A stretch of DNA of 64,000 nt. Origin: Acutalibacteraceae bacterium (GTDB lineage: Bacteria; Bacillota; Clostridia; Oscillospirales; Acutalibacteraceae). This document shows, piece after piece, positions 1-64,000 of the stretch. A model generated the notes under the pieces. The model saw nothing but the letters and a program-made list of their open reading frames with translations, ran no database searches and was not told where the DNA came from. A program made the translations under genes and the position numbers. Within the stretch, counting starts at the first letter, position 1, and the number at the start of each line of letters is the position of its first letter. Where the stretch lies: the NCBI GenBank assembly GCA_036307305.1, contig JAXJXV010000021.1, positions 68,276-132,275 on the forward strand. Direction: 5' to 3'.

Positions 1-387
1 GCCGATTTTATGAAGCGCAAAACCGAAGCCGAGCAAAAGCATATGGAACTGCAAAACAAAATTGCCGAGCTTGAAGCCGAGCAAAACAAAACCACACCCG
101 TTATCGACTACAAAGAAAAGCTTGAGGTTTTACGCTACGCATTAGAGCAATACACCGACTTTGATGCCGACGGCGATATCCCCGACAGCGTGGTTGAGGC
201 CTTTGTTGAGAAGATTGTGGTATCTAAAGAAGGCTATGATTGGTATCTGAGATTTGACGGCGACCCTAACGACCCGCTACACCTAAAAACAGAGGGAAAA
301 CGCCGCAAAAACACGGCTATCATCGACTCCAATAAGCAAACCGCTTGTGAACCCGTGCGCGACACAGGCTGCTATCAAGGAATCTAA
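1..387 (+). CDS. large serine recombinase, C-terminal fragment (5' end lies outside the window)
   Basis: The frame is open from base 1. LEVLRYALEQYTDFDADGDIPDSVVEAFVEKIVVSKEGYDWYLR aligns closely with the C-terminus of the recombinase ORF 15216..16439 (ITVLRYALEQYTNFDTDGDIPESVIEAFVEKIEVSKDCFKWYLR). Confidence 0.7.
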   Translation, partial: ADFMKRKTEAEQKHMELQNKIAELEAEQNKTTPVIDYKEKLEVLRYALEQYTDFDADGDIPDSVVEAFVEKIVVSKEGYDWYLRFDGDPNDPLHLKTEGKRRKNTAIIDSNKQTACEPVRDTGCYQGI

Positions 388-399
388 GTAATTAGATTT
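363..399. repeat. att-like site A, overlapping the stop codon of the truncated recombinase gene
   Basis: caggctgctatcaaggaatctaagtaattagattt matches 17894..17928 at 32 of 35 positions by hand alignment, including a 23-nt identical run, aaggaatctaagtaattagattt. Confidence 0.7.
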
Positions 400-443
400 T
401 TGTAGGGACAGGCGTCCTCGACTGTCCGTTATAAAACAAAACT

Positions 444-472
444 ATCCGCCCGAGAAATCGGGCGGATTTTTC
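444..472 (+). terminator. rho-independent terminator-like hairpin
   Basis: atccgcccga-gaaa-tcgggcggat followed by ttttt. The same stem arms recur at 17942..17967. Confidence 0.65.
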
Positions 473-527
473 TATATCTATTGCAATTTTTCTACAAATC
501 ACTATAACGAAAATTGGAGGTGTTTTT

Positions 528-893
528 ATGGATGATTGGAGATTAAACGGACAAGAAGAATATCTTTCCAATAAAACGCTTTACAAAATTATTTTTCCCG
601 ACTTTTGGAAAACTGCTTACGAAAACAGAAACGTTTTCTTCCAAAAAATCGAACAATATGCTAGAAAGCATATTGAAACTACCAATCGTGGACACGAGTT
701 TTTGGAAGGCGAAAAAATCCAACATTTTTGGCATGAGCATTGCGAATTCTGTTGGGAAAAGGCTTTAACCGATAAAGAATGCTCCTTTTACTGTACAGAA
801 GATATGCGGTATTGGGTATGTGAAGAGTGTTTTAACGATTTCAAAGAAAAGTTTAATTGGGAAGAAAAGTCGGTAGAAGAATTGCACTTATAA
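528..893 (+). CDS. hypothetical Cys/His-rich small protein (possible zinc-binding)
   Basis: 121-aa ORF with a GGAGG RBS (ttggaggtgtttttATG). Contains the cluster HEHCEFCW...CTEDMRYWVCEECF. No family recognised. Confidence 0.6.
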   Translation: MDDWRLNGQEEYLSNKTLYKIIFPDFWKTAYENRNVFFQKIEQYARKHIETTNRGHEFLEGEKIQHFWHEHCEFCWEKALTDKECSFYCTEDMRYWVCEECFNDFKEKFNWEEKSVEELHL

Positions 894-894
894 T

Positions 895-950
895 TTCCCT
901 CTTTTGCTGATAGTACCACAGGCTGCTATAAAGGAATTGAAGTAATCGGA
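895..950. repeat. att-like site B (diverged copy)
   Basis: gatagtaccacaggctgctataaaggaattgaagtaatcgga matches site C at 32 of 42 positions. The upstream tccctctttt tract is also shared with 17868..17880. Confidence 0.6.
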
Positions 951-1089
951 AAAATCCGAGCATTTCAGTTCCAATTAAATCGGGAAAATGCTGAAGATTT
1001 CATCAAAGCATTCCGCCCGAACCAGCGACTCCACTCCTTCGATGATATAACCGTTGAAGTGTGGATTTAGCTAGTAAATATAAGCATTT

Positions 1090-1125
1090 AGCCCACTATC
1101 GAAGAAATTCGGTAGTGGGCTTTTT
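1090..1125 (+). terminator. rho-independent terminator following a gene remnant
   Basis: gcccactatcgaa-gaaa-ttcggtagtgggc followed by ttttt. Confidence 0.6.
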
Positions 1126-1272
1126 GTGTGTTCGCACATTTGTTATAGCTCTGTTTTCTGCTAAAATGCACTCGTAAACAGATAAAGAAAGCGAGGTGCA
1201 AAATGCCGCAAAATCGGGATAGCTTTAAAGGGTGTAATTGAAAAAGTGTACCCGATCGGGACAGTCGAGATT

Positions 1273-1476
1273 ATGAATAAAATAGCTGAATTCGTAAAAA
1301 TGCAAAGAAAGACGGCTCATTTAAGCCGTGAAAGGTTTGCTGAACTATCAGGACTTGGTGTTCGCTTCATTAGAGAACTTGAAAGCGGTAAAGAAACGCT
1401 CCGTATGGATAAAGTCAACCAAGCCCTTGCTATGTTCGGTATGGAAGCCGTTCCCGGACGAAAGTGGGATGATTAA
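1273..1476 (+). CDS. XRE-family helix-turn-helix protein, HipB/Y4mF-like antitoxin type
   Basis: The HTH core is LSRERFAELSGLGVRFIRELESGKETLRMDKV. The in-frame ATG at 1273 is the preferred start. An overlapping ATG at 1469 opens only a 14-codon ORF where a HipA-like partner would be expected. Confidence 0.65.
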   Translation: MNKIAEFVKMQRKTAHLSRERFAELSGLGVRFIRELESGKETLRMDKVNQALAMFGMEAVPGRKWDD

Positions 1477-1592
1477 GAAAAAAATTAAGAGAGGAATAGC
1501 TTTTTCGGGTTGAAGCTTTATGACTTTAACTCATTGCGTTTTACTACAAATTATGTTATAATAATAAAAATAGAAATCAAGAGGAATGTTTT

Positions 1593-2315
1593 ATGGAAGA
1601 TAAAAAAGAGCTTCGATTTGATTCAAAACAAAAAATAGAGCATTATAAAAAAGTCAAAACTAGTCCGTGGCCATATTTAATGATAGTAGCGTTAGTGTTG
1701 TTATTTGATACAGTAATTCTATATCTTCGTTTTTCTGATTATTATGGAAATATAGATGGAACTGCTATTATTCTTACTGTTGTATTTTCATTGATTTTTA
1801 TTGCGTTCTTTGTTGCATATTGGAATATTACAATCGATATGCAAATCACAAAATATAAGAAGCTGGTAGTTGAAAAGGAAATTACAGAGATTCCGGAAAG
1901 TTTGGAGTTGGATATTGATAAGAATCTTATAAAATTAAGTTTTAAATATTTAGATCAGTATTATCTGCAAACACGTGAACATGCTCAAAAAGGTTTTGCG
2001 GTTACTATTGGAGTTTCAATAGTAGGTGCTTTTATCCTCGCTGGAGGAATAATCGCATTGTTTCTGGGTAAAACAAGTCCAGCATATGTCACTACCGCAA
2101 CTGGAATAATAACCGAGTTTATTTCTGCTATTTATTTTTATCTGTATAATAAAACAGTACAAGGAATGGGTTCATATCATAATAAACTAGTTCTTTCCCA
2201 AAACATTGCATTAGCTTTGAAATTGTCAAATTCGCTTGAAAATAAAAGCGATGAAGCAAAATTAAATATTATTAACGAACTTGTAAAGGATATTAATACA
2301 CATATAGAAAAATAG
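1593..2315 (+). CDS. membrane protein with about 4 TM helices; the C-terminal 2-TM module resembles, from memory, TRADD-N-associated membrane domains
   Basis: RBS is aagaggaatgttttATG. Hydrophobic helices are PYLMIVALVLLFDTVILYL, AIILTVVFSLIFIAFFVAYW, FAVTIGVSIVGAFILAGGIIALFLG and TTATGIITEFISAIYFYLY. Confidence 0.6.
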   Translation: MEDKKELRFDSKQKIEHYKKVKTSPWPYLMIVALVLLFDTVILYLRFSDYYGNIDGTAIILTVVFSLIFIAFFVAYWNITIDMQITKYKKLVVEKEITEIPESLELDIDKNLIKLSFKYLDQYYLQTREHAQKGFAVTIGVSIVGAFILAGGIIALFLGKTSPAYVTTATGIITEFISAIYFYLYNKTVQGMGSYHNKLVLSQNIALALKLSNSLENKSDEAKLNIINELVKDINTHIEK

Positions 2316-2321
2316 AATTTA

Positions 2322-2350
2322 GCCTATCGCAGAAATGCGGTAGGCATTTT
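2322..2350 (+). terminator. rho-independent terminator
   Basis: gcctatcgc-agaaat-gcggtaggc followed by atttt. Confidence 0.55.
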
Positions 2351-2429
2351 AAATGTGCGATTTTGAAATTCGTATAGTCGCAGTTTGTTTCTCCTTTTGC
2401 TAAACTTTGGGCATAAGGAGGTGCTGACT

Positions 2430-2729
2430 ATGACACGGTTTATAGAAGAATTTTATTACGGAAATATTGATCCGCAGGCACGTAGTACGAAGCAAAACAA
2501 GACGGTTCAAAAGCAAATGGAAGTGTTGATGAAGACGGAAGATCTGCTCACGAACACTCTGACTGATGAGCCGAAGAAATGGTTTCTTGATTTCTCGAAT
2601 GCGTGGAGTGTGGTCAATGGTGAATCCAATCTTGACAGTTTTATTATGGGATTTCGCCTCGGTGCTAACTTTGCTTGCGATGCTTTTATCTCAACCGAAA
2701 CACCATTCGAGGACTTGTTAAAGAAATAA
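2430..2729 (+). CDS. small conserved hypothetical protein of mobile elements
   Basis: An aaggagg RBS lies 8 nt before the ATG at 2430. The product starts MTRFIEEFYYGNIDPQ. The function is not recognised. Confidence 0.6.
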   Translation: MTRFIEEFYYGNIDPQARSTKQNKTVQKQMEVLMKTEDLLTNTLTDEPKKWFLDFSNAWSVVNGESNLDSFIMGFRLGANFACDAFISTETPFEDLLKK

Positions 2730-2962
2730 AATTAATTAAAAAAGCACAGCAGATAGAATAATAACTCTGTCCGCTGTGCTTGTTTTTATGTTCAAGAGAA
2801 AACATCTGTATTATCTTAGCGAGCAGACCGTTTGTACTCCTGTTGTCGCAAAACAGTACTCGTTAGGGACACCCTAATACCCGTCTGCAATTTTCAAAAT
2901 CGCACATTCGTAAAAACAAACCTCTTTTGGTACAATCAAAGCATCAAAGGAGGTTTTGCTAT

Positions 2963-3334
2963 ATGAAAACATTATTCGAACAACTCGGCGGCACCTACAC
3001 AATGCAAGGCGATTACTGCTTGCCGAATCTTCTTCCACCCAACGAAGAAGAACGTCCCATCGGCGTTTGGGGACAGCGCCGTTTGCACTACCTAAAGCAC
3101 CACCGCAAAGTCCTGTACTATAACCTGCTCACAGCCGGCAAGCTCCACTCCCACCTCTTAGACATCGAAGAACAAGCCCAAGAATTATTCAATCGCCTCA
3201 CCACCGGTCTCGCACAAAAGGAAGGCATCACCGAACAACTCAAAGCAACCGATCAAATGCAGTGGGTGCAGAAGATGAGCAACATCCGTGAGCGTGTAAC
3301 TGAAACTGTCTATTCAGATGTGGTGTACGTATGA
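2963..3334 (+). CDS. TnpV-like transposon-encoded protein (Tn4451-type accessory protein)
   Basis: aaaggagg RBS before the ATG at 2963. MKTLFEQLGGTYTMQGDYCLPNL...GVWGQRRLHYLKHHRK matches my recollection of the TnpV family. Confidence 0.55.
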   Translation: MKTLFEQLGGTYTMQGDYCLPNLLPPNEEERPIGVWGQRRLHYLKHHRKVLYYNLLTAGKLHSHLLDIEEQAQELFNRLTTGLAQKEGITEQLKATDQMQWVQKMSNIRERVTETVYSDVVYV

Positions 3335-3361
3335 GAAAACGGGAAATACATATTGATACAA

Positions 3362-3396
3362 ATAAACGGTTGAAGAAAAATCTTCAACCGTTTATT
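3362..3396. terminator. bidirectional terminator between convergent genes
   Basis: aaacggttgaaga-aaaa-tcttcaaccgttt, with A/T tracts on both sides. Confidence 0.75.
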
Positions 3397-3398
3397 TA

Positions 3399-4331
3399 TT
3401 ATATAATACTAAGTTTGGTAACGGAATTTGCTTCCAAAACATCTTTTGTTTCGTTATCTTGAAAAATTTTAAAACAAAGGTAACGAATTAGTAAAGACGT
3501 TTCATCTGCGGTGCTAATCTTGAAATCGCCCGAATCATCAAGCGGTATATGTAACATCTCGGCAACTTTCTTTCGACTACGTTTATCCTTGATTCTATTT
3601 ACTCTCTCTGTTTTCAGTGTAATAAAAGTGCGAGAAGACTTGTACTGTGTAGCAAGAGATTTAAATGTTTCAACATTGCTAAAGGCATTTGTATTTACAA
3701 TTTCATCGATGGCTTCATTTTTTACTTTTGCCATTGTTTTTTCAAGATTAAACAATGTTTCAAAAGTGTGATTAAATGTATACATTGCGCCGTTATACAC
3801 AATTAGGTCGACGGTTAAATACAAACGACAAACATCGTCAGTTATTAAATCGAGTTCGTCATTTGCTGTTGTAGAGAATACTACTGATTTTTTGTTACTG
3901 AGTTTAGTTATAGGGTTAGCCAGCTTTATAAACGTTACGGGATTATCTTCTTCGGTAGAAGGTTGTCCATACAGTATATAACCGTTAATTCTTCCTTCAA
4001 TCTTTTGGTCAGAAGAAGCAGCTACCGCACTATTAAACAATGACCACTGCTCGGATACTAACTCATCCGTTATTAGTAACTTATCGCAAGATACTTTGCT
4101 ATTCTCTCCATCATAACTTTGCACATTGCTTATGGGTTCGATTTGAAAGTTTTCCGTTGCATTTAATAAATTAGATGCATATTGTGAAAGATAAGTTCCA
4201 TTCTTGAAACGAACTTTACTCACTTTATAAGGTTGTTTGCCACGGTTATCTATCTTGAAGAAGTATAAAGACCAACTATAACTATGTTCTTTTAGTGAAG
4301 AACACATGCTTTTTAGTATTTCTTTGCTCAT
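3399..4331 (-). CDS. KwaB-like protein (candidate Kiwa component, DUF4868-like)
   Basis: 310-aa soluble protein whose start overlaps the stop of the upstream 4-TM gene by 4 nt. Size and gene pairing fit Kiwa. The domain assignment is from memory, not a search. Confidence 0.45.
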   Translation of the reverse strand: MSKEILKSMCSSLKEHSYSWSLYFFKIDNRGKQPYKVSKVRFKNGTYLSQYASNLLNATENFQIEPISNVQSYDGENSKVSCDKLLITDELVSEQWSLFNSAVAASSDQKIEGRINGYILYGQPSTEEDNPVTFIKLANPITKLSNKKSVVFSTTANDELDLITDDVCRLYLTVDLIVYNGAMYTFNHTFETLFNLEKTMAKVKNEAIDEIVNTNAFSNVETFKSLATQYKSSRTFITLKTERVNRIKDKRSRKKVAEMLHIPLDDSGDFKISTADETSLLIRYLCFKIFQDNETKDVLEANSVTKLSII

Positions 4332-4966
4332 TCCTTTTCACCTTTGCTTTCCGTAATGTATATATAATTATCGAAATCCCAATACGATACATTATTTTGT
4401 TCTTCTTGAGTGAGGTCATCTTTGCTTATGACAAGACTATCATGATAGGTATGTTTCTCTTCAAGGATAGTACATTCAAGGTCACAGATAAACATTCGAT
4501 ATCCTTTGAATTCCAAGAAGATATTTGTATAAATATTGTTATTTCTTATACACAGAAAAGCCAAAACTGCAAAATAAATCAAAAATAAAGATAGATTTTG
4601 AAGATCGCCAAAATCAAAAGCAATCATAGGCAAAATATACGCGAGCAAAAACTCTGAAGATAGCTTGTTTGCTTTTGTTGCTTTAAGGACGGTTGCTTTA
4701 GGATTATCATCAGAGGAGTTTAATTTTTTGAGGAAAGCATTTATTCCGCCTATACTGCAAAGAACTACAATAACTATTGCAATAATACTAATTACCTGAA
4801 TACAACCTTCGCTTAATGAAGTAACTATATTTTCTAAAGTTTTAACTTTTTCATCCCATTTATCCATTACGATTAAAACAAAATCCCATGTGTCTATAAC
4901 AATAATAGAAATCCATAGGGGGATAAAAGATGTAACAAACATATCCCATTTAAATTTTCTCCACAT
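4328..4966 (-). CDS. KwaA-like 4-TM membrane protein (candidate Kiwa component)
   Basis: 212 aa with RBS agaggtga. Four hydrophobic helices (FVTSFIPLWISIIVI, IQVISIIAIVIVVLCSIGGINAF, FLLAYILPMIAFDF, LSLFLIYFAVLAFLCI) are followed by a soluble tail of about 70 aa. Confidence 0.45.
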   Translation of the reverse strand: MWRKFKWDMFVTSFIPLWISIIVIDTWDFVLIVMDKWDEKVKTLENIVTSLSEGCIQVISIIAIVIVVLCSIGGINAFLKKLNSSDDNPKATVLKATKANKLSSEFLLAYILPMIAFDFGDLQNLSLFLIYFAVLAFLCIRNNNIYTNIFLEFKGYRMFICDLECTILEEKHTYHDSLVISKDDLTQEEQNNVSYWDFDNYIYITESKGEKE

Positions 4967-5130
4967 AAAACGCTCACCTCTTTTTTATGATTTAACAGAA
5001 ACTTTAATTATAGAAAGTAACGACCGCATATTGCCGTTAGTTTAACAACACAGCAGAACACTTTTTCTCTATTAAATAACTACACTATTTGTTGGATTAT
5101 AGCTTTGATTATATATGTTTTTCATGGTTT

Positions 5131-6390
5131 CTATTGCTTTTTTATTTCTCTTATTATCCATACTGCACCGAATATAACAAAGATGCCCATGACAATCCAA
5201 AAGGAAATATTGAACGGGAGTTTAAACTCGGTCTGTAATACTTGTAGAGTTTGAGCACTGCCAAACAATGCAAGTATGTATAGAAGGATATTTAGCAAGC
5301 GACCATTGTTACTGATTTTCCTATCTTGATAAATGTTTAGCGTCTTTAATTTGAAGTCAATTGCTTGTTTATATCTTGTAAATGAGTAGGTGTTTTTTAG
5401 ATTATCAATCATATTTAAAGTGATAATTGGAACATGACGCGGGTACAATTGACTTTCTGCATAAATTTGATGATCGACTATTTCATCTAGTTTATGGTGT
5501 ATTTCATAGTCTATTATCATTTTTAATAATATAAAAATCTTAAAACCTTCAAGAATCATACAATCATTAAGAATATGATGCTTTTCCATTCCGTTACTGA
5601 TATCAGTAACCACACCTAAATACTCTGTGGAATAAAAATTGAATGCGTCTGTTGCCGAAATGTTTTTCACATTAAAATCTTCAACTTTTCCTCCTAACAC
5701 GCATTGAAAATATTCCGTAATGTTCTCTAACTTATTAGATAAAACGAGAATGTTATGAACATAACTATAGTTTCCAACTTCCCATTTATTGTTTGATGAT
5801 TTTGTCAAAAAACCATATACATTTTTAAAAATGATATCAGATATCTTACGATGGTCTTCTGAAAACTCCGCTTCATTAAAATACTTTATTTTATCAATAG
5901 GTTTGATTCCGAAATTATTAGATCTTCCATAAATAGCTTTTGACTCTAATGGAATACCAGTCTTAAAATCGATTAATTCAAAATTTACAATTAATGAACC
6001 GCTCATTATAAATGCTACAGGATCAACTTGATATACCACCTCTCCAAACATAACAAGAAAACGTTCCAAATTAAAGCAAGTATTAATTTGGATAAGCGTA
6101 GGATCTAAGAGCGCATTTGCTGAATGTTGGAGATAAAGAGTGGTCATCATCTCGTCAGCAAACTTTGCATAAGTCTTGTTATATTCTTCAAAATTCTTTT
6201 CAAAGTGAAATGCTGTAACTTGATTAAGAGAGTTGTATTCAGCCGTGTAATGACATTTAGCATAGGGAGTAATATAGGTGTTGTTGTGGGAAAAACCTGC
6301 TATGTGGAACTGAGTCCAAAAATCTTTCTTTGCTTTTTTTCCGAATCGAAAATGATGTCGTTCTATTTTATGAATGTTATAAGCGGTCAT
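5131..6390 (-). CDS. hypothetical 419-aa protein with a soluble N-terminal region and a C-terminal two-helix membrane hairpin
   Basis: Long ORF in the AT-rich block. The C-terminus reads LLNILLYILALFGSAQTLQVL ... FNISFWIVMGIFVIFGAVWII REIKKQ. There is no recognisable catalytic motif. Its own SD is weak, but an upstream micro-ORF overlaps its start codon in an ATGA. Confidence 0.7.
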   Translation of the reverse strand: MTAYNIHKIERHHFRFGKKAKKDFWTQFHIAGFSHNNTYITPYAKCHYTAEYNSLNQVTAFHFEKNFEEYNKTYAKFADEMMTTLYLQHSANALLDPTLIQINTCFNLERFLVMFGEVVYQVDPVAFIMSGSLIVNFELIDFKTGIPLESKAIYGRSNNFGIKPIDKIKYFNEAEFSEDHRKISDIIFKNVYGFLTKSSNNKWEVGNYSYVHNILVLSNKLENITEYFQCVLGGKVEDFNVKNISATDAFNFYSTEYLGVVTDISNGMEKHHILNDCMILEGFKIFILLKMIIDYEIHHKLDEIVDHQIYAESQLYPRHVPIITLNMIDNLKNTYSFTRYKQAIDFKLKTLNIYQDRKISNNGRLLNILLYILALFGSAQTLQVLQTEFKLPFNISFWIVMGIFVIFGAVWIIREIKKQ

Positions 6391-6461
6391 AAATACAACG
6401 GTTTCTTTTCTGTATTTGTCTTCGGTTGAACATCGTGCTTTATTTTCTTATATTTAGCCAT
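6387..6461 (-). CDS. 24-codon lysine-rich micro-ORF (MAKYKKIKHDVQPKTNTEKKPLYL), translationally coupled to the 419-aa gene
   Basis: It is below the ORF-track length cutoff. A strong SD (ggggaggtg) lies about 8 nt upstream of the ATG at 6461. Its TGA stop (6389..6387) overlaps the ATG of the downstream gene (6390..6388). Confidence 0.4.
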   Translation of the reverse strand: MAKYKKIKHDVQPKTNTEKKPLYL

Positions 6462-6515
6462 TCTCCGCACCTCCCCAATTATTTGAATACAACAATTATC
6501 TTTCTCAAAGCCCGT

Positions 6516-7631
6516 TTAAAATACAAATTGACATGTTCCTCCGCCGAGCCAGTTTACCTTCTTTGATATGCCGCCTTTTTCTCCGGAAACAACTTGTTCC
6601 ATGCGTTTGATAACATAGTCGCAAGTTTTATATTCACTTTCAATGCCGATATAATTACGATTGAGTTTATGAGCTGCAGAAACAGTCGTGCCAGAACCCA
6701 AGAACGCATCCATAACGAGCTCATTTTCATTTGTAGCAATCTCGATTATTTGACCGATCAATGTTTCTGGTTTGGGCGTATCAAATATATCTTTGTCATA
6801 AATTTTTAATGCTTTCAAATGCGTTTTGGCATCTTTATTTGTGCCAACAAATGACGACAACCATAAAGTTTCTGGTACAACACCACGTGGTCTATCCTTT
6901 AAAAACTTTTTGGCACGGGGGACTCCGTTACCATCATTACCAAACCAAATGTTGCCTTGAGCAATTTCCTCAGTCATTTTTTCCTTATTATAGATCCAGC
7001 ATCTACCTTTTGGAGGAGTATGAATTTTTCCGTTCGGGGCAATTATCTCGTAAAACTGGCTTTCAACTGCATGCCCATCTTGGACGTTAACGGATACAGA
7101 TTGCCATGGCCCTCTAGGATCGTTATCTGGATTATGGTAGCGAGTCAACACATCTTCGGTGATCGGTAACAAATTTCGTTTTTTCTTGAATAATTCAGGA
7201 TTTGGAGAATAAACCAAAATGTACTCATGATTATTTGAGAATGCTTTTCTGTTTTCACGGGTGTTTCTTTGCTGCCATATTAACGTTGTTACAAAGGATT
7301 TTCTACCGAAAATAGTGTCACACAACACTTTTAAGTAGTGCATTTCACCATCGTCTATAGATATCCACAAACTCCCGTCATCCTTCAAAAAATCCTTAAG
7401 TTCTCGCAAAACTTGTTCCATCTGCTTCAACCAATTGTCATGGGATTGTACATCGGAATAATATGTATATTTCTCCCCGTTGTTATATGGTGGATCGATA
7501 TAGATACAGCTTACCTGTTTATCGTAAATTGCGTGAAGGCTCTTTAATACATCTATATTATCCCCGTTAAAAACAACATGAGGGTTCTTTGAGTATTCTC
7601 TTTTCCATGTTGAGAAATCTAAATTAATCAT
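6516..7631 (-). CDS. site-specific DNA methyltransferase, beta-class N6A/N4C (N6_N4_Mtase type, Mod-like)
   Basis: Motif IV IYIDPPYN lies N-terminal to motif I AFLGSGTTVSAAHKLNRNYIGIE. Confidence 0.85.
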   Translation of the reverse strand: MINLDFSTWKREYSKNPHVVFNGDNIDVLKSLHAIYDKQVSCIYIDPPYNNGEKYTYYSDVQSHDNWLKQMEQVLRELKDFLKDDGSLWISIDDGEMHYLKVLCDTIFGRKSFVTTLIWQQRNTRENRKAFSNNHEYILVYSPNPELFKKKRNLLPITEDVLTRYHNPDNDPRGPWQSVSVNVQDGHAVESQFYEIIAPNGKIHTPPKGRCWIYNKEKMTEEIAQGNIWFGNDGNGVPRAKKFLKDRPRGVVPETLWLSSFVGTNKDAKTHLKALKIYDKDIFDTPKPETLIGQIIEIATNENELVMDAFLGSGTTVSAAHKLNRNYIGIESEYKTCDYVIKRMEQVVSGEKGGISKKVNWLGGGTCQFVF

Positions 7632-7643
7632 AAAACTCTCCTA

Positions 7644-8981
7644 TTATTTACAAACAATAAGCAATTCTGCTTCATCATTTGATTCAAAATTTTTGTCTAC
7701 AGAATTTAGTTTACTGTGAGTGAATTTTCCCGGAGAAACAACTTTTACATCCTCGAAATACTGATTTGCTTTTTCAATCAATTGATCGATTGTCTGCAAC
7801 CGAGGAGTAACTGCTTTTGAAGCATCAAAAGGAGAATATGATAAGACCAGAGGAACTCCCAGTTCTCTGACTTTTTGAAACAATTTATCAAATGCTTCTT
7901 CGGCCTCACTTTTTATGCAAAAAGGAGATTGATGTCTACCTGTTCGATAAATAGCACGGCTTATTCCGCCTTTGCCATTAGGGAAGGTTGTTGTAACTTT
8001 TGGGTTATCACGCAGACAAATAGTTTCAAGAACATGATAGTATCGACTATAATGGTAGCGTGTATATGGTGGATCGGCATATACTGCTGCTACCGGTATG
8101 CCTTTCAATTTATCTATAGCTGTAATGTAATCATCACAAATCATAGTATGTTTATGTTGTGTTTGGCCTATAGATAAGTAATAATTCAACCACCTCTCAT
8201 AAGTGGTATACACATCTTCATTTCTGTCTTTGAGTATTTTTTTTAGCAGTGATTTTTTTAATTCACCTTTAGAGTTTCGAACTTTAAGAGGTTGGGCGAA
8301 TTGTTTTCCTACCGTGTTTACTAAATCGCTTGCAGTGCTCAAAAGTGCAGCCAAGGATTTTGTTTTTAAAACACCATTTTGCCCAAATACCCAGTGTGCG
8401 ATACAGTCCATATCTATGGCCTGTTTGTATGAGTAATATAAGCCGCCATAGTATCTGCATATCATACTGTCTGCATGTGCAATGTTTTTGTTGGCATAAA
8501 GTTTATCAAAAGAAACTTTAATAGCATGTTTTAGTGCTCTAGATAAGCCAACTGATTCCTCGTGTTCAAAAATGTATAAAGAACCACACTCTATTATTTC
8601 GTATAGATGTTGATAACAGCCCTTTTCTGCAGACTCGATGCATTCTTTTTCGTGAGCAATCAATGACGTAAAAATATTATTGATTTCTGCTGTTTGGGGG
8701 TGACTTTTTATATTGTCTATTATCTCATTTGCTGGAACAGGCGAATTAATGAAGCTTGTAGAAGCTTCACATAAAACTTTTGAATACTCTTGAATATCGA
8801 CTGATATCACATCATAGGTATGAAGTAGATATTTAGATACTGTTCCGGAACCAGAAAAAAGATCACAAATCGCACCAGGGGTGTCTACGACCTCTAATAA
8901 GGCTTTTTCAATAGAATCCAGCATTCGCAGTTTGCTTCCTAAATAGTGAATAGGACGCACTTCTTTAGTTTCTTTGTTCAT
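7644..8981 (-). CDS. DNA adenine methyltransferase, D12/Dam-like class
   Basis: IHYLGSKLRML (Dam YxGxK signature), DLFSGSGTV (motif I) and VYADPPYTRYHYSRYYH (motif IV). Confidence 0.8.
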   Translation of the reverse strand: MNKETKEVRPIHYLGSKLRMLDSIEKALLEVVDTPGAICDLFSGSGTVSKYLLHTYDVISVDIQEYSKVLCEASTSFINSPVPANEIIDNIKSHPQTAEINNIFTSLIAHEKECIESAEKGCYQHLYEIIECGSLYIFEHEESVGLSRALKHAIKVSFDKLYANKNIAHADSMICRYYGGLYYSYKQAIDMDCIAHWVFGQNGVLKTKSLAALLSTASDLVNTVGKQFAQPLKVRNSKGELKKSLLKKILKDRNEDVYTTYERWLNYYLSIGQTQHKHTMICDDYITAIDKLKGIPVAAVYADPPYTRYHYSRYYHVLETICLRDNPKVTTTFPNGKGGISRAIYRTGRHQSPFCIKSEAEEAFDKLFQKVRELGVPLVLSYSPFDASKAVTPRLQTIDQLIEKANQYFEDVKVVSPGKFTHSKLNSVDKNFESNDEAELLIVCK

Positions 8982-8985
8982 GTGC

Positions 8986-10233
8986 TCATTCCTTATCTAA
9001 TCTTTGCCATATTGATAATGAGGGTATATTGTCTAAAACTTCTTTTGCCGTAAAAGTTAGTCGGCGCATTTTAGTTGTATGTTTTTCTTTTTTAGAAATA
9101 AAGGACAGGGCTTGATCGTATACATCTTGTTCCGGCATTAGCAATGTATAGATAAAATCACGTTGTGATACCCTTGCAAATACCGCAATTGGACGATTCC
9201 CATTTGAAGGATATGCCAATCCGTTTGCAGCTTCTAATTCAAAACGATAATTTTGGCTTGAAACAGAAACACTGGGGCGTATCTCTGTCTCACACATACT
9301 TCCATCAGAATTTACGCATTTTAGAAGAATTCTGTAGGCGCCATTCTCTCCACAGGTTGCTCCAAAATAGTTTTCAAAAGTATTTTTGTCAAAATTAGCT
9401 TGTTTCCAGCGATTGCCGCTTCTTGGAATTTCAGCGATCAATACATCACTGTCGGATGTTATTGTCCAGTATGAAGCATCAATATCAATTTCTTCGTCTG
9501 TAATAGGAAGCGTAATGATATCTACTTTCTCTTCTTTTTTAGGAGTCGTATCTGCTTCTACGACTTTAACCGACGGTTGTTTTATATCTTTTGGCTGATT
9601 CTTGTAAATGTTTGCTAATTCATCAGTAACTTTTTGTTTAGTAGAATTTTTCTTTACAGATGCTTTTGCGACACTTACAGCTCTTGTTTGTTCTGTGTTC
9701 TGCTTCGCTCTTGCCATGACAATCGGATCATCTATGTCAAACAAAAATGGCAAACTGTGTGTATACCAAGAATTCCATTCTTCAGTGACTCTATCCATAT
9801 TTTCAGCATCGTACGGAATTACACTGTATGCTTCTCTATTATGTCGAAGTCCTTTTTGCGTTAAATTTCCAGATCCTAACACTAACACTCCGCCTTCTTG
9901 TTTTTCAAACCAAGAAAACTTTGGATGGAAAGTGGATCCTTTATTGCTATGTATATAAGCTTTTACTATCAAGTGGTCATTATATTTTTTCTTCAATTCT
10001 ATCAGGGTATTTACTGCGTGTTCGTTGGTAATATCATCAGTTCCGACAATTAAGGTAAAAACACCCTTCTGAAGGAAAGATTTGAAGTTTTCGTCTTCAA
10101 AAAGAAGGTTGATACCATCTTTTGAAGCAAACGCGTATGCACCGCCGCCACGTTTGCTTCCAACGCATTCGCTAAGTAAAGTTTCGTGTAAATACATTGA
10201 GGTTTTATATGAAGGATCTTGGATATAAAGCAT
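8986..10233 (-). CDS. PLD-superfamily (single HKD) nuclease with a Lys-rich linker and an extra C-terminal domain; BfiI/NgoFVII-like restriction endonuclease candidate
   Basis: One HKD-type motif, FHPKFSWFEKQEGGVLVLGSGNLT (HxK...GSxN). The linker is KKNSTKQKV...TTPKKEEKV. A C-terminal domain of about 170 aa follows. The gene sits 4 nt upstream of two methyltransferase genes. Confidence 0.65.
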   Translation of the reverse strand: MLYIQDPSYKTSMYLHETLLSECVGSKRGGGAYAFASKDGINLLFEDENFKSFLQKGVFTLIVGTDDITNEHAVNTLIELKKKYNDHLIVKAYIHSNKGSTFHPKFSWFEKQEGGVLVLGSGNLTQKGLRHNREAYSVIPYDAENMDRVTEEWNSWYTHSLPFLFDIDDPIVMARAKQNTEQTRAVSVAKASVKKNSTKQKVTDELANIYKNQPKDIKQPSVKVVEADTTPKKEEKVDIITLPITDEEIDIDASYWTITSDSDVLIAEIPRSGNRWKQANFDKNTFENYFGATCGENGAYRILLKCVNSDGSMCETEIRPSVSVSSQNYRFELEAANGLAYPSNGNRPIAVFARVSQRDFIYTLLMPEQDVYDQALSFISKKEKHTTKMRRLTFTAKEVLDNIPSLSIWQRLDKE

Positions 10234-10251
10234 AAAGAAATCAACTCCTCT

Positions 10252-11148
10252 TTAGTTCTCGTTATACGCACGATCGATAAGCGGTTTAGCTTTTTCAAAG
10301 TCTGCAGCATTTTGTAAATGAAGTTCTACAGCACCACAGCCCCAGTGACCAATATTAGTCACGTCTCGTGAAAATCCCGGCTCAAATGTTACTGAAGTAA
10401 CATCAATAGGCAGGTTCAAAATCAGCTTTTTCTTTAGTGCAACTACTGTTACAATGTTACGGATTTTCTTGAAAGCGGCGTAAAGCTTCAAGTGAGTTTC
10501 GGAAACATCATCACCAAGACTGAGGATATAATTAGTTAGATCTTGATATAAAGTTTTTACTGATTCATCAGCCGTCTTTAATTGTTCGTCAAATGTTTTA
10601 TCGGTGGATTTTGTCTTAGTGGTTTGAGCGTCATTGTCGGGAATTGCTGTTGCAACATTTTCATTGATGTGTTCAAACATCAACAGATCGCTGCCAAATT
10701 TCTTATATCTAATCAGGCTGACATTTCTATTCATTTGCTTAATAGCAGATTCATCGTACTTTGTGAAGTCGCCAGCAATACAAACAACACGAGGCATTGT
10801 CCAGTCAATCTTGTCTGCTTCTTTGAGTCCGAGTTTTTCAATTACTAAAACCTTAAAACTATCCTTATGATCTAAAAGCCAGTTAAGATAAAACAAACCT
10901 TGATTGATTACATTCTCTTTCATAGAACGTTTATATTCGAAGATGACCGGACAATGGTTTTCATCAATACCGATGCTATCCATTCGACCACCATCTGTTG
11001 TCTTGTATTCAGAAGCAAGAAAAGTTACACCGAAAAAGATTTCCATATTATTTTCAATAACGGTCTGTAACTCTTTTTCAAGTGTTACGTTGCCGCTTTG
11101 GTATTCTTTTACCTTGCCGTTTATGTTAAAAAGTTTTATATCAGCCAT
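10252..11148 (-). CDS. NucS/DUF91-like PD-(D/E)xK endonuclease domain fused to a DUF5655-like C-terminal domain
   Basis: GRMDSIGIDENHCPVIFEYKRSMKENVINQGLFYLNWL fits the D...ExK...Q..Y pattern of NucS-like nucleases. The C-terminal LYAAFKKIRNIV...GHWGCGAVE resembles DUF5655, from memory. Confidence 0.6.
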   Translation of the reverse strand: MADIKLFNINGKVKEYQSGNVTLEKELQTVIENNMEIFFGVTFLASEYKTTDGGRMDSIGIDENHCPVIFEYKRSMKENVINQGLFYLNWLLDHKDSFKVLVIEKLGLKEADKIDWTMPRVVCIAGDFTKYDESAIKQMNRNVSLIRYKKFGSDLLMFEHINENVATAIPDNDAQTTKTKSTDKTFDEQLKTADESVKTLYQDLTNYILSLGDDVSETHLKLYAAFKKIRNIVTVVALKKKLILNLPIDVTSVTFEPGFSRDVTNIGHWGCGAVELHLQNAADFEKAKPLIDRAYNEN

Positions 11149-11452
11149 TTTCTTTGTCCTCCAACTCTAACTTTGCAAGTTTTGCTTTTAGGAAATCTAT
11201 TTGAAACTGCATATTCGTAATAATAAGATTATCAGCAACTTGATAAAGGCTAACACTTCCGCTTACTGCTTGCTTTGCTTTAGTTGCTAATGCTAACTCG
11301 GCATCTGTAATTTGAAGCGATGTTATCTTTTCAATCGCATTGTTACGATCAAGAAAACCGCTCGTTTGAAATTGATAAACAATTTTTTCTCGCTCGGCTA
11401 TATCCTTTGCAAGGGATAATTTATCGTATTCTTTTTTTATTGGGTTACTCAT
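11141..11452 (-). CDS. small (103 aa) predicted alpha-helical/coiled-coil protein, first gene of the operon
   Basis: RBS is ggagcaaatATG. Its stop overlaps the downstream start by 8 nt. No motif recognised. Confidence 0.6.
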   Translation of the reverse strand: MSNPIKKEYDKLSLAKDIAEREKIVYQFQTSGFLDRNNAIEKITSLQITDAELALATKAKQAVSGSVSLYQVADNLIITNMQFQIDFLKAKLAKLELEDKENG

Positions 11453-11562
11453 ATTTGCTCCATTCTGTTATCCCTCATATGTCTACAAAACTCGCATCAA
11501 TGGTGCAAATTTTAGCAAGAGAGATGATATGTGTGGGGGAATAGTTTATTTATTTTTATATG

Positions 11563-12162
11563 TTAACTATGTAGCAGTATCTCCATAATGTCCATCACTT
11601 TATTGTAAACCCTCAGCTTCTTTGCGTAATCGGAAAGGGCGATGAGGTTTTTCTGCGTATCGTTTGCGTATGCATTTACCGCTTTACTGAACATTTCGTT
11701 ATCTACCTTGCCACGATGCTTGAACATATCGCAAATGGTGCGCTCACGGTCGTAAATAGCAAATGTAACGCCATTTTCGGTAATCGTGGTTTTACCGAGC
11801 TCATAGATATCGTCTTTAACGTAATAGACCTTTATCGGCACGGAGGTATTAAGCCTGCGTGATGCACTTCTCGGCACGGTAACAGACCAAACCCTCGGCA
11901 TAAAATCGCTGTAGCCATAACGGAACAGAGCCGATTCCATACTGATGATCGCTTCGGGAATGGTAGAAGCGATTACCTGCTCATCGGAGAGGATCAGCTC
12001 GTCTGCAAGTTGATAATAGCCTTGACGGACACGCTGAAGAAAGCCGTCTGAACACAGCTTATATATCTTCTCTTTTGGCACGCCGGCGGATGTGAGAGCA
12101 GACAGCTTTGCAATTCCGCCGTTGGCACTGATTATGTTTTTTATAATATCTTTATGTTCCAA
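11563..12162 (-). CDS. AbiEi-like (type IV toxin-antitoxin antitoxin / wHTH regulator), no cognate AbiEii present
   Basis: N-terminal wHTH is IISANGGIAKLSALTSAGVPKEKIYKLCSDGFLQRVRQGYYQL. The C-terminal domain has SMESALFRYGY...IYDRERTICDMF. The likely start is the TTG at 12162, 7 nt after GGAGG, rather than the longer ORF-track start. Confidence 0.65.
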   Translation of the reverse strand: MEHKDIIKNIISANGGIAKLSALTSAGVPKEKIYKLCSDGFLQRVRQGYYQLADELILSDEQVIASTIPEAIISMESALFRYGYSDFMPRVWSVTVPRSASRRLNTSVPIKVYYVKDDIYELGKTTITENGVTFAIYDRERTICDMFKHRGKVDNEMFSKAVNAYANDTQKNLIALSDYAKKLRVYNKVMDIMEILLHS

Positions 12163-12377
12163 TGTCCTACCTCCAATAAACGATAACACATTGTGTTTAA
12201 TGTTTTCTTTTGTATTATAGCACAAGTGTGTGAATATAGCAATAAAAAATCGAAACAAAAATCAATTTGTGTTATCATTTTTTGAATTCAATTGCTTCTT
12301 TGGCGCTTATCGAAAGATAGGCGTCTTTTTTTATGCCTATTTTTTTAAACACCCTTGTGGATCGGGGTATCCCTGTG

Positions 12378-12917
12378 CGAATTGGTGAAGGGTTCTCTCA
12401 AACGCACCTTGAAAACTGAATAGCGCCGATCTAATACGACTTTGCGATGATACGAGCAAGGCAACGCTACGGTGAGATTCCGAGCAGGAACTTGAGGTTG
12501 GGCAAAAAAATTTTTTCAAAAACACCCGATAATTTACGGCTGCTCTGTGGGAACAAGTGAGAGGAAATTTTGCAAACAGACTTAAAAAATACCCTTTCCC
12601 ATTGCAAATAAGTGAGGAAATAAAAATTTTCTCTCAAAAAGGGTGTGTATTTAGGCTTTCCCAGTGGGAATTAGTAGAGGGGTAAATATTTTTTTGCGAT
12701 TTGGGTGTCCAAAACACTGCTCCCATTGCAGATAAGTGAAGGGCAAAAAAATATTTTTCAGAAATCTCGACAAATGGGTGTCCAAAACAGCACCTCTTGT
12801 CCGAATGAGTGAAGGGATAAATTTTTTCTTCGAGTCGGGTGTGCAAAAGCATTCCTTAAATTCCTAATTAGTGAGGGGGTGCAAATCGGGGGTGTAATTC
12901 CAAATAAGTGAAAGGAG
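12378..12917. repeat. degenerate iteron-like array (7-8 copies; core AAnTnAGTGArGGG plus GGGTGTCCAAAAC-like half)
   Basis: Cores lie at about 12378, 12551, 12604, 12666, 12728, 12800, 12862 and 12899. Four of the spacings between neighbouring cores are about 62 nt. Confidence 0.6.
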
Positions 12918-13024
12918 GTGTTGTCAAACCGCAAAAACAGTCGGAGGTCTTAAATATATAAATAAATATATAACTTACTCTCCGAAAAAGAATGAATTTT
13001 TAATCTATAGAAAGGAGTGAGCAA

Positions 13025-13327
13025 ATGGCAAACAACAAGGTCTACAGCCGAGCAGAAATGCAGGAAGCAGGCATCGTAACCTACGATTATGCTTTTATGG
13101 ACAAGCCCGGTGAATATATCGGAACGCTCGAAATGAAAGCAGAAGCAAGGGGCGGAATGCTTCGTCTTTTTCTTCGGTTGGTAGACGGAAGAAAGATCAT
13201 AACGCCGGTGTTCTGGTGGCAAGGGTATTTAGGCTTCAACGAAATGAACAACGGCACAAAGCTTAAGCTTGTCTACGGACAAAGCGGCAAAGGCAGTACC
13301 TATTTAAAACAGATCGAAAAATTTTAG
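13025..13327 (+). CDS. hypothetical protein (first gene of the recombinase-module operon)
   Basis: RBS is aaaggagtgagcaaATG. 100 aa, no motif recognised. Confidence 0.6.
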   Translation: MANNKVYSRAEMQEAGIVTYDYAFMDKPGEYIGTLEMKAEARGGMLRLFLRLVDGRKIITPVFWWQGYLGFNEMNNGTKLKLVYGQSGKGSTYLKQIEKF

Positions 13328-13339
13328 GAGGAAACAAAA

Positions 13340-13555
13340 ATGTTTGAATACAAAATCATCAAGAAAATCGGAGTTGCGGGGGAAAATCTCAACGACACAA
13401 AGGAAATCAATATCATCAAGTGGAGCGACAACGCACCGTGTATCGATGTGCGACGTTGGAGAAACGGCAAACCGCTGAAGGGCATTGCTTTTTATCCCGA
13501 TGAGATTGACGAACTAATCAAGCTACTCAAAAAAGCGAAAAAGGAGGTCATATAA
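13340..13555 (+). CDS. PC4/YdbC-like small ssDNA-binding-fold protein
   Basis: GGAGG RBS. EINIIKWSDNAPCIDVRRW...GKPLKGIAFYPDEIDELIKLL fits the YdbC/PC4-like pattern, from memory. Confidence 0.45.
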   Translation: MFEYKIIKKIGVAGENLNDTKEINIIKWSDNAPCIDVRRWRNGKPLKGIAFYPDEIDELIKLLKKAKKEVI

Positions 13556-14470
13556 ATGGCAAGAAAATCAGATTTTACTCTGCCGCCGATCCCCATTGAT
13601 GCCATCTTTTCAACACAGGCGGAAAGAGACGATGCGCTCTTAGAGCGAGTACACAATATTCCTCTTGAGCAATTGCACCCATTCAGGGATCATCCATTCA
13701 AAATTCAGTCAGGAGAGGAAATGGATAAAATGATAGAGAGTATCCGCAAGGTTGGGGCGATAACACCTGCACTTGCACGACCGCTTGAGGATGGCGGGTT
13801 TGAGCTGATATCGGGACACCGCAGACTTGCTGCGTGTCAAGTATTGGGACTTAAAACAATGCCCGTAATTGTTCGTGAAATGACAGATGATGAGGCGGTG
13901 ATCGCAATGGTAGATGCAAATTTGCAAAGAGAAACCATACTCCCCAGCGAAAAGGCGTTTGCTTATCGGATGAAGTTGGAAGCAATAAAACACCAAGGTA
14001 GGAGTATTTCCCGACAACTTGTCGGAAAGGAAAGCGCTGACACACTTTCAAATGATGAAAGCGGCAGACAAGTCCAAAGATATATCCGCCTAACATACCT
14101 CATCCCCGAATTACTCACCAAGGTAGACGAAGGCGAAATTGCTTTCAGTCCGGCGGTAGAAATCTCATTCTTGACAGAGGATGAGCAAAGAATCCTGCTT
14201 GATGCAATCGAACTAAACGACTGCACGCCTTCCCACGCACAAAGCATACGGCTGAAAAAGCTATCGCAGGACTGTGTACTGACCAAAGACCAAATATACG
14301 AACTGATGGCGGAGGAAAAGCCGAACCAACAGGAGCATTTGCGGTTTCGCAGAGAGGATTTCAACGGATATTTCCCTAAGTCCTACACCGAACAGCAGAT
14401 AAAGAAAGATATCCTGAAAGGTTTAGAGCTTTTGCACCGCCACCGACAGCGAAACCGTGATGCGAGATAA
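13556..14470 (+). CDS. ParB/Srx N-terminal domain protein (ParB-like nuclease domain)
   Basis: LHPFRDHPF...FELISGHRRLAACQVLGL...MPVIVRE is the classic ParB-N box. Confidence 0.8.
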   Translation: MARKSDFTLPPIPIDAIFSTQAERDDALLERVHNIPLEQLHPFRDHPFKIQSGEEMDKMIESIRKVGAITPALARPLEDGGFELISGHRRLAACQVLGLKTMPVIVREMTDDEAVIAMVDANLQRETILPSEKAFAYRMKLEAIKHQGRSISRQLVGKESADTLSNDESGRQVQRYIRLTYLIPELLTKVDEGEIAFSPAVEISFLTEDEQRILLDAIELNDCTPSHAQSIRLKKLSQDCVLTKDQIYELMAEEKPNQQEHLRFRREDFNGYFPKSYTEQQIKKDILKGLELLHRHRQRNRDAR

Positions 14471-14499
14471 GAATCGCACATTTGTAAAGGAGGAGCACT

Positions 14500-14688
14500 A
14501 TGATTACAATTATTAAGGATAAAAATCCTAACCATATTTTCGCCGCCTTAAAGCTTTGCGAACAGCTTTATCACGACGGCAAAATTCCGTTATATATGTT
14601 TCGAAATATGGTAAATCAGCACGCTGACGTGGTGGATGCCTCGAAATTTAATTTCACCATTCAGCAGGAAGGAGAAAAAGCCGGATGA
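14500..14688 (+). CDS. small hypothetical protein, ATGA-coupled to the recombinase gene
   Basis: aaaggagg RBS. Its stop overlaps the ATG at 14685. Confidence 0.55.
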
Positions 14689-16439
14689 TGTATCGATACA
14701 ATGAATTTGACGAACGAAGGGTGGTGATTTATGCCCGTGTTTCCACCGAGCACGAAGCACAGATATCCGCACTCAGCAATCAGCTGGAATGGTATCAGCA
14801 ATACCTCGACCACCACCCCGAATGGAACTTAATTGACCGCTATATTGACGAGGGTATCACGGGAACCTCGGCGGAAAAACGACCGGGATTTACCCAGATG
14901 ATTGCAGATGCCAAGGCACACAAGTTTGACCTAATCATTACACGTGAGGTCTCCCGATTTGCACGTAATACCGAGGAAACCCTGCACTTTACAAAGATGC
15001 TTCGCCGCATCGGTGTTGAAGTGTTCTTTATTAACGATAATATCAAAACCTTTGACGGCGACGGCGAGCTTCGCCTTACCATAATGGCGAGCCTTGCACA
15101 GGACGAAAGCCGCAAGACCTCTATCCGAGTGAAAAGCGGTCAACAGATCTCTATGGAAAAAGGCGTGTTCTACGGCAACGGCAATATTCTCGGCTATGAC
15201 CGAGTGTAGAAAATCGTGGAGGGCAACAAAAAGCAGGTGGATTTCAATATCAATCCCGTGCAAGCCGAAACGGTGCGTAAGATATTTGATATGTACCTTG
15301 AGGGACACGGCCTAATGGCAATAAAAAATGAAATGGAGCGAACGGGGCGTAGGACTGCTACGGGACTACCGAATTGGCATTGCACGGGAATCTCCCAAAC
15401 GCTCAAGAACTCCTTTTACTGCGGTATCATTACCTACCACAAGGAATACACTCCCGACTTTTTGGTGCAGAAAAAGGTAAAAAACTACGGTGAAATGGCA
15501 TTAACACAAGTGCAAGGCAGACACGAGCCGATTATAACCGTTGAAGAATACGAAAGGGTGCAAAAAATCATGAAAAGCAAAACGGGAAAACTCAAGAATC
15601 CAACCGCAGGAAGAAAGCTGACGGGCGTAACACCGCCAAAGACCGTATGGGGCAGACTGATGATCTGCTCCTGCGGTAGGCGGTTTAACCGCCGCAAATG
15701 GAGAACCAACGCTAACGGCGAAAAGTTCTTCGGCTATCAATGCTACGGCACAACGCAAACAGGCACTATCAAAAGTCGCCTAAAACGTGGACTCCCAATT
15801 GACGGTATCTGTCAGTCACCGATGATTGCCGAGTGGAAGCTGCAGATGATGGCAAACTATATCTTCCGGCACTTTCTAACCAATAAGCAAAAGGTATTGG
15901 AAATCGCAAACTCCTTACTTGAGGAGCATATCGGCGATACCGAGGTGCAAGTGCAGGATAATTCAAAACTCATTGAGCAGAAACAACGTGAGCTTGACAG
16001 AGCCAACACCAAGCGCAGAAATCTTGTTGATTTGCTTAGCAATTGCGATATCACCCGTGAGGACTATCAAGAGGCACGTGCCGAGGTGGATAAGCAGATA
16101 GATAAACTCAAGGCGGAGATCGAAGAACTGACACCCGTAGTCGAGGAAACCGAGGAGGAAGAAATTGACTACGAAAGCAAGATAACCGTTCTCCGATATG
16201 CCTTGGAGCAATACACCAATTTTGATACCGACGGCGATATCCCCGAAAGCGTTATCGAAGCCTTTGTAGAAAAAATCGAGGTTTCAAAGGACTGCTTTAA
16301 GTGGTATCTTCGTGGTGATTTCGGCGGCGACTCTCCCATTCCTATGAATGTGGAGGGTAACCGCAAGAAAGGGGCGACAATTTCGCCCCAATACATAATT
16401 CCCCCTGCAAACTTTGGCGACTCAGGCAGCAATCGCTGA
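14685..16439 (+). pseudogene. large serine recombinase interrupted by one in-frame TAG (15207..15209)
   Basis: The N-terminal resolvase domain ([13 protein letters not shown], catalytic Ser) ends at TAG. The recombinase, zinc-ribbon and coiled-coil part continues in the same frame from 15210 (ORF 15216..16439). Confidence 0.8.
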
Positions 16440-16486
16440 TATGTAATTTTAACGAAATTAATTTCGTAGCATAAAACAATCAATCC

Positions 16487-16504
16487 CCTCGGAGCAATCC
16501 GAGG
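16487..16504 (+). terminator. hairpin after the recombinase gene (no clear T-tract)
   Basis: cctcgga-gcaa-tccgagg. Confidence 0.35.
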
Positions 16505-16517
16505 GAGGAGATTTGAT

Positions 16518-16643
16518 TATTCGGGGTTTTCATGGTATAATACGGATAAATTATAAAAAAAGGGTGTTTTTATGATTGTTTATTCGGGGTTTTCATGGTA
16601 TAATACGGATAACTTATAAAAAAGGGGTGTTTTTATGATTGTT
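16518..16643 (+). repeat. 63-bp tandem duplication (2 copies) of the fucosidase promoter, RBS and first three codons
   Basis: tattcggggttttcatggtataatacggataa[a/c]ttataaaaaa(a)gggtgtttttatgattgtt occurs at 16518..16580 and 16581..16643. Each copy carries an extended -10 (tggtataat) and ATGATTGTT. Confidence 0.9.
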
Positions 16644-17858
16644 GAAAAAAGAATTAAGGATTTTGAAAAACTCGGTTTTGGTATGTTTGTGCATTTTGGC
16701 CTTTACAGCGTTATAGGAAAAGGTGAATGGGCAAAACACAGTTTAAATATACCTTGGTGCGAATATCTTAAAACATTTGATAGTTTTGAGCCTAAAACAA
16801 ATTGGGCAGAGGAATTAGTTTTAATTGCAAAAGAGGCTGGTTGCCGATATATAACACTAACTACCAGACATCATGATGGATTTTCTCTTTATGATACTTG
16901 CGGATTAAATACCTATGATGCACCTAATGCGTGCGGTCGAGACATTGTAAAAGAATTTGTGGACGCATGCAACAAATACGGTATTATACCTTTTTTCTAT
17001 CATACTCTTTTAGATTGGCACGAAGAAAGCTACGAAAACAACTTTGGAGAATACTTAAAATATTTAAGAAAAAGTATAGAAATCCTTTGCAAAAACTACG
17101 GAAAGATAGGCGGATTTTGGTTTGACGGAATGTGGGATAAACCGAATGAAGATTGGGAGGAGGATGCACTTTATTCTCTTATTAGAAGTTTTCAGCCCGA
17201 TACTATGATAATAAACAACACAGGTCTTAATAACCGTGGTGAACTAGGTCATATTGAACTTGACAGTGTCACCTTTGAACGCGGCAGACCTCAACCCATA
17301 AATCTTGAATGTTCCCCCAAATATGTTGCAAGTGAGATGTGCGAAACTTTTGCAAGCCATTGGGGATATGCGAAAAATGACTTTAATTTCAAGCCATTGG
17401 AGCATCTTATTAACAGTTTTGCTGTTTGCCGCAGATATAGGTCTAATTTTCTTTTTAATGTAGGACCAAAAGCTGACGGAAGCCTTCGCACTATTGATAA
17501 AGGTGCATTAGAGATTTTAGGGCAATGGAGCAATCTGAACGATGAGGCATTGCATATTCCTGAACCCACTGATATTGAAATTAAAGATAAACCAAACAAC
17601 TTTATCCTGCGTAATGATAACACTTATTACCTTTTTATGAGTGATTTAAGCATTAGTGGTAATAAAAATGTTACTATAAATAATAATGTTAATTGCGACA
17701 ACATTTTCCCGTTTAACAAAAAGGTTAAATCTGTATGTTGGCTTGACAGCGGAGAAACACTTAACTTTACCCAGAATGGTAGTGAAATAAACATTAACTC
17801 CAAACCTTTTGAATGTGGGCAAGATTTCGTCGTGAGAATTGCTAAAATAGAAGTATAA
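16635..17858 (+). CDS. alpha-L-fucosidase, glycoside hydrolase family 29
   Basis: GFGMFVHFGLYSV...KEAGCRYITLTTRHHDGFSLYDT...FFYHTLLDWHE are typical GH29 motifs. Confidence 0.85.
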   Translation: MIVEKRIKDFEKLGFGMFVHFGLYSVIGKGEWAKHSLNIPWCEYLKTFDSFEPKTNWAEELVLIAKEAGCRYITLTTRHHDGFSLYDTCGLNTYDAPNACGRDIVKEFVDACNKYGIIPFFYHTLLDWHEESYENNFGEYLKYLRKSIEILCKNYGKIGGFWFDGMWDKPNEDWEEDALYSLIRSFQPDTMIINNTGLNNRGELGHIELDSVTFERGRPQPINLECSPKYVASEMCETFASHWGYAKNDFNFKPLEHLINSFAVCRRYRSNFLFNVGPKADGSLRTIDKGALEILGQWSNLNDEALHIPEPTDIEIKDKPNNFILRNDNTYYLFMSDLSISGNKNVTINNNVNCDNIFPFNKKVKSVCWLDSGETLNFTQNGSEININSKPFECGQDFVVRIAKIEV

Positions 17859-17867
17859 TGGCAGTTC

Positions 17868-17928
17868 TTTCCCCTCTTTTTCCGATAGCACAACAGGCTG
17901 AAATTAAGGAATCTAAGTAATTAGATTT
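17868..17928. repeat. att-like site C (shares its left part with site B and its right part with site A)
   Basis: See sites A and B. The sequence is tttcccctctttttccgatagcacaacaggctgaaattaaggaatctaagtaattagattt. Confidence 0.7.
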
Positions 17929-17941
17929 ATAAAGTAAAAAT

Positions 17942-17972
17942 ATCCGCCCGAATTTTTTTGGGCGGATATTTT
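17942..17972 (+). terminator. terminator-like hairpin homologous to 444..472
   Basis: atccgccc-gaattttttt-gggcggat followed by atttt. Confidence 0.5.
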
Positions 17973-18293
17973 GGCGGTTACGAAACAAAAAACTTTACCG
18001 TTTATGGTGATAAAGTTCACTTAGAGATAGAACGTACCTTAGAACCCGATATTTCCAACGGCACCAAAGATTTAGATGCAAAAAAATTCTTTAATGGACT
18101 TAAAAACCTGAATATCGGTGAATGGCGTAAGAGTTACGATACCCACCGATATGGTATTGCTATTATGGATGGTACACATTAGTATTTGGAAATTTATTTT
18201 TCTAATGGTTGTAGAGCTTTAAAAATATATGGTGATAATGCATACCCGTATAATTTTGACTCTCTGTTAGAAATATTTGAAATAAAAGAGTAA
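17958..18293 (+). pseudogene. hypothetical gene remnant: 5' end truncated at the island boundary, with an in-frame TAG at 18180..18182
   Basis: ORF 17958..18182 ends ...IMDGTH-TAG. The same frame continues YLEIYFSNGCRALKIYGDNAYPYNFDSLLEIFEIKE to the TAA at 18291..18293. The ORF start lies inside the hairpin. Confidence 0.55.
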
Positions 18294-18346
18294 CTATGTT
18301 ATAATTAAGCGTATAGAAAAGTTTAAATTTATAAAGAGTGCTTATT

Positions 18347-18952
18347 ATGGAATTTAATGAAAAATTACAGGAACTCAGACGGCAAAAGGGGATAACACAG
18401 GAAGAACTTGCCGAGTCTCTTTTTGTTTCCCGAACGGCGATTTCCAAATGGGAGTCGGGCAGGGGATATCCCAGTATAGATTCTTTAAAAGCTATAGCCG
18501 AATTTTTTGGAATAACCATTGATGAACTACTGTCGGGCAAAGAGCTTTTAGATATAGCGGAAGAAGACAGTAAACAAAAATCAAACAATTTTTGTGATTT
18601 GATTTTCGGGTTACTTGACGTTAGTACTGCTATGCTTCTTTTTCTGCCCTTTTTCAGACAAAAAGCAAACGGGATAGTGCAGGGGATTTCTCTTTTTGCT
18701 CTAACTGAAATTTCCCCATATTTAAAAACAACTTACTATGTTTTTGTGTTCTTAATTATTATAGAGGGTATCTTGACTTTTGCATTGCAAAACTGCACAC
18801 AAAGGTTGTGGGTGCAAAACAAAAGCAAGATGTCGTTATTTGTGAACTTTGCAGGTGTAATTTTATTTGTAATCAGTATGCAACCTTACGGGACGACTTT
18901 TTTACTGGCAATTCTGGCAATAAAGATATTAACCCTTACAAAAAAGAAATGA
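18347..18952 (+). CDS. XRE-family HTH protein with a C-terminal multi-TM domain
   Basis: LRRQKGITQEELAESLFVSRTAISKWESG is followed by about 4 hydrophobic helices. Confidence 0.75.
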   Translation: MEFNEKLQELRRQKGITQEELAESLFVSRTAISKWESGRGYPSIDSLKAIAEFFGITIDELLSGKELLDIAEEDSKQKSNNFCDLIFGLLDVSTAMLLFLPFFRQKANGIVQGISLFALTEISPYLKTTYYVFVFLIIIEGILTFALQNCTQRLWVQNKSKMSLFVNFAGVILFVISMQPYGTTFLLAILAIKILTLTKKK

Positions 18953-19047
18953 TACGGAAAGTATCGCTATTGTCACGCTGTGTTTCTTGAAAAATTTTAA
19001 ATCAGCTTTTAAGATGTATGCAAATACATTAAAGGCAGGTTTTAAAA

Positions 19048-19710
19048 ATGACAAAAGAAAACAAAAAACAACTATGCAAATCAATATTTATGTTTGTAGC
19101 GTTTAGTCTGTGGACTGCGCTTATTAGCTTTGCAGACGTCAGAGCAATAGGACCAAATGAATCAACCGTTGGATTAGCAACTGTTAACGGTTTTATTCGT
19201 AATTTTACGGGTGTGAATATGTGTCTTTATACTGTTACGGATTGGCTTGGCTTAGTGCCTTTAGCTGTTGTTGTGGGATTTGCTGCTGTCGGTCTTATGC
19301 AGTGGATTTGGCGTAAAGATATTAAGAAGGTTGATTATGATATTCTTGTATTAGGCGGTTTCTACGTTATTACTATGTCGGTGTATATACTGTTTGAAAA
19401 CGTTGTGATAAACTATAGACCTGTACTTATTAACGGGATTTTAGAAGCGTCCTATCCTTCGTCAACTACGTTACTTGCGCTGTGCGTAATGCCTACCGCC
19501 ATAATGCAGTTTAAAGTTCGTATTAAGAACAGTATTTTGAAAAAAAGTGTAATAGCTTTATTTTATTTGTTTACTGTATTTATGGTAATATGCAGACTTA
19601 TTTCAGGTGTGCATTGGTTGACCGATATTGTGGGTGGAATATTGCTAAGCACCGCACTTGTAATGCTGTACCGTTTTGCTGTAAATTTAAAAGATAACAG
19701 AAAAATATAA
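19048..19710 (+). CDS. PAP2-family phosphatase-like membrane protein
   Basis: Multi-TM protein. SGVHWLTDIVGG resembles PAP2 motif C3. Confidence 0.6.
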   Translation: MTKENKKQLCKSIFMFVAFSLWTALISFADVRAIGPNESTVGLATVNGFIRNFTGVNMCLYTVTDWLGLVPLAVVVGFAAVGLMQWIWRKDIKKVDYDILVLGGFYVITMSVYILFENVVINYRPVLINGILEASYPSSTTLLALCVMPTAIMQFKVRIKNSILKKSVIALFYLFTVFMVICRLISGVHWLTDIVGGILLSTALVMLYRFAVNLKDNRKI

Positions 19711-19734
19711 TTTTTTATAAGGAGTAAATTTGAA

Positions 19735-20235
19735 ATGAAAAAGACTCTTATTGTTGTTGATATGCAAAATGATTTCATTAATATGGCGCTTGGAACAGAA
19801 GAAGCAGTAAAAATCGTGCCTAAGGTGAAAGAAAAAATTTTAGAGTGCTATAAAAACGGTTATGAAATAATCTATACCCGAGATACACATTCTGAAAATT
19901 ATCTTGAAACAACTGAAGGCAAAAAACTGCCTGTAAAGCACTGTATAAAGGGAACGTTGGGTTGGCAGATTGCTGACGGACTTTATGTTGACGGCTGTAA
20001 AATCATTGATAAATCTAATTTTGGGTGGCCGCACTGGGAACAGGAGAATTTGCAGGACGTTCTTATTATCGGTCTTTGCACAGATATTTGCGTGGTTTCA
20101 AACGCTCTTATCATTAAAGCGACTTTTCCTGATGCACAGATAAAGGTAGACAAATCCTGCTGCGCAGGAGTAACGGTAGAAACACATAATGCGGCACTGA
20201 AAACAATGGAAATGTGTCAGATAGAAGTAAAATAA
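19735..20235 (+). CDS. isochorismatase-family cysteine hydrolase (nicotinamidase-like)
   Basis: TLIVVDMQNDF and IIGLCTDICV (catalytic Cys motif). Confidence 0.8.
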   Translation: MKKTLIVVDMQNDFINMALGTEEAVKIVPKVKEKILECYKNGYEIIYTRDTHSENYLETTEGKKLPVKHCIKGTLGWQIADGLYVDGCKIIDKSNFGWPHWEQENLQDVLIIGLCTDICVVSNALIIKATFPDAQIKVDKSCCAGVTVETHNAALKTMEMCQIEVK

Positions 20236-20273
20236 CCAACCCTCTCGGAAAATCCGAGAGGGTTGGTTATTTT
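20234..20273. terminator. bidirectional terminator
   Basis: aaccaaccctctcgga-aaa-tccgagagggttggtt (16-bp stem) followed by atttt. Confidence 0.8.
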
Positions 20274-20291
20274 AAATAAAGAAAATAAAAA

Positions 20292-22091
20292 TTATTTATT
20301 AAACCCAGGAAAAGCAGACTCAAAACCGTGATTTGTATTGTTTGTAAAGATTCGTCTGCCAGTTTCTGACCAATTTTCAAGAACTCTTGCATCGTTGCTG
20401 TTAGAAAACTCGACACTCATACAGGATTGATGGTCTGTAACTGAGGGGTCTTGACATCCTATATAAGAGTATCTTATTCTTTGAGTATCTTCTGTAAGTT
20501 CATCAAGAGGTATTCCTTCAAAATGTAATGGGTTATTATTAAAATCTTCAACACTGCCACCCAACGCTTTGATTATTGTAGGAAATATATCAGCGTGTGA
20601 AGCAGGGGCTTGAGAAATTGTAAAGTCTGTATCAATTCCTTTGTGTGCTGGCTTGTAAAAGAGAATAGGATTAATGTTAGGAACCATATCACTTTCGTTA
20701 AAGTTAAGCCAAGCTTCGCCATGGTCGGCAGTAATGATTATTGTTGAATTTTCATATACTCCCAATCGTTGAAGTTCATCAAAATATTTATAAAGTATTT
20801 TGAATTCACCTTTACAAGTTTCAATAGGAGTAACCTCTGTTGTAGTATATTCACCATACTCTGTAAGCTCATAAGGATAGTGACCACCAAAAGTGTGTAT
20901 CAATCGGAAACAACGATTACCATAGGAGTTATTTATTGAAAGACCGGTAGCTTCAAGTTTTTCTAAGAAAAGGGCATCATACATGTGACTTCCATTGTTG
21001 AAAATAACACTTTCATCTGCAGAAGATACGGCAAAATTAAAGGTATCAGAAGTATATTTGAACCTGTTTTTGAATGCAAATGGTGCAACGCGGTATATAG
21101 ATGATTTTATAGCCGCTTTTACAAAAACTTTTTTATTGGTTTGTGTGGGAATAGGTTTTACATTGTCCGCAACACCAGCTTCTGCCGCAGCAGCATTCTC
21201 AAAGAATGACTCTTGTGTATAAACACACATACTTCCGGTTTTATCTTTGATTAATTTTAAATAGTCACTATTTTTAATAGCGTTTGATTTTGTTTCAGAA
21301 GTGGGATAAAAATCCTCCATTTCTATACCTGTAAAAAGATACGGCATAGAATTATGCGTGAAAGTATACATGCCTGAGGTATTAGGAAAATAGGTAAATC
21401 CTTTTAGTTTGTTGAAAAAATTCGGGTCGTTTTGTAATATTTCGTCAGCACGCACCTGGTCAAAACGGTCCAAAACAAATATTATTATATTTTCTTTTTT
21501 TGCTACTTCATACATACCATCGGTGGTAATACGGGTATCGAAGCTTATTTGAGGAGTTGTTAATATCACAGTAATAAGAGCTATGATTTGCATACCTGCA
21601 ATAAGAGCTGAGCCTAACTTGCATATAGTTGCCCATAATGTTTTGCTGAAAATTGTGATAATAACAGGAAGAATGGCTACAACAATCCAAATAGCAAGAT
21701 TGATTATTTTTTGAGATGTAGACCAACTGTCAGAGGAGCCGTCAAGAGTTTTCATCATACCGTTTAAAAACATACTCTGAACGTAACAAACCAGTGTTCC
21801 ACCGAAAACCAGTGAAACAACAATATTGAAAAGTTTTCCCTTTAAAAGTAATTCTACCAGAAGCATAATGGTAAAAAGAATTACTCCAAATAAAGCAACG
21901 GGCCACCAAAATTCGGAAAAAGTAAAGCTAAATTCTGCAATATTACCAAAAAACGTTTCGTAGGGGATAAAAACAAAAACAGAAAAAATAAAGGTTAGGT
22001 TTACAAGGGAAGCAATAAACAACTTTTTACTTAATGGTTGTGATTTGTCTTTAAACAAGAAACTGAAAAATTTTTTAATTGCAGATAACAT
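20292..22091 (-). CDS. LTA-synthase/sulfatase-family membrane protein
   Basis: N-terminal multi-TM region plus an extracellular sulfatase-like domain (FVLDRFD, TADHGEAW). The preferred start is MLSAIKK at 22091. Confidence 0.7.
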   Translation of the reverse strand: MLSAIKKFFSFLFKDKSQPLSKKLFIASLVNLTFIFSVFVFIPYETFFGNIAEFSFTFSEFWWPVALFGVILFTIMLLVELLLKGKLFNIVVSLVFGGTLVCYVQSMFLNGMMKTLDGSSDSWSTSQKIINLAIWIVVAILPVIITIFSKTLWATICKLGSALIAGMQIIALITVILTTPQISFDTRITTDGMYEVAKKENIIIFVLDRFDQVRADEILQNDPNFFNKLKGFTYFPNTSGMYTFTHNSMPYLFTGIEMEDFYPTSETKSNAIKNSDYLKLIKDKTGSMCVYTQESFFENAAAAEAGVADNVKPIPTQTNKKVFVKAAIKSSIYRVAPFAFKNRFKYTSDTFNFAVSSADESVIFNNGSHMYDALFLEKLEATGLSINNSYGNRCFRLIHTFGGHYPYELTEYGEYTTTEVTPIETCKGEFKILYKYFDELQRLGVYENSTIIITADHGEAWLNFNESDMVPNINPILFYKPAHKGIDTDFTISQAPASHADIFPTIIKALGGSVEDFNNNPLHFEGIPLDELTEDTQRIRYSYIGCQDPSVTDHQSCMSVEFSNSNDARVLENWSETGRRIFTNNTNHGFESAFPGFNK

Positions 22092-22221
22092 AGATTTATC
22101 ATTCCTTTTTACATAAATGTTATTCATAATTATAACATTTGTCGAATAAAAAAGCAATATGTAAAAAGTTGTGATAGACAAAAGGGGTTTAAAGTGATAT
22201 AATACAGCGTAGTGAATAAAT

Positions 22222-24336
22222 TTGAAGGAAGTTGGTAAATTGGATTTTTTAACTGATATAATTGCGTATCCTTTGGGCTATGTAATGGCACTTTGTCACA
22301 AATTTTTCAGTGATTACGGTTTTGCAATAATTATTTTCACCTTAATCACTAAAATAATTTTGCTTCCTTTAGCGGTATGGGTTCAGAAGAACTCCATAAA
22401 AATGGTACAGATGCAACCGTCAATCAACCGTATTAAAGCAAAATATTTCGGCGATGCAGATTCTATTGCGGATGAAGAGGCTAAGCTTTATAAACAGTAC
22501 AAATACAACCCTCTTGCAAGTATTGTTCCCTTACTTGTGCAGATTGTACTTCTCATGGGTGTTGTTGCTGTAATCTATAAGCCGTTCAATTATCTTTTCA
22601 ATATGGATGCGGGGATAATAAATGAAATCAATCAGATAGCAAGTAGACTTTCCGGTGTTGCGGTTACAGAGTCGTCTATTCAGCTTACTGCTATTGAGTA
22701 TATTAAAAATCCTCAGTTGACTCAGGAATTTGCATCTGTAGTTGGTATTGAGAATTATTTACAACAAATAATCGGATTTGACCTTAAATTCTTTGGTATT
22801 AATCTTTCATATACACCAAGCATTGTGTGGGGTATTACAAGCCTTGTTCCTGTAGTTGCAGGTCTTTCTTCTTTCTGGCTGTGTATCGCGCAGAATATGG
22901 AAAATGTGCTTCAGGCAGAGCAGAGTAAATTTAATCAGTGGAGTATGTTGGCTTTGTCGGTAGGCTTATCCCTTTATCTCGGCTTTTTTGTACCTGCAGG
23001 TATTGCTCTTTATTGGATTGCAAGTAACCTGTTTGCTATAGCTCAGTTGTATCTTCTTAATATGGCGATACCTCCTAAGAAGTATGTGGATTATGATGCT
23101 CTTGAGGAAAGCAGAGAAGAACTTGCTCAGCTTAATTCTATGGTTGAAAAGAAAAAACTGTTCAGCAAGGATGAAAATGCTAAGAGAGAAAGAGCAGATT
23201 ATAAGCGTTTCTTCTCTATCCGCAATAAGCATTTGGTGTTCTATTCTGAAAGAAGCGGATTTTATAAGTATTATAAAGAAATTGTCGAGTACATTTTGGC
23301 AAAAACTACCGTTGCTATACATTATATAACCAATGACCCGAATGATATAGTTTTTGATTTGGCTAAAGAAAATCCCCAGTTGAAGCCTTATTATATAGGG
23401 GTTAAAAAATGCATTACTTTAATGATGCGTATGGAAGCGGATGTGGTTGTAATGACTACGCCTGACCTTGATAACTTCTATTTAAAGCGTTCTCTTATGG
23501 ATAAGGGAATCAAGTATATTTTCGTGCCTCATGACCCTTCAAGTATGCATATGGGATTTAGGGAACATTCGCTTGATAACTTTGACGCTGTGTTCTGTAC
23601 AGGCCCACACATAGCCGAGGAGGTAAGAGCAAGTGAAAAACTTTACGGTACCAAAGAAAAAGAACTTATTGAATTTGGTTATCCGCTGATAGAAAATCTC
23701 ATTTCTTCCTGTGAAGCTTTAGAGGAAAACACCAGTAGCCGTAAGCAGATTCTTATCGCTCCCTCATGGCAAGAAGATAATTTACTTGATAGCTGTATCG
23801 AGCCTTTGATTGACAGTCTTTACGGAGACGATTATAAAATAATTGTGCGTCCGCATCCTGAGTATATGAAGCGTTACAAAGCTAAAATGGATATGCTCGT
23901 TGAAAAGTATACCGATAAAATCGGTGACGGACTACAGTTTGAACTCGATTTCAGTTCAAATACTTCTGTGTACAGTTCGGATTTGCTTGTTACCGACTGG
24001 TCGGGTATAGGTATTGAATTTGGTTTTGCTACCTTAAAACCTGTAGTTTTCATTAATACAAAGATTAAAATGGAAAACGAAAACTACAAGAAGATAGGTA
24101 TAGAACCTCAAGAAATACTTCTCAGAAATGTTTTAGGCGTCGCTCTTGAAAAAGATGAAATAAAGGAAAAATTCAGTGTTACCGTTAATGAGCTTATTGG
24201 AAGTGAAGACTTCAAAGAAAAACTCAGAAAGAAGCGAGAAGAATACTTCTACAATCTTGGAAGCGGTGGTGTTCACGGCGCAAAATATATAATTCGCTAT
24301 CTTATTGATAAGAAAAAAGAAAAGGAGAAAAAATAA
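22222..24336 (+). CDS. fusion protein: YidC/Oxa1-like insertase domain plus CDP-glycerol glycerophosphotransferase (TagF-like) domain
   Basis: The N-terminal part has FAIIIFTLITKIILLPLAVWVQKNSIKMVQMQP (YidC-like). The C-terminal part has ILIAPSWQ, VRPHPEY and LLVTDWSGIGIEFGFATLKPVVF (TagF-family pattern). The true start may be the TTG at 22240. Confidence 0.65.
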   Translation: MKEVGKLDFLTDIIAYPLGYVMALCHKFFSDYGFAIIIFTLITKIILLPLAVWVQKNSIKMVQMQPSINRIKAKYFGDADSIADEEAKLYKQYKYNPLASIVPLLVQIVLLMGVVAVIYKPFNYLFNMDAGIINEINQIASRLSGVAVTESSIQLTAIEYIKNPQLTQEFASVVGIENYLQQIIGFDLKFFGINLSYTPSIVWGITSLVPVVAGLSSFWLCIAQNMENVLQAEQSKFNQWSMLALSVGLSLYLGFFVPAGIALYWIASNLFAIAQLYLLNMAIPPKKYVDYDALEESREELAQLNSMVEKKKLFSKDENAKRERADYKRFFSIRNKHLVFYSERSGFYKYYKEIVEYILAKTTVAIHYITNDPNDIVFDLAKENPQLKPYYIGVKKCITLMMRMEADVVVMTTPDLDNFYLKRSLMDKGIKYIFVPHDPSSMHMGFREHSLDNFDAVFCTGPHIAEEVRASEKLYGTKEKELIEFGYPLIENLISSCEALEENTSSRKQILIAPSWQEDNLLDSCIEPLIDSLYGDDYKIIVRPHPEYMKRYKAKMDMLVEKYTDKIGDGLQFELDFSSNTSVYSSDLLVTDWSGIGIEFGFATLKPVVFINTKIKMENENYKKIGIEPQEILLRNVLGVALEKDEIKEKFSVTVNELIGSEDFKEKLRKKREEYFYNLGSGGVHGAKYIIRYLIDKKKEKEKK

Positions 24337-24545
24337 TGTTTAATCCAATTAACTTGTATGTTGACCCTTCTGTTGTTACCTATGGTATTCAGGCTATAGC
24401 AGGTGTGGTAATCGCTGTTGGTGCGGTTGCTGCTATCATCTGGAGAAAGGCTAAGAAAAAGGTTTCCGATGCTTTGAAGCTTGAAGAAAACAGCAAAAAG
24501 GAAGAGGATGCAGAAATCAGTCTTGTTGATGATGATGCTATCTGA
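24336..24545 (+). CDS. small single-TM protein
   Basis: Its start overlaps the upstream stop. It has one helix, GIQAIAGVVIAVGAVAAIIW. Confidence 0.45.
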   Translation: MFNPINLYVDPSVVTYGIQAIAGVVIAVGAVAAIIWRKAKKKVSDALKLEENSKKEEDAEISLVDDDAI

Positions 24546-24558
24546 TTAGAAAAATTTA

Positions 24559-24600
24559 AAATCCCGTTTGACTGTAAAAAAGTCAAACGGGATTTTTGTT
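24559..24600 (+). terminator. rho-independent terminator
   Basis: atcccgtttgact-gtaaaaa-agtcaaacgggat followed by ttttt. Confidence 0.8.
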
Positions 24601-24703
24601 TTATTTTTTTATTTCCTGTCAAATATATCTTTGGGTGAAGATATATGAATAAAAAATTTTTTGATACGGTGGTTATTTTTTCTGCAGTTATATATGCTGT
24701 TTT

Positions 24704-25147
24704 TTACTTACTGCTTCTATTTTTATTTTTGAAAATAAAAAATTTGCTTATAATATAATTGAGGATAATAACGACTGCCTGAGATGCTGTTTTTATAAAC
24801 AGAGCATTGAGAGATAGTAGCTTAACGAAAACTAAAAGGATAAGTTCCTCAATCAAAAGAGTGATAAGTCTTGAACTGTAAAACAGTAGCATACTGCTTA
24901 AAAAAGGTTGCTTTTTACCTTCCTTAAAAACCCAGTTCCTGTTTGTTATGAATGCAAAAAGTACCGCAATAATAAAGGAAATTATGTTTGAAATAAGCTC
25001 ATCAAGCTTTATTGTACGGGTGAAGAAATCAAAGACGGAAACACTTATAACGGTTGTCATAACACCGAAAATAATATAAAGCAGAGTTTCCTTATACTTT
25101 TCTATGAGGCTTTTAATTTTCACAATCATTTTCCTCTGTTCTTTCAC
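24704..25147 (-). CDS. GtrA-family membrane protein
   Basis: 147 aa with 4 TM helices, directly downstream of and overlapping a GT2 gene. Contains ITNRNWVF, typical of GtrA-like proteins. Confidence 0.7.
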   Translation of the reverse strand: MKEQRKMIVKIKSLIEKYKETLLYIIFGVMTTVISVSVFDFFTRTIKLDELISNIISFIIAVLFAFITNRNWVFKEGKKQPFLSSMLLFYSSRLITLLIEELILLVFVKLLSLNALFIKTASQAVVIILNYIISKFFIFKNKNRSSK

Positions 25148-26090
25148 TGATTATATAACGGGGTCTTGCCTTTGTTTCAAGATAAATTTTACCGATATAT
25201 TCGCCGATAATACCAAGACTGATAAGCTGTACACCGCCTAAGAAACACAATATTGAAACAAGGGAAGCCCAGCCTGTAACGGTTTTTGCGCAGAAAAAGC
25301 TGATTACCGACCAAATAATACCTATAAAGCTTATCACTGCCACAAGCATACCGAAAGCTGTTATAAGACGGATAGGTTTTGTGGACAGACTGGTTATTCC
25401 GTCAAAGGCGAGAGAAAGCATACGGCGAAGAGGATAGTGACTTTTGCCTTTTAGACGGGCGCTTCGCTCATAATATACACAGGTGCTTTTAAAACCTACA
25501 AGCGGTATCATACCGCGAAGATAAATATTAACCTCTTTAAAGTCGGCAAATGCTGTCAGAACTTTAGCAGACAGTAAACGGTAATCAGCGTGGTTATAAA
25601 CAGTTTCTGCACCTAACAACTTTAAAAATTTATAAAATCCTTGCGCAGTACAGCGCTTGAAAAACGTATCGGATTTGCGGTTTTTTCTGACCCCGTAAAC
25701 CACCTCTGCACCATTTTTATACTCGGCTACCATTTGGTCAATAGCGTTTATATCGTCCTGTCCGTCACAGTCTATGCTGACTGTTATGTCGCAAATTTCT
25801 TTTGCTTCCATCAGTCCTGCAAGAAGAGCGTTCTGATGCCCTCTGTTACGGCTAAGCGAAATGCCTTTGAATATGCTGTCATTTTTACAAAGCGTTTTAA
25901 TTATATCCCACGTGCTGTCACGGCTTCCGTCGTTTACGAACAAAACTTTGCTTTGCTCACTTATCTGACCTGAACTGATAAGCGAACGAAGTTTTTCTGA
26001 AAACAACGGTGCGGTAACAGGCAATACTTCTTGTTCGTTGTAGCATGGAATAACTATATAAAGAACGGGGTTCTGAATTGTAGCAGACAT
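25113..26090 (-). CDS. family 2 glycosyltransferase (GtrB/polyprenyl-phosphate glycosyltransferase-like)
   Basis: IVIPCYNEQEVL, VNDGSRDST and DCDGQDD, plus 2 C-terminal TM helices. Confidence 0.85.
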   Translation of the reverse strand: MSATIQNPVLYIVIPCYNEQEVLPVTAPLFSEKLRSLISSGQISEQSKVLFVNDGSRDSTWDIIKTLCKNDSIFKGISLSRNRGHQNALLAGLMEAKEICDITVSIDCDGQDDINAIDQMVAEYKNGAEVVYGVRKNRKSDTFFKRCTAQGFYKFLKLLGAETVYNHADYRLLSAKVLTAFADFKEVNIYLRGMIPLVGFKSTCVYYERSARLKGKSHYPLRRMLSLAFDGITSLSTKPIRLITAFGMLVAVISFIGIIWSVISFFCAKTVTGWASLVSILCFLGGVQLISLGIIGEYIGKIYLETKARPRYIISERTEENDCEN

Positions 26091-26216
26091 ATTCTACCTT
26101 CTTTAATAAAATTTATTTAATACCATAATAACAGAAATATATATAAATATCAATATTGCAAACAAATTTCTTGAAAGACACAAAAAAACGGAGTATACTA
26201 TCTTTTGGTGATAAAT

Positions 26217-27011
26217 ATGTTAATAGATTTTCATACACACTGTTTTCCTGATAAAATTGCCGAAAAGGCTATAGAAAAGCTGTCTTTTGTTTCAGGCGGT
26301 CTTATCCCTCACACAAAGGGCACACTTTATTCTCTTAAGGAAGCGATGAAAAGGGAAGACGTAGATACCTCTGTGGTGCTGAGCATTGCAACAAACGCAC
26401 ATCAGCAAACAAGTGTTAACGATTTTGCGGCTCACATAAATAACGACGAGGACATTATAGCTTTTGGCTCGGTTTATCCTCACAGTCAGGACGTTATGAG
26501 TGAGCTTGAAAGAATAAAGGAATTAGGACTTAAGGGCGTTAAGCTTCATCCTGATTATCAGGGCTTTGATGTTGATGATATAAAGCTTAAGCCTATTTAT
26601 AAGAAAATATCAGAGCTTGGACTTATTACAGTTTTTCACGCAGGTAACGATTACGGATATGCGCCGCCTTATGGCGCTACACCTGAAAAAATGTCAAAGG
26701 CTATAGAGTGGTTTACCTCTCCCGTTGTTGTGGCGCACTGGGGTGGTGTGGGCTGCGGAGAGGACGTTTTGAAGTATCTTTGCTCTAAAAACGTTTATTT
26801 TGATACCTCTTATGCATATGGTACTCAGCCTAAATATTATTTCGAAAAGATTCTTGAGAAGCACGGCGCGGACAGGCTTGTGTTTGGTACCGATTCCCCT
26901 TGGCATACAGCGGGTATGGAAATGAGACTACTTGATACATTAAAGCTAACAGAGGAAGAAAAGGAAAAAATCTGCTATAAAAATGCACTTAAATTACTGA
27001 ATAGAGGATAA
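26217..27011 (+). CDS. amidohydrolase-family metal-dependent hydrolase
   Basis: MLIDFHTHCFP (HxH metal motif) ... VKLHPDYQGF ... FGTDSPW. Confidence 0.7.
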   Translation: MLIDFHTHCFPDKIAEKAIEKLSFVSGGLIPHTKGTLYSLKEAMKREDVDTSVVLSIATNAHQQTSVNDFAAHINNDEDIIAFGSVYPHSQDVMSELERIKELGLKGVKLHPDYQGFDVDDIKLKPIYKKISELGLITVFHAGNDYGYAPPYGATPEKMSKAIEWFTSPVVVAHWGGVGCGEDVLKYLCSKNVYFDTSYAYGTQPKYYFEKILEKHGADRLVFGTDSPWHTAGMEMRLLDTLKLTEEEKEKICYKNALKLLNRG

Positions 27012-27014
27012 GAA

Positions 27015-28400
27015 ATGCACAGTCTCATTATAAAGGATAAAAATTTTTACAAAAAAACAGCCGCCATTGCAATTCCCGTTGCACTTCAGGGACTTATAAC
27101 CAACGGTGTAAATATGATGGACACCATTATGGTGGGCGCTGTAGGAGAAACACAGCTTTCGGCTGTTTCTCTTGCGAACCAGTTTATTACTATTTTCCAT
27201 ATTTTCTGTATGGGAATAGGTATGGGAGCTTCGGTATTAGTTTCCCGCTACTACGGAATGAAGGACAATAGCTCTCTGAAAAAGACAGTCGCAATAATGC
27301 TGAGACTTTGTATTGCGCTGTCGGTATTGTTCAGTGTTGTCACGGCTTTTATTCCTGAACTTATTATGAAAATTTATACTGTGGAAAGTGAAATAATTTC
27401 CTACGGTGTTACATATCTTAAATATTCGGTAGCAAGTTATGCTCTTTTAGGACTGTCGCTTACCTGTACTATAGTACTTAGAAACGTTAATCAGGTAAAA
27501 ATTCCTCTTTACACCTCTATCGGCGCATTTTTTGTTAATGTGGGCGCAAATTACGTGTTTATTTTCGGTAAGCTCGGCGTAGCAAAAATGGGGGTTGCAG
27601 GTGCGGCTATAGGTACGCTTATTGCCAGAATATTTGAGTTTTCGGTAATTTGCGGATATCTTTTCTTTAAGGATAAACAAATCGGTTTTAAAATAAAGGA
27701 TTTGTTTATGTCGGTAGGCTCTCTGTGGAAAGAGTATATAAGAATAAGTATTCCCGTGCTTATAAGCGACGGAATTTTAGCTCTCGGTAATAACTCGGTT
27801 GCTATGGTTATAGGCAGACTTGGAGAAAATTTCGTTGCCGCAAATGCAATTACAGCCGTAACTCAGCAGTTAAGCTCGGTAATGATACAGGGCTTTTCAC
27901 AGGCAGGAGCTATCGTTACGGGATATACCCTTGGAGAAGGCTCGAAGGAAAAGGCGCAAGCGCAGGGCTATGCTTTCTTGGGTATAGGATTTCTTTTCGG
28001 TCTTATATCGGCGGGAATTATTATGCTTATAAGCTCACCTATGATAGCGGCGTATAATCTTTCGGCTGAAACACAGCAAATTGCAAGACAGCTTATGGGG
28101 TCTATCAGTATAATAGTCGTTTTTCAGGCTACCAACAGTATTATGACAAAGGGTGTGCTGCGCGGAGGCGGTGATACTAAGGTGCTTATGGTTGCGGATA
28201 ATATATTCCTGTGGGTTGCCAGCGTGCCTCTCGGTATTGTGGCGGGACTCGTTTTGCATCTTCCTGCCTTCTGGATTTATTTTGCTTTAAAAATTGACCA
28301 GGTGCTTAAAGCATTTTGGTGCATAATAAGACTGAGAAGCGGAAAATGGATAAAGAAAATAAGAAACGATAAAGAAATTGAAAAATCCGTTAAAATTTAA
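27015..28400 (+). CDS. MATE-family efflux transporter
   Basis: 461 aa with about 12 TM helices. PVALQGLITNGVNMMDTIMVG is a typical MATE N-terminus. Confidence 0.8.
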   Translation: MHSLIIKDKNFYKKTAAIAIPVALQGLITNGVNMMDTIMVGAVGETQLSAVSLANQFITIFHIFCMGIGMGASVLVSRYYGMKDNSSLKKTVAIMLRLCIALSVLFSVVTAFIPELIMKIYTVESEIISYGVTYLKYSVASYALLGLSLTCTIVLRNVNQVKIPLYTSIGAFFVNVGANYVFIFGKLGVAKMGVAGAAIGTLIARIFEFSVICGYLFFKDKQIGFKIKDLFMSVGSLWKEYIRISIPVLISDGILALGNNSVAMVIGRLGENFVAANAITAVTQQLSSVMIQGFSQAGAIVTGYTLGEGSKEKAQAQGYAFLGIGFLFGLISAGIIMLISSPMIAAYNLSAETQQIARQLMGSISIIVVFQATNSIMTKGVLRGGGDTKVLMVADNIFLWVASVPLGIVAGLVLHLPAFWIYFALKIDQVLKAFWCIIRLRSGKWIKKIRNDKEIEKSVKI

Positions 28401-28466
28401 ACAAAGTTCTTGAACTAAGTAAAAAAATTATGTATAATAATAAAAAAAGAAGAAGGAGTTTTTAAG

Positions 28467-29612
28467 ATGAACAGATTTGTACTTAACGAAACCTCTTATC
28501 ACGGCGCAGGGGCTGTAGCAGCAGTTGCTGACGAAATTATTGCCAGAGGCTTTAAAAAAGCTTTTGTTGCTTCCGACCCCGACCTTATTAAGTTCGGCGT
28601 AACCAAAAAGGTTACAGACGTTCTTGATAATGCAAAAATAGCTTATGATATCTTCAGCGATATCAAACCTAATCCCACTATTGAAAACGTACAGGCTGGT
28701 GTAGAAGCTTATAAGACAAGCGGCGCTGACTGTATCGTTGCAATCGGCGGCGGTTCTTCTATGGATACTGCAAAGGCTATCGGTATTATTATCAATAACC
28801 CTGAATTTGCAGACGTACGCTCTCTTGAGGGTGTTGCTCCTACAAAGAATAAGTGCGTTCCCATTATTGCTGTTCCTACCACTGCCGGTACTGCTGCTGA
28901 AGTTACTATCAACTACGTAATCACAGACGTTCAGAATAACAGAAAAATGGTATGCGTAGACGTTCACGACATTCCTGTTGTTGCTGTCGTTGACCCTGAT
29001 ATGATGGCTACTATGCCTAAGGGACTTACCGCTGCTACGGGTATGGATGCTCTTACCCACGCTATTGAAGGCTACATAACCAAAGGCGCTTGGGAACTTT
29101 CCGATATGTTCCATCTCAAAGCAATCGAGATTATCGCACGTTCACTCCGCGCTGCAGTAAACGGCGAAGCTGACGGCAGAGAGGGAATGGCTCTCGGTCA
29201 GTATGTTGCAGGTATGGGATTCTCTAACGTAGGTCTTGGTATCGTTCATTCTATGGCTCATCCTCTCGGCGCTCTCTATGATACTCCTCACGGTGTTGCT
29301 AATGCTATTATTCTTCCTACCGTTATGGAATATAATGCTGAGGCTACAGGCGATAAGTATAAGTACATCGCTGCCGCTATGGGCGTTAAAGGAACGGAGA
29401 ATATGACTGTAGAAGAATACAGAAAGGCTGCTATTGACGCTGTTAAGCAGTTGTCCATTGATGTTGGTATTCCTGCTGACCTTAAGGAAATCGTAAAGGA
29501 AGAGGACGTTGCATTCCTTGCTCAGTCCGCCTTTGACGATGCTTGTCGTCCCGGTAACCCCAAGGATACAAGCGTTGAAGATATTACTGCTCTTTATAAG
29601 AGTCTTTTATAA
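28467..29612 (+). CDS. fucO: lactaldehyde reductase / L-1,2-propanediol oxidoreductase (iron-containing alcohol dehydrogenase)
   Basis: Long collinear identity to E. coli FucO as I recall it: NPEFADVRSLEG, PTTAGTAAEVTINYVITD, DALTHAIEGYIT, GQYVAGMGFSNVGLG, PHGVANAI. Confidence 0.85.
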   Translation: MNRFVLNETSYHGAGAVAAVADEIIARGFKKAFVASDPDLIKFGVTKKVTDVLDNAKIAYDIFSDIKPNPTIENVQAGVEAYKTSGADCIVAIGGGSSMDTAKAIGIIINNPEFADVRSLEGVAPTKNKCVPIIAVPTTAGTAAEVTINYVITDVQNNRKMVCVDVHDIPVVAVVDPDMMATMPKGLTAATGMDALTHAIEGYITKGAWELSDMFHLKAIEIIARSLRAAVNGEADGREGMALGQYVAGMGFSNVGLGIVHSMAHPLGALYDTPHGVANAIILPTVMEYNAEATGDKYKYIAAAMGVKGTENMTVEEYRKAAIDAVKQLSIDVGIPADLKEIVKEEDVAFLAQSAFDDACRPGNPKDTSVEDITALYKSLL

Positions 29613-29630
29613 TTAGTGCTATAATAAAAT

Positions 29631-29745
29631 CAGAACCGAGGAAACGCAGTTTCCTCGGTTCTGACTGTCGAATAACCCCAAATCTCAAGCGAGGTTTGGG
29701 GTTATTCGACAGTCTGAAAGTCGGGTAGAACCCGACTTTATTTTT
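29631..29745 (+). terminator. three consecutive perfect hairpins; the last one has a T-tract
   Basis: Hairpin 1 is 29631..29663, cagaaccgaggaaac/gtttcctcggttctg. Hairpin 2 is 29664..29713, with a 19-bp stem actgtcgaataaccccaaa. Hairpin 3 is 29717..29745, aaagtcggg/cccgacttt plus ttttt. Confidence 0.75.
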
Positions 29746-29820
29746 ATGTTGAAGAATTGTAAAAAGCTTTTTGTTATTGATTTTTTAAAAACTATAATGT
29801 ATAATTCACTTGTAATGTGA

Positions 29821-32805
<2,985 letters not shown>

Positions 32806-32811
32806 AGAAAG

Positions 32812-32843
32812 AAACTCCCGAACGATGTAATCGGGAGTTTTTT
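32812..32843 (+). terminator. rho-independent terminator
   Basis: aaactcccga-acgatgtaa-tcgggagttt followed by ttt. Confidence 0.75.
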
Positions 32844-32949
32844 ATATACAAAAAATAAAAATCGCAAGTGAGTAAACGAGAGAAAAACAAAGAAAAACGA
32901 AGAAAAACAAAGATTTCTAATTTTAAATTAAATTTTTAGAAAAAAGGTG

Positions 32950-32978
32950 TTGACAAGTCTACCTAAATATGTTAGTAT
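32950..32978 (+). promoter_or_regulatory. sigma-A type promoter for rplM-rpsI
   Basis: TTGACA, a 17-nt spacer, then TAGTAT. Confidence 0.5.
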
Positions 32979-33020
32979 ACTCAAGGTAAATTTTTAAAAA
33001 AGTTTTATGGAGGAAGTATT

Positions 33021-33446
33021 ATGTCTACATTTATGGCAAAACCCGCTGAAGTTCAGCGCAAATGGTACATTGTAGATGCTGCTGGTAAGCCCCTCGGCCG
33101 TACCGCAGTTAAGGTTGCTGATTTACTTCGCGGTAAAGGCAAACCTGAATTTACACCCAATGTTGACTGTGGCGATTTCGTAGTTGTTATCAATGCTGAA
33201 AAGGCTGTTCTTACAGGCAAGAAGCTTGAGCAGAAGTATTATCGCCGTCACACCGGATATATCGGTCATCTTAAAGAGGTTCAGTATTCTACTCTTATGG
33301 CTACCCGTCCGGAATTAGCAATGGAACTCGCAATCAAGGGAATGATTCCCGACACCACAATCGGAAGAAAAGCTATGACCCGTCTGCATGTATATCAGGG
33401 AACTGAATATAAGCAGGTTGCTCAGAAGCCTGAACTCGTTGATTAA
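33021..33446 (+). CDS. rplM: 50S ribosomal protein L13
   Basis: [13 protein letters not shown]...[12 protein letters not shown]...[11 protein letters not shown]. Confidence 0.95.
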
Positions 33447-33466
33447 TAAGAAGGGAGCAAAAGAAT

Positions 33467-33865
33467 ATGTTTGAAAGTAAACCTTATTTCTACGGTACTG
33501 GTAGAAGAAAAAGTTCTGTAGCTCGCGTTCGTCTTTACAACGGCACAGGCAAAATCACTATCAATGACAGAGATATTGATGATTATTTCGGTCTTGAAAC
33601 CTTAAAACTTATCGTTCGTCAGCCTCTCGCTCTTACCGAGACTGCTGAAAAGTTTGATATCGTTTGTCGTGTTAGCGGCGGCGGTGTTACAGGTCAGGCA
33701 GGCGCTATCCGTCACGGTATAGCACGTGCTTTACTTCAGAGCGATGCTGAGCTTCGCGCAGCACTTAAGAAGGCTGGATTCCTTACTCGTGACCCTCGTA
33801 TGAAGGAGAGAAAGAAATACGGTCTCAAAGGCGCAAGAAGAGCACCTCAGTTCTCAAAGAGATAA
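33467..33865 (+). CDS. rpsI: 30S ribosomal protein S9
   Basis: [14 protein letters not shown]...[19 protein letters not shown]...[17 protein letters not shown]. Confidence 0.95.
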
Positions 33866-33887
33866 TCTGTATTATTTCAAGAACAAC

Positions 33888-33929
33888 AAAAACCCCGAAA
33901 CCATCACGGTTTTCGGGGTTTTCTTTTTT
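33888..33929 (+). terminator. rho-independent terminator
   Basis: aaccccgaaacc-atca-ggttttcggggtt followed by a T-run. Confidence 0.8.
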
Positions 33930-34013
33930 AAAAAATAGACCTTGGTGCGACTTTCAAAAAGACACCCTACGACTATTAAAAATCATAGGGTAAGATTATT
34001 TAAAAATAAAAAC

Positions 34014-34400
34014 TCAATCTTCTATTGTAGTTTCTTCTAGTTCTTTTTGCTTTTTCTCTTCACGTGTTAGTAATATAATTTTTACAATATTGTATATTTG
34101 ATAAGGAATATAGCAAAAAAAGCCTGCATATACACAAGCACCAAATGTAATAGGCCACAAAACAGATGCAATTATTTTAAAAACTAATCCTCTTTTTTTG
34201 AAAAAACCCACGGAAAGTATAATGATAGAAACCGTAGCACTAAATCCAAAACCACCTATGCAACCGAAAAGCACGAAAGATTGTACTTTGCTATCGTTGA
34301 CAAGCGGTTGTTGACTTCCAAGAAGTCCATAAATAAGGAACCCCGTAACAACAACACTTAAAGTGCATACTAAATACTCTATTCGGCTTTTCTTAGTCAT
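34014..34400 (-). CDS. hypothetical 4-TM membrane protein
   Basis: 128 aa with four hydrophobic helices. No family recognised. Confidence 0.5.
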   Translation of the reverse strand: MTKKSRIEYLVCTLSVVVTGFLIYGLLGSQQPLVNDSKVQSFVLFGCIGGFGFSATVSIIILSVGFFKKRGLVFKIIASVLWPITFGACVYAGFFCYIPYQIYNIVKIILLTREEKKQKELEETTIED

Positions 34401-34646
34401 AGTATTCCCCCTGTTGAATTATTCTATGTGTTCAGTATATCATATGTAGACGAGAATTTCAATGTTTCGGAAATCTTCTTGAGTCATGATGATTCTTTAT
34501 AGAATCCTTATGACTCTTTTTCTGAATGAAATTTTCATTGGCTTTCTCGTCAGAGGGAACGTTGTCTACAGTATTTTTATGAAAATTATGGACAAACAGG
34601 TGGTAGTATGGTACAATGTTAGCAATAAATTTAAGGAGTTTTTATT

Positions 34647-36020
34647 ATGGCAAGAGATAGTTTTAAATCGCGTCTTGGCTTTATACTTGTTAGCGCTGGC
34701 TGTGCTATAGGTATAGGCAACGTATGGCGCTTCCCTTACGTTACGGGACAAAACGGCGGCGGTATTTTTGTAATTTTCTATTTACTGTTTTTGCTGACTA
34801 TGGGTATTCCTGTTCTTACAATGGAATTAGCTGTGGGCAGAGCAAGTAAAAAAAGCGCATTACAGGCTTTTAAAACCTTAGAGAAGCCTAAGCAGAAGTG
34901 GCATATTCACGGTTGGCTTTGTATGATTGGCTGTTACATTCTTATGATGTATTACACAACCGTATCAGGCTGGATGACCAATTACTTCGTAAAATTTGCT
35001 TCAGGTACCTTCAAAAGCGGTATGACCACCGAACAGGTCAACAGTGTTTTTGCTAATATGACTGCAAATCCGCTTGAGATGGTATTATGGATGGCAATCA
35101 CCGTTATTGCAGGGTTTGTTGTATGCAGCTTCGGTCTGCAAAAGGGTGTAGAGCGTATCAGCAAGTGGATGATGTTAGCCCTTTTAGTACTTATGGTTGT
35201 TCTGGCTATTAACAGTGCAACCCTTGACGGCGGTTTGGAGGGCATTAAATATTACCTTATTCCAAGCGTTTCAAGATTACAGGAAAATAACGTTAATATA
35301 TTTGACGTTATTGTTGCGGCGATGAATCAGTCGTTCTTTACACTGAGTCTTGGTATCGGCTCTATGCAGATTTTCGGCAGCTATATGTCAAAGGATAATA
35401 CCCTTGCAGGAGAATCTGCAAGAATTTGCGTACTTGATACCTTTGTTGCCCTTATGTCTGGTATGATTATTTTCCCTGCATGTTTTGCATATAATGTAGA
35501 TGTAAATGCAGGACCTCCTCTTATTTTCCAGACGTTGCCTAACGTATTTCTTAATATGCCTATGGGCAGGGTATGGGGCGCACTTTTCTTTGTATTTATG
35601 ACCTTTGCAAGTTTTTCTACAGTTCTTGCCGTGTTTGAGAATTTACAGGCTAATCTTATGGACAACCTTGGCTGGAGCAGAAAAAAGGCTTCTGTTGTAA
35701 ACGGTATTGCTATGCTTGTTTTAAGTACCCCCTGTGCGTTAGGTTTTAACCTGCTTAGTGGCATAAATCTCGGTGGTAAGAATATACTTGATATGGAAGA
35801 CTTTGTGGTTAGTCAGCTTCTGTTACCTATAGGTTCACTTGTATTCCTTTTGTTCTGTGTTACAAAATGGGGCTGGGGATTTGATAAGTATATTGAAGAG
35901 GCTAATACAGGTAAGGGAACAAAGCTTCCTCATTGGCTTAAATACTATTTCCGTTTTATAGTTCCTGTTTTAATAGTTGTTATTTTTGTTGCAGGTCTTG
36001 TTAGCTTCTTTAAAGGGTAG
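34647..36020 (+). CDS. sodium-dependent transporter, neurotransmitter:sodium symporter (SNF) family
   Basis: GFILVSAGCAIGIGNVWRFPY is the hallmark NSS N-terminal motif. Multi-TM protein. Confidence 0.85.
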   Translation: MARDSFKSRLGFILVSAGCAIGIGNVWRFPYVTGQNGGGIFVIFYLLFLLTMGIPVLTMELAVGRASKKSALQAFKTLEKPKQKWHIHGWLCMIGCYILMMYYTTVSGWMTNYFVKFASGTFKSGMTTEQVNSVFANMTANPLEMVLWMAITVIAGFVVCSFGLQKGVERISKWMMLALLVLMVVLAINSATLDGGLEGIKYYLIPSVSRLQENNVNIFDVIVAAMNQSFFTLSLGIGSMQIFGSYMSKDNTLAGESARICVLDTFVALMSGMIIFPACFAYNVDVNAGPPLIFQTLPNVFLNMPMGRVWGALFFVFMTFASFSTVLAVFENLQANLMDNLGWSRKKASVVNGIAMLVLSTPCALGFNLLSGINLGGKNILDMEDFVVSQLLLPIGSLVFLLFCVTKWGWGFDKYIEEANTGKGTKLPHWLKYYFRFIVPVLIVVIFVAGLVSFFKG

Positions 36021-36027
36021 TGATTTT

Positions 36028-36528
36028 ATGTTCAGAGATATTTGCGTAAAGGATTTTAAGGAAAATATCATTGATATTATTTCAAAGGAGTATATGCTTA
36101 TTACCGCAGGAAACGGTATGAATTATAATATGATGACGGCTTCCTGGGGCTTTATGGGTGAAATGTGGGGAGAGGACAGCGTTGCTGTTGTTGTCCGTCC
36201 ATCTCGTTATACAATGGAGTTTTTGGATAATAATGAATATTTTACCCTTACTTTCTTTGGGGATAATAAAGATATACATAAAATCTGTGGAAGTAAAACG
36301 GGACGGGAGGTAAACAAAACCTCTCTTACAGGGCTTACCCCTGTTTCTGACGGTAAATGCGTGTGGTTCGACGAAGCCCGTCTTGTATTTAAAATTAAAA
36401 AGAAATACGTACAGCCTATGTCAAAGGAATTTCTGACTGATAAATCGGTAGATGAAAAGTGGTATGGAGACGGCGACTGGCACAATCTTATAATAGGTTC
36501 CATAGAGCGTATATACGTGAAAGAATAA
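36028..36528 (+). CDS. flavin reductase-like (split-barrel FMN-binding) family protein
   Basis: The pattern LITAGNGMNYNMMTASWGFMGEMWGEDSVAVVVRPSRYT fits this family. The start is taken at MFRDI. Confidence 0.5.
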   Translation: MFRDICVKDFKENIIDIISKEYMLITAGNGMNYNMMTASWGFMGEMWGEDSVAVVVRPSRYTMEFLDNNEYFTLTFFGDNKDIHKICGSKTGREVNKTSLTGLTPVSDGKCVWFDEARLVFKIKKKYVQPMSKEFLTDKSVDEKWYGDGDWHNLIIGSIERIYVKE

Positions 36529-36534
36529 ATATGT

Positions 36535-36562
36535 AAAAAAAGCGGATTTCTCCGCTTTTTAT
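36535..36562 (+). terminator. rho-independent terminator
   Basis: aagcgga-tttc-tccgctt followed by ttt. Confidence 0.7.
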
Positions 36563-36870
36563 TAATATAAAGAACAAATTGTACATATAATAGTAATAAT
36601 TACGGAATTTTTTTAAAATCTAAATATATGCATATTTTGAAAAAACAAAAAAATTTTGCGTATATATTGTGGTTTTTAGTAAAAAAAGCCTTCAAAAACT
36701 GACCTTTTCCCCCACTTTACAATTTTTGGAGGGCAAAACTGTGGATTTGCACAAGCTAAATGGTAAAAATTGGTAAATAATCAAGAAATGACAAAGGTTA
36801 CAAGGTTGTAACTTTTTGATTTTTGTTCATAATTTGTGCAGTTTTAACAAAACGCACCCCACTTTTTTGT

Positions 36871-36898
36871 TTGACATTTGAATAAATCGTGGTATAAT
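36871..36898 (+). promoter_or_regulatory. sigma-A promoter with an extended -10
   Basis: TTGACA, a 16-nt spacer, then TGgTATAAT. Confidence 0.6.
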
Positions 36899-36986
36899 TA
36901 CAAACGTTGCACTAAGACGAGACCTAATTCGTCCTAAAAACAACTACTCACGGAAGCCTTTTTCTGTGATAAATTAAGGAGATTTT

Positions 36987-37895
36987 ATGTTAAAGAAAAG
37001 TAAGCGTTATGCTCGCAAAGTTATGGACTATGCAAGAGAGCACACACGCCGTATCGGTCTTATCGGTATGAGCGTTCTCATAGCAGCCGTTACAACGCTG
37101 TTTTGTCTGTCTGTCAACGTAGTATCCATTTCCGACGGAACAAACACTCACACTTTATATACTCTCAAAAGTGACGTTCGTGGAATTTTAGGTTACGCAG
37201 GTTATCTTGGCAACTACAACGTTGTGAATACCGACCGTGACGGAAATAAGCTCTCAATTGAAGTTGTGGAAACCTTTCCCGTATATATAACCTACGGTGA
37301 TAAAACCATAACTCACATTACCGCACCTTCAACTGTAGATGATATTCTGCTTAACGCAGGTGTTGAAATTAAGGATGACGATATTTTATCGGTTGATTTA
37401 AATGAATTAATTGATAAAGAAACCTATATTGATATCGTTCCTGCACCAGAGGAGAAGGAGGAAGTAAAGACCTCCTATAATAATCACAATTCAATTACGG
37501 CATCTGCTCCCGTTGCCACTACCGTTTCTGCAAACGGCGCAATTTCTACTCTTGTTCCTGATATTGATATCGTACTTGACGAAAACGGAATTCCTGTTAA
37601 TTATACAGGGGTAAGTCGTGTTCAGGCTACTGCATATACCTATACAGGTTACCGTTGCGCAACAGGTGTTAATCCACAGCCCGGATATATTGCAGTAAAT
37701 CCTAAGATTATTCCTTACGGAACAAAGATGTATATTGTTTCTGCAGACGGAAAATACGTATACGGTTATGCTATTGCTGCCGATACGGGCGGATACGTAA
37801 AGAGTCGTCCTACAAACGTCGACTTGTTTATGGAAACCAATGCTGCATGTAAAATGTTCGGAAGAAGAGACGTAATTATTTATTTTCTTGAGTGA
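36987..37895 (+). CDS. 3D-domain cell-wall-associated protein (YabE/Rpf-like architecture)
   Basis: N-terminal TM anchor. The C-terminal part VQATAYTYTGYRCATGVNPQPGYIAVNPKIIPYGTKMYI...AADTGG is a 3D-domain pattern. Confidence 0.7.
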   Translation: MLKKSKRYARKVMDYAREHTRRIGLIGMSVLIAAVTTLFCLSVNVVSISDGTNTHTLYTLKSDVRGILGYAGYLGNYNVVNTDRDGNKLSIEVVETFPVYITYGDKTITHITAPSTVDDILLNAGVEIKDDDILSVDLNELIDKETYIDIVPAPEEKEEVKTSYNNHNSITASAPVATTVSANGAISTLVPDIDIVLDENGIPVNYTGVSRVQATAYTYTGYRCATGVNPQPGYIAVNPKIIPYGTKMYIVSADGKYVYGYAIAADTGGYVKSRPTNVDLFMETNAACKMFGRRDVIIYFLE

Positions 37896-37900
37896 TAACA

Positions 37901-37941
37901 AAAAACTGTTATGAGAAAATTCTCATAACAGTTTTTCTTTT
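37901..37941 (+). terminator. rho-independent terminator
   Basis: aaaactgttatgaga-aaat-tctcataacagtttt followed by tcttttt. Confidence 0.8.
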
Positions 37942-38029
37942 TATAACACAAGACGATATATAAATTTGTTGAAAATAAAGTCGTATTATGGTATAATATG
38001 TTAAAATACTTTTTTGAAAGGGGTATAAT

Positions 38030-39322
38030 ATGGAGAAATTAAAATATGGCTATAACAAAGAGCAGTATAAAAAATTTACTTTTAATTCGTGGAAGTATCT
38101 GCTGTTGTTTTCCTTACTTTACTGTACACATTACTGTACGAGACTAAATTTCGGTAATGCACAGGTTGAAATGAGCTTGAGTGAGGCTCAGATAGGCATT
38201 ATTACAAGTACGCTGTTCTGGACCTACGGAATAGGACATCTTGTAAACGGCAGACTTGGTGAAATTTTCGGTATACGACGATTTATAATTTTATCTGTTT
38301 TTCTTTCGGCGGTTACCAATATAATAATGGGCTTTCAGAGTTCTTTTATTATAATGGTGATTCTATGGGGATTAAACGGATATTTTCAGTCAATGGCCTG
38401 GTCGCCCGGAATAGCTTCGCTGACTGCTTGGTGGCCCGGTGATAAACGTGGTTTTGCAACAGGCTTTGCTAATGCTTTTTCAGGATTCGGTCAGGTACTT
38501 GCTTCTCTTATGGTAGCTCTTGCCTTTACGGTATTTAATAATAACTGGCGCTGGGCATTTTTCTTACCTGCGTTTGTACCGCTTCTTATGTTGGTGGTCT
38601 ATATGATTTTTGCTAAATCAGGACCTAAGAGCGTGGGACTTGAGGACTATAAGGAAGATGATGGTGAAAAAGCCGAAAAAGAAAATGAAATGTCTGAGAT
38701 TTCAAAATCCAAAGGCGCATTGTTTCCTTATATACATCTTTTCACAAACAAAACCTTCCTTGTATGGATGTTTGTTGTTTTTGCATCAGGAGTGGCAAGA
38801 TACGGTCTTGTTACGTGGATTCCTAAATATTTCAAAGAGGAAATGGGTCTTACCAGTGTGGCAAGCTTACTCAGTTCTACCATACTTCCTATAGGTATGG
38901 GTATAGGTACTCTTCTGGTACCTGCTTTAACCGATAAATTCTGTCCCAATAACCGATTGCTCGCAAGTGTGGTGAGTGGTATAGCGGCAGGCGTTTGTAT
39001 TATGGGATTCTCCTTGCTTCAGCCTACAGGCTTTCAGTTTGTTCTTATGATGATTCTGCTTTTCCTAGCCGGTTTCTTCATTTATGCAATAAATGGAATC
39101 GTATGGGCTTATGCGGCTGATGTTGGAGGAAGAGTTTTTGCAAGTACCGCTTCGGGAATACTTGATTTTGCCGCGTATATGGGAGCTGCAATTCAGTCTA
39201 TGGTATATGGCTTTATTTTAGGCGATGGCAAATGGAACGTGCTGTTTATTTCGGTTGCAGTATTTTGTGTAGTAATATCTATTGTAAGTATTATGGCGTC
39301 ATTCAAAAAGAAAAAAGCATAA
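38030..39322 (+). CDS. MFS transporter (organophosphate:Pi antiporter-like)
   Basis: 430 aa with 12 TM helices. GRLGEIFGIRRF is an MFS loop 2-3 motif. Confidence 0.7.
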   Translation: MEKLKYGYNKEQYKKFTFNSWKYLLLFSLLYCTHYCTRLNFGNAQVEMSLSEAQIGIITSTLFWTYGIGHLVNGRLGEIFGIRRFIILSVFLSAVTNIIMGFQSSFIIMVILWGLNGYFQSMAWSPGIASLTAWWPGDKRGFATGFANAFSGFGQVLASLMVALAFTVFNNNWRWAFFLPAFVPLLMLVVYMIFAKSGPKSVGLEDYKEDDGEKAEKENEMSEISKSKGALFPYIHLFTNKTFLVWMFVVFASGVARYGLVTWIPKYFKEEMGLTSVASLLSSTILPIGMGIGTLLVPALTDKFCPNNRLLASVVSGIAAGVCIMGFSLLQPTGFQFVLMMILLFLAGFFIYAINGIVWAYAADVGGRVFASTASGILDFAAYMGAAIQSMVYGFILGDGKWNVLFISVAVFCVVISIVSIMASFKKKKA

Positions 39323-39326
39323 AACA

Positions 39327-39355
39327 AAACCGCGTATCATTTGATACGCGGTTTT
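39327..39355. terminator. bidirectional terminator
   Basis: aaaaccgcgtatca-tt-tgatacgcggtttt. Confidence 0.8.
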
Positions 39356-39359
39356 ACTT

Positions 39360-40367
39360 TTAGTATGGCGCGGGACTGTTTTTTACAGCTTCAAGAAGTT
39401 CGCTTAATGAGCCCTTTGCAAGACCGATATGTTCATCAGCCGCACCGTAGTAAATTCTTATTTCATCTTTCTCTTCGTCAGCTATAGCGCCGCAGGGGAA
39501 TACAACGTTAGCAACTCTGCCTTCTGTTTCAAATGGCTCTGTTGGGGTTAAAATCCAACGGTCGAGAAGTCCAATGATTTTTGACGGGTCGTTGATATCA
39601 AGAAGCATAGCGCCGATGGAATAGCAGAATTCTCCCTTTTCTTTCCATACGCCGTGAATGATTTCGAGCCAACCGTCCTTTGTTTTGATTGGAGGAGTAG
39701 GACCTATTTTCCAGTTAGAAAACGAAACGCTTTCGGGGTATAGAAGGGGACGGTGGTGTCCCCAGTAAACAAGGTCGGGAGAATAGGACAGCCACATACT
39801 TGCTCTAAGAGCGTCGGTATCGGGAATCTGGTCAGGCTCTTCAGGGTCGTGAATATTATAGGGACGGTCGATTCTTACGTAAAGACCGTTTATTTTTTCG
39901 GGGAAAAGACAGGGTACGCGGTTTGCAGGAAGAGCAACACAGTCAATAAACTCTGCAGACTCAAAATCCTTTGTTTTATAGAGAAGTGCACTTGGACCGC
40001 TTCCTCTTACCTGACCGGGACGGATAATATAATATGTATCGTCGATTTTTGTTACTCTGGGGTCAATTACCCAATTATCAAAGCTACCCGGACAGTTACC
40101 ACTCCAATTATCACTTAAAAATAAGGGCTTGGGATTAATATCAAAATTAACACCGTCATCGCTTTTTGCAACGTGGATACCGCATAAACTACCATTTATG
40201 GGTTCTTTGTAAAAAGCTGCAATAAGTAAAAGGGTTTTACCTTCGAACATTGTTTGTCCGCAGTTGAAAACGGCATGAGTATCAAGAGGGAAATCTTTTT
40301 TTGTTATAATTGGATTTTTTTCATTACGATGCATAATATATTCATCGCCTCTAAATCTGGTAATCAT
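39360..40367 (-). CDS. GH130-family glycoside phosphorylase-like protein (beta-mannoside phosphorylase type)
   Basis: The pattern NPIITKKDFP...HAVFNCGQTMFEGKTLLLIAAF...VVFPCGAI fits GH130. The start is the ATG at 40367, preceded by aaggaga. Confidence 0.65.
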   Translation of the reverse strand: MITRFRGDEYIMHRNEKNPIITKKDFPLDTHAVFNCGQTMFEGKTLLLIAAFYKEPINGSLCGIHVAKSDDGVNFDINPKPLFLSDNWSGNCPGSFDNWVIDPRVTKIDDTYYIIRPGQVRGSGPSALLYKTKDFESAEFIDCVALPANRVPCLFPEKINGLYVRIDRPYNIHDPEEPDQIPDTDALRASMWLSYSPDLVYWGHHRPLLYPESVSFSNWKIGPTPPIKTKDGWLEIIHGVWKEKGEFCYSIGAMLLDINDPSKIIGLLDRWILTPTEPFETEGRVANVVFPCGAIADEEKDEIRIYYGAADEHIGLAKGSLSELLEAVKNSPAPY

Positions 40368-40636
40368 AGTAATTCTCCTTTGTGACTTGTTGTTCAAATT
40401 ATAACATATACGACAATAAATGTCAATTATAAAACATTAATGCACAATAGAATATATACGGCAAAGATTTTTTGTTCAATATTTGCCGTTTTTGTATTAT
40501 TTTGTATATTTTCTATAATATATGGTAATGATTTAGAATAAAATTAATCAAAAATCCACTAAAATAACTTGAAATTTAGAGTAATGTCTGTTATCATAAA
40601 TACGTGATAGATAATAGCTGTTGTTAAGAGGTAGTG

Positions 40637-42505
40637 ATGAATGTGAATGATAAAAGCTTTTACAGCGAAATAATATATAATGCTTACGAGTTATTTGGCT
40701 CTTTTTACAGTGAAGAAGCAACTACGTTCAGAGTATGGGCTCCCAATGCTGATGCCGTATCGGTAGTCGGCGATTTTAACGATTGGAACGGGTATGCCAA
40801 TATAATGCTTAGAGGCGAAAACGGTACCTTTGAAGTAACTGTGCCAAACGTTAAAATATATGATAATTATAAATACGCTATTACAAAGGGTGAAACTACG
40901 GTATTAAAGGCTGACCCTTATGCTCATCATTTTGAAACTGCTCCCGCTACAAGTTCTAAAGTTTATAAGGATGCATATAAATGGAAAGATAGTAAATGGC
41001 TAGAAAAAAGAAACAAACAAAATATATACGAGTCGCCCGTAAACGTTTACGAAGTGCATTTAGGCTCTTTTAAAACCAACGCTGACGGCTCGGTGATGAA
41101 CTATGTTGATATAGCAAAAGAGCTATGCGGATACGTTTCTGAAATGGGATATACTCATATAGAGCTTATGCCAGTTACCGAGTATCCTTTTGACGGCTCA
41201 TGGGGTTATCAGGTAAGCGGATATTACGCTCCTACCTCCCGTTACGGTACTCCTGAAGATTTTAAAAAGTTTGTGGATATTATGCATAGCGCCGGAATAG
41301 GAGTTATTCTTGACTGGGTACCTGCTCATTTCCCGAAGGACGAACCCTTTCTTTACCGTTTTGACGGTACGCCTCTTTATGAGTACAGCGATGAAAGAAA
41401 AGGTCTTCATAAGGAATGGGGAACTGCGGTCTTTGATTTCGGAAAGGTAGAGGTAATGAATTTCCTTATAGGCAGCGCGTGTTACTGGCTTAAGGAGTAT
41501 CATATAGACGGACTGAGAGTTGATGCCGTTGCTTCTATGCTTTATCTTGATTACGGCAGACAGGACGGACAGTGGCTTCCTAATTCTTACGGAGGCAGAG
41601 AAAATCTTGAAGCGGTGGAGCTTTTAAGACAAATTAATACCGCGGCGTTTTCTGTTAATCCATCGGTAATGATGATTGCAGAGGAGTCAACGGCTTGGCC
41701 TATGGTAACTAAGCCTGTCTGTGACGGGGGTCTTGGATTTAACTTTAAATGGAATATGGGCTGGATGAACGATATGTTGAGATATACTTCTCTTGACCCG
41801 CTGTTCAGAAAGCATCACCACAATAATCTGACTTTTTCTTTCTTTTATGCATTCAGTGAAAACTTCGTGCTTCCTATATCTCATGATGAGGTTGTACACG
41901 GAAAATGCTCAATGATAAACAAAATGCCCGGTGATTACGATACTAAATTTGCAGGACTCAGGACCTTTTATGCATATATGATGGCGCATCCCGGTAAAAA
42001 GCATTTGTTTATGGGACAAGAGTTTGCTCAGTTTGTTGAATGGGATTATAAAAAACAGCTTGATTGGTTTTTAACCGACTATGAGGCTCATAAGAAAATG
42101 CAGGAATACTGTAAAGCACTTAATAAATTCTATCTTAAAAATCCTGCCTTGTTCGAGATTGATTATTCTTGGGAGGGCTTTAGCTGGATAGCCAATGACG
42201 ACTACAATCAAAGTGTAATTGCATTCAGGAGAATAGCCAAGGACAATAGTGAAATTATAGCGGTATGTAACTTTGTTCCTGTAGAGCGTGAGGATTACCG
42301 TATAGGAGTAACCGAGGCAGGAAGCTATAAAACTGTATTTTCTACCGACTGGACGGAGTTTGGAGGCAACGGTGAAAAGAACAATCTATCCGTTAAAAGT
42401 CAAAAAATAGAAATGCACGGCTGTGAAAACAGTATCTCTCTAAAACTACCTGCCCTTAGCGTTATATATCTTAAACGAAATACAAGAAAAATTAATTCTA
42501 AATAA
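40637..42505 (+). CDS. glgB: 1,4-alpha-glucan branching enzyme
   Basis: GH13 motifs: GYTHIELMPV, DWVPAHF, GLRVDAVASM, MIAEESTAWP, LPISHDEVVHGK. Confidence 0.95.
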   Translation: MNVNDKSFYSEIIYNAYELFGSFYSEEATTFRVWAPNADAVSVVGDFNDWNGYANIMLRGENGTFEVTVPNVKIYDNYKYAITKGETTVLKADPYAHHFETAPATSSKVYKDAYKWKDSKWLEKRNKQNIYESPVNVYEVHLGSFKTNADGSVMNYVDIAKELCGYVSEMGYTHIELMPVTEYPFDGSWGYQVSGYYAPTSRYGTPEDFKKFVDIMHSAGIGVILDWVPAHFPKDEPFLYRFDGTPLYEYSDERKGLHKEWGTAVFDFGKVEVMNFLIGSACYWLKEYHIDGLRVDAVASMLYLDYGRQDGQWLPNSYGGRENLEAVELLRQINTAAFSVNPSVMMIAEESTAWPMVTKPVCDGGLGFNFKWNMGWMNDMLRYTSLDPLFRKHHHNNLTFSFFYAFSENFVLPISHDEVVHGKCSMINKMPGDYDTKFAGLRTFYAYMMAHPGKKHLFMGQEFAQFVEWDYKKQLDWFLTDYEAHKKMQEYCKALNKFYLKNPALFEIDYSWEGFSWIANDDYNQSVIAFRRIAKDNSEIIAVCNFVPVEREDYRIGVTEAGSYKTVFSTDWTEFGGNGEKNNLSVKSQKIEMHGCENSISLKLPALSVIYLKRNTRKINSK

Positions 42506-42515
42506 TTGATGTGGA

Positions 42516-43742
42516 GTGAGAGCTTTGAAAAAGAACGAATGTGTTGCAATGCTACTTGCAGGAGGTCAGGGTAGTCGACTTGGTGTGCTGACTCAGAAGA
42601 TTGCAAAACCAGCAGTTGCCTATGGCGGAAAGTACAGGATTATAGATTTTCCTCTTTCCAACTGTGTTAATTCGGGTATTGATATCGTAGGTATACTTAC
42701 ACAGTATCAGCCGCTGGAGCTTAACGACTATATCGGAAGCGGTAAGCCATGGGACCTTGACAGACTCAGCGGAGGTGTGCATATTCTTCCTCCTTATCAG
42801 AAAAGCAAGGGCGGAGACTGGTATAAGGGAACTGCAAACGCTATATATCAGAACATTCATTTTATAGAAAAATATGACCCTGAGTATGTTCTTGTGCTGT
42901 CGGGTGATCATATTTATAAAATGGATTATTCAAAGATGCTCAAGGCTCATAAACAGTCGGGAGCTGACTGTACCATAGCCGTTATGGAAGTGCCGTTTGA
43001 GGAGGCTTCTCGCTTTGGTATCATGAACACTGAAGCTGACGGCACTATTTATGAATTTGAAGAAAAACCTGCAAATCCTAAAAGCAATCTTGCTTCAATG
43101 GGAATTTACGTGTTTAACTGGTCAAAGATGAGAAGCTATCTTATTGAGGATGAACGAAACAAGCAGTCTAACAACGACTTCGGCAAGGATATAATCCCTG
43201 CAATGCTCAACTCTGGAGAAAAAATGATGGCTTACAGATTTGACGGATACTGGAAGGACGTAGGTACTGTTGATTCTTTATGGGATGCAAATCTTGACTT
43301 GCTTAATCCTAAGCTTGATTTGAAGCTTGACAGCGCCGATTGGAAAATTTATTCCCGTACAGGCTGTCTGCCTCCTCAGTATATAAGCGAAAATGCAGAG
43401 GTGGAAAATTCTCTTGTAAGTGACGGCTGTGAGGTAAAGGGAAAACTTGACTTTTCCGTGCTTTTCGAAAACGTAACTATTGAGGAGGGTGCTACGGTTG
43501 AGTATTCACTGATTATGCCCGGCGCGGTGGTAAAGAAAGGCGCTCACGTGCAGTATTCTATAATTGCCGAAAACGTTAAGGTTGGCGAGGGCGCTGTTAT
43601 CGGTCAGAATCCTCAGGACGTGGTAAACCGCGATGACTGGGGTATCGCTGTTGTGGGCGACTCGGTAAAAATCGGTAAGAGGGCAGTCGTTAAGGCTAAG
43701 TCAATGATAAGCAAAAATGTGAAAGAAGGCGACGTACAATGA
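42516..43742 (+). CDS. glgC: glucose-1-phosphate adenylyltransferase
   Basis: [32 protein letters not shown], and a left-handed beta-helix C-terminal domain. The start may be the TTG at 42525. Confidence 0.9.
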
Positions 43743-44860
43743 GAACAAATAATATACTCGGCATAGTATTTGCCAACGTTCACGACCATTTATTACCTAA
43801 TCTTACAGAAAGGCGTTCTATGGCTTCTGTGCCATTCGGCGCACGTTACCGTCTGATTGACTTTACTCTGTCTAATCTTACTAATGCGGGAATCAGTCAG
43901 GTGGGCGTAATAACAAAGGAAAATTATCAGTCTCTTATGGACCATATCGGAAGTGGTAGAGAATGGGACCTTGACAGAAAATCAGGTGGACTTTTTATAC
44001 TTCCTCCTTTTGTTTCGGGCGGTATAGATAACGGTGTATATAATAACCATCTTGAAGCGCTTGGTTCTGTACTGAATTTCCTGAAACGCGCTAAACAGGA
44101 CTATGTAATTATTTGTGACAGCGACCTTATTGCTAACGTAGATATTGAGGAAATGTTCAGACAGCATATTGAAAATGAGGCTGATTTCACTCTTGCTTAT
44201 AAATACGGTAAGCTGCCTAAAAATCACGAGAAAACAATGGTATTTTCTTTGTCTGATAATAAGCGGATTGAAAAAATTGAGTATATTAAAGAAAGAGCTA
44301 ACAGAGAATTCAGCCTTGATATACTTCTTACGAAACGAAGCTTTCTTATTGAGATTATTGAGAATGCGTTTAAAAACGGTCAGAAAAGTCTGTCAAGGGA
44401 TATATTGGCTCCAAACGTTAATAAGTATAAGATTATGGGGTATAAGGTTGAGGGCTTTGCCGAGGTTATGGATGACCCTAAAAGCTATTACGACCTTAAT
44501 ATGAAAATGCTTGACAGCAAGGTAAGAAAAGAGCTGTTTAACGCGCAAAGACCTATTTACACTAAAACCCACGACAGTATGCCCGCAAAATACTGCATAG
44601 GCAGTCAGGTTAAAAATTCTCTTATTGCAGACGGCTGCGTAATTGAGGGAACCGTAAAAAACAGTATTGTTTTCAGAAACGTTGTGGTCAAAAAGGGTGC
44701 CGTTGTGGAAAATGCTATAATAATGCAGAACGCCGTTATCGGTGAAAATGCAAAGGTGTCCTACGCTGTAATGGATAAAATCTCTGTAGTACAGGATAAC
44801 GGAGTTCTTGAAGGAACAAAGCAAAAAGTAATATTGCTTAAAAAGGGAGAAACAATATAA
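43739..44860 (+). CDS. glgD: glucose-1-phosphate adenylyltransferase regulatory subunit
   Basis: A GlgC paralogue lacking the GGxGxRL motif (GIVFANVHD...[16 protein letters not shown]). It overlaps the glgC stop. Confidence 0.85.
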
Positions 44861-44885
44861 CCGTAAAAAGAAAGGGATGAAATAA

Positions 44886-46307
44886 ATGAAAATTTTATAC
44901 GCGGCAAGTGAGGCTTATCCATTTGCTATGTCGGGCGGTCTTGCTGACGTTGCCGGTTCTTTGCCTAAAGCGCTTCGAAGAAGACTTGTGGGCTGTAGAG
45001 TGGTTATGCCTTTATATGAATGTATTTCAGAAGAGCTGAGAGCAAATATGAATTTTATAACGGGGATTACCGTTCCTGTTGCCTGGCGCAGACAGTACTG
45101 CGGTATTTTTGAGGCAAAGGTTGACGGTGTAGTTTATTATCTTCTTGATAATCAGTACTATTTTAAGCGTAACAGTCTTTACGGCTTTTATGACGATGCC
45201 GAGCGTTTTGCTTTCTTTTCACGCGCTGTACTTGAAATGTTGCAGTATATTGACTATAAACCTGATATTATTCACTGTAACGACTGGCAAACGGCTCTTA
45301 TTCCCGTTTTCCTTAATACTCTTTACAGAGAAAACGAAATACACAGGGATATCCGTACCGTTTTCACGATTCATAATATTCAGTATCAGGGTAAATACGG
45401 ATATGAGCTTATTGATGACGTTCTTGGTCTTCCCGGCGGCTCTGCGCAGGTAATCGACTATGACAACTGCGTTAACTTTATGAAGGGCGGAATTCAGGAG
45501 GCTGACAGAGTAACAACCGTTTCTCCCACCTATGCAAGAGAAATTCTCGACCCCTATTATTCTCACGGTCTTGACGGAATTCTCCGTGATTTACAGGGCA
45601 AGGTATCAGGTATTGTTAACGGTATTGATACTGAGGTGTATAATCCCGCAACAGACTCTAATATTTTTGAGAATTTTGACAGCGAGTCTATTGATAAAAA
45701 GAAAATCAATAAGCTTGGTCTGCAAAAGGAAATGGGACTGCCTGAGAGAGAAGACGTTGCCGTTATCGGCATAGTTACAAGACTTGTTAAGCACAAAGGA
45801 CTTGACCTTGTAAAGCACGTTTTCGAGGATATGTTGGCGGCTGACGTGCAGTTTGCTATTCTTGGAAGCGGTGAGTGGGAATTTGAAACCTTCTTCCACG
45901 AAATGTCACAGAAGTATCCCCAAAAGGTTGCCTTCAGAATGGGCTTTATACCTGCACTTGCCAGAAAAATTTATGCAGGTGCCGATATATTCCTCATGCC
46001 AAGTCAGAGTGAGCCTTGCGGTCTTGCTCAGATGGTGGCGCTTCGTTACGGAACTATTCCCATTGTAAGAGCTACGGGTGGACTTGCCGATACTATTCAG
46101 GACAGCGGCGATAATATGGGTAATGGCTTTACCTTCCAGAGCTACAATGCTCACGATATGCTTGAAACTGTATGGCGCGCCCTTCAGGGCTACAGCGATA
46201 AACAGGGCTGGAATACTCTTAAAAAACGCGCTATGGAATGTGATAACAGCTGGGGTAAATCTGCTGGAGAATATATAAAGCTTTATAAACAAATACTTGG
46301 AAAATAG
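44886..46307 (+). CDS. glgA: glycogen synthase (ADP-glucose type)
   Basis: MKILYAASEAYPFAMSGGLADV, HCNDWQTAL and PSQSEPCGLAQM. Confidence 0.95.
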   Translation: MKILYAASEAYPFAMSGGLADVAGSLPKALRRRLVGCRVVMPLYECISEELRANMNFITGITVPVAWRRQYCGIFEAKVDGVVYYLLDNQYYFKRNSLYGFYDDAERFAFFSRAVLEMLQYIDYKPDIIHCNDWQTALIPVFLNTLYRENEIHRDIRTVFTIHNIQYQGKYGYELIDDVLGLPGGSAQVIDYDNCVNFMKGGIQEADRVTTVSPTYAREILDPYYSHGLDGILRDLQGKVSGIVNGIDTEVYNPATDSNIFENFDSESIDKKKINKLGLQKEMGLPEREDVAVIGIVTRLVKHKGLDLVKHVFEDMLAADVQFAILGSGEWEFETFFHEMSQKYPQKVAFRMGFIPALARKIYAGADIFLMPSQSEPCGLAQMVALRYGTIPIVRATGGLADTIQDSGDNMGNGFTFQSYNAHDMLETVWRALQGYSDKQGWNTLKKRAMECDNSWGKSAGEYIKLYKQILGK

Positions 46308-46325
46308 TTTTATATGTGATATAAT

Positions 46326-46355
46326 AAAGGACGGTGATATTTGCCGTCCTTTTTA
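46326..46355 (+). terminator. rho-independent terminator
   Basis: ggacgg-tgatatttg-ccgtcc followed by ttttt. Confidence 0.65.
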
Positions 46356-46386
46356 CATATTTTAAGATAAAGAAGGGTGTTTTGAT

Positions 46387-47235
46387 ATGGGTTTGATTAT
46401 CGTAGCAATAATATTCGGTATTATTGAGGGAATTACAGAATGGCTTCCTGTAAGCAGTACGGGACATCTTATACTGTTTGAGGAAATTCTTCCGCAGTAC
46501 GTATCTAAAGACGTATGGGATATGTTTTTGGTAATTATTCAGTTGGGCGCTATTCTTGCTTCGGTTATTCTTTTCTGGGATAAAATATGGCCTTTCCAAA
46601 AGCCTGATAGGGCAGAGGGGAAAAAACTTATTAAAACCGACAGCTTTATCCTTTGGGTTAAAGTGGCTATAGCTACCGTACCCGGCGTAGCTTTTATACT
46701 GCTGGGTCTTGATGAAATATGTGATAAATATTTTTATAATTCCACAGGCGTGTCTATAGCCTTGATTGTGTTCGGTATTTTCTTTATACTTATTGAACAG
46801 TACAATAAAAAACGTACACCGAAATACGATGCTTTAGGTGATATCACATATTCACTGGCTTTATATATAGGTATTTTTCAGCTTTTAGCTGCGGCTTTCC
46901 CCGGAACAAGTCGTTCAGGCGCAACAATTCTTGGCGCGTTGCTTCTCGGTGTATCCCGTGTAGCTGCTTCGGAATTTACCTTTATTCTTGCCATACCTGC
47001 AATGCTTGGCGCAAGTGTTCTTAAAATATTTGATTTTACCGAAAAGGGCATAGCCTTGCAGACAAACGATATTATTTTCCTTGCAGTTGGTACTGTTTGT
47101 GCATTTATCGTATCGGTACTTGCTATTAAATTTCTTATGGGATATATTAAAAAGCATAATTTTGAGGTGTTCGGTTACTACCGTATAGCTTTAGGTGTTG
47201 CGGTTCTGTTAGTGTTTAACCTGATACTTAAATAA
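46387..47235 (+). CDS. uppP: undecaprenyl-diphosphate phosphatase
   Basis: GIIEGITEWLPVSSTGHL and PGTSRSGATI. Confidence 0.9.
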   Translation: MGLIIVAIIFGIIEGITEWLPVSSTGHLILFEEILPQYVSKDVWDMFLVIIQLGAILASVILFWDKIWPFQKPDRAEGKKLIKTDSFILWVKVAIATVPGVAFILLGLDEICDKYFYNSTGVSIALIVFGIFFILIEQYNKKRTPKYDALGDITYSLALYIGIFQLLAAAFPGTSRSGATILGALLLGVSRVAASEFTFILAIPAMLGASVLKIFDFTEKGIALQTNDIIFLAVGTVCAFIVSVLAIKFLMGYIKKHNFEVFGYYRIALGVAVLLVFNLILK

Positions 47236-47238
47236 TTC

Positions 47239-47267
47239 TTGACTTTTTATACGGCTTATATTAAAAT
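47239..47267 (+). promoter_or_regulatory. sigma-A promoter of the T-box leader
   Basis: TTGACT, a 17-nt spacer, then TAAAAT. Confidence 0.5.
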
Positions 47268-47274
47268 GATAAAA

Positions 47275-47528
47275 ACCGATGAGTAAGAAGAGTAGTTTAT
47301 CTTAAGGCTTTCAGAGAGTTGCCGTTGGTGTGAGGCGATAACCAAAGGATAAATGAATGGGCTTACGAGGGCGACCTGAAATGCAAAAAGTAGGGAAGAC
47401 GGAGGCTGACCGTTACAGCAGATAGCGTATGTTAGTGCGTGAAGTGTGCCTTGTGGCAAAGTCGGGTGGTACCGCGGATTTTTAAATTCGTCCCGAGTCT
47501 GATATATTCAGACTCGGGTTATTTTTTT
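47275..47528 (+). promoter_or_regulatory. T-box leader, tryptophan-specific (UGG specifier candidate at 47358..47360), with terminator 47492..47528
   Basis: AG box cagagag, GNUGGA-like ttggtgtgagg, and the T-box sequence aaagtcGGGTGGTACCGCGg at 47458..47477. The terminator is cccgagtctga/tcagactcggg plus a T-run. The downstream gene is trpB. Confidence 0.85.
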
Positions 47529-47638
47529 AAAAAGGAATGTTTGTTATGTTTAATTTGCCTTTCCGATGGCGTTCTTGCTATTGATTTTTTCTGAAAATAT
47601 GATATTATATTATTTGTAAATAACGGAGGAATGTTGTT

Positions 47639-48856
47639 ATGAATTTTAACGGAATTGATTTTGATACCTATCTTAAGAATTATCCTAACGAAGAGGGATA
47701 TTTCGGTAAATACGGCGGAGCTTATGTAAACGACGATTTGAAGAAAGCTATGAACGAAATAACTCAGGCGTATTTTACTATTTGTAAATCAAGAAAGTTT
47801 ATTGACGAACTTAGAAGAATAAGAAAAGAATTCCAGGGCAGACCTACACCTATTTCTCACCTTGAAAGACTTTCTAATAAGCTTGGTAACGTTCAGCTTT
47901 ACGTAAAGAGAGAGGACCTTAACCATACAGGCGCACACAAGCTTAATCACTGTATGGGTGAAGCGCTTCTTGCTAAATATATGGGTAAGAAAAAGCTTAT
48001 TGCCGAAACAGGAGCAGGTCAGCACGGTGTTGCTATTGCTACGGCGGCTGCATATTTCGGTCTTGAGTGCGACGTTTATATGGGAAGCGTTGATATAAAG
48101 AAACAAGCTCCCAACGTTGCAAGAATGAAGATTCTTGGCGCAAACGTAGTTGAGGTTACACACGGTCTTGCAACCTTGAAAGAGGCCGTTGACGCTGCTT
48201 TTGAAGCGTATGCTAAGGATTATGAGAACAGTATTTACTGTATCGGCAGTGTTGTTGGCCCTCATCCGTTTCCAATGATGGTAAGAGATTTCCAGAGCGT
48301 TGTGGGTATTGAAGCAAGAGAACAGTTTGTTGAGATGACGGGCGAACTGCCTGATGCTGTTGTAGCCTGTGTGGGCGGCGGCTCTAACTCTGCAGGATTT
48401 TTCTCAGGCTTCCTTAATGACCCTGTTGATATTTACGGTATTGAGCCTCTCGGCAGAGGAACTAAAATGGGCGACCACGCCGCTTCTCTGCAGTACGGTA
48501 CAGAGGGTGTAATGCACGGCTTTAACAGTATAATGCTTAAGGACGAGAATGGCGACCCTGCGCCTGTATATTCCGTTGCAAGTGGTCTTGACTATCCTTC
48601 CAGCGGTCCCGAACACGCATTCTTACATGAGCTTGGCAGAGTAAAATATGATGTTATCGGTGATGATGATACTATTGATGCATTCTTTACTCTTTCCCGT
48701 CTTGAAGGTATAATCCCCGCTATTGAAAGCTCTCACGCCGTTGCTTACGGTATGAAACTTGCGCGTGAAATGGGTAAGGGCAGTGTGCTTATTAACCTTT
48801 CGGGCAGAGGCGATAAGGATATGGATTATATTATCGAAAAGTACGGAATAAGATGA
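47639..48856 (+). CDS. trpB: tryptophan synthase beta chain (standalone, no adjacent trpA)
   Basis: [15 protein letters not shown] (PLP lysine), [17 protein letters not shown] and GGGSNSAG. Confidence 0.85.
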
Positions 48857-48921
48857 TTAGGAAATAGGTGCCTCTCAGGGAGAAGCCTTATGTGAGGAGA
48901 ACAATTTTCGGTGAATATTTA

Positions 48922-48950
48922 AAACGGGAGGATTTTATATCCTCCCGTTT
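48922..48950. terminator. hairpin terminator, copy 1 of a 29-nt perfect direct repeat
   Basis: aaacgggaggattttatatcctcccgttt. Confidence 0.75.
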
Positions 48951-49214
48951 ATCATTTATATCATAACATTAAACGTTTTTAGGGTTTACAAATAAAGTAA
49001 AATGCTATATAATATTATTGCAACATAAATTCAATATATATATCGAAAATAGTTTGTGATTTTTTCTTTTGGTAAAAGCACAGGCTCTATTTATCATGTA
49101 CTATTTTCGGTATGTGTTGAATTTGTGTTGCAGCAAACGGAGCCAGGTGTTTTTAGAGTGCATGGCTCTGTCATGCACTTTTTTGTGCAAAAATACCGAA
49201 AGGAAGATAAAACT

Positions 49215-49550
49215 ATGCAGAAAACTTACTTAAAACAGGTTGGAGAAAGGTTGTTTGAATGTCGTACACGAAACTTTTTCTCCCGTAAAGAATTAGCGGA
49301 ACGTGCATCGGTTCCGATTTCATCAGTTAAGATGATGGAACGAGGCGAGGAAGCAGTTGGTATTGAGGACGCTTTGAAAATTTGTAATGAATTGGATTGT
49401 AGTGCAGAATATATACTTACTGGAAATTGCGGTATTTATGAATTGATAAAACTGAATCAAAAAATCTTGGATTTGCCGGAATCTTCTTTGCAACATTTAG
49501 AAAAAATGGTACAAGCCTTTTGGAATAGTTGTCCAAAGTCATTTCGTTAA
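49215..49550 (+). CDS. XRE-family HTH protein
   Basis: FSRKELAERASVPISSVKMMERGEE. The start is MQKTY at 49215, with RBS aaaggaag. Confidence 0.6.
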   Translation: MQKTYLKQVGERLFECRTRNFFSRKELAERASVPISSVKMMERGEEAVGIEDALKICNELDCSAEYILTGNCGIYELIKLNQKILDLPESSLQHLEKMVQAFWNSCPKSFR

Positions 49551-49568
49551 AAAGGAAAACAAGAAATC

Positions 49569-49597
49569 AAACGGGAGGATTTTATATCCTCCCGTTT
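49569..49597. terminator. hairpin terminator, copy 2 of the 29-nt perfect direct repeat
   Basis: Identical to 48922..48950. It lies between the XRE gene and the 3' end of mtaB. Confidence 0.75.
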
Positions 49598-49603
49598 GTT
49601 ATT

Positions 49604-50908
49604 TTAGTTATGGGTATCTACTTTGCCAAAAAGACAGGTATCCGTTCGGTGTGTGATTTTTACAGGTGTTATTTTCCCTGTCAGAGACTTATCACTTTTT
49701 ACCTTTACCTGACAGTAATTATCTGTAAAGCCGTGATAGTATCCCTTTTCATCTGTTGTTTCAAAAAGAACCTCCACAGTGCTATAAAGCATTTTATCAA
49801 GAAATGCTTCCTCAGTTTTTTTAGTAGCGCTTATCATAAGCTTACTTCTTCTGCTTTTTTCACTTTTCTCAACCTGATTATTAAGACCTGCGGCAACCGT
49901 GCCCTCTCTCCTTGAATAAGCAAAAACGTGGGCAGATGCAAAGCCGATTTCTTTAGCAAAATCAAGGCTTTGCTCAAATTCCTCTTCTGTTTCACCTGCA
50001 AAGCCCACCATAATATCGGTGGTAATTGAGGCATTTTTAAAAGTGCTTCTGATACGCTTTACTAAATCTCTGTAAAAGCTGGTGTCATAATGTCGGTTCA
50101 TTCTTTTAAGAGTGGTATCACAGCCCGACTGCAGAGAAAGATGAAACTGAGGACAGAATTTTTTCTGCTTTGAAAGGCGGTTTAGCATTTCATCACTGAT
50201 GTGGTCAGGCTCAAGGGAGCCAAGGCGCACACGAAGAATTGAATCAACCTGACAAACAGCCTCTACGGCATCACAGATGTTTACGTCTTCTTCAAGCTCT
50301 TTGCCGTAAGAGGTAAGGTTAATTCCAACAAGAACAACCTCTTTAAAGCCTTTTAGTGCCAACTGCTCTGCTTCCTTTTTTATATCAGCAAGGTTTTTTG
50401 AGCGTATATCTCCTCTTGCTGTAGGTATAATACAGTAGGTACAATATCTGTCACAGCCGTCCTGTATCTTCATAAAGGCACGGGTGCGCTCGTTAAAGTC
50501 TGATATATCGGGAGTGTTGAATTTTTCTTTTCTTTCGTGCTTTTCTATATCAACGATTCTTTCCCCGTTACTCATAAAGCTTGAAACGTAACCGATTATT
50601 TTTCTTGCATCGGTGTTGCCTAAGATTATATCCGCCTCTGTTAGCTTAAGGGCGTCCTTTGGGAAAGCCTGAGGCATACAGCCTGTCAGCACTATAACCG
50701 CATCCTTGTACAGTGACCTGTATTTTCTCAGCATCTGACGGGTTTTGCGGTCGCTCTCAGCAGTAACCGTACAGGAATTTATTATAAAAACGTTAACGTC
50801 AGGGCAGTCTGAAACAACGGTGTAGCCTTCTTTTTCAAAAAGCTCACGCATTACCTGAGTTTCATACTGATTTACCTTACAGCCCAGTGTATAAAATGCA
50901 ACCTTCAA
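49604..50908 (-). CDS. mtaB: tRNA threonylcarbamoyladenosine methylthiotransferase (radical SAM, MiaB-like)
   Basis: FYTLGCKVNQYE, radical-SAM CDRYCTYC, and a C-terminal TRAM-like domain. Confidence 0.75.
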   Translation of the reverse strand: MKVAFYTLGCKVNQYETQVMRELFEKEGYTVVSDCPDVNVFIINSCTVTAESDRKTRQMLRKYRSLYKDAVIVLTGCMPQAFPKDALKLTEADIILGNTDARKIIGYVSSFMSNGERIVDIEKHERKEKFNTPDISDFNERTRAFMKIQDGCDRYCTYCIIPTARGDIRSKNLADIKKEAEQLALKGFKEVVLVGINLTSYGKELEEDVNICDAVEAVCQVDSILRVRLGSLEPDHISDEMLNRLSKQKKFCPQFHLSLQSGCDTTLKRMNRHYDTSFYRDLVKRIRSTFKNASITTDIMVGFAGETEEEFEQSLDFAKEIGFASAHVFAYSRREGTVAAGLNNQVEKSEKSRRSKLMISATKKTEEAFLDKMLYSTVEVLFETTDEKGYYHGFTDNYCQVKVKSDKSLTGKITPVKITHRTDTCLFGKVDTHN

Positions 50909-51034
50909 AAAATCACTCCGAGTAAAATTAATCTGTCAATTATTATATTATAAAATCACTGTTTTTGCAACCTCTTGACATTTTTAGCAGAAAAAGGTAG
51001 AATACTGTTAGTAACGATTTTGGAGGAAACAAAA

Positions 51035-51265
51035 ATGATTACTAAAAAAGTGCTACTTAACAATATAGAAAGCGTTAACTGTTTCGTTAAAAAAATGGGG
51101 GACAAGGATTTCGAGGTTGACCTTATTTCAGGAAAATATCTTGTAAACGCCAAATCAATGATGGGTGTACTAAGCCTTGACCTTACTCAGCCTGTAACGG
51201 TAAACGCTTATACTGACGATGAAAATTTTATTTCAGAAATACAGCAGTACATATTTGAAGAATGA
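51035..51265 (+). CDS. HPr-like small protein (no obvious phospho-His motif)
   Basis: VNAKSMMGVLSLDL resembles the HPr Ser46 region. RBS is tggagga. Confidence 0.45.
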   Translation: MITKKVLLNNIESVNCFVKKMGDKDFEVDLISGKYLVNAKSMMGVLSLDLTQPVTVNAYTDDENFISEIQQYIFEE

Positions 51266-51298
51266 AAAACGCCCGTCAGGGCGTTTTAATTTTATATA

Positions 51299-52021
51299 CT
51301 ACTGTATAAGACCGTTAGGAGAAGCTTTTTCTTCTTCCCGTTGTTTGTTTATTTCGGCAAGAGCAGAATCATAAGCATCCTTAAGTCTTTGCTTATCGGT
51401 AATTAAAGCATCTTTCTGATTTTTCCAGTACTGCTTTTCTGTATCAGAAAGTGTGTCCGAATTTATTAGCTTTTCTGCTGCGGTAATACCTTCGTCAATT
51501 TCAGCTACTGCCGTGTCATATTCTTTTTTTAGTTCGTCCGCTTTTTTATTATATTTATTGTCAATAATGCTTTCAATAAGATTATTTACCGTTTCTTTTG
51601 TTTTTTCGGCATTTGATTTTTCGGAACTGTTGGAAGAAGTACCCGATTTTTTGCCTTGGTCTTTATTCTGTAAAGAATTGTCCTGAGAAGAATTATTTTC
51701 TTTGCTTTCTTCCTCGCCTTTTACAACTTCTATTTTACAGGTTAGCTTTAGGTCAGAACTTACTGCATAAACTTCTGCTTCACCCTCGCTGAGAGCTGTA
51801 ACTGCACCGTATAAAACGCGGACAATCTTTTGGTCAGAGCTTTCCCACTGAAAAGATAAATCCGCCTTGTTTTCTATAGTCAGCGTATAACTTTCACCTA
51901 TTTTGAGGGTTAATTCTTGTGCTGATATTTTAGGTGTAGTTGCGCCTTTTCCTTCTGAACACCCAATCGCTGTGAAAACCAGCAGAGCTATAAGTATAGT
52001 AGAAAGAAATATCTTTTTCAT
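51299..52021 (-). CDS. lipoprotein with a Big_2-like Ig domain and a coiled-coil tail
   Basis: Lipobox LLVFTAIGCSE. LTLKIGESYTLT...WESSDQKIVRV...GAVTALSEGEAEVYA is a Big_2 pattern. Confidence 0.65.
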   Translation of the reverse strand: MKKIFLSTILIALLVFTAIGCSEGKGATTPKISAQELTLKIGESYTLTIENKADLSFQWESSDQKIVRVLYGAVTALSEGEAEVYAVSSDLKLTCKIEVVKGEEESKENNSSQDNSLQNKDQGKKSGTSSNSSEKSNAEKTKETVNNLIESIIDNKYNKKADELKKEYDTAVAEIDEGITAAEKLINSDTLSDTEKQYWKNQKDALITDKQRLKDAYDSALAEINKQREEEKASPNGLIQ

Positions 52022-52022
52022 T

Positions 52023-53678
52023 TTAAATTTCCTTTATGTATCCGTTTTCTAAATGAAGCTGTTTATCGCAAATTCCGTCGGGAACTGCGCGATGGGTTAC
52101 CATTATAACAGTTTTGTCCGTCAGTTCTTTTAAAGCATTTAAAAGCTTTTCTTCCGTAGAGCTGTCAAGAGCTGAGGTTGCCTCGTCAAGAAGCAGTACG
52201 GGGGTATCGCACATAATAGCTCTTGCAATGGCAATGCGCTGAGCCTGTCCCTCTGAAATTCCTATACCGTTTTCGCCTATATGGGTGTTCAGTCCATCGG
52301 GCAGAGAGGATACCCAGTCATAAAGCTGAGCAGTTATAACTGCTGTTTCTATCTTTTCTTTATTTAGATTATCGGTACAGATTGTAATGTTTTCTAAAAT
52401 TGTACCCGATAAAATCATATTTCCTTGCGGAACGTAAGAAAACATACCTCTTGTGGAAGCGTTTATTTCGTACTTTGAGTCGAAACTTAATCTGCCTTTT
52501 GTGGCATTGTCGTAACCCAGCAGAAGCTTAAACAGTGTACTTTTACCTGCGCCCGACTCACCTGTAATTGCGGTGACGGTTCCTCTTTTAATAGAAAAAC
52601 AGGAATTTTTAAGTACAGGCTTGTCCTCGTAGGAGAAAGAAAGCTCTTCGGCATTTATACAGGTAAATACGTTTTTGATGGTGTCGGAAACGTCACTGTC
52701 AAGAAGCTTTAACTCATCAGAAATATCTTCTATTTCTGCAATTCTTGATGCCGAAGAAAGCATAGCGTTATAAGATGGGATAATACCCGATATGCTTTGC
52801 ATAGGGGCGCGAAGCTGTGAAATAATCTGCAGAAAAGCAAGTAGTGAGCCGTAAGAAACTATATTCTTCTGAATACCCATAGCACCCCATAATAGCACAA
52901 GGAAATATCCAAGGGTGAAGAAAGAATAAAGACCTACGGTATAAATTATATTAAGATTATTACGCTTAATTTTAAGTGAATAATTTTCTTTTAAAAGTGA
53001 GTTTAATTTTTTGTTTACAGGGGTAAGGGTTGAGAAGGATTTTATGACGCTCATATTTAAAAAGCTTTCCTGTAAAAACGCTTTTACTCTTGAGTCACTT
53101 TCCTGATGCTTTTTATGAAGAAGACGGTACTTATGACCTACTATTCTGCAAAGAGCGGGAACAGCTATGCCAAGACAGATAAGACCGGCGGCGAATTTCC
53201 AGTCAATAAGAAGAATTGCAACAGCGCCCGATAGTATTTTTGCTGTAATGGAAGCAACCGTTGGTATAATGGTTGATGCGGTATTTACTACTGTATCTAC
53301 ATCTGAGGAAAAACGATTGAGTAAATCGCCCGTGTGGTAAATTTCAACACGGGACAACTGTTTGGTGAAAAGCGTCGAGTATAGTTTTTGACGCAATAAA
53401 ACAGCCATTCTTCCCGAAACCGAAACGCGAATACGGGACAAAAGGGCAGAAAACATAATCTGTATTGCGATAAGAACAATAACGGCAATGCCGAGCTTTA
53501 CAAGACTGCCGTCTGTCTGGGATGAAGCTATATCTATTATTTTTTTGGAAACGAGAGCCAGAGCTATGTATATTACGGAAACGACAGACGACAAAAGGGA
53601 AGAAAGAATTATCCGTCCCTTTTGTGATTTTATTAAGGCTCTGACAAGCTCGTTTGAAGTGGACTGATTTTTATTCAA
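52023..53678 (-). CDS. ABC transporter, fused permease and ATPase (exporter type)
   Basis: Six-TM N-terminal domain. Walker A GESGAGKST, signature ISEGQAQR, Walker B LLLDEATSALD. Confidence 0.9.
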   Translation of the reverse strand: MNKNQSTSNELVRALIKSQKGRIILSSLLSSVVSVIYIALALVSKKIIDIASSQTDGSLVKLGIAVIVLIAIQIMFSALLSRIRVSVSGRMAVLLRQKLYSTLFTKQLSRVEIYHTGDLLNRFSSDVDTVVNTASTIIPTVASITAKILSGAVAILLIDWKFAAGLICLGIAVPALCRIVGHKYRLLHKKHQESDSRVKAFLQESFLNMSVIKSFSTLTPVNKKLNSLLKENYSLKIKRNNLNIIYTVGLYSFFTLGYFLVLLWGAMGIQKNIVSYGSLLAFLQIISQLRAPMQSISGIIPSYNAMLSSASRIAEIEDISDELKLLDSDVSDTIKNVFTCINAEELSFSYEDKPVLKNSCFSIKRGTVTAITGESGAGKSTLFKLLLGYDNATKGRLSFDSKYEINASTRGMFSYVPQGNMILSGTILENITICTDNLNKEKIETAVITAQLYDWVSSLPDGLNTHIGENGIGISEGQAQRIAIARAIMCDTPVLLLDEATSALDSSTEEKLLNALKELTDKTVIMVTHRAVPDGICDKQLHLENGYIKEI

Positions 53679-53934
53679 GAATGTTATGCTCCTTTAAAAC
53701 GTTTAAAAATACCTTTATATCGGTTTTTGCAGTAGCTTCATCAATGTCGTATTCCTCTGTCATAAGAGAAATTAGTTCTTCTTCGCTTTTTTCCTCGCCC
53801 AAAAGTCGCCACAAAAAAGAAGCAGACTCGTTAAGGGTTATAGCGGCGTTGAAATTCATAGTGTTATTGCCTGTAGGAACAACCAAATTTTGTCCTGCTA
53901 CCGTTCTTAAGATAAATCCCTCTTTAATTTTCAT
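53671..53934 (-). CDS. PqqD-family (RiPP recognition element-like) small protein
   Basis: FILRTVAGQNLVVP...ITLNESASFLWRLL...EELISLMTEEYDID..A..DI..FL..L is the PqqD pattern. It overlaps the ABC gene start by 8 nt. Confidence 0.65.
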   Translation of the reverse strand: MKIKEGFILRTVAGQNLVVPTGNNTMNFNAAITLNESASFLWRLLGEEKSEEELISLMTEEYDIDEATAKTDIKVFLNVLKEHNILE

Positions 53935-54051
53935 CGCAATTCCTCCGTTTATATTTAAATTTATTATAACTTATTATAAATTATATTGCAAGTGTAACCG
54001 TTTTTGTTTATAATATTATTAAAATCCTGAAAATATTACGGAGGTTTCAAA

Positions 54052-54570
54052 ATGGACAGCTATTGCGAACATCTTATTCCTATGAGAAAGGACAAAAAAG
54101 CTATTTTGCTGCTTGTTTTTATATGGGCGGTTCTGCTTTTGATAATTGCCTTTTGTTTTCTTATGATTTCTAAGCTTGGCGTGTTTTCCTTTATACTTAC
54201 GGTGGCGGCTGTTTTCGGCGGAGTATGGCTGACCAAACAGCTTAACGTTGAATACGAATATATTTTTACAAACGGTGAAATGGACGTTGACCTTATAACC
54301 AGCCGAACCGACAGAAAAAGACTCATTACCTTTCAGATTAAAAATATTGAGCGCATTGAAAAATACAGGGCGGGAATGCCTATGTTTGAAAAAGAACAGT
54401 ATGATAAAAAAAGCGTTTACTGTAATGCAACCGACGAGGACGTTTACTGTATTTCCTTTAAACATAAAATAGGAAAGGTTTGCCTTGTTATGCAAATAAA
54501 GAAGAATATGCAGGAGGCTATGCTGCCTTATCTTGATAAGCTTCTTGTTCGCGAGGCATTTAAGGACTGA
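54052..54570 (+). CDS. hypothetical 2-TM membrane protein
   Basis: 172 aa. Helices are AILLLVFIWAVLLLIIAFCFLMI and VFSFILTVAAVFGGVWL. Confidence 0.55.
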   Translation: MDSYCEHLIPMRKDKKAILLLVFIWAVLLLIIAFCFLMISKLGVFSFILTVAAVFGGVWLTKQLNVEYEYIFTNGEMDVDLITSRTDRKRLITFQIKNIERIEKYRAGMPMFEKEQYDKKSVYCNATDEDVYCISFKHKIGKVCLVMQIKKNMQEAMLPYLDKLLVREAFKD

Positions 54571-54571
54571 A

Positions 54572-56041
54572 ATGAAAGTTTTAACCGAAAATAATATACG
54601 AAAAGTTGAAGAAACAGCCGCGTATGGCGGAATGTCCTTCCTTGATATGATGGAAAACGCAGGACGCTGTGTAACAGAGGAAATCTGCAAACGTACCGAT
54701 GTTAAGGGCAAAAGCGTTGTGATAGCCACAGGCGGCGGTAATAACGGCGGCGATGGTTACGTCGTTGCAAGGCTTCTTGAAAATGAGGGTGCGTTCTGCC
54801 GTGTAGTTTCTTTAAGTGAGCCTAAAACACAAACAGCCTCGATAGTGAAAGAAAAATACGGCGGGGAGATTTTGCCCTTTAATCCGTCTTACTTTTATGA
54901 GGCTGATATTATCGTAGACGCTGTTTTTGGCATCGGCTTTTGCCGTGAAATCGAGGGCGTTTACAAGGATGCGATAGAGGCTGTAAATGAATCGGGGGCT
55001 TATAAAGTCAGTGTTGACGTGCCGTCGGGACTGAACGCCGACAGCAATACTGCAAAGCTTTGTGTAAAGGCTGACCTGACCGTTACCTTTATCGGTTATA
55101 AGCTGTGTCACCTTACCTATCCCGCAAAGGAATATTGCGGAGAGATAGTGTTATGCGATATAGGTATTAATGAAGCTGCTTATAAAGAGGCTGAATATTT
55201 GGGTGAAATAATCCCTCCTCCTGTTTTTGATAAGCGCAAAAGCAACACCCATAAAGGAAGCTACGGCACAGCAGGACTTGTAGTTGGCAGTTACTCAATG
55301 GCGGGTGCTGCAATACTCAGCGTTAAGGGTTGTCTGCTAAGCGGAGTCGGTCTTGCGAAAATCGTTTTGCCCGACAGTATTTACGGTATTGTTACGTCTT
55401 CTGTGCCTGAGGCTGTGTGTCAGGTTTATTTTGAAAATGAGGATGTCAGCAGTATTACTGAAAAACTTTTAGACTGCCCCGCGCTTCTAATTGGCTGCGG
55501 TCTTTCTAAAGGTGAATTTCAAAAGAAATTAGTTAAGGATATCCTTGGTAAATATAAAAATAAGCTCATTATTGATGCCGATGGTCTAAATATACTAAGT
55601 GAAAACATAGAATATATTAAAGAATCAAAGGCGGATATAGTTCTTACCCCTCATCCTGCTGAAATGGCAAGACTGTGCAAGGCTAATACCGATGAAATAG
55701 AAGCAAACAGAATACACTATGCTGTAAGCCTTGCAAAAGAGCTCGATTGTACGGTGGTGCTTAAAGGAGCTGTTACTATAGTTGCCGATAAGCAGGGTAA
55801 TATGTATTTTAATCTTACAGGTAATGCAGGTATGGCTACAGGCGGAAGCGGTGACGTACTTGCAGGTATAATAGTTTCTTTTGCCGCTCAGGGTATGAGT
55901 TGTCTTCAGTCGGCTATGAGTGGCGTTTACGTCCATGGCAGTGCAGGGGATAAGGCAAAAGAACAGGTTGGTGAAATTTCACTGTTACCTACCCATATAC
56001 TCAGTAATCTGCCCGAGGTTTATAAAGAACTGACGAGGTAG
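54572..56041 (+). CDS. nnr: bifunctional NAD(P)H-hydrate epimerase / ADP-dependent dehydratase
   Basis: YjeF-N motif GGGNNGGDGYVVARLL. The C-terminal carbohydrate-kinase part has HKGSYG and GGSGDVLAG. Confidence 0.85.
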   Translation: MKVLTENNIRKVEETAAYGGMSFLDMMENAGRCVTEEICKRTDVKGKSVVIATGGGNNGGDGYVVARLLENEGAFCRVVSLSEPKTQTASIVKEKYGGEILPFNPSYFYEADIIVDAVFGIGFCREIEGVYKDAIEAVNESGAYKVSVDVPSGLNADSNTAKLCVKADLTVTFIGYKLCHLTYPAKEYCGEIVLCDIGINEAAYKEAEYLGEIIPPPVFDKRKSNTHKGSYGTAGLVVGSYSMAGAAILSVKGCLLSGVGLAKIVLPDSIYGIVTSSVPEAVCQVYFENEDVSSITEKLLDCPALLIGCGLSKGEFQKKLVKDILGKYKNKLIIDADGLNILSENIEYIKESKADIVLTPHPAEMARLCKANTDEIEANRIHYAVSLAKELDCTVVLKGAVTIVADKQGNMYFNLTGNAGMATGGSGDVLAGIIVSFAAQGMSCLQSAMSGVYVHGSAGDKAKEQVGEISLLPTHILSNLPEVYKELTR

Positions 56042-56045
56042 AAAT

Positions 56046-56534
56046 ATGAAAAAAATAATATGTGCTTTTATAGGTGTTATATTTCTTTGCGGATGCTCAG
56101 GTGCAAAGCATCCCACCCCAGTAAACAGAAATATTTCCTATAAGGCGCATATTTTTTATTACGGTGAGGAATACGACTGTCTAATAAAGGTGGACTCAAA
56201 TGGTGAGAGCAGCTTTACTCTCACAGGCGGAAGGCTTGACGGATATAACGTAAAATTTGGGCAGGACGGTATAATTCTTTATTATATGGGTAAGGAAAAG
56301 GACGTTACAAATAACTATAAAAAAGACAATATGCTGTCGGTGCTTTACGAGTTCAACGAAAGCCTTTGTGCGCCTGTGAAAACTACAAAAAAAGACGGAC
56401 AGTTTTGTATAAAGGGTGAAACGGTTTCGGGAGAATATGAATATTTTGTTTCGGGAGCGGGACTTCCGTTGTCTCTAAGCCTTGATAACGACGATTTTTA
56501 TGTGGAGTTTTATGATGTAAGCCTTATAAAATAG
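56046..56534 (+). CDS. hypothetical lipoprotein
   Basis: Lipobox FLCGCSG. Confidence 0.55.
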   Translation: MKKIICAFIGVIFLCGCSGAKHPTPVNRNISYKAHIFYYGEEYDCLIKVDSNGESSFTLTGGRLDGYNVKFGQDGIILYYMGKEKDVTNNYKKDNMLSVLYEFNESLCAPVKTTKKDGQFCIKGETVSGEYEYFVSGAGLPLSLSLDNDDFYVEFYDVSLIK

Positions 56535-56677
56535 ATGTTATTTAGTGAATATATTAAAATTTTTTAAAAAATTGAAAATATGTATTTACATAACTGAAGA
56601 AAAGTGTTAAAATGTTAACGTATGAGATTTGTGTAAATCTGCACATTCTCCACCATTATATAAGGGGGATTTTATCC

Positions 56678-59600
56678 ATGGCAAGAAAGTTCAAAACTAT
56701 GGACGGTAATAATGCTGCTGCATACGTATCCTATGCGTTTACAGAAGTAGCAGGTATTTATCCTATTACTCCGTCCAGCCCTATGGCTGACTATACTGAT
56801 ATGTGGGCAGCACAGGGTCTTAAAAACATTTTCGGTACTACCGTAAATGTAGTAGAAATGCAGTCTGAAGCTGGTGCTTCCGGTACTGTACACGGCTCTT
56901 TGGCAGCAGGTGCTCTTACCACCACTTATACTGCTTCTCAGGGTCTTCTCCTTATGATTCCGAATATGTACAAAATCGCCGGTGAGCTTCTTCCCTGCGT
57001 ATTCCACGTATCTGCACGTTGTGTAGCTTCTCACGCGCTTAACATTTTCGGTGATCATTCTGACGTTTATGCTTGTCGTCAGACCGGTTTTGCTATGATG
57101 GCAGAAACCAATACTCAGGAAGTTATGGACCTCGGCGCTGTTGCTCACCTTGCAACTATTGAAGGCAGAGTTCCTTTCATCAACTTCTTCGACGGCTTCC
57201 GTACCTCTCATGAAATTCAGAAGATTCAGGTATGGGATTACGAAGACCTTAAAGAAATGTGCAATATGGATGCTGTTGATGCATTCCGTAAGCGCGCTCT
57301 TAACCCTGAGCGTCCCGTAATGCGCGGTTCTCACCAGAACGGCGATATCTTCTTCCAGAACAGAGAAGCTTGTAACAAGTATTATGATGAGCTTCCCGCT
57401 GTTGTTGAGAAGTATATGGACAAGGTTAATGCAAAGCTTGGCACTGACTATAAACTCTTTAACTACTACGGCGCTGCTGATGCTGAGCGTGTAATCGTAG
57501 CAATGGGCTCTATCTGCGACGTTGCAGAAGAGGTTATTGATTACCTTACCGCTATGGGCGAGAAGGTTGGTCTTGTTAAGGTAAGACTTTACCGTCCTTT
57601 CAGCGCTGCTAAATTCGTAGAGGCTATTCCTGCTACCGCTAAGGCTGTTGCAGTTCTCGACCGTACCAAAGAACCCGGTGCTATCGGTGAGCCTCTCTAT
57701 CTTGACGTTGTATCTGCTCTTGCAGCTACAGGCAGAAAGATTGATACCGTTATCGGCGGCCGTTACGGTCTTGGCTCTAAGGATACTCCTCCTTCAAGCG
57801 TATTTGCTGTATATGAAGAACTCGCTAAGGATGCTCCTAAGGCTCAGTTCACCATCGGTATTAACGATGACGTTACTTATCTCTCTCTTGAAGAAAAACC
57901 CGCTCCTAACACCGCAGCAGAAGGCACTAAGGAATGTAAGTTCTGGGGTCTTGGCGGTGACGGTACTGTTGGTGCTAACAAAGACTCTATCAAGATTATC
58001 GGTGACCATACCGACAAGTACGTACAGGCTTACTTCCAGTACGACTCCAAGAAGACCGGCGGTATTACTATATCCCATCTTCGTTTCGGTGACGCTCCTA
58101 TCAAGAGCCCTTACTACATCAATAAGGCTGACTTCGTTGCTTGTCACAACCCCTCTTACGTAACCAAGGGTTACAAGATGGTTAATGACGTTAAACCCGG
58201 CGGTACTTTCCTTATTAACTGTCAGTGGACTCCTGAAGAGCTTGACCATCATATGCCTGCTGAGGCTAAGCGTTATATCGCTAACAACAACATTAATCTT
58301 TACACAGTAAACGCTATTGACCTTGCTGCCGAAATCGGTCTTGGTAAGCGTACCAACACTGTTCTTCAGTCTGCATTCTTTGCACTTTCCGGTGTGCTTC
58401 CAAGAGAAGATGCTATCGGTTATATGAAAGAAAAAGCTCAGAAGTTTATGAAGAAGGGTAAAGAAATCGTTGAGATGAACGAAAAGGCTATTGATGCCGG
58501 TGCTAATGCATACGTTAAAATCGACGTTCCTGCTGAGTGGGCAAATGCTGTTGACACTGCCGCTACAGAGGTTGCTGAAGATTCTTCTAAGCTCGTTAAG
58601 ATGGTAGAAAAGGTTATGAAGCCCGTTGCTCTTATGGACGGCGACGCGCTGCCTGTATCTGCTTTCGTTGACCACGCTGACGGTACCTTTGAACAGGGCG
58701 CATCTGCTTTTGAAAAGCGCGGTGTTGCTGTTATGGTTCCCGCTTGGAATAATGAAACCTGCGTAGGCTGTAACAAGTGTGCTTACGTATGTCCTCACGC
58801 TACTATCCGTCCTTTCGCTCTTTCTGCTGAAGAAAAGGCTGCTGCTCCTGCACAGACCAAGATTGCAGTTAAGGAAAAGGGTGTTACCAATAAGGGTTAC
58901 TCCTATACTCTCGCAGTATCTCCTATGGATTGTATGGGCTGCGGCGTTTGTATCGGCGAATGTCCTACAAAATCTCTTACTATGGTTGCTACCGAATCTC
59001 AGCTTGCTGAACAGGAAGTATTTGATTACTGCGTAGCTAACGTAACTGAAAAGGCTGACGTTGCAGGTGACGCTAACGTTATCGCTTCTCAGTTCAAGAA
59101 GCCATTACTCGAGTTCTCAGGTTCTTGCGCAGGTTGTGCAGAAACCGCTTATGCTCGTCTCGTTACACAGCTCTTCGGTGACAGAATGTACATCTCCAAC
59201 GCTACAGGTTGTTCTTCTATCTGGGGCGGTCCTGCTGCTACATCTCCTTACACTGTAGATGCTAACGGTCACGGTCCTGCTTGGGCTAACTCTCTCTTCG
59301 AAGATAATGCTGAGCATGGTCTTGGTATGTATCTCGGTCAGAAGGCAATTCGTGACAGACTTATTGCACAGATTAAGGAAATGGCTGCTTCTGATAAGGC
59401 TTCCGCTGAGTTTAAGACTGCTGCTGAAAACTTCCTTAACACTGCAAACGACGGTAAGGCAAACGGTGCTGCTGCTGAGGCTCTTCTCGTAGAAGTAGAG
59501 AAGGCTGCAAATGCAGGTTGTCCTACTGCTCCTGAAATTCTTGCTAACAAAGAATTCCTCACCAAGAAGTCTGTATGGATTTTCGGTGGTGACGGTTGGG

Positions 59601-60223
59601 CTTATGATATCGGATTTGGCGGTCTTGACCACGTTCTTGCTAGTGGTAACGACGTAAACGTAATGGTATTCGATACCGAGGTTTACTCCAACACCGGCGG
59701 TCAGGCTTCTAAGGCTTCTCAGATTGGTCAGGTTGCACAGTTCGCTGCTGCAGGTAAGGCTATCGCTAAGAAGAGCCTTGCTGAAATCGCAATGTCTTAC
59801 GGTTACATTTATGTAGCTCAGATTGCTATGGGCGCTGACCAGAATCAGACCTTAAAGGCAATCCGTGAAGCTGAGGCTTATCCAGGACCTTCTCTTGTTA
59901 TCTGCTATGCTCCTTGCGAAATGCACAGCATTAAGGGCGGTATGGTTAACTGTCAGAAGGAAATGAAGAAGGCTGTTGATTGCGGTTACTGGAATATGTT
60001 CCGCTTTAATCCTGCTCTTAAGGCTGAGGGCAAGAACCCATTCAGTCTTGACAGTAAGCCTGCTACCGGCGACTACAAGGAATTCCTCCTTGGCGAAGCT
60101 CGTTACGCTTCTCTTACCCGTTCATTCCCCGAGCGCGCTGAAGAACTCTTTGACAAGGCAGCTGAAACTGCTAAGGCAAACAGAGCTCATCTTGAAAAGC
60201 TCGTAGAACTCTACGGTAAATAA
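56678..60223 (+). CDS. nifJ: pyruvate:ferredoxin (flavodoxin) oxidoreductase
   Basis: MDGNNAAAYVSYAFTEVAGIYPITPSS, two ferredoxin clusters (CVGCNKCAYVCP and CMGCGVCIGECP), and the TPP site GGDGWAYDIGFGG. The start is MARKF at 56678, with RBS aaggggg. Confidence 0.95.
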   Translation: MARKFKTMDGNNAAAYVSYAFTEVAGIYPITPSSPMADYTDMWAAQGLKNIFGTTVNVVEMQSEAGASGTVHGSLAAGALTTTYTASQGLLLMIPNMYKIAGELLPCVFHVSARCVASHALNIFGDHSDVYACRQTGFAMMAETNTQEVMDLGAVAHLATIEGRVPFINFFDGFRTSHEIQKIQVWDYEDLKEMCNMDAVDAFRKRALNPERPVMRGSHQNGDIFFQNREACNKYYDELPAVVEKYMDKVNAKLGTDYKLFNYYGAADAERVIVAMGSICDVAEEVIDYLTAMGEKVGLVKVRLYRPFSAAKFVEAIPATAKAVAVLDRTKEPGAIGEPLYLDVVSALAATGRKIDTVIGGRYGLGSKDTPPSSVFAVYEELAKDAPKAQFTIGINDDVTYLSLEEKPAPNTAAEGTKECKFWGLGGDGTVGANKDSIKIIGDHTDKYVQAYFQYDSKKTGGITISHLRFGDAPIKSPYYINKADFVACHNPSYVTKGYKMVNDVKPGGTFLINCQWTPEELDHHMPAEAKRYIANNNINLYTVNAIDLAAEIGLGKRTNTVLQSAFFALSGVLPREDAIGYMKEKAQKFMKKGKEIVEMNEKAIDAGANAYVKIDVPAEWANAVDTAATEVAEDSSKLVKMVEKVMKPVALMDGDALPVSAFVDHADGTFEQGASAFEKRGVAVMVPAWNNETCVGCNKCAYVCPHATIRPFALSAEEKAAAPAQTKIAVKEKGVTNKGYSYTLAVSPMDCMGCGVCIGECPTKSLTMVATESQLAEQEVFDYCVANVTEKADVAGDANVIASQFKKPLLEFSGSCAGCAETAYARLVTQLFGDRMYISNATGCSSIWGGPAATSPYTVDANGHGPAWANSLFEDNAEHGLGMYLGQKAIRDRLIAQIKEMAASDKASAEFKTAAENFLNTANDGKANGAAAEALLVEVEKAANAGCPTAPEILANKEFLTKKSVWIFGGDGWAYDIGFGGLDHVLASGNDVNVMVFDTEVYSNTGGQASKASQIGQVAQFAAAGKAIAKKSLAEIAMSYGYIYVAQIAMGADQNQTLKAIREAEAYPGPSLVICYAPCEMHSIKGGMVNCQKEMKKAVDCGYWNMFRFNPALKAEGKNPFSLDSKPATGDYKEFLLGEARYASLTRSFPERAEELFDKAAETAKANRAHLEKLVELYGK

Positions 60224-60237
60224 TTAAACCTATAAAA

Positions 60238-60298
60238 AGCGAGGTCAGGAAACTGACCTCGCTTCAGACTGTAGACAATCGTTGATTGTCTTTTTTTT
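60238..60298 (+). terminator. tandem terminator hairpins
   Basis: aagcgaggtcag-gaaa-ctgacctcgctt, then agacaatc-gtt-gattgtct followed by ttttttt. Confidence 0.8.
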
Positions 60299-60397
60299 AC
60301 TTTTATATTTATGTTGTATATTTAAAAAAACATTATAATAGAAGTATAAACATCAGTAAGGGGGAAGGGGTACTTAGCTTGTACTCTTAAGGTAACT

Positions 60398-61207
60398 ATG
60401 AGTATTGGTGAATTTTTCGGATTTGGCGGATATACACGGCAGGCAGAGGGATATATGTCTTGGCAACACTTGTTGTTCGTTTCCGTTCTTACGGCAGTTA
60501 TGATTTTTTGCGCGGTTATTATTGGAAAAAAGCGTAAAAATTCAAGTGTAAAAAATAAAAATCGTGTGCTTATAGTATCGGCGTTTTTAATTGACGGCTT
60601 TGAAATAGCGAAAATAATTATACAGTGCTTCAGAAGTCATAATGCTTTAGATTGGCTTTATGAGCTTCCTTTGTTCCTTTGCAGTATACAGCTTATCACT
60701 ATTCCTTTGGCAGCGTTTTCTAAAGGAAGGATTAAGGAAGCTTCTCTTGATTTCGTTACTGTTTTCGGTTTGCTTGGCGCAATACTCGGTACATATTTCG
60801 CAGGAAATAATTATTCCGTTTATCCTGTGCTGTCTGTTGATAATGTTTTTTCAGGAATTACACACTGTATTTCGGGTTTTGTATCTCTGTATGTTATTAT
60901 ATCGGGTATGGTAAGTATGAAAAAGCGAAACATCGGTATAACCGTGGGAATTCTTTCGGGATTTTGCGTTGCGGCTTACGTTGCGAACCTGATACTTGAT
61001 TACAATTATATGTTCCTTTTCAGAGGGGACGGAACACCCTATGATATTATTTATAATCTTGTGAACGGCAATAAGGTGGCTTATCCCATTTTGGTAGTGC
61101 TGTTGTTCGTTGTCTATATAATTGCTTATTACAGTATATTCTATAGCATACAAAAGAAAGGAAATAATCCAAAACAGAAAGAAAAGGAGCTTTTGGAGGT
61201 TAAATAA
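60398..61207 (+). CDS. integral membrane protein (YwaF/TIGR02206-like, from memory)
   Basis: 269 aa with about 7 TM helices. Confidence 0.5.
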   Translation: MSIGEFFGFGGYTRQAEGYMSWQHLLFVSVLTAVMIFCAVIIGKKRKNSSVKNKNRVLIVSAFLIDGFEIAKIIIQCFRSHNALDWLYELPLFLCSIQLITIPLAAFSKGRIKEASLDFVTVFGLLGAILGTYFAGNNYSVYPVLSVDNVFSGITHCISGFVSLYVIISGMVSMKKRNIGITVGILSGFCVAAYVANLILDYNYMFLFRGDGTPYDIIYNLVNGNKVAYPILVVLLFVVYIIAYYSIFYSIQKKGNNPKQKEKELLEVK

Positions 61208-61899
61208 TGAAACAAAGGCGAAGGGTAGTTTTTATATGTATATTCATTATCCTGTTGGCTGTCATTTTACTGTTGCTGGAATATTTTAATTTACTGCCTA
61301 AAAAAACCTATACCAATGCAGATTTTGGAATAGAAACTGTTTACAGCAGTGTGGATTATAACGATAACGGAATTGATGATTATAAAGATATTATGCTTGG
61401 CGCAAGAAAGGATGCTCAAAACCATCCCAAGTATGACCCTGCTTACATAGACGGAGGATATCCTGCAGATAATAAGGGCGTCTGCTCTGACGTTGTGTGG
61501 AGAGCCTTTAAAAATGCAGGTTACTGTCTTAAAGATATGGTGGACAACGATATAGAAAAAAGGCTTGACGACTATTCTGATGTAACTGCGCCTGACAAAA
61601 ATATTGATTTTCGCAGAGTGAAAAATTTGCGGGTATTTTTTGAGGAGTACGCTATAGAGCTTACAACCGATATTGACGATATTTCTCAGTGGCAGGCGGG
61701 AGATATTGTGATTTTCGGCAACGATAAGCATATAGGTATAATTTCAGATAAGAGAAACAAAAACGGACAGCCCTATGTAATACATAATGGGGGACAGCCG
61801 AATAGGGAAGAGGATTATCTTCCGAAATCAAAGGTGACGGGACATTACCGCTTTGATGCATCAAAAGTGAATGAGGAAATTTTAAAAGAATGGAAATAA
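61207..61899 (+). CDS. DUF1287-like secreted or anchored protein
   Basis: N-terminal TM anchor. GVCSDVVWRAFKNAGY...DFRRVKNL...GDIVIFG...HIGII is the DUF1287 pattern, from memory. Confidence 0.55.
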   Translation: MKQRRRVVFICIFIILLAVILLLLEYFNLLPKKTYTNADFGIETVYSSVDYNDNGIDDYKDIMLGARKDAQNHPKYDPAYIDGGYPADNKGVCSDVVWRAFKNAGYCLKDMVDNDIEKRLDDYSDVTAPDKNIDFRRVKNLRVFFEEYAIELTTDIDDISQWQAGDIVIFGNDKHIGIISDKRNKNGQPYVIHNGGQPNREEDYLPKSKVTGHYRFDASKVNEEILKEWK

Positions 61900-61933
61900 A
61901 ATAACGCTATTCCAATAAGGAATAGCGTTATTT

Positions 61934-62614
61934 CTATTCTTCAAGTTGCCAGTCTATAGGGGTAAGTCCGTTTTTAATCAGAAGCTCGTTGGTTTTAGAA
62001 AAGTGCTTACAGCCGAAAAAACCGCGGTAAGCTGAGAGAGGACTTGGATGAGGACAAGTAAGCTTGATATGAATAGGGTTAGTAATAATCTGCGCCTTTT
62101 GCTTTGCAGGAGAACCCCATAACAAGAAAATTACAGGGGTTTTCTTTTTGTTTAGCTCACTTATTACTTTGTCTGTGAACATTTCCCAGCCCATACCCTT
62201 GTGAGAGTTAGCCTGACCGCGACGCACTGTAAGAACGGTGTTAAGCATAAGTACGCCTTGCTCTGCCCATTTTGTGAGCTGTCCGTGAGAAACAGGCTTA
62301 AAGCCGATATCGTCAGACAGTTCCTTGTATATGTTTTGCAGTGATGGGGGAGGTTGTACGCCCTTTAAAACCGAAAAGCAAAGACCGTGCGCCTGATTAG
62401 GCTCGTGATACGGGTCCTGTCCTAAAATGACCACCTTTGTATCCTTAAAGGATGAGCTTTTGAGGGCAGTGAAAATATCGTGCATATTGGGATATATAGT
62501 TTTGGTTTTATATTCTTCCTTTAAAAATTCTCTGAGCTTTAAATAATACGGTTTACTGAATTCATCCTTTAGTATTTCGTCCCAGTCATTTCCCAAATGT
62601 ACCATTAGCTTCAA
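61934..62614 (-). CDS. ung: uracil-DNA glycosylase (family 1)
   Basis: VVILGQDPYH (catalytic water-activating loop), GVLMLNTVLTV and HPSPLSA. Confidence 0.95.
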   Translation of the reverse strand: MKLMVHLGNDWDEILKDEFSKPYYLKLREFLKEEYKTKTIYPNMHDIFTALKSSSFKDTKVVILGQDPYHEPNQAHGLCFSVLKGVQPPPSLQNIYKELSDDIGFKPVSHGQLTKWAEQGVLMLNTVLTVRRGQANSHKGMGWEMFTDKVISELNKKKTPVIFLLWGSPAKQKAQIITNPIHIKLTCPHPSPLSAYRGFFGCKHFSKTNELLIKNGLTPIDWQLEE

Positions 62615-62807
62615 CTCCTTGAATATATATTAGCATATTCGATTAAAAAAAACAAGAAAACAAGTAAATTCTACTGACGGTAGAGTCGGATTTTGCGGCG
62701 GTAGAGAGGCATATTTTTACAGTAGAAACAAAAAATATGACAGTAGGTTGAGTTTCTGCTTTCTGACGGATATGATGATAAGGAACTAAATTTCGAAGGA
62801 GAAAATT

Positions 62808-63695
62808 ATGAGCAATTTTATTTTAAGTGGTTCTTCAACTGCTGATATTTCAAGAGAACATTTTGAAAAAAGAAATATACATTTTGTATGTTTTAAATTT
62901 ACTTTAGGTAGTGATACCTATGCTGATGATTTGGGGCAGAGCGTTCCCTTTAAGACCTTTTATAAAAGAATGGTTGATGGGGATAACACAAAGACCTCGC
63001 AGGTAAACGTAGATGAATATATGGATTTTTTCAGAGGCTTTTTAAGTCAGGGCAAGGATATACTTCATCTTGAGCTTTCCTCAGGACTTTCGGGTAGCTT
63101 TAATTCCGCCCGTAATGCCGCCGATATTTTAAGAGATGAGTTTCCCGACAGAAAGATTTATATTGTGGATTCCTTGGGCGCGTCTTCAGGCTTCGGACTT
63201 TTCCTTGATAAACTTGCTGACCTTAGAGATGAGGGCAAAAGCATTGATGAAATCAAAGAGTGGGCAGAAGAAAACCGCCTTAATCTGCACCACTGGTTTT
63301 TCTCCACCGACCTTACTTTCTACGTAAAAGGCGGCAGAGTTTCAAAGGTTTCGGGATTTTTCGGCGGTATGCTTGGTATTTGTCCACTTCTCAATATGAA
63401 TCATTTAGGTAAGCTTATTGCAAGAGAAAAAATCCGTTCCAAGCGTAAGGTTATTGAAACTATAGTTGATAAAATGGAAAAACACGCGCAAAACGGACTT
63501 GATTATGCAGATAAATGCTATATATGTCATTCGGACTGCATAGAAGATGCTACGGCTGTGAAGATTCTCGTTGAGGAACGTTTCCCACATCTTAAAGGGG
63601 AAGTTGAAATTAACTGGATAGGCACGACAATAGGAAGTCACACAGGCCCGGGAACAGTTGCGCTGTTCTTTTGGGGAGATAAGAGAGTAGACTAA
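62808..63695 (+). CDS. DegV-family fatty-acid-binding protein
   Basis: SGSSTADIS...TSQVNVDEYMDFF...LSSGLSGSFNSA...IVDSLGAS is the DegV pattern. Confidence 0.85.
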   Translation: MSNFILSGSSTADISREHFEKRNIHFVCFKFTLGSDTYADDLGQSVPFKTFYKRMVDGDNTKTSQVNVDEYMDFFRGFLSQGKDILHLELSSGLSGSFNSARNAADILRDEFPDRKIYIVDSLGASSGFGLFLDKLADLRDEGKSIDEIKEWAEENRLNLHHWFFSTDLTFYVKGGRVSKVSGFFGGMLGICPLLNMNHLGKLIAREKIRSKRKVIETIVDKMEKHAQNGLDYADKCYICHSDCIEDATAVKILVEERFPHLKGEVEINWIGTTIGSHTGPGTVALFFWGDKRVD

Positions 63696-63707
63696 AATAT
63701 AATAATA

Positions 63708-63740
63708 AACCCCTCGAATGTTTATATTCGAGGGGTTTAA
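63708..63740. terminator. bidirectional terminator
   Basis: aaacccctcgaa-tgtttata-ttcgaggggttt. Confidence 0.8.
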
Positions 63741-63754
63741 ATATTTATGTATGA

Positions 63755-63982
63755 TTATTTGTTTTTAATCCATACTGCAGCAAAGTTTTCATTCTCGCCG
63801 TAAAGCTTACCGCAACTTGCGTAGTCACAAAGCTTTATTTGTCCTTTTTTCGTTTTTGCATTTACTGTCAGCATACAGTTAAATTCGTTTTCTGTTTCTG
63901 TTATCTCAGCCAAACCGTTGTTGTCTATAATCTCTGCAGGAACAGACAGGTCATAACCGAATCTTGAATCCTGTGCCAACAT
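63755..63982 (-). CDS. hypothetical small protein
   Basis: 75 aa. The RBS aagagagg lies 8 nt upstream of the ATG at 63982. Confidence 0.45.
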   Translation of the reverse strand: MLAQDSRFGYDLSVPAEIIDNNGLAEITETENEFNCMLTVNAKTKKGQIKLCDYASCGKLYGENENFAAVWIKNK

Positions 63983-64000
63983 AAGAGGACCTCTCTTTAA

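Follow-up and report, generated by a model that had tools for sequence, protein, structure and literature searches.

A probable four-unit tandem stack of serine-recombinase elements and single-gene cassettes at the 3′ end of ppdK in an Acutalibacteraceae genome

Repeats in a 64,000-nt stretch of an Acutalibacteraceae genome (hereafter the window) are probably the recombination junctions of a tandem mobile stack of four units in the last codons of ppdK, in which two large elements alternate with two cassettes that appear to have been moved in trans. Tandem accretion at ppdK is supported by the junctions in the window and by occupied and empty sites in relatives. An earlier note on this DNA had described the 17.5 kb between the outermost repeats as tandem serine-recombinase elements. 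Successive insertion at one target was borne out, but the interval from site A to site C is not a single unit, as it holds cassette 1, E2 and cassette 2.

Repeats and junctions

Sites A, B and C, their shared hairpins and both recombinase genes were all found at the positions given in the earlier note. Of the 36 positions of site A (364-399), 33 are identical in site C (17893-17928), including an unbroken 23-nt stretch (AAGGAATCTAAGTAATTAGATTT). When up to three mismatches were allowed, the 36-nt site was matched twice in the window and not once in 100 shuffles. With up to nine mismatches, only three copies (A, B and C) were present in the whole 2.02-Mb genome. Within site B (894-953), the segment 909-950 has 33 of its 42 positions in common with site C, and the T/C tract upstream of B (TTTCCCTCTTTTGCTGATAGTACCA) is shared with C (TTCCCCTCTTTTTCCGATAGCACAA). 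The terminator-like hairpins with the stem ATCCGCCC...GGGCGGAT fold with -19.6 kcal/mol (z = -5.3) at 444-467 and with -25.5 kcal/mol (z = -5.6) at 17942-17967.

The true target is ppdK, whose 3′ end lies 31 kb upstream of the window. Its last codons hold a fifth copy of the core (C21:37377), outside the window. According to the assembled MAG contig, ppdK is followed by E1, cassette 1, E2, cassette 2 and the rest of the chromosome (Table 1). All five junctions have CAGGC(T/A)GC in common. The full 11-bp core CAGGCTGCTAT is found at ppdK, site A and site B, whereas site C has CAGGCTGAAAT and the right end of E2 the diverged CAGGCAGCAAT. The core (CAG GCT GCT AT) occupies the ...AQAAI... codons of ppdK. 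The ppdK frame reads approximately ...QAAIKxxK* at the junctions, with the variants of site C and the E2 right end given in Table 1, and a stop is restored within 3-4 codons at every junction. Each of the five junctions supplies a ppdK tail, and a recombinase is missing from two of the four units. The left arms vary among junctions (ppdK, recombinase tail or cassette motif), and the right arm of every unit resembles the native one for ~20-30 nt.

Site A had been taken as an attR that overlaps the end of a recombinase gene located mostly before the window. It does join the 3′ end of such a gene, stop codon included (582 aa, C21:66914-68662), to the native right flank. The element to which it belongs is the 31-kb E1, wholly upstream of the window. 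The segment 376-467 constitutes the B′ arm and doubles as the left end of cassette 1. Site B, proposed as an attL, is the left junction of a second element (E2), but its left flank is not chromosomal: it is the cassette end motif, of which at least 143 copies were found in other genomes. The weaker site copy on which the second recombinase ends, at 16439, turned out to be the right junction of E2 (16421-16451). Site C is not the surviving target that had been supposed. It is the end of the last cassette, followed by a ppdK tail of the native type with its terminator, and it is no virgin attB because its left flank is the conserved 25-nt cassette end motif.

Table 1. Features of the ppdK stack (positions refer to the window)
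Feature	Position	Strand	Description
E1	31 kb, entirely upstream of the window		Defence island; intact 582-aa large serine recombinase at right edge, ending in site A
E1 recombinase, 3′ end	1..387	+	582 aa overall, C21:66914-68662; ends ...VRDTGCYQGI*; Resolvase and Recombinase domains; no internal stop
Cassette 1	365-918		121-aa gene
Site A core	365..375	+	CAGGCTGCTAT; right junction (attR) of E1
Native-type ppdK tail and terminator after A	376..467	+	QAAIKESK* from 365 to 391; 29-nt insert 400-428; hairpin 444-467
Cassette 1 body	481..893	+	Promoter-like TTGCAA-16-TATAAC 481-508, RBS, 121-aa Cys/His-rich ORF 528-893
Cassette end motif, 25 nt	894..918	+	TTTCCCTCTTTTGCTGATAGTACCA; left flank of site B; directly after cassette gene stop codon
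E2	919-16422		15.5 kb; defence island; recombinase with in-frame TAG
Site B core	919..929	+	CAGGCTGCTAT; left junction of E2
E2 left arm (P′)	930..1121	+	ppdK frame ...IKELK* to 945; terminator 1090-1121
E2 left-end module	1593..3334	+	CyanoTRADDas_TM protein 1593-2315, DUF6809 2385-2729, TnpV 2927-3334 (Pfam)
E2 cargo	3399..12258	-	KwaB-like protein with 4-TM partner, 419-aa protein, N6/N4 and D12-type methyltransferases (Pfam)
E2 cargo, further genes	within 3399..12258	-	PLD-type nuclease, DUF5655 protein, AbiEi-like regulator (Pfam)
ParB-like gene	13556..14470	+	Directly upstream of E2 recombinase; Pfam ParB_N
E2 large serine recombinase	14685..16439	+	58% identical to that of E1; single in-frame TAG at 15207-15209
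Cassette 2	16423-17893		Fucosidase gene
E2 right junction	16423..16433	+	Core CAGGCAGCAAT, diverged; weak site of the earlier note
ppdK-like tail and terminator	16434..16506	+	QAAIADM* (from 16423), terminator 16485-16506; left end of cassette 2
Cassette 2 body	16513..17858	+	Promoter TTGATT-17-TATAAT, RBS, start codon in 63-nt tandem duplication 16513-16638
alpha-L-fucosidase gene, cassette 2	16635-17858	+	407 aa
Cassette end motif, 25 nt	17869..17893	+	TTCCCCTCTTTTTCCGATAGCACAA; left flank of site C
Site C	17894..17967	+	Core CAGGCTGAAAT, native-type tail QAEIKESK* to 17920, terminator 17942-17967; distal array end

Empty and occupied sites in relatives

The insertion polymorphism that the earlier note had expected among relatives was found at exactly this core, and empty sites were recovered. 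In G009 and G016, ppdK is joined directly to a tail and terminator of the A/C type, and the same tail and terminator stand straight after ppdK in G018 as well. The ppdK site is occupied in G000, G005, G006 and G012, and the 11-bp core is common to these and the empty sites. G005 and G006 carry an E1-type left end at the same core; in G012, an 8.3-kb element with a 580-aa recombinase lies between two such cores. As judged from the alignment, the crossover must lie inside the core CAGGCTGCTAT, because it is common to the empty site of G009 and G016, the E1 left junction and site A, and the flanks diverge on both sides. From the dyad GATAGCAsC-ACAG-GCTGCTATC, the central CA dinucleotide is the putative crossover point.

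Recombinases and cargo of E1 and E2

Both recombinases contain PF00239 and PF07508, and the 11-residue motif is present. The best PDB match was 3g13, the catalytic domain of a clostridial conjugative-transposon recombinase (E = 1.8e-36), and the SPbeta and A118 integrases matched too. The TnpX entry 2mhc was matched weakly and over the N-terminal domain only (E = 7.7e-5), and no Ccr structure was among the PDB matches. Zn_ribbon_recom gave no Pfam match at E <= 0.01; inspection of the protein shows a Cys cluster (LICECGH...YLCYS...YCKTP) as well as a long, heptad-like stretch. The E2 enzyme, with its nonsense codon, is probably inactive. No further recombinase was found among the scanned ORFs of E1 and E2.

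The last three codons and the stop of the E1 recombinase gene derive from the ppdK-type tail. In the left arm of E2, the recombinase frame encodes a 46-codon C-terminal extension (KGIEVIGK...ITVEVWI*, 930-1070), and the E1 left end likewise encodes a recombinase extension in frame. In public data, the extension is contiguous in full-length homologous recombinases of 613-627 aa, and dozens of homologous recombinases stop right after ...TGC(Y/H/N) and are followed by unrelated sequence. The core of the large elements is located within their recombinase gene; integration takes ~45 C-terminal codons off this gene and leaves the missing piece at the left end of the element. An E2-type left end adjoins the cassette motif in another locus (L154). 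No excised circle or attP joint of E1 was found in the metagenome contigs.

The DUF6809 and TnpV pair of E2 is also present in E1 (Pfam), the position of the ParB-like gene before the recombinase is repeated there, and E1 has a NikA-like gene. Neither a Mob/TnpZ domain nor a TnpZ/RSA mobilisation module was detected in E1 or E2 with Pfam. On its domain annotation, the minus-strand cargo of E2 is of the defence type.

Cassettes in the window and in other genomes

The layout of cassette 1, whose 121-aa ORF had no Pfam match, agrees with that of 134 other cassettes. Each is framed by a terminator, a promoter, an RBS, a single ORF and the 25-nt end motif, and none has its own recombinase. The segment 16573-17971, from cassette 2, is 96.7% identical to a locus of another MAG (L076), where it stands beside a different left cassette, and 86% identical to a Faecousia MAG. 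Comparable arrays were found behind ppdK in more than 100 genomes of gut Clostridia (Acutalibacteraceae, Oscillospiraceae and related gut Clostridia, several families in all). In 42 loci the end motif, whose consensus was built on 140 copies from other genomes, immediately follows ppdK; arrays comprise 1 to 6 or more cassettes. The ORF is on the ppdK strand in 121 of 129 cassettes, and its stop codon abuts the motif in 40 of these 121. The -35 box is 89 nt past the core (IQR 86-93). The 127 cassette ORFs fell into 102 clusters and the median cassette measures 759 nt; the cargo includes ToxN, a GDSL hydrolase, a CPBP protease, fucosidase and many unknowns.

When translated in the frame of the recombinase (FPSFADSTTGCY), the end motif is homologous to recombinase gene tails, and the L115- and P0005-type tails (FSPALDSSTTGC, NSPAMDNSPTGCY; DNA ...GATAGTAGCACCA/CAGGCTGC) align with it. 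This resemblance to the recombinase C-terminal stretch is also what would be expected if the cassettes and repeats were immobile scars, left by recombinase elements after internal deletions, with B and C as mere relics of recombinase 3′ ends; the nonsense mutation of E2 already shows decay. However, independent deletions would produce ragged ends, whereas over 100 unrelated ORFs stop 0-10 nt short of a motif whose length is constant, and their starts keep a fixed distance from the preceding core. The same cassette is also found in several arrays with different neighbours, and we regard scars as quite improbable. Because the cassettes lack their own recombinase and their end motif is homologous to the recombinase 3′ end (the P arm of attP), we infer that they are non-autonomous mini-elements, which would be moved in trans by recombinases of the E1/E2 family.

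A part of the data fits another route for the cassettes. The large elements would still be serine-recombinase insertions at ppdK, but the cassettes would spread by homologous recombination between their ~170-nt spacers after DNA uptake or conjugation. The entire inter-ORF spacer (motif, core, tail, terminator and promoter) is conserved throughout, beyond the core. In homologous cassette pairs, similarity begins on the left anywhere between -30 and +250 from the preceding core, and the gene has often been inherited apart from its left tail and terminator. Such a pattern would not be predicted by exchange at a single core. Moreover, most cassette-bearing genomes are devoid of a recombinase of the E1/E2 family and there is no positive co-occurrence, although mobile elements may be lost during the binning of MAGs. 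In the family sample, the motif was present in eight genomes and the recombinase in 2 of 151, the two together only in G000; within the genus, cassettes occur in G016-G018, which lack a close recombinase. Against this route, the right boundaries of similarity are tight at the core (+6 to +26), the 25-nt motif, a homologue of the recombinase P arm, corresponds to a recombinase half-site in length and position, and the cassette site has a 9-bp dyad around ACAG. Homologous recombination alone also leaves unexplained why every unit ends exactly at the motif. We consider it an unlikely route, although the best placed of the alternatives to mobilisation in trans.

The persistence of cassettes in genomes without the serine recombinase would also suit a host or other tyrosine-type (Xer-like) recombinase acting on the dyad TGATAGCA-N8-TGCTATCA, with the serine elements merely sharing the hotspot. 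In the consensus, two 8-bp inverted repeats 8 bp apart fit the core site of a tyrosine recombinase. On the other hand, Pfam detected no tyrosine recombinase near ppdK, in the array or in E1/E2, the conserved motif reaches out on a single side, for 25 nt, and it is homologous to the tail of a serine recombinase gene. Such an enzyme is very improbable here.

Proposed mechanism

For the stack as recombination junctions at ppdK, the following scheme can be drawn. The right arm of an incoming unit brings a copy of the ppdK tail with its stop codon, followed in cassettes by a terminator. After insertion, ppdK remains complete, its proximal junction stays target-like and the displaced native tail is shifted to the right, so that later arrivals could re-insert next to ppdK. 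The arrival order was presumably cassette 2, E2, cassette 1 and E1. Classical large serine integrases recombine attP with attB only; the scheme presupposes that a hybrid junction can serve as a target again. Excision of the circle would restore the full-length recombinase gene.

A wider reading is offered tentatively, and we would not yet bet on it. In these gut Clostridia, large serine recombinases, in place of a tyrosine integrase, may operate the 3′ end of ppdK as the entry point of an integron-like platform for gene capture. Uniform cassettes, with the 25-nt motif as a mimic of the P arm, would be inserted, excised and passed between lineages in trans, and the target would be rebuilt each time, so that arrays grow. 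The recombinase would alternate between two forms, truncated when integrated and full-length when excised, possibly as directionality control.

Relation to known systems

Tn4451 and Tn4453 are clostridial mobilisable transposons with the large resolvase TnpX, TnpV, a TnpZ/RSA module and GA-dinucleotide targets, and in Tn4451 the circular joint creates the promoter of the recombinase gene. The elements described here resemble them in the large serine recombinase at the element edge and in the TnpV of E1 and E2. The circle of Tn4451 alters expression of the recombinase gene by making a promoter; here it would do so by restoring the 3′ end. However, the recombinases of E1 and E2 are only weakly similar to TnpX, no TnpZ/RSA module was found, and the elements are site-specific for ppdK with the core CAGGCTGCTAT. 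Membership of the Tn4451/Tn4453 family was ruled out by the weak TnpX match, the failure to find a Mob/TnpZ domain and this junction core.

Composite islands and ccr-less pseudo-SCC are known among SCC elements. SCC/SCCmec and ECC of staphylococci and enterococci use CcrAB large serine recombinases and insert at the 3′ end of rlmH (PMC6222049, PMC13739063). As there, the 3′ end of a housekeeping gene is targeted and regenerated (rlmH there, ppdK here), the direct repeats are imperfect and ~50 bp long, with an inverted repeat in attR and the circular joint, and tandem units, some without a recombinase, are separated by extra att copies. In contrast to SCC, each large element here has a single recombinase gene, not close to Ccr, instead of a ccrA/ccrB pair or ccrC; the target is ppdK, not rlmH; the core lies inside the recombinase gene; and the non-autonomous units are uniform single-gene micro-cassettes with their own promoter and terminator.

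In gut Bacteroidota, PvCTn-like conjugative transposons with type IV secretion genes integrate at the 3′ end of ppdK (PMC11005914). They use the same ppdK stretch (the published attB motif), with imperfect direct repeats and a stop regenerated within 2-3 residues, and their site is used by other mobile elements too (PMC11005914). They differ in phylum and as large conjugative elements, and neither single-gene cassette arrays nor tandem stacks are described in PMC11005914, which names no integrase family for PvCTn. Features of the PvCTn-like group are a BVU3359-type integrase, the regulators BVU3432/3433 and genes for conjugation. Tandem accretion has a precedent in the SCCmec type and insertion at ppdK has one in Bacteroidota, so that E1 and E2 belong to a known type.

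Like integrons, the arrays consist of small, mostly single-gene cassettes on the same strand, with diverse cargo, a conserved end site and one fixed chromosomal entry, and arrays without a nearby recombinase are comparable to CALINs. They differ in having no tyrosine integrase, in having their own promoters and terminators in place of a common Pc, and in their entry at the end of a housekeeping gene. An IntI/attI/attC integron was rejected, as there is no tyrosine recombinase near ppdK or in the array and no Pc dependence, and the end motif is not a hairpin (z about 0), whereas attC is an imperfect hairpin recombined as folded single-stranded DNA. Folding of the motif, core and tail was no stronger than in shuffled sequence for either copy in the window (z = -0.36 and +0.63), and the core is flanked by a 9-bp dyad only.

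Tycheposon islands are known in Prochlorococcus. In Streptococcus thermophilus, ICEs and CIMEs accrete at the 3′ end of fda (PMC5704250). In both, as here, insertion at a 3′ end rebuilds the target and leads to tandem autonomous and non-autonomous units with att repeats between them, but ICESt and CIMEs use tyrosine integrases and their units are kilobases long and lack the uniform format of single-gene expression cassettes. The novelty lies in how numerous and how regular the recombinase-less single-gene cassettes are: hundreds of them, with unrelated cargo, are set in a fixed 170-nt frame behind ppdK.

If serine recombinases move the cassettes, they would represent a second, mechanistically independent solution to the task of integrons. 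The natural sites would then be attP-like and attB-like with a product close to the substrate, which bears on directionality control, and the split recombinase gene provides a directly testable hypothesis of such control. For annotation, the arrays explain the assembly breaks just after ppdK in such organisms.

Repeat sites and the ppdK target

Sites A and C are identical at 33 of 36 positions, including a 23-nt identical stretch. Site B is a third, more diverged copy and has the T/C-rich upstream tract in common with C. With up to three mismatches, the A/C site was matched twice in the window and never in 100 shuffles; with up to nine, three copies were found in the entire 2.02-Mb, 24-contig genome. 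A chance repeat or a mere shared terminator was ruled out by these counts. Both ATCCGCCC/GGGCGGAT hairpins fold strongly, in the manner of terminators (z about -5.5). The three sites, the shared hairpins and both recombinase genes were as the earlier note had described them.

The core of sites A and B is also present, as CAGGCTGCTATAAAG, in the last codons of ppdK (pyruvate phosphate dikinase). When aligned at CAGGC, each of the five junctions gives a PPDK C-terminus in the frame of ppdK (see table). The left flanks of B and C were considered as diverged ppdK remnants (SPLFPIAQQA.. in the ppdK frame, like ..SPFRVPIARLAAAQAA). This reading was rejected because recombinase gene tails match them more closely, with a one-codon indel. 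A common origin of the ppdK end and the recombinase tail is conceivable.

Forty relatives were searched with the last 581 nt of ppdK and the sequence 3' of the gene was read. In G009 and G016, ppdK continues as CAGGCTGC(T/A)AT(C/T)AAAGAAT(T/C)TAA(G/A)TAATTAGGTTTA..AAAGCAAAA.TATCC, then a hairpin. The right flank of A and C is thus joined directly to ppdK in these genomes, which identifies an empty site. In G005 and G006, CAGGCTGCTAT is directly followed by the E1 left end, as in the present genome (AAAGTCTGGCAAGTAATTCC...ACTTTAACTTCGCAG...). In G012, two cores enclose an element of 8.3 kb that encodes a recombinase of 580 aa (51% identical). Empty sites, E1-type insertions and the G012 insertion at the same core place the crossover within the 11-bp CAGGCTGCTAT. 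The proposal of att junctions and of tandem accretion of serine-recombinase elements was right in kind, and insertion polymorphism is present among the relatives, with both empty and occupied sites at the core.

No relative was found in which ppdK runs directly into the DNA to the right of C, as expected of an empty site for the complete array; the relatives carry those genes on other contigs at 65-73% identity. In G009 (L034), DNA lying 2.2 kb beyond ppdK is in synteny with window positions 39358-48857 (78% identical). The 21 kb that separate site C from 39358 in the present genome include core genes (17958-39322; rplM and rpsI at 33021-33865), so this arrangement is a rearrangement and not an empty site. 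The ppdK end is therefore also a rearrangement breakpoint between species of the genus. G012 (L040/L041) has in addition a 15.9-kb multi-gene unit (8377-24234) between two ppdK-tail sites, with genes of sugar and glycyl-radical-enzyme type. To the left of its distal site there is neither a cassette motif nor a recombinase tail.

Composition of the array

The 17.5 kb between A and C had been taken as one unit. A single element was ruled out by the internal junctions B and R2 (the right junction of E2), by cassette copies elsewhere and by the position of E1, which together define three units: cassette 1, E2 and cassette 2. The target is the 3' end of ppdK; the earlier reading was wrong on this, on the units and on the nature of sites B and C. 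Site A is the right junction of E1, an element outside the 17.5-kb stretch. By their predicted gene content, E1 and E2 are defence-type islands with a common backbone order.

Features of the ppdK locus, from left to right (C21, contig JAXJXV010000021.1, of which the window is 68276-132275; other positions are those of the window)
Feature	Position	Description
ppdK	C21:34771-37401	31 kb upstream of the window; pyruvate phosphate dikinase; protein ends ...RLAAAQAAIKSGK-stop
ppdK end		ppdK frame AAAQAAIKSGK-stop
E1	C21 about 37388-68650	recombinase at right end
E1 cargo	C21:37652-66477	MerR; 1566-aa NOV_C protein; DUF6809 + TnpV; DUF4268; HNH; peptide deformylase; NikA-like gene; ParB
E1 nuclease module		pPIWI_RE-associated REase adjoining 1029-aa ORF
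E1 methyltransferases		two, C5 cytosine type, one fused to HTH
E1 HEPN gene		Cthe_2314-like
E1 large serine recombinase	C21:66914-68662	582 aa, ends in site A
Junction A	site 364-399	ppdK frame QAAIKESK-stop
Cassette 1	between A and B	single 121-aa gene
Junction B	site 918-953	ppdK frame QAAIKELK-stop
E2	919-16422	TM protein; DUF6809 + TnpV; KwaB-like pair; two adenine methyltransferases
E2 further cargo		PLD nuclease; DUF5655; AbiEi-like; ParB; broken recombinase
E2 recombinase	ends 16439	ends on weaker site copy; 58% identical to that of E1; in-frame TAG 15207-15209
Junction R2	16423	ppdK frame QAAIADM-stop
Cassette 2	between R2 and C	single alpha-L-fucosidase gene
Junction C	site 17893-17928	ppdK frame QAEIKESK-stop

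A recombinase gene split by integration

Site A reads VRDTGCY/QGI-stop in the frame of the E1 recombinase. In the same frame, the sequence directly 3' of the core gives KVWQVIPAYFNFAEFTLTEKDAKEYKYSKSTKQRVHKWKDIKVKLYI at the E1 left end and KGIEVIGKIRAFQFQLNRENAEDFIKAFRPNQRLHSFDDITVEVWI at that of E2, each followed by a stop codon. Homologues were searched with the joined 626-aa sequence. Those of 613-627 aa (P0002, P0003 and P0005; 50-57% identity) span the entire C-terminal region, with TGCY about 45 residues from the end. For many homologues of 570-600 aa, similarity ends right after TGC(Y/H/N) and unrelated short tails follow, often QGLI.. or QGI-stop, as a ppdK tail gives when read in the recombinase frame. 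Contiguous long homologues and short ones ending after TGC(Y/H/N) indicate that attP lies inside the gene and that the integrated copy is truncated. The circular form would restore the full-length gene. A circular E1 joint (attP) was found in none of the metagenome contigs; the sole match to the E1 left end was another motif/E1 junction.

The frame of the E2 recombinase is open except at the TAG (GYDRV-stop-KIVEGNKK), so that its inactivation looks recent, or the TAG is a sequencing error. L162, an 84-kb JGI metagenome contig, encodes a full-length 623-aa recombinase of the family in which the core (ACAGGTGGATAT) is degenerate and the extension has decayed (11726-11872), and chromosomal genes come directly after its stop codon. 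It is either a fossil or part of an element with its att site elsewhere. The present genome also has a third, distant large serine recombinase gene (C14:168233-169804), 32% identical to that of E1.

The cassette family

Three relatives (G016, G017 and G018) have, after the ppdK terminator, a single gene closed by TAA-TTTCCCTCTTTTGC..ATAGCA.CA-CAGGCTGCTAT-tail-terminator, and no recombinase accompanies it; in G017 two such cassettes stand in tandem. One genome per species was then scanned with CTTTTNCNNATAGNANNACAGGCTG, which gave at least 143 copies of the 25-nt end motif in at least 119 stretches. Among the matches listed, hosts are nearly all Acutalibacteraceae, Faecousia, Oscillospiraceae and unclassified Clostridia MAGs from animal and human guts. 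In the same matches, the first site is the ppdK end itself in at least 42 loci and arrays reach at least six cassettes. Median cassette length is 759 nt among them, and for 121 of 129 cassettes the longest ORF has the orientation of ppdK, its stop codon abutting the motif in 40 of these 121. In 68 of 134 listed cassettes, vs 11 of 120 control windows, a -35/-10 pair begins 89 nt beyond the core (IQR 86-93); the distance from core to start codon is about 146 nt. The 127 ORFs from these matches fall into 102 clusters. Sampled cargo includes YbjQ, DUF4234, HTH-zinc ribbon, nucleotidyltransferase, CPBP protease, HD, GDSL and ToxN. The motif was also considered as a structured RNA or attC-like hairpin, which was ruled out as there was no fold signal.

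The fucosidase cassette (16573-17971) has a 96.7% identical copy in another MAG (L076), with a different cassette as left neighbour, and an 86% identical copy in a Faecousia MAG. In the window, 16513-16638 is a 63-nt tandem duplication (copies 95% identical) vs one copy in the 97%-identical L076 cassette. It doubles the promoter (TTGATT-17-TATAAT, TG upstream), the RBS and the first fucosidase codons.

Cassette motif and recombinase gene tails

Translated in the recombinase frame, the motif gives FPSFADSTTGCY. Members of this recombinase family end in ..FSPALDSSTTGC (locus L115), ..NSPAMDNSPTGCY (P0005) or, for dozens of homologues, ..SPA(M/I)(D/H)xSxTGCY. At the DNA level, apart from one-codon indels, ...CTTGATAGTAGCACCA/CAGGCTGC (L115) and ...GAAATTCCCCCGCCATGGATAACAGCCCCA/CAGGCTGC (L161, intact gene) can be aligned with TAATTTCCCTCTTTTGCTGATAGCACCA/CAGGCTGC. 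In length the motif corresponds to an attP half-site, and it forms with the core the dyad GATAGCAsC-ACAG-GCTGCTATC, from which the central CA is the predicted crossover dinucleotide. The cassette right arm is almost identical to the native ppdK tail, which suggests that an inserted cassette is flanked by an attB-like site on the ppdK side and an attP-like site on the distal side. This arrangement would allow repeated insertion beside ppdK, and excision without change of site type. On this stacking model, the order of arrival would be cassette 2, E2, cassette 1 and E1. E1-type left ends directly follow a cassette motif in three loci of other genomes (L061, L158 and L183), an arrangement that fits later insertion of a cassette between ppdK and the element.

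Motif and recombinase showed no association in 151 family genomes: eight had the motif, two the recombinase and only the present genome both. Within the genus, recombinases of the family were found only in this genome and G012. In homologous cassette pairs, the right limit of similarity is at the core (+6 to +26); on the left, only some pairs have retained the tail and terminator. The window fucosidase cassette and its 97%-identical relative differ in exactly this left tail/terminator segment. Homologous recombination between conserved spacers probably contributes.

Comparison with known systems

The ppdK target itself is already known (PMC11005914), from elements whose integrase family that paper does not name. 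In mechanism, the SCC/ECC family comes closest. Tn4451-type elements are loosely linked through TnpV in E1 and E2, but other features of that family are absent. Integron cassette arrays are alike in form, whereas every defining feature of integrons is lacking here: IntI and the attC fold are absent, and promoters are carried by the individual cassettes. Literature searches on ppdK with a serine recombinase, or on integron-like serine-recombinase cassette arrays, returned nothing specific. E1 and E2 are new representatives of a known type of element. Two new features make the locus worth experimental follow-up: arrays of single-gene cassettes that follow ppdK in regular form, and a recombinase gene interrupted by an att site of its own.

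Minor variation next to the sites

At site A, a 29-nt insert, TTGTAGGGACAGGCGTCCTCGACTGTCCG (400-428), forms a small hairpin between the ppdK-type tail and the terminator. L136 has this insert at the corresponding position and L142 a related one; G018 and G001 have a different insert of about 100 nt there. Directly after site C, 17958-18182 is a 74-codon ORF fragment without promoter or RBS, which may be what is left of a further unit or the original flank.

Follow-up and report, generated by a model that had tools for sequence, protein, structure and literature searches.

A probable mosaic of defence modules in a gut Clostridia mobile element and its candidate membrane effector gene

Do the minus-strand genes at 3399-12162 of this stretch (the window, 64,000 nucleotides) form a set of anti-phage modules, and is any of these modules new? 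The DNA comes from an Acutalibacteraceae metagenome-assembled genome (gut Clostridia), and the block makes up the anti-phage load that an integrated mobile element carries. The element encodes TnpV, a ParB-like protein and a large serine recombinase around the block (Table 1), in agreement with the initial annotation, which had described a defence-gene cluster in a serine-recombinase island. The nine minus-strand ORFs and the 24-codon ORF that it listed are all present. Plus-strand ORFs in the block reach at most 116 aa and are all nested in minus-strand genes.

The block had also been called more AT-rich than its surroundings. This holds relative to the recombinase backbone at 13025-16439 (35.3% versus 46.3% GC), but the difference from the rest of the window (39.1%) is modest; block-sized windows elsewhere in the stretch span 34.8-42.1%. 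Clearly low GC is restricted to kwaA (30.5%), the 443-aa gene (31.2%) and kwaB (33.5%). The AbiEi gene (44.8%) is near the backbone value. GC skew is negative over 3-12 kb and positive in most of the window.

Table 1 Features of the block and of the surrounding element
Positions	Strand	Feature	Evidence
2927-3334		TnpV	Pfam
3399-4331	-	KwaB, DUF4868 DNA-binding subunit of Kiwa, 310 aa	Pfam, PADLOC
4328-4966	-	KwaA, Kiwa membrane subunit, 212 aa	PADLOC, NCBIfam
5131-6461	-	Single gene for a ~443-aa protein of an uncharacterised family, split into a 24-codon ORF (6387-6461) and a 419-aa ORF (5131-6390)	Homologues, DNA alignment, AF2
6405-6406	-	1-nt deletion (frameshift)	DNA alignment with three homologous loci
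6516-7631	-	Beta-class N6/N4 DNA methyltransferase, 371 aa, closest to type III Mod-like models	Pfam, PADLOC
7644-8981	-	Alpha-class (D12/Dam-like) N6-adenine DNA methyltransferase, 445 aa	Pfam, PADLOC
8986-10233	-	BfiI/NgoAVII-like restriction endonuclease, 415 aa: N-terminal PLD nuclease, C-terminal DNA-binding domain	Pfam, motif, AF2 and Foldseek
10252-11148	-	PDC-S18 candidate defence protein, 298 aa: N-terminal NucS/DUF91-like PD-(D/E)xK nuclease, C-terminal DUF5655	PADLOC, Pfam, NCBIfam
11141-11452	-	Conserved 103-aa "leader" gene	Homologue survey, neighbour contexts
11563-12162	-	AbiEi-family winged-helix regulator or antitoxin, 199 aa, orphan	PADLOC, Pfam
12214-12242	-	Best promoter-like site of the region, TTGCTA-17-TATAAT with extended -10 TG, 5' of the AbiEi ATG at 12162	Consensus match only
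13556-14470		ParB_N	Pfam
14685-16439		Resolvase and Recombinase domains (large serine recombinase)	Pfam

Modules with a known identity

The cargo modules almost all belong to already named systems: Kiwa, a BfiI-like restriction-modification (RM) system, PDC-S18 and an orphan AbiEi. We regard these identities, and that of the leader gene, as established. The order of transcription is AbiEi, 103-aa leader, PDC-S18, BfiI-like RM, 443-aa gene and Kiwa. Every module except 5131-6461 could be assigned to a described or catalogued system. Of the two modules for which the initial annotation could name no system, 5131-6461 stays without a name, but 10252-11452 resolves into PDC-S18 and the leader gene.

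The AbiEi protein matches the PADLOC AbiEi model over its full length (E = 3e-62) and Pfam AbiEi_4 (E = 1e-4). In NCBI it is MEE0946870.1, named 'abortive phage infection protein'. Pfam and PADLOC gave no PF08843/AbiEii match to a nucleotidyltransferase among its neighbours in the block. The AbiEi-like regulator is therefore confirmed as to family but is not a complete AbiE module. The promoter-like site upstream is one of 41 in the region, against 37.5 +/- 6 expected from shuffled sequence, which is no excess.

Positions 3399-4966 correspond to Kiwa, a named system whose mechanism has been studied: it detects disturbance of the membrane as a phage enters, and it stops late transcription and the replication of phage DNA (PMC11785009). 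KwaA shows three strong and one weaker hydrophobic segments. It matches 13 KwaA models of PADLOC (E = 1.8e-20) and NCBIfam NF041622 (E = 1.1e-19; 71 bits, under the equivalog cut-off of 100). KwaB, named 'DUF4868 domain-containing protein' at NCBI, matches Pfam PF16162 (E = 4.1e-13; 50.2 bits versus a cut-off of 26.3) and PADLOC (E = 5.4e-7). The two genes overlap by 4 nt where kwaA stops and kwaB starts. The pair noted previously, a 4-TM protein with an overlapping 310-aa protein, is this system.

Positions 6516-10233 encode a BfiI-like type IIS RM system made of a PLD enzyme and two methyltransferases of different classes. The PLD enzyme matches Pfam PLDc_2 (E = 7.7e-6) and RE_NgoFVII (E = 2.5e-3). 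It carries the motif H103-x-K105 ... G120-S-G-N-L-T125, and HxK...GSGNLT is invariant in 52 homologues. A disordered linker at about residues 199-244 separates the two domains, and the AF2 model has pLDDT 83.1 and pTM 0.80. The best Foldseek match is BfiI (2c1l_A; E = 7.9e-12, prob 1.0, 447 aligned columns) and extends across both domains; the NgoAVII R-protein 4rct is also matched (E = 3.5e-7). The 445-aa methyltransferase (Pfam MethyltransfD12, E = 7.1e-13; PADLOC MTase_II, E = 2e-26) has FSGSGT towards the N-terminus and DPPY towards the C-terminus. The 371-aa enzyme (Pfam N6_N4_Mtase, E = 2e-49; PADLOC MTase_III, E = 5.6e-97) shows DPPY first and FLGSGTT last. By analogy with other type IIS systems, each methyltransferase would methylate one strand of an asymmetric site.

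The PDC-S18 protein matches PADLOC PDLC04946 over residues 1-297 (E = 6.7e-130), Pfam DUF5655 (E = 2.8e-9) and NucS_C (0.016), and NCBIfam NucS (E = 8.9e-4). Its translation contains D57 ... E71-x-K73 ... Q83-x-x-x-Y87. Unambiguous motifs are therefore not confined to the methyltransferases, as had been thought: this D/ExK/QxxxY motif and the PLD motif are also clear. The 90%-identity cluster of the protein holds 574 member sequences, and another PDC-S18 cluster member, WP_118366823.1, was found on 352 contigs.

A 443-residue membrane protein behind restriction-modification genes

The remaining module is one gene for a protein of about 443 residues, whose reading frame is discussed below. The family is small and is found in gut Clostridia (87 clusters among 1.84 billion representatives; 8 loci among 185,579 species genomes), a rare and patchy spread typical of accessory rather than housekeeping genes. 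It matches no Pfam, NCBIfam, PHROG or PADLOC model as a family and no PDB sequence, and was not found in sequenced plasmids, phages or IMG/VR contigs. The AF2 model (pLDDT 86.9, pTM 0.81) predicts a new N-terminal alpha/beta domain together with a long stalk helix, and places two TM helices at the C-terminus; it contains helices 360-414 and 418-442. TM1 is polar and the best-conserved part.

All top 18 Foldseek PDB matches of the model are CorA, yet they are weak (E = 0.02-0.2, TM-scores 0.16-0.23). The PADLOC 'CorA-like' model PDLC01174 is matched by 3 of 71 family members at about 1e-5, but not by the window protein; the match for which coordinates were given runs collinearly through the stalk and TM region at the C-terminal end. 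HMM matches across TM segments can stem from composition instead of homology. The family has no GMN motif, no member matches Pfam CorA, and hhalign against E. coli CorA gave a probability of 1.3%. The resemblance to CorA is weak. The layout is the same as that of CRISPR-associated CorA, in which a unique N-terminal domain is joined to a CorA-like C-terminal module and for which a ligand-gated pore was proposed (PMC10600005).

In other genomes the gene repeatedly sits directly behind RM genes. Of 14 non-redundant contexts, 8 tie it to an RM system, and these systems come from at least three unrelated lineages. In six of the 14, a methyltransferase gene of an RM system ends 2-54 nt before it on the same strand; the partners there are the PLD system (window, L001), type III Res/Mod (L017, L018) and the MmeI family (L002/L015, L014, L016). 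In L030 a type I/IIG system is the partner, with one ATPase gene between. Between groups, these enzymes are unrelated or only distantly related. L014, L015 and L016 share only the 4.1-kb pair of MmeI and the 443-aa gene, with unrelated flanks. In L007 and L012 the gene is apparently alone, and a remnant of the MmeI C-terminus ends 24 nt before it. The initial annotation had proposed to look for defence genes around homologues, and such genes do adjoin them. The argument for a defence role is guilt by association, in which the 14 contexts amount to some 3-4 independent RM-linkage events.

Possible role of the 443-residue protein

We favour, at a probability of roughly 0.55, a mosaic defence cargo in which the 443-aa protein forms pores as a second-line effector and is inherited together with RM; the effector role is our best guess. 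The gene, directly behind the BfiI-like RM genes, is probably co-transcribed with them. The N-terminal domain and the C-terminus would lie in the cytoplasm, and the protein may oligomerise through the stalk helix and the polar TM1, like CorA-type channels. A signal generated by infection would open the pore and collapse the membrane potential, as in abortive infection. Opening could be triggered when the adjoining RM system fails or is inhibited.

Less probably, the protein suffices by itself as a single-gene defence (or toxic effector), and its place at the 3' end of RM operons reflects only borrowed transcription or the build-up of both in the same hotspots, without functional coupling. Intact copies without an extant RM neighbour occur after AbiEi/AbiEii (L004), in a conjugative element (L005), after an AlbA_2 gene (L019) and alone (L028); in L007 and L012 the gene is still full length though MmeI has decayed. 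A strict need for an RM partner is therefore excluded. Some adjacency is to be expected anyway, RM being the most common kind of defence gene. However, the RM-adjacent copies are always 3', on the same strand and at gaps of 2-54 nt across three unrelated RM types, and the two genes of the MmeI pair travel together between sites with unrelated flanks. Adjacency was also kept while the RM enzymes diverged within lineages (54-63% or 71-76% identity), which argues for long-term linkage.

An unlikely alternative is a non-immune function for a gene that just happens to sit in variable regions: the protein would be a cation channel or transporter that has diverged, or would serve the mobile element, for instance in entry exclusion or element maintenance. 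CorA Mg2+ channels are the only structural neighbours, one copy lies near relaxase and T4SS-like genes in the conjugative element, and the window protein matches no PADLOC model. Against this stand the missing GMN motif and sequence similarity to canonical CorA, the patchy spread, the absence from the plasmid, phage and IMG/VR sets, and the defence or mobile-element genes right beside the gene in 10 of 14 contexts.

Module boundaries and the split reading frame

What had been described as a five-gene nuclease/methyltransferase operon is a mosaic of three independently exchanged modules (leader, PDC-S18, and RM with the 443-aa gene): stretches shared with other loci end where genes end. Window 5132-10303 is 83% identical to L001, and the stop of the 443-aa gene is precisely where this match ends. 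Window 10244-11481 is 87% identical to L023-25, and homology with L020-22 (84%) is confined to the leader gene region, 11143-11497. The leader gene stop overlaps the PDC-S18 gene by 8 nt. The leader gene has 192 homologues (those listed are 70-98% identical and nearly all 100-110 aa) and matches no Pfam, PADLOC or PHROG family. In other elements the gene is preceded by HTH_17 and Fic genes, and the same 8-nt overlap is found with a DUF5655 gene or, ahead of Hachiman genes, with a type I-like N6_Mtase gene. The cargo behind it is DUF5655, type IIG RM and SIR2, or type I RM and Hachiman. It therefore is not a dedicated PDC-S18 partner, and it marks the entrance of a variable defence-cargo hotspot.

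It is very unlikely that 6516-11452 is instead one novel DISARM-like or Pbe-like system of PLD nuclease, two methyltransferases, DUF5655 nuclease and 103-aa protein. The genes are tightly packed (8-nt overlaps, gaps of 4-18 nt), the PLD protein weakly matches DrmC (E = 1e-4) and PbeA (E = 1e-6), and DUF5655 lies directly 5' of the same RM system in L001 too. However, Pfam and PADLOC found no DrmA/DrmB helicase, DUF1998 gene or other Pbe component in the block, and both domains of the PLD protein align with BfiI. Moreover, the PDC-S18 and 103-aa genes precede other, unrelated RM or defence cargo with breakpoints at gene ends, and a different 283-aa gene takes the place of the 103-aa gene in L001.

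The 5131-6461 region had been read as a micro-ORF plus a 419-aa protein. The micro-ORF is the first 24 codons of the 443-aa gene, which a 1-nt deletion separates from the rest: where L001 has ACAGAAAACGAAACC, the window has ACAGAAAA-GAAACC, and L009 and L010 are in L001's register. The 110 homologues are nearly all 440-445 aa, and their N-termini match the 24-codon ORF. A separate small gene, coding for a leader peptide, an antitoxin or a regulator and coupled in translation to the gene of a 419-aa membrane protein, as the ATGA overlap and a strong GGGGAGG ribosome-binding site before the micro-ORF might suggest, is hardly credible: apart from a few shorter or fragmentary calls the homologues are continuous, their DTVVFM segment bridges the junction, three homologous loci have one extra base exactly here, residues 21-30 form one confident beta-strand in the AF2 model, and no separate ribosome-binding site precedes the 419-aa ORF. 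Within the lost frame, D20 is nearly invariant and F24, in this first strand (E21-30, pLDDT 95), is invariant. The window copy, without its first 24 codons in frame, is probably impaired. The 419-aa form occurs on one contig only, of a metagenome-assembled genome, and the frameshift could be an assembly error.

The island is ordinary overall, and its one new candidate is the 443-aa membrane-protein gene.

Organisation of the defence block and its flanks

The block is in itself one more mosaic region of defence cargo and contributes little. New here are an uncharacterised, channel-like protein family linked to restriction-modification (RM) systems and, as the marker of a cargo hotspot, a conserved leader gene. 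The nine ORFs of the initial annotation and a 24-codon ORF are all present on the minus strand; the plus-strand ORFs of the block are short, mere shadows of these genes. The gene of a 103-residue protein, hereafter the leader, overlaps that of a 298-residue protein by 8 nt. Gaps of 18, 4 and 12 nt then separate the latter from the PLD gene, an alpha-class D12 methyltransferase gene and a beta-class N6/N4 methyltransferase gene. The 24-codon ORF follows after 54 nt, 164 nt lie between the region of the 443-residue protein and kwaA, and kwaA and kwaB overlap by 4 nt. Such short gaps and overlaps are operon-like.

Coordinates of the features in the window and in homologous loci of other genomes (L-numbers)
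Sequence	Feature	Position	Strand	Length
Window	CyanoTRADDas_TM protein	1593-2315	+	240 aa
Window	DUF6809 and TnpV genes	2385-3334	+	
Window	kwaB	3399-4331	-	310 aa
Window	kwaA	4328-4966	-	212 aa
Window	443-residue protein gene	5131-6461	-	443 aa
Window	419-residue ORF	5131-6390	-	419 aa
Window	24-codon ORF	6387-6461	-	24 codons
Window	N6/N4 methyltransferase	6516-7631	-	
Window	D12 methyltransferase	7644-8981	-	
Window	PLD protein	8986-10233	-	415 aa
Window	PDC-S18 protein	10252-11148	-	298 aa
Window	Leader	11141-11452	-	103 aa
Window	AbiEi	11563-12162	-	
Window	Recombinase/ParB backbone	13025-16439		
Window	ParB_N protein	13556-14470	+	
Window	Large serine recombinase, split	14685-16439		174 aa + 407 aa
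Window	In-frame TAG of the recombinase	15207-15209		
Window	DNA homology with L001	5132-10303		
Window	DNA homology with L023-25	10244-11481		
Window	DNA homology with L020-22	11143-11497		
L020-L025	Leader	7001-7312		
L001	AAA_14/DUF4143 ATPase	11460-12854	-	
L017	AAA_14/DUF4143 ATPase	9944-11218	+	
L017	SLFN_AlbA_2 protein	1149-2573		
L019	SLFN_AlbA_2 protein	785-1597		
L007	MmeI remnant	7802-7977		
L012	MmeI remnant	9793-9968		

The initial annotation had described the block as visibly AT-rich. This is true relative to the mobile-element backbone (35.3% GC versus 46.3%) and only modestly so relative to the rest of the window (39.1%). Windows of the same size elsewhere range from 34.8 to 42.1% GC, so that the block lies at the low end of this range and not beyond it. 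Only kwaA, kwaB and the gene of the 443-residue protein are strikingly AT-rich (30.5-33.5% GC); AbiEi reaches 44.8%. GC skew is negative over 3-12 kb and of opposite sign in most of the window.

The source is a metagenome-assembled Acutalibacteraceae genome, in which the NCBI proteins MEE0946862-70 are mostly named "hypothetical" or after a domain. As the initial annotation proposed, the block is defence cargo; it carries Kiwa, an RM system of PLD type, an AbiEi without partner and one PADLOC candidate. At least two modules had been counted as matching no nameable system; this count does not stand, as Kiwa and PDC-S18 are recognisable. With the whole block as query, megablast matched no plasmid, an Rfam scan of window positions 1-17000 gave no RNA family, and PADLOC gave nothing significant for the flanking genes (1-3334 and 12634-14470). 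Promoter and terminator counts were no higher than in shuffled sequence and therefore carry no weight beyond the best site, located upstream of AbiEi.

The pair of 212 and 310 residues is assigned to Kiwa (KwaA/KwaB) from sequence matches. For the first protein, in which hydropathy indicates about four TM segments, 13 KwaA models of PADLOC give a match, the best at E = 1.8e-20, as does NCBIfam NF041622 (E = 1.1e-19). The second matches Pfam PF16162 (DUF4868; 50.2 bits versus a gathering score of 26.3) and PADLOC KwaB (E = 5.4e-7). Kiwa was described as a membrane supercomplex in which KwaA forms tetramers and KwaB dimers; it detects membrane stress caused by phage or conjugation, upon which replication and late transcription of the phage stall (PMC11785009). 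As in that system, the DUF4868 protein comes directly after the one with about four TM segments, and the two genes overlap by 4 nt. The window version is nevertheless a divergent Firmicute one: KwaA stays below the equivalog cut-off (71 bits versus 100), and the KwaB matches are confined to the middle of the models. The Kiwa genes are common to none of the loci compared with the window, and a search of PDB sequences with KwaB was uninformative.

On the other side of kwaB, the DUF6809 and TnpV genes converge on its end. TnpV is known from Tn4451-type elements, which are moved by a large serine recombinase, and thus fits the recombinase backbone at 13-16.4 kb. On the left, the limit of the element could not be located and may fall before the window begins. 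Adjoining these two genes and outside the block is a protein with three hydrophobic segments that matches Pfam CyanoTRADDas_TM (E = 5e-16) and has no PADLOC match. CyanoTRADDas_TM, a TRADD-N-associated 2-TM domain, is of a kind described in conflict and immunity systems. In the backbone, the large serine recombinase is split by an in-frame TAG (...GAC CGA GTG TAG AAA ATC GTG...) into a Resolvase-domain ORF and a Recombinase-domain ORF in the same frame. Either the gene is a pseudogene and the island is immobilised, or the TAG is a sequencing error. The backbone also encodes a ParB_N protein (Pfam E = 5e-17). This protein also weakly matches a PADLOC type II methyltransferase model, over the N-terminal 90 residues only (E = 5e-7), probably because some methyltransferases are fused to ParB-like domains.

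Leader gene, exchangeable cargo and BfiI-like genes

The leader has 192 homologues; those listed are 70-98% identical and nearly all 100-110 residues long. In other gut Clostridia elements the gene is preceded by HTH_17 and Fic genes, and an 8-nt overlap joins its stop to whichever cargo gene comes next. In one group of loci (L023-25) it is followed by a DUF5655 gene, a type IIG RM system and a SIR2 protein; in another (L020-22), by a type I-like methyltransferase, an S subunit and Hachiman genes. In the window and in these two groups, the leader stands as a highly conserved entrance to a variable slot of defence cargo. A dedicated partnership of the leader with PDC-S18 was rejected, as it is also found before a type I methyltransferase gene.

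The five-gene nuclease and methyltransferase operon proposed earlier is actually a mosaic. DNA homology to other loci stops at gene ends, and in the case of locus L001 exactly at the stop of the 443-residue protein gene. These breaks argue for three separate units: the leader, PDC-S18, and the RM system together with the gene of the 443-residue protein. With its fixed overlap into exchangeable cargo, the leader marks a defence-cargo hotspot in mobile elements of gut Clostridia, and it could anchor the mining of new defence systems.

The 298-residue protein matches PADLOC PDC-S18 (PDLC04946) over nearly its full length (E = 6.7e-130, residues 1-297 on profile positions 18-322 of 365). It is composed of a NucS/DUF91-like PD-(D/E)xK nuclease (D57, E71-x-K73, QxxxY) and DUF5655. 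PDC-S18 is a candidate from a computational catalogue only, so the defence role of the protein is putative; a literature search found no paper mentioning PDC-S18, and a search of PDB sequences was uninformative. PDC-S18 always lies between the leader region and the RM system in the window, L001 and L023-25, a placement that may or may not be meaningful. Upstream of the leader, AbiEi matches its PADLOC model over the whole protein (E = 3e-62). In contrast to AbiE, the AbiEii toxin is absent from the block: no PF08843 or AbiEii match was obtained, and the genes downstream are the leader and PDC-S18. Without this nucleotidyltransferase, AbiEi would be a stand-alone regulator at most. In related elements, Fic/HTH genes hold the slot upstream of the leader.

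The PLD protein and the two methyltransferases form a predicted BfiI-like type IIS RM system. The PLD motif (H103-P-K105, G120-S-G-N-L-T125) is invariant in 52 homologues, and Pfam PLDc_2 is matched at E = 7.7e-6. Using an AlphaFold model of the protein (pLDDT 83.1), Foldseek retrieved BfiI as the best structure (2c1l_A, E = 7.9e-12, prob 1.0, 447 columns covering both domains) and also the NgoAVII R-protein (4rct_A, E = 3.5e-7, 437 columns). Global TM-scores are only 0.39-0.43, because a flexible linker joins the two domains. BfiI, NgoAVII and the window system have in common the HxK...GSxN motif, an N-terminal nuclease with a C-terminal DNA-recognition domain, and adjacent methyltransferases. 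However, the window PLD protein is 13% identical to BfiI and carries a disordered linker of about 45 residues between its domains; of the two window methyltransferases, one is of the alpha (D12) class and the other of the beta (N6/N4) class. A search of PDB sequences with the PLD protein was uninformative. DISARM and Pbe were excluded because their core genes are absent: DISARM gave only a weak DrmC match (E = 1e-4), with no helicase (DrmA) or DUF1998 (DrmB) gene in the block, and core genes of Pbe are likewise missing.

The 443-residue protein: reading frame, fold and relatives

The 24-codon ORF, previously taken as a separate gene, is an artefact of a frameshift: together with the 419-residue ORF it represents a single gene whose frame is broken in the window. 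Among the 110 homologues listed, nearly all have a continuous sequence of 440-445 residues, and their N-termini (e.g. MAKHKIIKQDVQSKINTENETVVFMTAYN) correspond to the 24-codon ORF plus the start of the 419-residue ORF. DNA alignment with three loci shows one base missing in the window, ACAGAAAA-GAAACC, between 6406 and 6405. The junction lies within the first beta-strand (residues 21-30, pLDDT 95) and leaves the nearly invariant D20 and the invariant F24 out of frame. The 419-residue ORF has no ribosome-binding site of its own, and this form is known from one contig only. A programmed frameshift was rejected, as the homologues are in frame. An assembly error aside, the window copy is thus likely to be impaired.

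Neither the 419- nor the 443-residue form has a family or relative in Pfam, NCBIfam, PHROGs, PADLOC or PDB sequences. An alignment of 61 members matches no Pfam family, and its profile finds no relative among PDB sequences and no CorA. The family is small, with 87 clusters among 1.84 billion representatives. Using a 25-sequence family alignment as query, 8 loci were found in 185,579 species genomes, all from gut or rumen Clostridia. A scan of metagenome contigs gave only two short loci. Relatives were found neither in PLSDB plasmids nor in INPHARED phages (tblastn) nor in IMG/VR, and Foldseek against the viral structures of BFVD gave nothing above prob 0.14.

The AlphaFold model (pLDDT 86.9, pTM 0.81) is composed of an alpha/beta domain (residues 21-290) and three helices, followed by a 55-residue helix (360-414) that enters the membrane as TM1 and by a second TM helix (418-442). 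TM1 is polar (N387, N392, Q405, T406, Q408, E413) and TM2 plainly hydrophobic. In distant homologues, the TM region holding TM1 is the best-conserved part. Basic residues precede TM1 and come after TM2, which suggests that both termini are cytoplasmic.

The model, with a presumably cytoplasmic alpha/beta domain, a long stalk helix running into TM1 and then TM2, appears to resemble CorA-type effectors in layout. In the PDB, every one of the top 18 Foldseek hits is a CorA Mg2+ channel, but the scores are weak (E = 0.02-0.2, prob 0.23-0.72, TM-score 0.16-0.23). Three of 71 members match the PADLOC "CorA-like" profile PDLC01174 at about 1e-5: two of the 61 aligned and the distant homologue P0136. 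The match of the latter, the only one with coordinates shown, is confined to the stalk and TM module at the C-terminus, where it is collinear; the window protein does not match this profile. The resemblance is limited to layout, and the family is not filed with CorA, because the GMN motif is absent from all 61 aligned members (consensus of the TM1-TM2 loop, QTEFGLPF), none matches Pfam CorA at E <= 1, and hhalign of the family profile with E. coli CorA gives a probability of 1.3%.

CRISPR-associated CorA has a unique N-terminal domain and a CorA-like C-terminal module, and was proposed to be a ligand-gated pore (PMC10600005). The SAM-AMP-gated type III effectors would act as a membrane pore triggered by infection (PMC10600005). 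They are laid out like the 443-residue family: the N-terminal domain is large, cytoplasmic and specific to each family, and it is followed by a long stalk helix and a C-terminal pair of TM helices. In contrast to theirs, the contexts of the 443-residue family hold RM neighbours and no NrN phosphodiesterase or SAM lyase; no cas gene was found in 14 contexts.

Genomic contexts and possible role of the 443-residue protein

Fourteen non-redundant contexts were compared, window included. Eight of them are RM-linked, always with the gene of the 443-residue protein downstream of the RM genes on the same strand. The RM enzymes of the three groups (BfiI-like, type III and MmeI) are unrelated or only distantly related. 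The eight contexts reduce to at least three independent RM lineages. This linkage is more than expected from co-residence in islands, in a sample that is small and phylogenetically clustered.

Contexts of the gene of the 443-residue protein
Locus	Context	Upstream gene	Distance
Window, L001	BfiI-like RM	Beta-class methyltransferase	54 nt
L017	Type III Res/Mod	Mod	3 nt
L018	Type III Res/Mod	Mod	2 nt
L002/L015	MmeI family	MmeI	17 nt
L014	MmeI family	MmeI	20 nt
L016	MmeI family	MmeI	43 nt
L030	Type I/IIG RM	Methyltransferase, S subunit, AAA_15/21 ATPase	93 nt
L019		AlbA_2 gene	3 nt
L004		AbiEi/AbiEii	445 nt
L005	Conjugative element	697-aa protein (weak InlB B-repeat match only)	about 160 nt
L011	Fic/Zn-finger neighbourhood	DUF4379 protein	
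L009	Short contig	258-aa unknown protein	
L028	Gene alone	None	
L007/L012	Apparently alone	MmeI remnant	24 nt

In three of the MmeI loci (L014, L015 and L016), a 4.1-kb segment with MmeI and the 443-residue protein gene is all that is shared. The flanks are unrelated, which indicates that the pair moves as a unit. L007 and L012 carry a remnant of the MmeI C-terminus (residues 868-926, about 59 codons, 56-57% identity) just before an intact homologue. The remnants lie in a 1.4-kb stretch without called gene, between housekeeping genes of the efp region.

Other genes recur in these neighbourhoods. An AAA_14/DUF4143 ATPase gene adjoins that of the 443-residue protein in L001 and L017, where the upstream RM system differs (PLD type and type III, respectively); it may belong to a common backbone or be one more associated gene. 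SLFN_AlbA_2 proteins are found nearby in L017 and L019, one of them also with HATPase_c_4; the L019 gene is the one ending 3 nt before the 443-residue protein gene.

In the most likely reading, the 443-residue protein would oligomerise into a membrane pore and carry a cytoplasmic sensor domain. Its gene would share transcription and inheritance with RM systems, and the pore would serve as a second line of defence, collapsing the membrane potential once restriction fails. We give a probability of roughly one in four to the full proposal: a new class of membrane effector wired to BfiI-like, type III and MmeI RM systems, a CorA-like abortive-infection back-up or "guard" that fires if the RM system is overwhelmed or inhibited, or upon a signal related to SAM or DNA cleavage. 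The leading alternative is that the gene is a self-contained defence and takes advantage of RM operons only to be expressed. Intact copies persist without an RM system, which makes an obligate need for the RM partner unlikely.

A conceptual precedent for RM coupling is PrrC-EcoprrI, an abortive-infection effector that resides within an RM locus and is restrained by the RM system. In both cases a non-RM effector gene is retained in an RM operon, which suggests back-up firing once restriction is countered. PrrC, a soluble anticodon nuclease, goes with a single type I system, whereas the 443-residue family consists of membrane proteins behind at least three RM types, with a putative coupling. If the proposal were true, the effector would resemble PrrC-EcoprrI while being membrane-based, modular and portable.

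The family is small and unannotated, has a confident predicted structure with a channel-like C-terminus, and is repeatedly the last gene of unrelated RM operons. As an RM-coupled effector, it would offer a compact, testable case of layered immunity in which membrane collapse comes after restriction, and would extend CorA-like effectors beyond type III CRISPR.

Follow-up and report, generated by a model that had tools for sequence, protein, structure and literature searches.

Is a short lysine-rich open reading frame (ORF) that sits immediately in front of a predicted membrane protein gene a leader peptide in its own right, or does it belong to the gene that it precedes? The question is raised by a locus in the window analysed here, a stretch of 64,000 nucleotides from a metagenome-assembled genome (MAG) of an Acutalibacteraceae bacterium (contig JAXJXV010000021.1 of assembly GCA_036307305.1). 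Read from the window sequence, the minus strand carries a 24-codon ORF at 6461..6387 with a good Shine-Dalgarno (SD) sequence ahead of it. The ATG at 6461 opens MAKYKKIKHDVQPKTNTEKKPLYL, and the TGA stop that follows (6389..6387) overlaps the ATG (6390..6388) of a 419-aa ORF that ends at 5131. The SD sequence, GGGGAGG at 6470..6476 on the minus strand, lies 8 nt ahead of the ATG at 6461, and its GGAGG core is invariant across a DNA alignment of the window with three homologous loci (L001, L002, and L003); no SD-like motif is present in the 20 nt preceding 6390. The 419-aa ORF (5131..6390, minus strand) has been deposited as MEE0946864.1 (U0M42_08590), and an exact-sequence lookup found no other contig on record that carries this exact product.

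The original prediction described this arrangement accurately, including the stop codon that shares ATGA with the next start and the poor SD of the larger ORF, and interpreted it as two separate genes, namely a leader peptide translationally coupled to a membrane effector. Homologues of the large protein argue for another reading, to which we assign a probability of about 0.9: the locus is one gene and not two, and it is best read as a frameshifted copy of a gene for a candidate defence effector that would act at the membrane.

A single gene split by a one-base deletion

Comparison with homologous loci shows that the micro-ORF is the normal Lys-rich start of a single, predicted membrane protein of ~443 residues, which has been severed by a one-base deletion. 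Between 6406 and 6405 (GAAAA-GAA), the window is 1 base short of the homologous loci, which read GAAAACGAA or GAAAAAGAT; in the DNA alignment (A1), the difference appears as a single-column gap in the window only. The frameshift site extends over 6405..6409 on the minus strand and consists of an A-run (6409..6406) followed by a G at 6405. When one base is inserted at 6406/6405, a 443-aa ORF is obtained that is 95.5% identical over its full length to a homologue of 444 aa (P0112), and about 100 homologues are 440-445 aa long, which corresponds to 24 plus 419. In particular, a Lys-rich tail is fused in frame to the motif D[TA]V[VI]FM[TA]AY in all 94 full-length homologues; these tails comprise 5-30 aa (mode 19), 28% of which are Lys, and one of them (MAKHKKIKHDVQPEKSIEK in P0003) is a nearly identical peptide to that of the micro-ORF. 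At the DNA level, the tail is the in-frame N-terminus of one ~443-aa protein in 26 of 28 distinct loci. The two split loci are the window and L010, the latter on JAZNMD010000012.1 at about 9540-9550, neither of which has an in-frame start upstream of Met25, and the split in L010 results from an independent one-base deletion elsewhere in the tail, at codon ~10. Conservation of the micro-ORF upstream of homologues had been named beforehand as a check on the two-gene interpretation; as a separate ORF, it is not conserved there.

The whole gene occupies 5131..6461 on the minus strand and encodes ~443 aa once one base is restored. Within the 24-codon micro-ORF (6387..6461), codons 1-19 (MAKYKKIKHDVQPKTNTEK) encode the native, Lys-rich tail of the N-terminus, and the last five codons (KPLYL) and the TGA arise because the conserved codons for ETVVFM are read out of frame. 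Ahead of its Met, the 419-aa ORF has a frame that stays open as far as 6447 and reads ..KETVVF; this Met is the conserved internal Met25 of the homologues. Met25 is kept in 92/94 homologues, and D20 and F24 are kept in at least 90%. The deletion in the A-rich stretch shifts the frame, and translation from the true start then continues for five further codons and ends at the TGA. This TGA exists because the shifted frame of the conserved V-F-M-T codons (GTA TTT ATG ACC) reads ..TTA TGA; thus, the "ATGA coupling" to Met25 is a by-product of the frameshift and not a regulatory device, and the poor SD ahead of the 419-aa ORF is plain internal coding sequence.

Without frameshifting, the 419-aa ORF is the only possible product of the gene, and this product lacks the tail as well as residues D20-F24 of strand β1. 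The window allele would at best give little 419-aa product, via termination-reinitiation at Met25, and a trace of full-length protein might arise by -1 slippage on A-AAG; barring such reinitiation or slippage products, the allele would be null. The body of the gene has a dN/dS of 0.12 relative to L001, which indicates that the gene has been under purifying selection over most of its divergence from that locus.

The missing base may be a deletion in the organism or a consensus error of the MAG assembly, and the single-gene reading holds even if the latter is the case. At three other places in the window, two ORFs on the same strand overlap; each pair consists of unrelated genes, with no frameshift, and hence gives no support for a generally error-ridden assembly. 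No evidence contradicting the frameshift was found. The locus resembles the frameshifted or N-terminally truncated genes of MAGs that arise from homopolymer indels and annotation from an internal Met: the same kind of single-base indel lies in an A-rich run, and the annotation pipeline took the longest ORF from the next ATG (MEE0946864.1) and left the 5' piece unannotated. Nothing separates the micro-ORF from such gene fragments, and the deposited 419-aa annotation is a truncated call. An ATGA-coupled, Lys-rich micro-ORF in front of an SD-less gene should therefore be treated with caution, as a one-base indel can detach the 5' end of the gene itself and give this appearance; one homology search, in which homologue length is compared with ORF length, suffices as a check. 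Two short homologues, P0005 (420 aa) and P0070 (417 aa), were considered as further frameshift alleles and rejected; their in-frame starts (GTG and TTG, respectively) are intact, and the short entries are gene-call truncations.

A genuine leader-peptide gene, in which a separately evolved 24-codon ORF feeds ribosomes via the ATGA to an SD-less 419-aa effector, would account for the good SD and ATG ahead of the micro-ORF, the ATGA overlap, and the lack of an SD before the larger ORF, and L010 shows the same layout. However, the same peptide is in frame with the large protein in every one of the 94 homologues and in all loci but two, a single absent base is what sets the window apart from its relatives, and the conserved ETVVF is still encoded in the frame of the large ORF ahead of its ATG. 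Moreover, L010 has been split by a different deletion and hence shares no design with the window, and in intact loci the alternative frame is stopped a few codons upstream of the TGA; a coupled leader peptide has, accordingly, a negligible probability. It is also very unlikely, if not to the same degree, that the A-rich Lys tail serves as a contingency (phase-variable) switch or as a site of programmed -1 frameshifting, with a restart at Met25/ATGA giving a product of reduced function. Such a device would fit two independent one-base deletions that both fall in the 72 nt encoding the tail (about 5% of the gene) and spare the 419-codon body, the composition of the tail DNA (about 47% A, with A-runs of 4-8 nt), and the conservation of Met25. 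Furthermore, the body lies in the -1 frame in both alleles, and the breaks fall on Lys codons (A-AAG in the window and AAA-AAG in L010), on which -1 slippage of tRNA-Lys is known from dnaX and IS-type slippery sites. Phase-variable loci, however, possess a long tract in the 5' coding region, usually a homopolymer of at least 8-9 nt, that is length-polymorphic between and within strains; the tail contains no long homopolymer (at most 8 A, and 4-5 at both break sites), A-runs of equal length also occur in the gene body, and shifted loci number just 2/28. The restriction of deletions to the tail is, in addition, subject to ascertainment bias, as frameshifts in the body give rise to fragments that fall outside the count of full-length searches. 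Finally, Met25 is located in a buried β-strand modelled with high confidence, so that its conservation is explained without a role in restart. A "frameshift-tolerant design", in which the alternative frame would be kept open such that any indel ends at the ATGA, was likewise considered and rejected; this frame is closed by stops in most intact loci.

Architecture of the predicted protein

Under the single-gene reading, the protein to be considered is the full-length one, for which an AlphaFold2 (AF2) model (P0001) was obtained with a pLDDT of 87.7 and a pTM of 0.82. Residues 1-19 are disordered in the model, and strand β1 (residues 21-30) has a pLDDT of 96. A cytoplasmic α/β domain, which is a putative sensor (P0001 residues 20-292; 5590..6405, minus strand), is followed by a helical stalk (5308..5583, minus strand) composed of helices 295-321, 326-338, and 347-357 and the start of a long helix, 360-414. 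This 55-residue helix runs into the first transmembrane helix (TM1), after which TM2 follows. TM1 (NGRLLNILLYILALFGSAQTLQVLQTE; 5227..5307, minus strand), a putative pore-lining helix, is nearly invariant and has polar residues interspersed along it: column frequencies are 0.99 for N387, N392, L394, L395, and Y396 and 1.00 for L398, and the TM1 region also conserves Q405, T406, Q408, and E413. TM2 (5152..5208, minus strand) is strongly hydrophobic, with Kyte-Doolittle 19-residue windows of up to 2.9, and variable in sequence apart from the conserved F429, G433, and W436; after it, the residues REIKKQ form a basic tail on the cytoplasmic side. The C-terminal hairpin of the original prediction is thus borne out as to its two helices and basic tail, but only the second helix is strongly hydrophobic. 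The protein would adopt an N-in/C-in topology, with the α/β domain, the stalk, the polar-laced TM1, a short outside loop, TM2, and the basic tail in this order, and such a build would be that of a CorA-type oligomeric channel.

A resemblance to CorA had been suggested when the locus was first described, and it proves to be weak. When the full model was compared with the PDB by Foldseek, the top 14 matches were all CorA, with E-values of 0.013-0.17, probabilities of 0.28-0.80, and TM scores of 0.15-0.26, a structural similarity that is not significant. CorA was not matched when the N-domain was searched alone, so the stalk and TM hairpin must carry the weak similarity. The α/β domain, modelled alone by AF2 with a pLDDT of 91.9 and a pTM of 0.89, has no credible PDB relative in a Foldseek search (best E-value 0.065, probability 0.12); its CYTH-like and Med18/20 matches have probabilities of at most 0.12, and a CYTH relationship is not proposed. 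In overall organization, the protein as modelled shares with the CorA Mg2+ channel of Thermotoga maritima (PDB 2iub, 3jcf, and 8tmn) an N-terminal cytoplasmic α/β region, a long stalk helix that continues as TM1, a TM2 that is joined to it by a short loop on the outside, and a basic C-terminus, and in both cases TM1 is far more conserved than TM2. It differs from CorA in its larger N-terminal domain (about 270 aa) and in the lack of the GMN signature that marks the end of TM1 in CorA, which is found in 0/94 aligned members, the equivalent loop being Q-T-E-F-G-L-P-F. When all 94 members were scanned under relaxed conditions (E <= 5), the CorA family of Pfam (PF01544) was not matched, and only scattered sub-threshold matches were obtained (DUF7135, DUF2207_C). 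Similarly, a profile search of PDB sequences yielded no CorA, its sole match being a TPR protein (E-value 0.032), and a Foldseek search of viral structures (BFVD) gave no match (best E-value 0.12). The soluble part was correctly described at the outset as free of recognizable motifs: the window protein has no Pfam match at E <= 0.01, and the 419-aa protein has none in PADLOC-DB v2.0 (E <= 0.01), NCBIfam, or PHROGs. PADLOC matches all of its neighbours (methyltransferases (MTases), PDC-S18, KwaA/B, and AbiEi).

Genomic neighbourhood and distribution

In the window, the gene follows a same-strand operon (6516..11148, minus strand), the last gene of which ends 54 nt before the true start at 6461. 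The operon encodes PDC-S18/DUF5655 (10252-11148), a PLD-family nuclease (8986-10233), a D12 MTase (7644-8981), and, as its last gene, an N6_N4 MTase (6516-7631), and the five-gene order formed by the operon and the gene is identical in L001. Downstream, a Kiwa pair is located at 3399..4966 on the minus strand (KwaA 4328-4966 and KwaB 3399-4331); the position between a restriction-modification (RM)-like operon and a Kiwa pair is therefore as originally stated. The Kiwa pair is absent beside homologues in L001 and all other loci and is a separate system from the 419-aa gene.

In 8 of ~23 loci, the gene is immediately preceded on its own strand by an RM gene, at a distance of 2-54 nt; these do not represent eight independent events, as a single ancestral linkage may underlie the loci with MmeI. 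In three more loci an RM gene is found within three genes upstream (11/~23 in all), and in half of the loci there is none in the vicinity. Three RM types adjoin the family, namely N6_N4 MTases, MmeI type IIL enzymes, and N6_Mtase + S; in L009, a longer N6_N4 MTase adjoins a ResIII-domain helicase. Further neighbours include AbiEii, Schlafen/AlbA_2, a DndB-like protein, an AAA_15/AAA_21 ATPase, and Kiwa. The loci are usually on mobile elements, with integrases, resolvases, relaxases, and TnpV close by. The gene recurs beside known defence genes in unrelated genomes, as judged from raw counts in the ~23 loci, and such defence-island co-location is guilt by association.

The family is small, lacks annotation in profile libraries, and has a confidently modelled fold. 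It is restricted to gut Clostridia (Oscillospirales, Lachnospiraceae) and occurs in 8 of 185,579 species genomes. An exhaustive HMM search of 1.84 billion proteins recovered 128 representatives at 50% identity, many of which are fragments; family members alone were returned, and no bridge to a known family was found among these 1.84 billion representatives. No relatives were found in IMG/VR, and hence there is no evidence for a phage-borne gene.

This distribution bears on the proposal that the protein has no part in defence and is a CorA-family divalent-cation channel with a housekeeping function, the start of which has been mis-called. CorA Mg2+ channels are indeed its only structural neighbours, and the N-in orientation, the two C-terminal TM helices with a basic tail, and the contrast between a conserved TM1 and a variable TM2 are all features expected of such a channel. 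On the other hand, no member carries GMN, Pfam CorA is not matched even up to an E-value of 5, no CorA sequence is matched in the PDB, and the N-domain is unlike that of CorA. Moreover, the family, which occurs in just eight species genomes and in every case in a variable, mobile-element, or defence context, is rare and mobile and not housekeeping, so that a housekeeping role is extremely improbable.

Possible role in anti-phage defence

Regarded as a single gene with an intact ~443-aa product in most loci, the locus may plausibly represent an undescribed defence or Abi gene, as was first suggested. The CorA-type build, together with the place of the gene behind RM operons that lie on mobile elements, makes a membrane-permeabilising anti-phage effector of the abortive-infection type the most likely function; its cytoplasmic domain would sense an infection cue. 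A CorA-type membrane protein is known as an immune effector in type III CRISPR systems, where a CorA-family effector is activated by SAM-AMP (PMC10600005). This effector sets a precedent for the combination of a cytoplasmic sensor with a CorA-like pore in defence, the likeness being architectural only, with no detectable sequence relationship. In contrast to the setting of the type III CRISPR effector, the neighbourhood of every examined locus is free of cas10, NrN, and SAM-AMP lyase genes, and the partners, where present, are RM systems. In full-text literature searches, the type III CRISPR protein was the only CorA-type immune effector found, and no description of an RM-linked CorA-like protein was encountered.

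Another point of comparison is PrrC with EcoprrI, one of the RM-linked abortive-infection back-ups, in which an RM operon encodes, internally or as its terminal gene, a suicide effector that serves as a second line. The gene described here is PrrC-like where it ends an RM operon. PrrC, however, is an anticodon nuclease of the cytoplasm that binds one particular type Ic enzyme, whereas the product of this gene is predicted to be membrane-embedded and is accompanied by RM systems of three types that are unrelated to each other or, in half of the loci, by none. A more far-reaching scheme, which is unlikely when taken as a whole, would make the protein a new single-gene anti-phage effector that combines a CorA-like pore with a sensor of unseen fold, is co-transcribed, as the terminal gene, with RM systems of three or more unrelated types, and acts as their abortive-infection back-up, with the A-rich tail as a mutational off-switch. 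Such a back-up effector would fire, e.g., when restriction is overcome or inhibited, and the off-switch would allow a suicide gene to be silenced where its cost to the host is high; the two independent frameshifts in the tail would thereby be accounted for.

Once the micro-ORF is returned to its gene, the context suggests a compact, unannotated family that joins an unmatched cytoplasmic domain to a membrane module resembling CorA and that recurs as the final gene of RM operons. If the protein is a defence effector, it would represent a CorA-type pore outside CRISPR type III signalling, and it might couple abortive infection to RM systems in a phylum that has been little studied.

Transcription signals at the locus

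A promoter and terminator scan gave counts equal to the shuffle expectation and revealed no terminator-like hairpin between the MTase and the gene. A weak terminator-like hairpin is located 3' of the gene, at 5039..5018.

The Micro-ORF as the 5' End of a Frameshifted Gene

On the minus strand of the window, a 24-codon micro-ORF, MAKYKKIKHDVQPKTNTEKKPLYL, runs from an ATG at 6461 to a TGA at 6389..6387, which shares ATGA with the start codon (6390..6388) of a 419-aa ORF ending at 5131. The Shine-Dalgarno (SD) sequence GGGGAGG lies at 6476..6470 (-), 8 nt ahead of the ATG at 6461, and no SD-like motif occurs in the 20 nt preceding 6390. Small ORFs are abundant (236 ORFs with 20 or more codons fall wholly or partly in the first 16 kb of the window), and the micro-ORF is set apart from the others by a proper ribosome-binding site. 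In these sequence facts the original prediction proved correct on direct reading; as to its interpretation, a leader peptide coupled to a membrane effector, the defence context and the topology are supported and the leader peptide is not. In the deposited record (MEE0946864.1, U0M42_08590; Acutalibacteraceae MAG, 145-kb contig), only the 419-aa remainder is annotated.

Among 5.8 billion proteins searched, 110 relatives were found (34-93% identity), nearly all of 440-445 aa, which matches 24 plus 419; for example, homologue P0001 begins with MAKHKIIKQDVQSKINTENETVVFMTAYNIHK and P0003 with MAKHKKIKHDVQPEKSIEKDTVVFMAAY. In each of the 94 full-length members aligned, 5-30 residues (mode 19; 28% Lys) form an N-terminal tail ahead of the conserved motif D[TA]V[VI]FM[TA]AY. 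The start Met of the window 419-aa ORF is residue 25 (Met25), lies within this motif, and is kept in 92 of the 94. The 419-aa ORF frame in the window stays open upstream as far as 6447 and encodes ..KETVVF ahead of the Met, and the tail, MAKYKKIKHDVQPKTNTEK, is encoded in the micro-ORF frame. When the DNA of three homologous loci is aligned with the window, a single gap column appears, in the window only (GAAAA-GAA versus GAAAACGAA or GAAAAAGAT); if one base is added between 6406 and 6405, the ORF extends to 443 aa and matches homologue P0112 (444 aa) end to end at 95.5% identity. The stop that appeared to couple two ORFs arises because the conserved codons GTA TTT ATG ACC, read one base out of frame, become ..TTA TGA. 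Homologue length, the in-frame tail, the one-base gap, and the restored ORF therefore demonstrate that the micro-ORF is the 5' end of the same gene, which has been split by a single-base deletion, and they refute the two-gene arrangement. The micro-ORF is not a real independent feature: what made it notable is an ordinary frameshift, and the SD before it is the real SD of the whole gene.

Frequency and Origin of the Split

Among 28 distinct family loci gathered as DNA for start-codon comparison, an in-frame start upstream of Met25 is missing only in the window and in L010, a Clostridia MAG locus (JAZNMD010000012.1, 9518-9592); a separate micro-ORF is thus not a general feature of homologous loci. 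L010 has the same micro-ORF and ATGA layout (MAKKKNIVKKFQKLIRKYRIPLFL*). There, one base is missing at codon ~10, within a different A-run (TTAAAAAGTT, about 9542-9546), so this deletion arose independently of that in the window. P0005 and P0070, database proteins whose annotated start is Met25, were considered as frameshift alleles and rejected: both genes have intact in-frame starts (GTG and TTG, respectively) with good SDs, and their Met25 starts are gene-call truncations.

A true leader peptide gene, as the ATGA overlap and the SD had been taken to mean, is extremely improbable, since the tail is fused in frame in all 94 aligned homologues and the window differs from its relatives by one missing base. 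A makes up ~47% of the tail-coding DNA, in which A-runs measure 4-8 nt, and a phase-variable or recoded start might be sought there; this is also improbable, if slightly less so, because runs of 6-8 nt occur in the gene body as well and stops just upstream of the TGA close the alternative frame in most intact loci. For the same reasons, no evidence of a designed switch in the tail was found.

Comparison of the 419-codon body with L001, a homologous locus, gave a dN/dS of 0.12, which shows purifying selection on the gene for most of its divergence from L001; thus, the break is either recent or an assembly error. No frameshift was found among three overlapping ORF pairs checked elsewhere in the window. 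At window 6321-6335 (-), codons 19-23 of the 419-aa ORF, one Lys codon has been lost in frame within another A-rich run, GGAAAAAAAGCAAAGAAAGAT (KKAKKDFW versus KKAKKKDFW in the close homologues P0001 and P0112), which suggests that the A-rich Lys stretches of the gene are generally indel-prone.

Expression from the Window Allele

Ribosomes starting at 6461 would terminate at the TGA, and those that reinitiate at the overlapping ATG could make some of the 419-aa product. AlphaFold predicts disorder for residues 1-19 (pLDDT 36-59) and places strand beta1 at residues 21-30 (pLDDT 96); conservation of both D20 and F24 is 90% or higher. A start at Met25 therefore deletes part of a structured and conserved strand, and on this model the product is probably impaired. 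The body lies in the -1 frame and the break falls on A-AAG, so that, speculatively, trace -1 slippage could restore the full protein. The window allele is probably an inactivated or strongly attenuated copy.

Protein Family, Structure, and Proposed Function

The family is undescribed so far: no match was found in Pfam, PADLOC, NCBIfam, PHROG, or PDB sequences, and an exhaustive profile search of 1.84 billion representatives returned 128 clusters, many of them fragments, belonging to the family itself only. Members occur in 8 of 185,579 species-representative genomes, all Clostridia MAGs (Ruminococcus, Faecalimonas, Faecousia, Acutalibacteraceae, and Oscillospiraceae), and in an additional record named Lachnospiraceae bacterium, LCP25S3_G4; none was found in IMG/VR.

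The full-length model is confident (pLDDT 87.7, pTM 0.82) and comprises an alpha/beta region (residues 20-292), helices at 295-321, 326-338, and 347-357, a 55-residue helix that continues into TM1 (360-414), and TM2 (418-442). TM1 is almost invariant, with interspersed polar residues (N387, N392, Y396, Q405, T406, Q408, and E413); TM2 is variable and strongly hydrophobic. A short loop connects the two helices, and the C-tail carries basic residues, which by the positive-inside rule predicts an N-in/C-in topology. The family thus consists of membrane proteins with a conserved, polar TM1. Modelled alone, the N-domain (pLDDT 91.9) had no credible structural neighbour in a Foldseek search of the PDB (best E 0.065, probability 0.12), and the cytoplasmic domain is predicted to be a fold without a known match.

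The closest structural relative is CorA, whose chains occupy the first 14 Foldseek PDB places for the full model, with weak scores (E 0.013-0.17, probability 0.28-0.80, TM 0.15-0.26). As the N-domain alone lacks a credible neighbour, the likeness resides in the stalk and TM hairpin. The CorA signature GMN is found in no family member, and we conclude from the model that the protein is built like a CorA-type channel and is not a demonstrable CorA family member. Despite this likeness, a housekeeping Mg2+ channel is scarcely credible, given the missing GMN, the rarity of the family, and its defence and mobile contexts. The closest functional precedent is the SAM-AMP-activated CorA-family effector of type III CRISPR systems (PMC10600005); unlike that effector, the family has no accompanying CRISPR or signalling genes. 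No description of an RM (restriction-modification)-linked CorA-like protein was found in literature searches. The intact protein may oligomerise into a CorA-like pore gated by the cytoplasmic domain on an infection signal; the open pore would dissipate the membrane potential and abort infection, and the protein would act as a second line behind the adjoining RM system. If this role is confirmed, the family would be another membrane-acting defence effector; beyond the frameshift, the locus offers a clean candidate family to test in experimental defence screens.

Genomic Context

In the window and L001, the gene lies 54 nt after an operon of PDC-S18/DUF5655, PLD nuclease, D12 MTase, and N6_N4 MTase genes. 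This four-gene block is kept (window 6516-11148 (-) and L001:5290-9925); its PLD-family nuclease (415 aa) has a weak PLDc_2/NgoFVII match, and the block has the appearance of an RM-like system, its two methylases and PLD nuclease being linked to the PADLOC candidate gene PDC-S18. Elsewhere, the upstream gene encodes a 606-614-aa N6_N4 MTase (L004 and L009, gap 2-3 nt; L009 also has a ResIII helicase), an MmeI-type IIL enzyme (L005, L013, and L015, gap 17-43 nt; L031, one gene intervening), N6_Mtase plus an S subunit (L025; L032, with an intervening AAA_15/21 ATPase), a DndB-like protein with Methylase_S nearby (L002), a Schlafen/AlbA_2 protein (L012, gap 3 nt), AbiEii (L007), a DUF4379 protein (L010), or DUF6273/HNH (L023); in the remaining loci it is unannotated. 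Of the ~23 loci whose upstream DNA is long enough to judge, 8 have an RM gene as the immediate same-strand upstream neighbour, and 11 have one no more than three genes upstream. The gaps of 2-3 nt to the upstream stop in three unrelated genomes (L004:2441-5601, L009:8153-11335, and L012:785-2938) imply co-transcription with different partners. That such a tight junction recurs with several RM classes points to co-transcription and perhaps to a functional connection; the MmeI-linked cases may not be independent of each other.

The gene usually ends its same-strand run, and the Kiwa pair downstream of it in the window is not kept beside homologues. Neighbours of the gene often include integrases, resolvases, relaxases, TnpV, and ParB-like genes. 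The gene is thus an accessory, horizontally moving one, kept in defence islands and mobile-element contexts.

The island edge in the window, adjoining an alpha-L-fucosidase gene, is marked by a split large serine recombinase (14685-16439 (+)), in which an in-frame TAG at 15207-15209 (..GYDRV*KIVEG..) separates a Resolvase domain (14685-15209) from a Recombinase domain (15216-16439). This suggests a decaying, immobilised mobile element, and the TAG fits one with real inactivating mutations. Together with the recombinase, a ParB-like gene (13556-14470) and DUF6809 and TnpV (transposon-encoded protein V) genes just past the Kiwa pair (2385-3334 (+)) point to the first ~16 kb as a transposon- or ICE-like element stacking defence systems. 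An AbiEi-like regulator (11563-12258 (-); PADLOC E 8.6e-62) is followed by no recognisable AbiEii toxin; the ORF next to it (11141-11452 (-), 103 aa, no family match) overlaps the DUF5655 gene start by 8 nt. A 240-aa protein encoded in the same island at 1593-2315 (+), also predicted to have two TM helices and without a PADLOC match, carries a CyanoTRADDas_TM domain (Pfam E 5e-16).

Follow-up and report, generated by a model that had tools for sequence, protein, structure and literature searches.

In the type IIS enzymes BfiI and BmrI, the N-terminal domain is Nuc-like, has one HxK...GSxN motif, and is joined through a linker to a separate C-terminal domain; these enzymes have no ATPase partner and are accompanied by two separate methylases, which are cytosine specific in BfiI. 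PrrC and RloC, second effectors of restriction operons, are anticodon nucleases triggered by blocked restriction. The R proteins of NgoAVII and CglI also pair a PLD domain with a C-terminal DNA-binding domain, and these enzymes require a DEAD-family helicase subunit (PMC4267653). LlaKI of Lactococcus lactis (site GGATG), a type II enzyme that acts independently of metal, is dimeric in solution, with a subunit of 50 kDa (PMC4392985).

The DNA analyzed here (the window) is a 64,000-nt stretch from an Acutalibacteraceae MAG, in which a gene triad of BfiI-like layout lies immediately downstream of a gene for a NucS-fold nuclease and a small gene of its own. We consider it probable that two separable defense modules have been fused in this operon, module A (genes 3 to 5) and module B (gene 2 with an optional gene 1).

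Operon organization and genomic setting

The ORF listing of the window places five ORFs on the minus strand, from 11452 to 6516.

Gene 1, 11141..11452, minus strand: 103 aa, no family match
Gene 2, 10252..11148, minus strand: 298 aa, NucS-fold nuclease with DUF5655, PADLOC PDC-S18
Gene 3, 8986..10233, minus strand: 415 aa, PLD-family restriction endonuclease, predicted BfiI-like layout
Gene 4, 7644..8981, minus strand: 445 aa, D12-class (alpha) DNA methylase
Gene 5, 6516..7631, minus strand: 371 aa, beta-class N6/N4 DNA methylase

From gene 1 to gene 5, the first pair overlaps by 8 nt and the later junctions are spaced by 18, 4, and 12 nt, the same packing as that given in the initial annotation, and the start codon of each gene is preceded by a Shine-Dalgarno-like purine run. 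This spacing suggests that the five genes are co-transcribed. Promoter and terminator scans performed no better than on shuffled sequence, and the lack of terminator-like sites on the minus strand within the five-gene block carries little weight, as the scan yielded no more than shuffled sequence. Chance ORFs are excluded for genes 2 and 3 because these have >7,700 and 806 (full-length) homologues, respectively.

The operon lies within a defense island with Kiwa and an orphan AbiEi, and the element that carries it is apparently Tn4451-like. A mobile-element backbone of TnpV, DUF6809, ParB_N, and serine recombinase genes is common to the window and related loci.

The PLD restriction-modification triad

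The initial annotation described the PLD protein as a single-motif domain followed by a Lys-rich linker and a second domain, and this layout is recovered in both the invariant motif residues and the AlphaFold domains.

Gene 3 N-terminal Nuc-like PLD catalytic domain, 9649..10233, minus strand: residues 1-195, confident AlphaFold model
Gene 3 single HxK...GSGN motif, 9865-9927, minus strand: one per chain
Gene 3 Lys-rich flexible linker, 9502..9648, minus strand: residues 196-244, pLDDT <50, disordered
Gene 3 C-terminal domain, 8989..9501, minus strand: residues 245-415, presumed DNA recognition, confident model

Residues H103, K105, G120, S121, G122, and N123 show no variation in 29 homologues, among which the linker differs in length and sequence, and the overall pLDDT of the model is 80.8. 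Two Pfam models fall slightly below their cutoffs (PLDc_2, E = 7.7e-6, 26.2 bits versus a cutoff of 27; RE_NgoFVII N-terminal PLD, E = 0.0025). The top PDB match of the model in Foldseek is BfiI (2c1l; E = 4e-11), and NgoAVII R (4rct) is matched over 421 columns (E = 8e-6). BfiI and NgoAVII R alone align over >400 columns, PLD-domain-only matches covering 145 to 226; the N-terminal domain additionally matches SauUSI, Nuc, Zucchini, and Tdp1.

The C-terminal domain, which is highly conserved (43 invariant positions), is modeled as a beta-rich fold with two or three helices; searched alone, it has a sequence match in neither Pfam nor PDB. It is aligned solely in the two PDB entries that pair a PLD domain with a B3-like domain, and it may be B3-like itself, judging from a single Foldseek alignment of the full-length protein, in which the TM-scores are low (0.39/0.43).

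Both methylases are probably m6A enzymes by their motifs and family matches. Gene 4 matches Pfam MethyltransfD12 (E = 7e-13) and PADLOC MTase_II (E = 2e-26), with the motif order FSGSG and then DPPY, and gene 5 matches Pfam N6_N4_Mtase (E = 2e-49), with DPPY and then FLGSG. In the metagenome survey, gene 4 is invariably linked to homologues of gene 3. The top PADLOC model for gene 5 is a type III Mod model (E = 5.6e-97); a type III identity was rejected on the absence of a Res-like helicase-nuclease gene from the block in the window and from the annotated or conserved neighborhoods of related loci.

All 12 gut loci that were retrieved by their PLD homologues keep the order PLD, D12 methylase, and N6_N4 methylase, as do most of those metagenome loci (80 in the survey, which annotated the query genes) that extend far enough to show it. 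The triad is present in >70 loci from gut, soil, and freshwater metagenomes, with PLD identities from 33% to 95%, and is also borne by an Acinetobacter pittii plasmid. No conserved helicase or ATPase gene stands beside it in the annotated neighborhoods of the fetched related loci. The proposal that the distal three genes form a BfiI-like R-M system is thus upheld by the conserved gene order, by BfiI as the top structural match, and by the DPPY motif in both methylases.

Module A would then operate as a PLD-family BfiI-like R-M system. The site would most likely be asymmetric, with each of the two DPPY methylases modifying adenine in one of its strands; the presence of two separate enzymes is consistent with asymmetry but is not proof of it. 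To judge from its fold, the gene 3 protein would most likely bind unmethylated sites through its C-terminal domain and cut nearby, using a single metal-independent HKD active site across a homodimer, as in BfiI.

Sister cassettes in gut Clostridia consist of an HTH_26 gene followed by the PLD, D12 methylase, and N6_N4 methylase genes (PLD identity, 54 to 66%). Their HTH_26 gene, encoding a controller-like protein of 72 to 77 aa, lies directly 5' of the nuclease gene, the position filled here by genes 1 and 2; tblastn with three sister-cassette HTH_26 proteins found no homologue near the operon. Membership in the C-protein-controlled type II class was rejected, since a small HTH gene 5' of the nuclease gene is absent and the gap between genes 2 and 3 is just 18 nt. 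As module B stands in the position of the HTH_26 gene in this lineage, both nucleases are probably on one transcript.

The gene 2 nuclease and its upstream partner

Gene 2 supplies the second nuclease fold, PD-(D/E)xK, that the initial annotation had predicted in the proximal part of the operon.

Gene 2 N-terminal PD-(D/E)xK nuclease domain, 10654..11148, minus strand: residues 1-165
Gene 2 catalytic D57...E71-x-K73, 10930-10980, minus strand: invariant residues
Gene 2 C-terminal DUF5655 domain, 10258..10590, minus strand: residues 187-297, PF18899

The N-terminal domain has EndoMS/NucS as its top Foldseek matches (5gke and 2vld; E of about 1e-4), with Shedu nuclease (E of about 2e-3), Card1, and the FokI cleavage domain lower down, and D57, E71, and K73 are invariant among homologues. 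Gene 2 is under exceptionally strong purifying selection (dN/dS, 0.006 to 0.02, versus 0.03 to 0.10 for the restriction genes). Together, the residues, the fold, and the dN/dS ratios indicate a functional nuclease gene. The DUF5655 domain (E = 2.8e-9 in Pfam) has weak structural matches only, to YjbR (2fki; E = 0.25) and 3dnx (E = 0.18). Gene 2 was rejected as a NucS/EndoMS equivalog, as its NCBIfam NucS match is limited to residues 22-88 and scores 18.4 bits against a cutoff of 216; some homologues carry Pfam NucS_C. It was likewise rejected as Shedu (SduA/DUF4263), for which PADLOC gives no match and the likeness is at the level of the fold.

NCBI names the product “DUF5655 domain-containing protein” (MEE0946868.1), and PADLOC matches it over its full length (residues 1-297) to PDC-S18 (model PDLC04946; E = 6.7e-130), so that gene 2 already has an entry there as a computational single-gene candidate. 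In the literature searched, we found no anti-phage test of PDC-S18, DUF5655 being mentioned only in passing, and no description of gene 2 at the head of restriction operons or of its alternative upstream partners.

Gene 1, which matches no family in Pfam, PADLOC, or NCBIfam and shares 8 nt with gene 2, appears from its distribution to be an optional partner of gene 2. Homologues with 65 to 76% identity over residues 1-87 lie just 5' of gene 2 in L008, L013, L017, and L021, whatever the downstream genes; gene 1 is absent from L014 and broken by an in-frame stop in L008, where it is a pseudogene. Its dN/dS is 0.13 to 0.20. The upstream partner of gene 2 varies, the position being taken by gene 1 or by a family of ~285 aa.

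Gene 2 at the head of restriction operons

Gene 2 has a far wider distribution than the triad. Restriction genes adjoin it in 12 of 19 genome loci, defined as full-length gene 2 copies in reference genomes; they are mostly type I, and gene 2 is mostly just 5' of them. One of these loci has the triad and the other 11 have HsdR/HsdM/HsdS sets, a methylase with a specificity subunit, or sets with GmrSD. In L021 and L030, GmrSD-type genes are in one operon with gene 2 homologues; a homologue is next to a type I system in Rhizobium, and a second gene 2 subfamily likewise precedes HsdR. Module B would, from this distribution, be an autonomous nuclease that is transferred between genomes as a unit in its own right and settles preferentially at the 5' ends of differing types of restriction operon.

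Seven of the 19 genome loci, and further contexts found separately, have gene 2 without any restriction system, so the restriction link could reflect co-location in cargo hotspots. Gene 2 would in that case be an independent single-gene defense nuclease that has no interaction with restriction genes and shares hotspots with them on mobile elements, both Tn4451-like and other. The shared backbone of the window and related loci would fit this, as would the single-gene PADLOC model and the solitary copies found among housekeeping genes and on Staphylococcus plasmids. Chance neighborhood accounts less readily for the 1- to 4-nt overlap of gene 2 with the first restriction gene in several loci, for the homologue embedded between hsdS and hsdR in the betaproteobacterium Cupriavidus, or for the recurrence of the association across phyla, beyond this element family. 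Gene 2 is a putative member of COG3586. A putative endonuclease of COG3586 lies alongside a type I cluster in Methanosarcina, as described in 2005 (PMC1189080), which also speaks against pure co-location, an explanation that we regard as possible though somewhat unlikely.

A broader proposal makes the gene 2 family a general partner nuclease of type I and type II R-M systems, with interchangeable small upstream partners and functional cooperation, which has displaced the HTH_26 gene in this operon. We put this forward tentatively and rate it as unlikely; if it is true, gene 2 might finish off nicked or cut DNA or act once restriction is blocked.

Defense genes do not usually have a dN/dS near 0.01, and this was counted against the reading of two defense modules. 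The low ratio raises an alternative in which gene 2 is a nuclease of DNA repair or maintenance, e.g., processing breaks from self-restriction or element transfer, rather than an immune effector. Gene 2 shares its fold with a mismatch-repair nuclease, one representative has the module fused to HIRAN, a domain that binds DNA 3' ends, and one solitary copy adjoins ribF-truB-rbfA-infB. The near absence of the family from phage records (4 matches in 50,697) points the same way. The N-terminal domain of NucS is, however, absent from gene 2 (low NCBIfam score), the patchy, horizontally mobile distribution across Bacillota families is ill suited to a core repair gene, and the neighbors of gene 2 are overwhelmingly defense genes. 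We consider a repair function quite improbable and keep to the reading in which gene 2 may serve defense as a separable module.

Separability of the two modules

The upstream genes and the triad occur together elsewhere (L008, L014, L009, L010-12, L045, and L121-122), as the initial annotation had suggested looking for; its refuting condition, that they are never syntenic, therefore does not hold. The annotation offered two interpretations: a two-nuclease R-M variant or a composite system not previously described. Under the first, the PLD enzyme would depend on genes 1 and 2 for obligatory subunits or cofactors, and the five genes would form one machine. The tight, operon-like spacing is what such a machine would show, and the junction between gene 2 and the PLD gene is retained in at least six distinct loci. 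In L009 and L010, similarity to the operon sets in within gene 2, ~50 nt before its 3' end, which suggests that the junction was inherited as a unit, and cassettes that keep the junction have no controller gene.

The wider distribution does not fit obligate integration. Gene 2 is present in 1 of the 80 metagenome triad loci (L045), ~70 triads are without it, and most gene 2 copies are without the triad. With triad-less gene 2 loci, DNA similarity does not extend past the boundaries of the gene 2 ORF or of genes 1 and 2 together. The divergence of gene 2 and that of the PLD gene are, by sequence comparison, incongruent: in comparison with L009, identity is 58% for gene 2 and 86% for the PLD protein, whereas the values for L045 are 83% and 56%, and relative to L008, dS varies gene by gene. 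Clusters at 90% identity contain 574 members for gene 2 and 6 for the PLD protein. The loss of gene 1 in L014 and its decay in L008 likewise argue against an obligatory role, and a single five-gene machine is in our view highly improbable.

Because the triad and gene 2 are separable, the composite system was the correct alternative of the two.

Comparison with known systems

The triad resembles BfiI/BmrI in the domain layout of its nuclease, in having no conserved ATPase partner, and in its two separate methylases. It differs in that sequence similarity between gene 3 and BfiI is not significant (the family profile aligns the catalytic motif only, with E = 0.04), the gene 3 linker is much longer, the C-terminal domain has no sequence match, and the methylases look like m6A enzymes. 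The NgoAVII and CglI R proteins share with gene 3 the combination of a PLD domain and a C-terminal DNA-binding domain (predicted in gene 3), but a helicase gene is not conserved beside the triad in the annotated neighborhoods.

LlaKI is likened to gene 3 by its description, and the likeness is treated as a lead because the LlaKI sequence is unpublished; gene 3 is 415 aa long, with predicted PLD chemistry. The LlaKI site, GGATG/CATCC, has one adenine per strand and would fit two m6A methylases. In the window, GGATG has an observed/expected ratio of 0.80 (rank 42 of 512) and is not notably avoided.

Gene 2 has the PD-(D/E)xK fold and D...ExK motif of NucS/EndoMS and of Shedu SduA; it differs from NucS/EndoMS in having DUF5655 instead of the N-terminal DNA-binding and dimerization domain. 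From PrrC and RloC it differs in having the fold of a DNA nuclease. With PrrC in EcoprrI, RloC, and GmrSD, gene 2 has in common its place as a second, unrelated effector encoded within a restriction operon or at its margin.

Organization of the operon

The window derives from an Acutalibacteraceae MAG and contains five consecutive minus-strand ORFs, genes 1 to 5, whose NCBI protein records run in series from MEE0946869 (gene 1) down to MEE0946865 (gene 5).

Gene 1, window 11452..11141, minus strand: 103 aa; NCBI hypothetical protein
Gene 2, window 11148..10252, minus strand: 298 aa; NCBI DUF5655 domain-containing protein
Gene 3, window 10233..8986, minus strand: 415 aa; NCBI phospholipase D (PLD) family protein
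Gene 4, window 8981..7644, minus strand: 445 aa; NCBI DNA adenine methylase
Gene 5, window 7631..6516, minus strand: 371 aa; NCBI site-specific DNA-methyltransferase

The ORF listing agrees with the tight packing described in the initial annotation, i.e., an 8-nt overlap followed by gaps of 18, 4, and 12 nt, and a Shine-Dalgarno-like sequence precedes the start codon of every gene. Because a promoter and terminator consensus scan of the operon gave no excess of sites over shuffled sequence, and so did not define the transcript, it is the gene spacing alone that suggests cotranscription of genes 1 to 5. A megablast search of window positions 6000 to 13000 returned no matches to plasmids or to phages.

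Gene 1 had no family match and is one of several optional partners of gene 2, as it is absent or interrupted in some loci and other proteins precede gene 2 elsewhere. Its homologues precede gene 2 in five related loci (L013, L017, L021, L121, and L122), but it is missing from L014, and in L008, the closest locus (PLD protein 95% identical), it contains an in-frame stop codon (L008:5503-5763) while genes 2 to 5 are intact. An unrelated family of ∼285-aa proteins, whose members are 30 to 81% identical to each other and had no Pfam or PADLOC match, is an alternative partner, encoded immediately 5' of gene 2 homologues in L009, L123 to L132, and L133 to L142 (e.g., L009:4439-5290, L124:1887-2732, and L133:1740-2612, representing three different contexts). 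Gene 2 is also preceded by a 106-aa protein (L010) and by STAND-like ATPases.

Defense island and mobile element

The operon lies among other cargo genes of a defense island, flanked by TnpV, DUF6809, ParB_N, and large serine recombinase genes. We take this flanking backbone, genes of which are shared by several of the related loci, to be Tn4451-like.

Window 1593-2315, plus strand: 240-aa protein at the island edge with a CyanoTRADDas_TM domain (Pfam E value, 5e-16), followed by DUF6809 and TnpV
Window 3399-4331, minus strand: KwaB of Kiwa (Pfam KwaB E value, 4e-13)
Window 4328-4966, minus strand: KwaA of Kiwa (PADLOC E value, 1.8e-20; NCBIfam KwaA)
Window 5131-6390, minus strand: 419-aa protein with a hydrophobic C terminus and no family match
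Window 11563-12258, minus strand: AbiEi-type antitoxin/regulator (PADLOC E value, 8.6e-62)
Window 14685-16439, plus strand: large serine recombinase, split by a single in-frame TAG at 15207-15209 that leaves separate Resolvase and Recombinase ORFs

The genes of the Kiwa pair (window 3399-4966) overlap by 4 nt. The 419-aa protein could be either additional cargo or an operon member present only occasionally, as a sixth gene; in L009, a copy with 93% identity comes after the same restriction triad. The AbiEi gene is an orphan, with no AbiEii toxin gene beside it in the window, and is followed downstream by gene 1. L121 has the same AbiEi gene upstream (97% DNA identity) but other related loci do not. 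The gene was considered as a regulator of the operon but rejected as a component of the system, since no conserved copy lies upstream in L008, L009, L010, L013, or L014.

With its recombinase split, the element may have lost its mobility; alternatively, the stop codon may be an assembly error. The G+C content is ∼46% in the backbone (ParB_N and recombinase; window 13000-16500) and 29 to 38% in the defense cargo (window 4500-6000), and the two may differ in origin. No Rfam families or tRNAs were found in or next to the island. Elsewhere in the window, a T-box leader (47270-47498, plus strand; Rfam RF00230; 117.9 bits) precedes an ORF at 47639-48856 and is unrelated to the operon.

Gene 2 is a separate module

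Gene 2 encodes a predicted nuclease with a C-terminal DUF5655 domain (Pfam E value, 2.8e-9); residues 22 to 88 weakly resemble NucS, and the PADLOC candidate PDC-S18 matches it over its full length (E value, 6.7e-130). The structural model (pLDDT, 70.9) most closely resembles the nuclease domains of EndoMS/NucS, followed by Shedu SduA, Card1, and the FokI cleavage domain, and residues D57, E71, and K73 are invariant in homologue alignments. The DUF5655 half weakly resembles small alpha/beta proteins, e.g., YjbR. The possibility that gene 2 is a NucS orthologue was rejected because the NucS N-domain is absent. PDB sequence searches with genes 2 and 3 gave nothing useful. Gene 2 belongs, we presume, to COG3586. 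Literature searches for this group yielded a single remark, in a 2005 survey noting a putative COG3586 endonuclease that adjoins a type I cluster in Methanosarcina (PMC1189080). Searches for DUF5655 and PDC-S18 yielded no experimental studies, only one paper with three passing mentions of DUF5655 outside title and abstract.

The family is large (>7,700 close matches; clustering at the 50% level gives 2,802 representatives, nearly all of ∼300 aa), is carried by many Bacillota families at 77 to 99% identity, and is almost absent from phage records. Purifying selection on gene 2 is strikingly strong, with dN/dS of 0.006 to 0.02, compared to 0.03 to 0.10 for the restriction genes and 0.13 to 0.20 for gene 1. 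Few genes of these gut defense islands are as conserved or as widespread. Among the 2,802 representatives there were no fusions to restriction domains; one is fused to HIRAN and one to an amidase, the latter probably a gene-calling artifact.

The triad formed by genes 3 to 5 lies beside gene 2 in only 1 of 19 full-length reference-genome loci (L014), but other restriction genes adjoin gene 2 in a further 11, as follows.

L016, L017, L022, L023, and L029: a set starting with HsdR, followed by HsdM and HsdS
L013, L015, L020, and L021: a type I-like methylase and specificity subunit
L030: HsdM, HsdS, GmrSD, and HsdR
L027: gene 2 directly downstream of an HsdR gene

Several of these restriction-linked loci show a 1- to 4-nt overlap between gene 2 and the next gene. 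A second gene 2 subfamily (∼55% identical) likewise precedes HsdR, and distant homologues are flanked by hsdS and hsdR in Cupriavidus and neighbor a type I system in Rhizobium. The cluster headed by gene 2 in L013 (8894-15001), L015, and L020 is of a different kind and lacks HsdR: it comprises a 610-aa methylase with an HSDR_N_2 N terminus (best PADLOC model MTase_I, also mad2-like), a specificity subunit, and two proteins without a Pfam family (460 and 483 aa), the longer of which has a weak TIR-effector match. The L015 version has an extra Hypoth_Ymh protein.

Other copies of gene 2 have no restriction system near them; these lie on Staphylococcus plasmids, next to ribF-truB-infB, and ahead of an unknown 952-aa protein. 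Gene 2 may merely share a cargo hotspot with restriction systems, or it may serve in repair; real cooperation with restriction seems to us rather unlikely. The idea that gene 2 belongs to the backbone of the mobile element was also considered and was rejected given the solitary copies among housekeeping genes and the copies in proteobacterial type I operons.

Comparison of the window with loci that have gene 2 without the triad shows DNA similarity ending at the limits of the gene 2 ORF or of genes 1 and 2 together. Divergence is also incongruent between genes: identity to L009 is 58% for gene 2 and 86% for the PLD protein, identity to L045 is 83% and 56%, respectively, and even in comparison with L008, the closest relative, the dS values of genes 2, 3, 4, and 5 are 0.65, 0.23, 0.31, and 2.0, respectively. 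Gene 2 is therefore a separate, promiscuous module and the operon a recombination mosaic. The initial annotation had proposed either a two-nuclease restriction enzyme or a composite system; the former is disfavored, as the triad occurs without gene 2 and gene 2 mostly without the triad, while the separability of gene 2 and the incongruent divergence of gene 2 and the PLD gene favor the latter.

The restriction triad

The gene 3 product, which NCBI labels (like its Acinetobacter homologue) simply as a phospholipase D family protein, scores slightly below the Pfam cutoffs for both PLDc_2 and the NgoFVII N-terminal PLD domain. In an alignment of 29 homologues (44 to 95% identity), H103, K105, and G120-S121-G122-N123 are invariant, the Lys-rich linker is variable, and the C-terminal domain is very conserved. 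The AlphaFold model (pLDDT, 80.8) has two confident domains separated by disordered residues 196 to 244. A Foldseek search of the PDB placed BfiI first (2c1l; E value, 4e-11), followed by SauUSI and the NgoAVII R protein. Only BfiI and NgoAVII R, the two entries that pair a PLD domain with a B3-like domain, aligned over >400 columns (145 to 226 for PLD-domain-only matches), and this suggests a probably B3-like C-terminal domain, although the TM-scores are low and a sequence profile of that domain alone matched nothing in Pfam or the PDB. Among PDB sequences, BfiI was matched only at an E value of 0.04 by a profile built from the entire PLD family.

Gene 4 encodes a D12-class methylase (motif order FSGSG, then DPPY) and gene 5 a beta-class N6_N4 methylase (DPPY, then FLGSG). 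Homologues of genes 4 and 5 come after the gene 3 homologue in all of the gut loci examined, and this order holds, down to 33% identity, in most of the 80 metagenome loci with enough sequence to reveal it, including some from soil and freshwater samples. An Acinetobacter pittii plasmid also carries the triad. The triad is an old, self-sufficient restriction unit and a large family across phyla. In sister cassettes from the gut clade (54 to 66% identity), a 72- to 77-aa HTH_26 controller-like gene lies directly upstream of the nuclease gene; no homologue of it was found near the operon in the window, where gene 2 holds its place.

Predicted mechanism and comparison with known systems

On the basis of fold and gene set, each methylase would most likely protect one strand of an asymmetric site, and the PLD enzyme would then cut unmethylated DNA near the site without metal, most likely through a dimer-interface active site like that of BfiI. 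Gene 2 would supply a second, autonomous DNA nuclease from the same operon.

To our knowledge, few PLD-type restriction enzymes have been characterized, so a new type IIS-like specificity that is independent of metal would be of interest both in practice and for mechanism. The wider pattern is that of a very strongly conserved, uncharacterized nuclease (gene 2) that heads restriction operons of unrelated types again and again, with dN/dS near 0.01. If gene 2 cooperates with restriction, this would represent a new layer of restriction-based immunity and provide a function for DUF5655 and PDC-S18; otherwise, the locus is no more than a densely packed defense island on a mobile element.

One lead for specificity is LlaKI, which cuts at GGATG independently of metal, has a 50-kDa subunit, and is encoded by a gene that was never published (PMC4392985). 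It resembles gene 3 only in size and chemistry, which is a coincidence, and k-mer avoidance in the window, used to guess at the recognition site, gave no indication for either GGATG or ACTGGG. The interpretation of genes 3 to 5 as a BfiI-like system, made initially from the sequence alone, is upheld by BfiI being the top Foldseek match and by the conservation of the triad. It is upheld also by the lack of a conserved helicase or ATPase partner beside the triad in related loci, by which the triad resembles BfiI, in contrast to NgoAVII/CglI.
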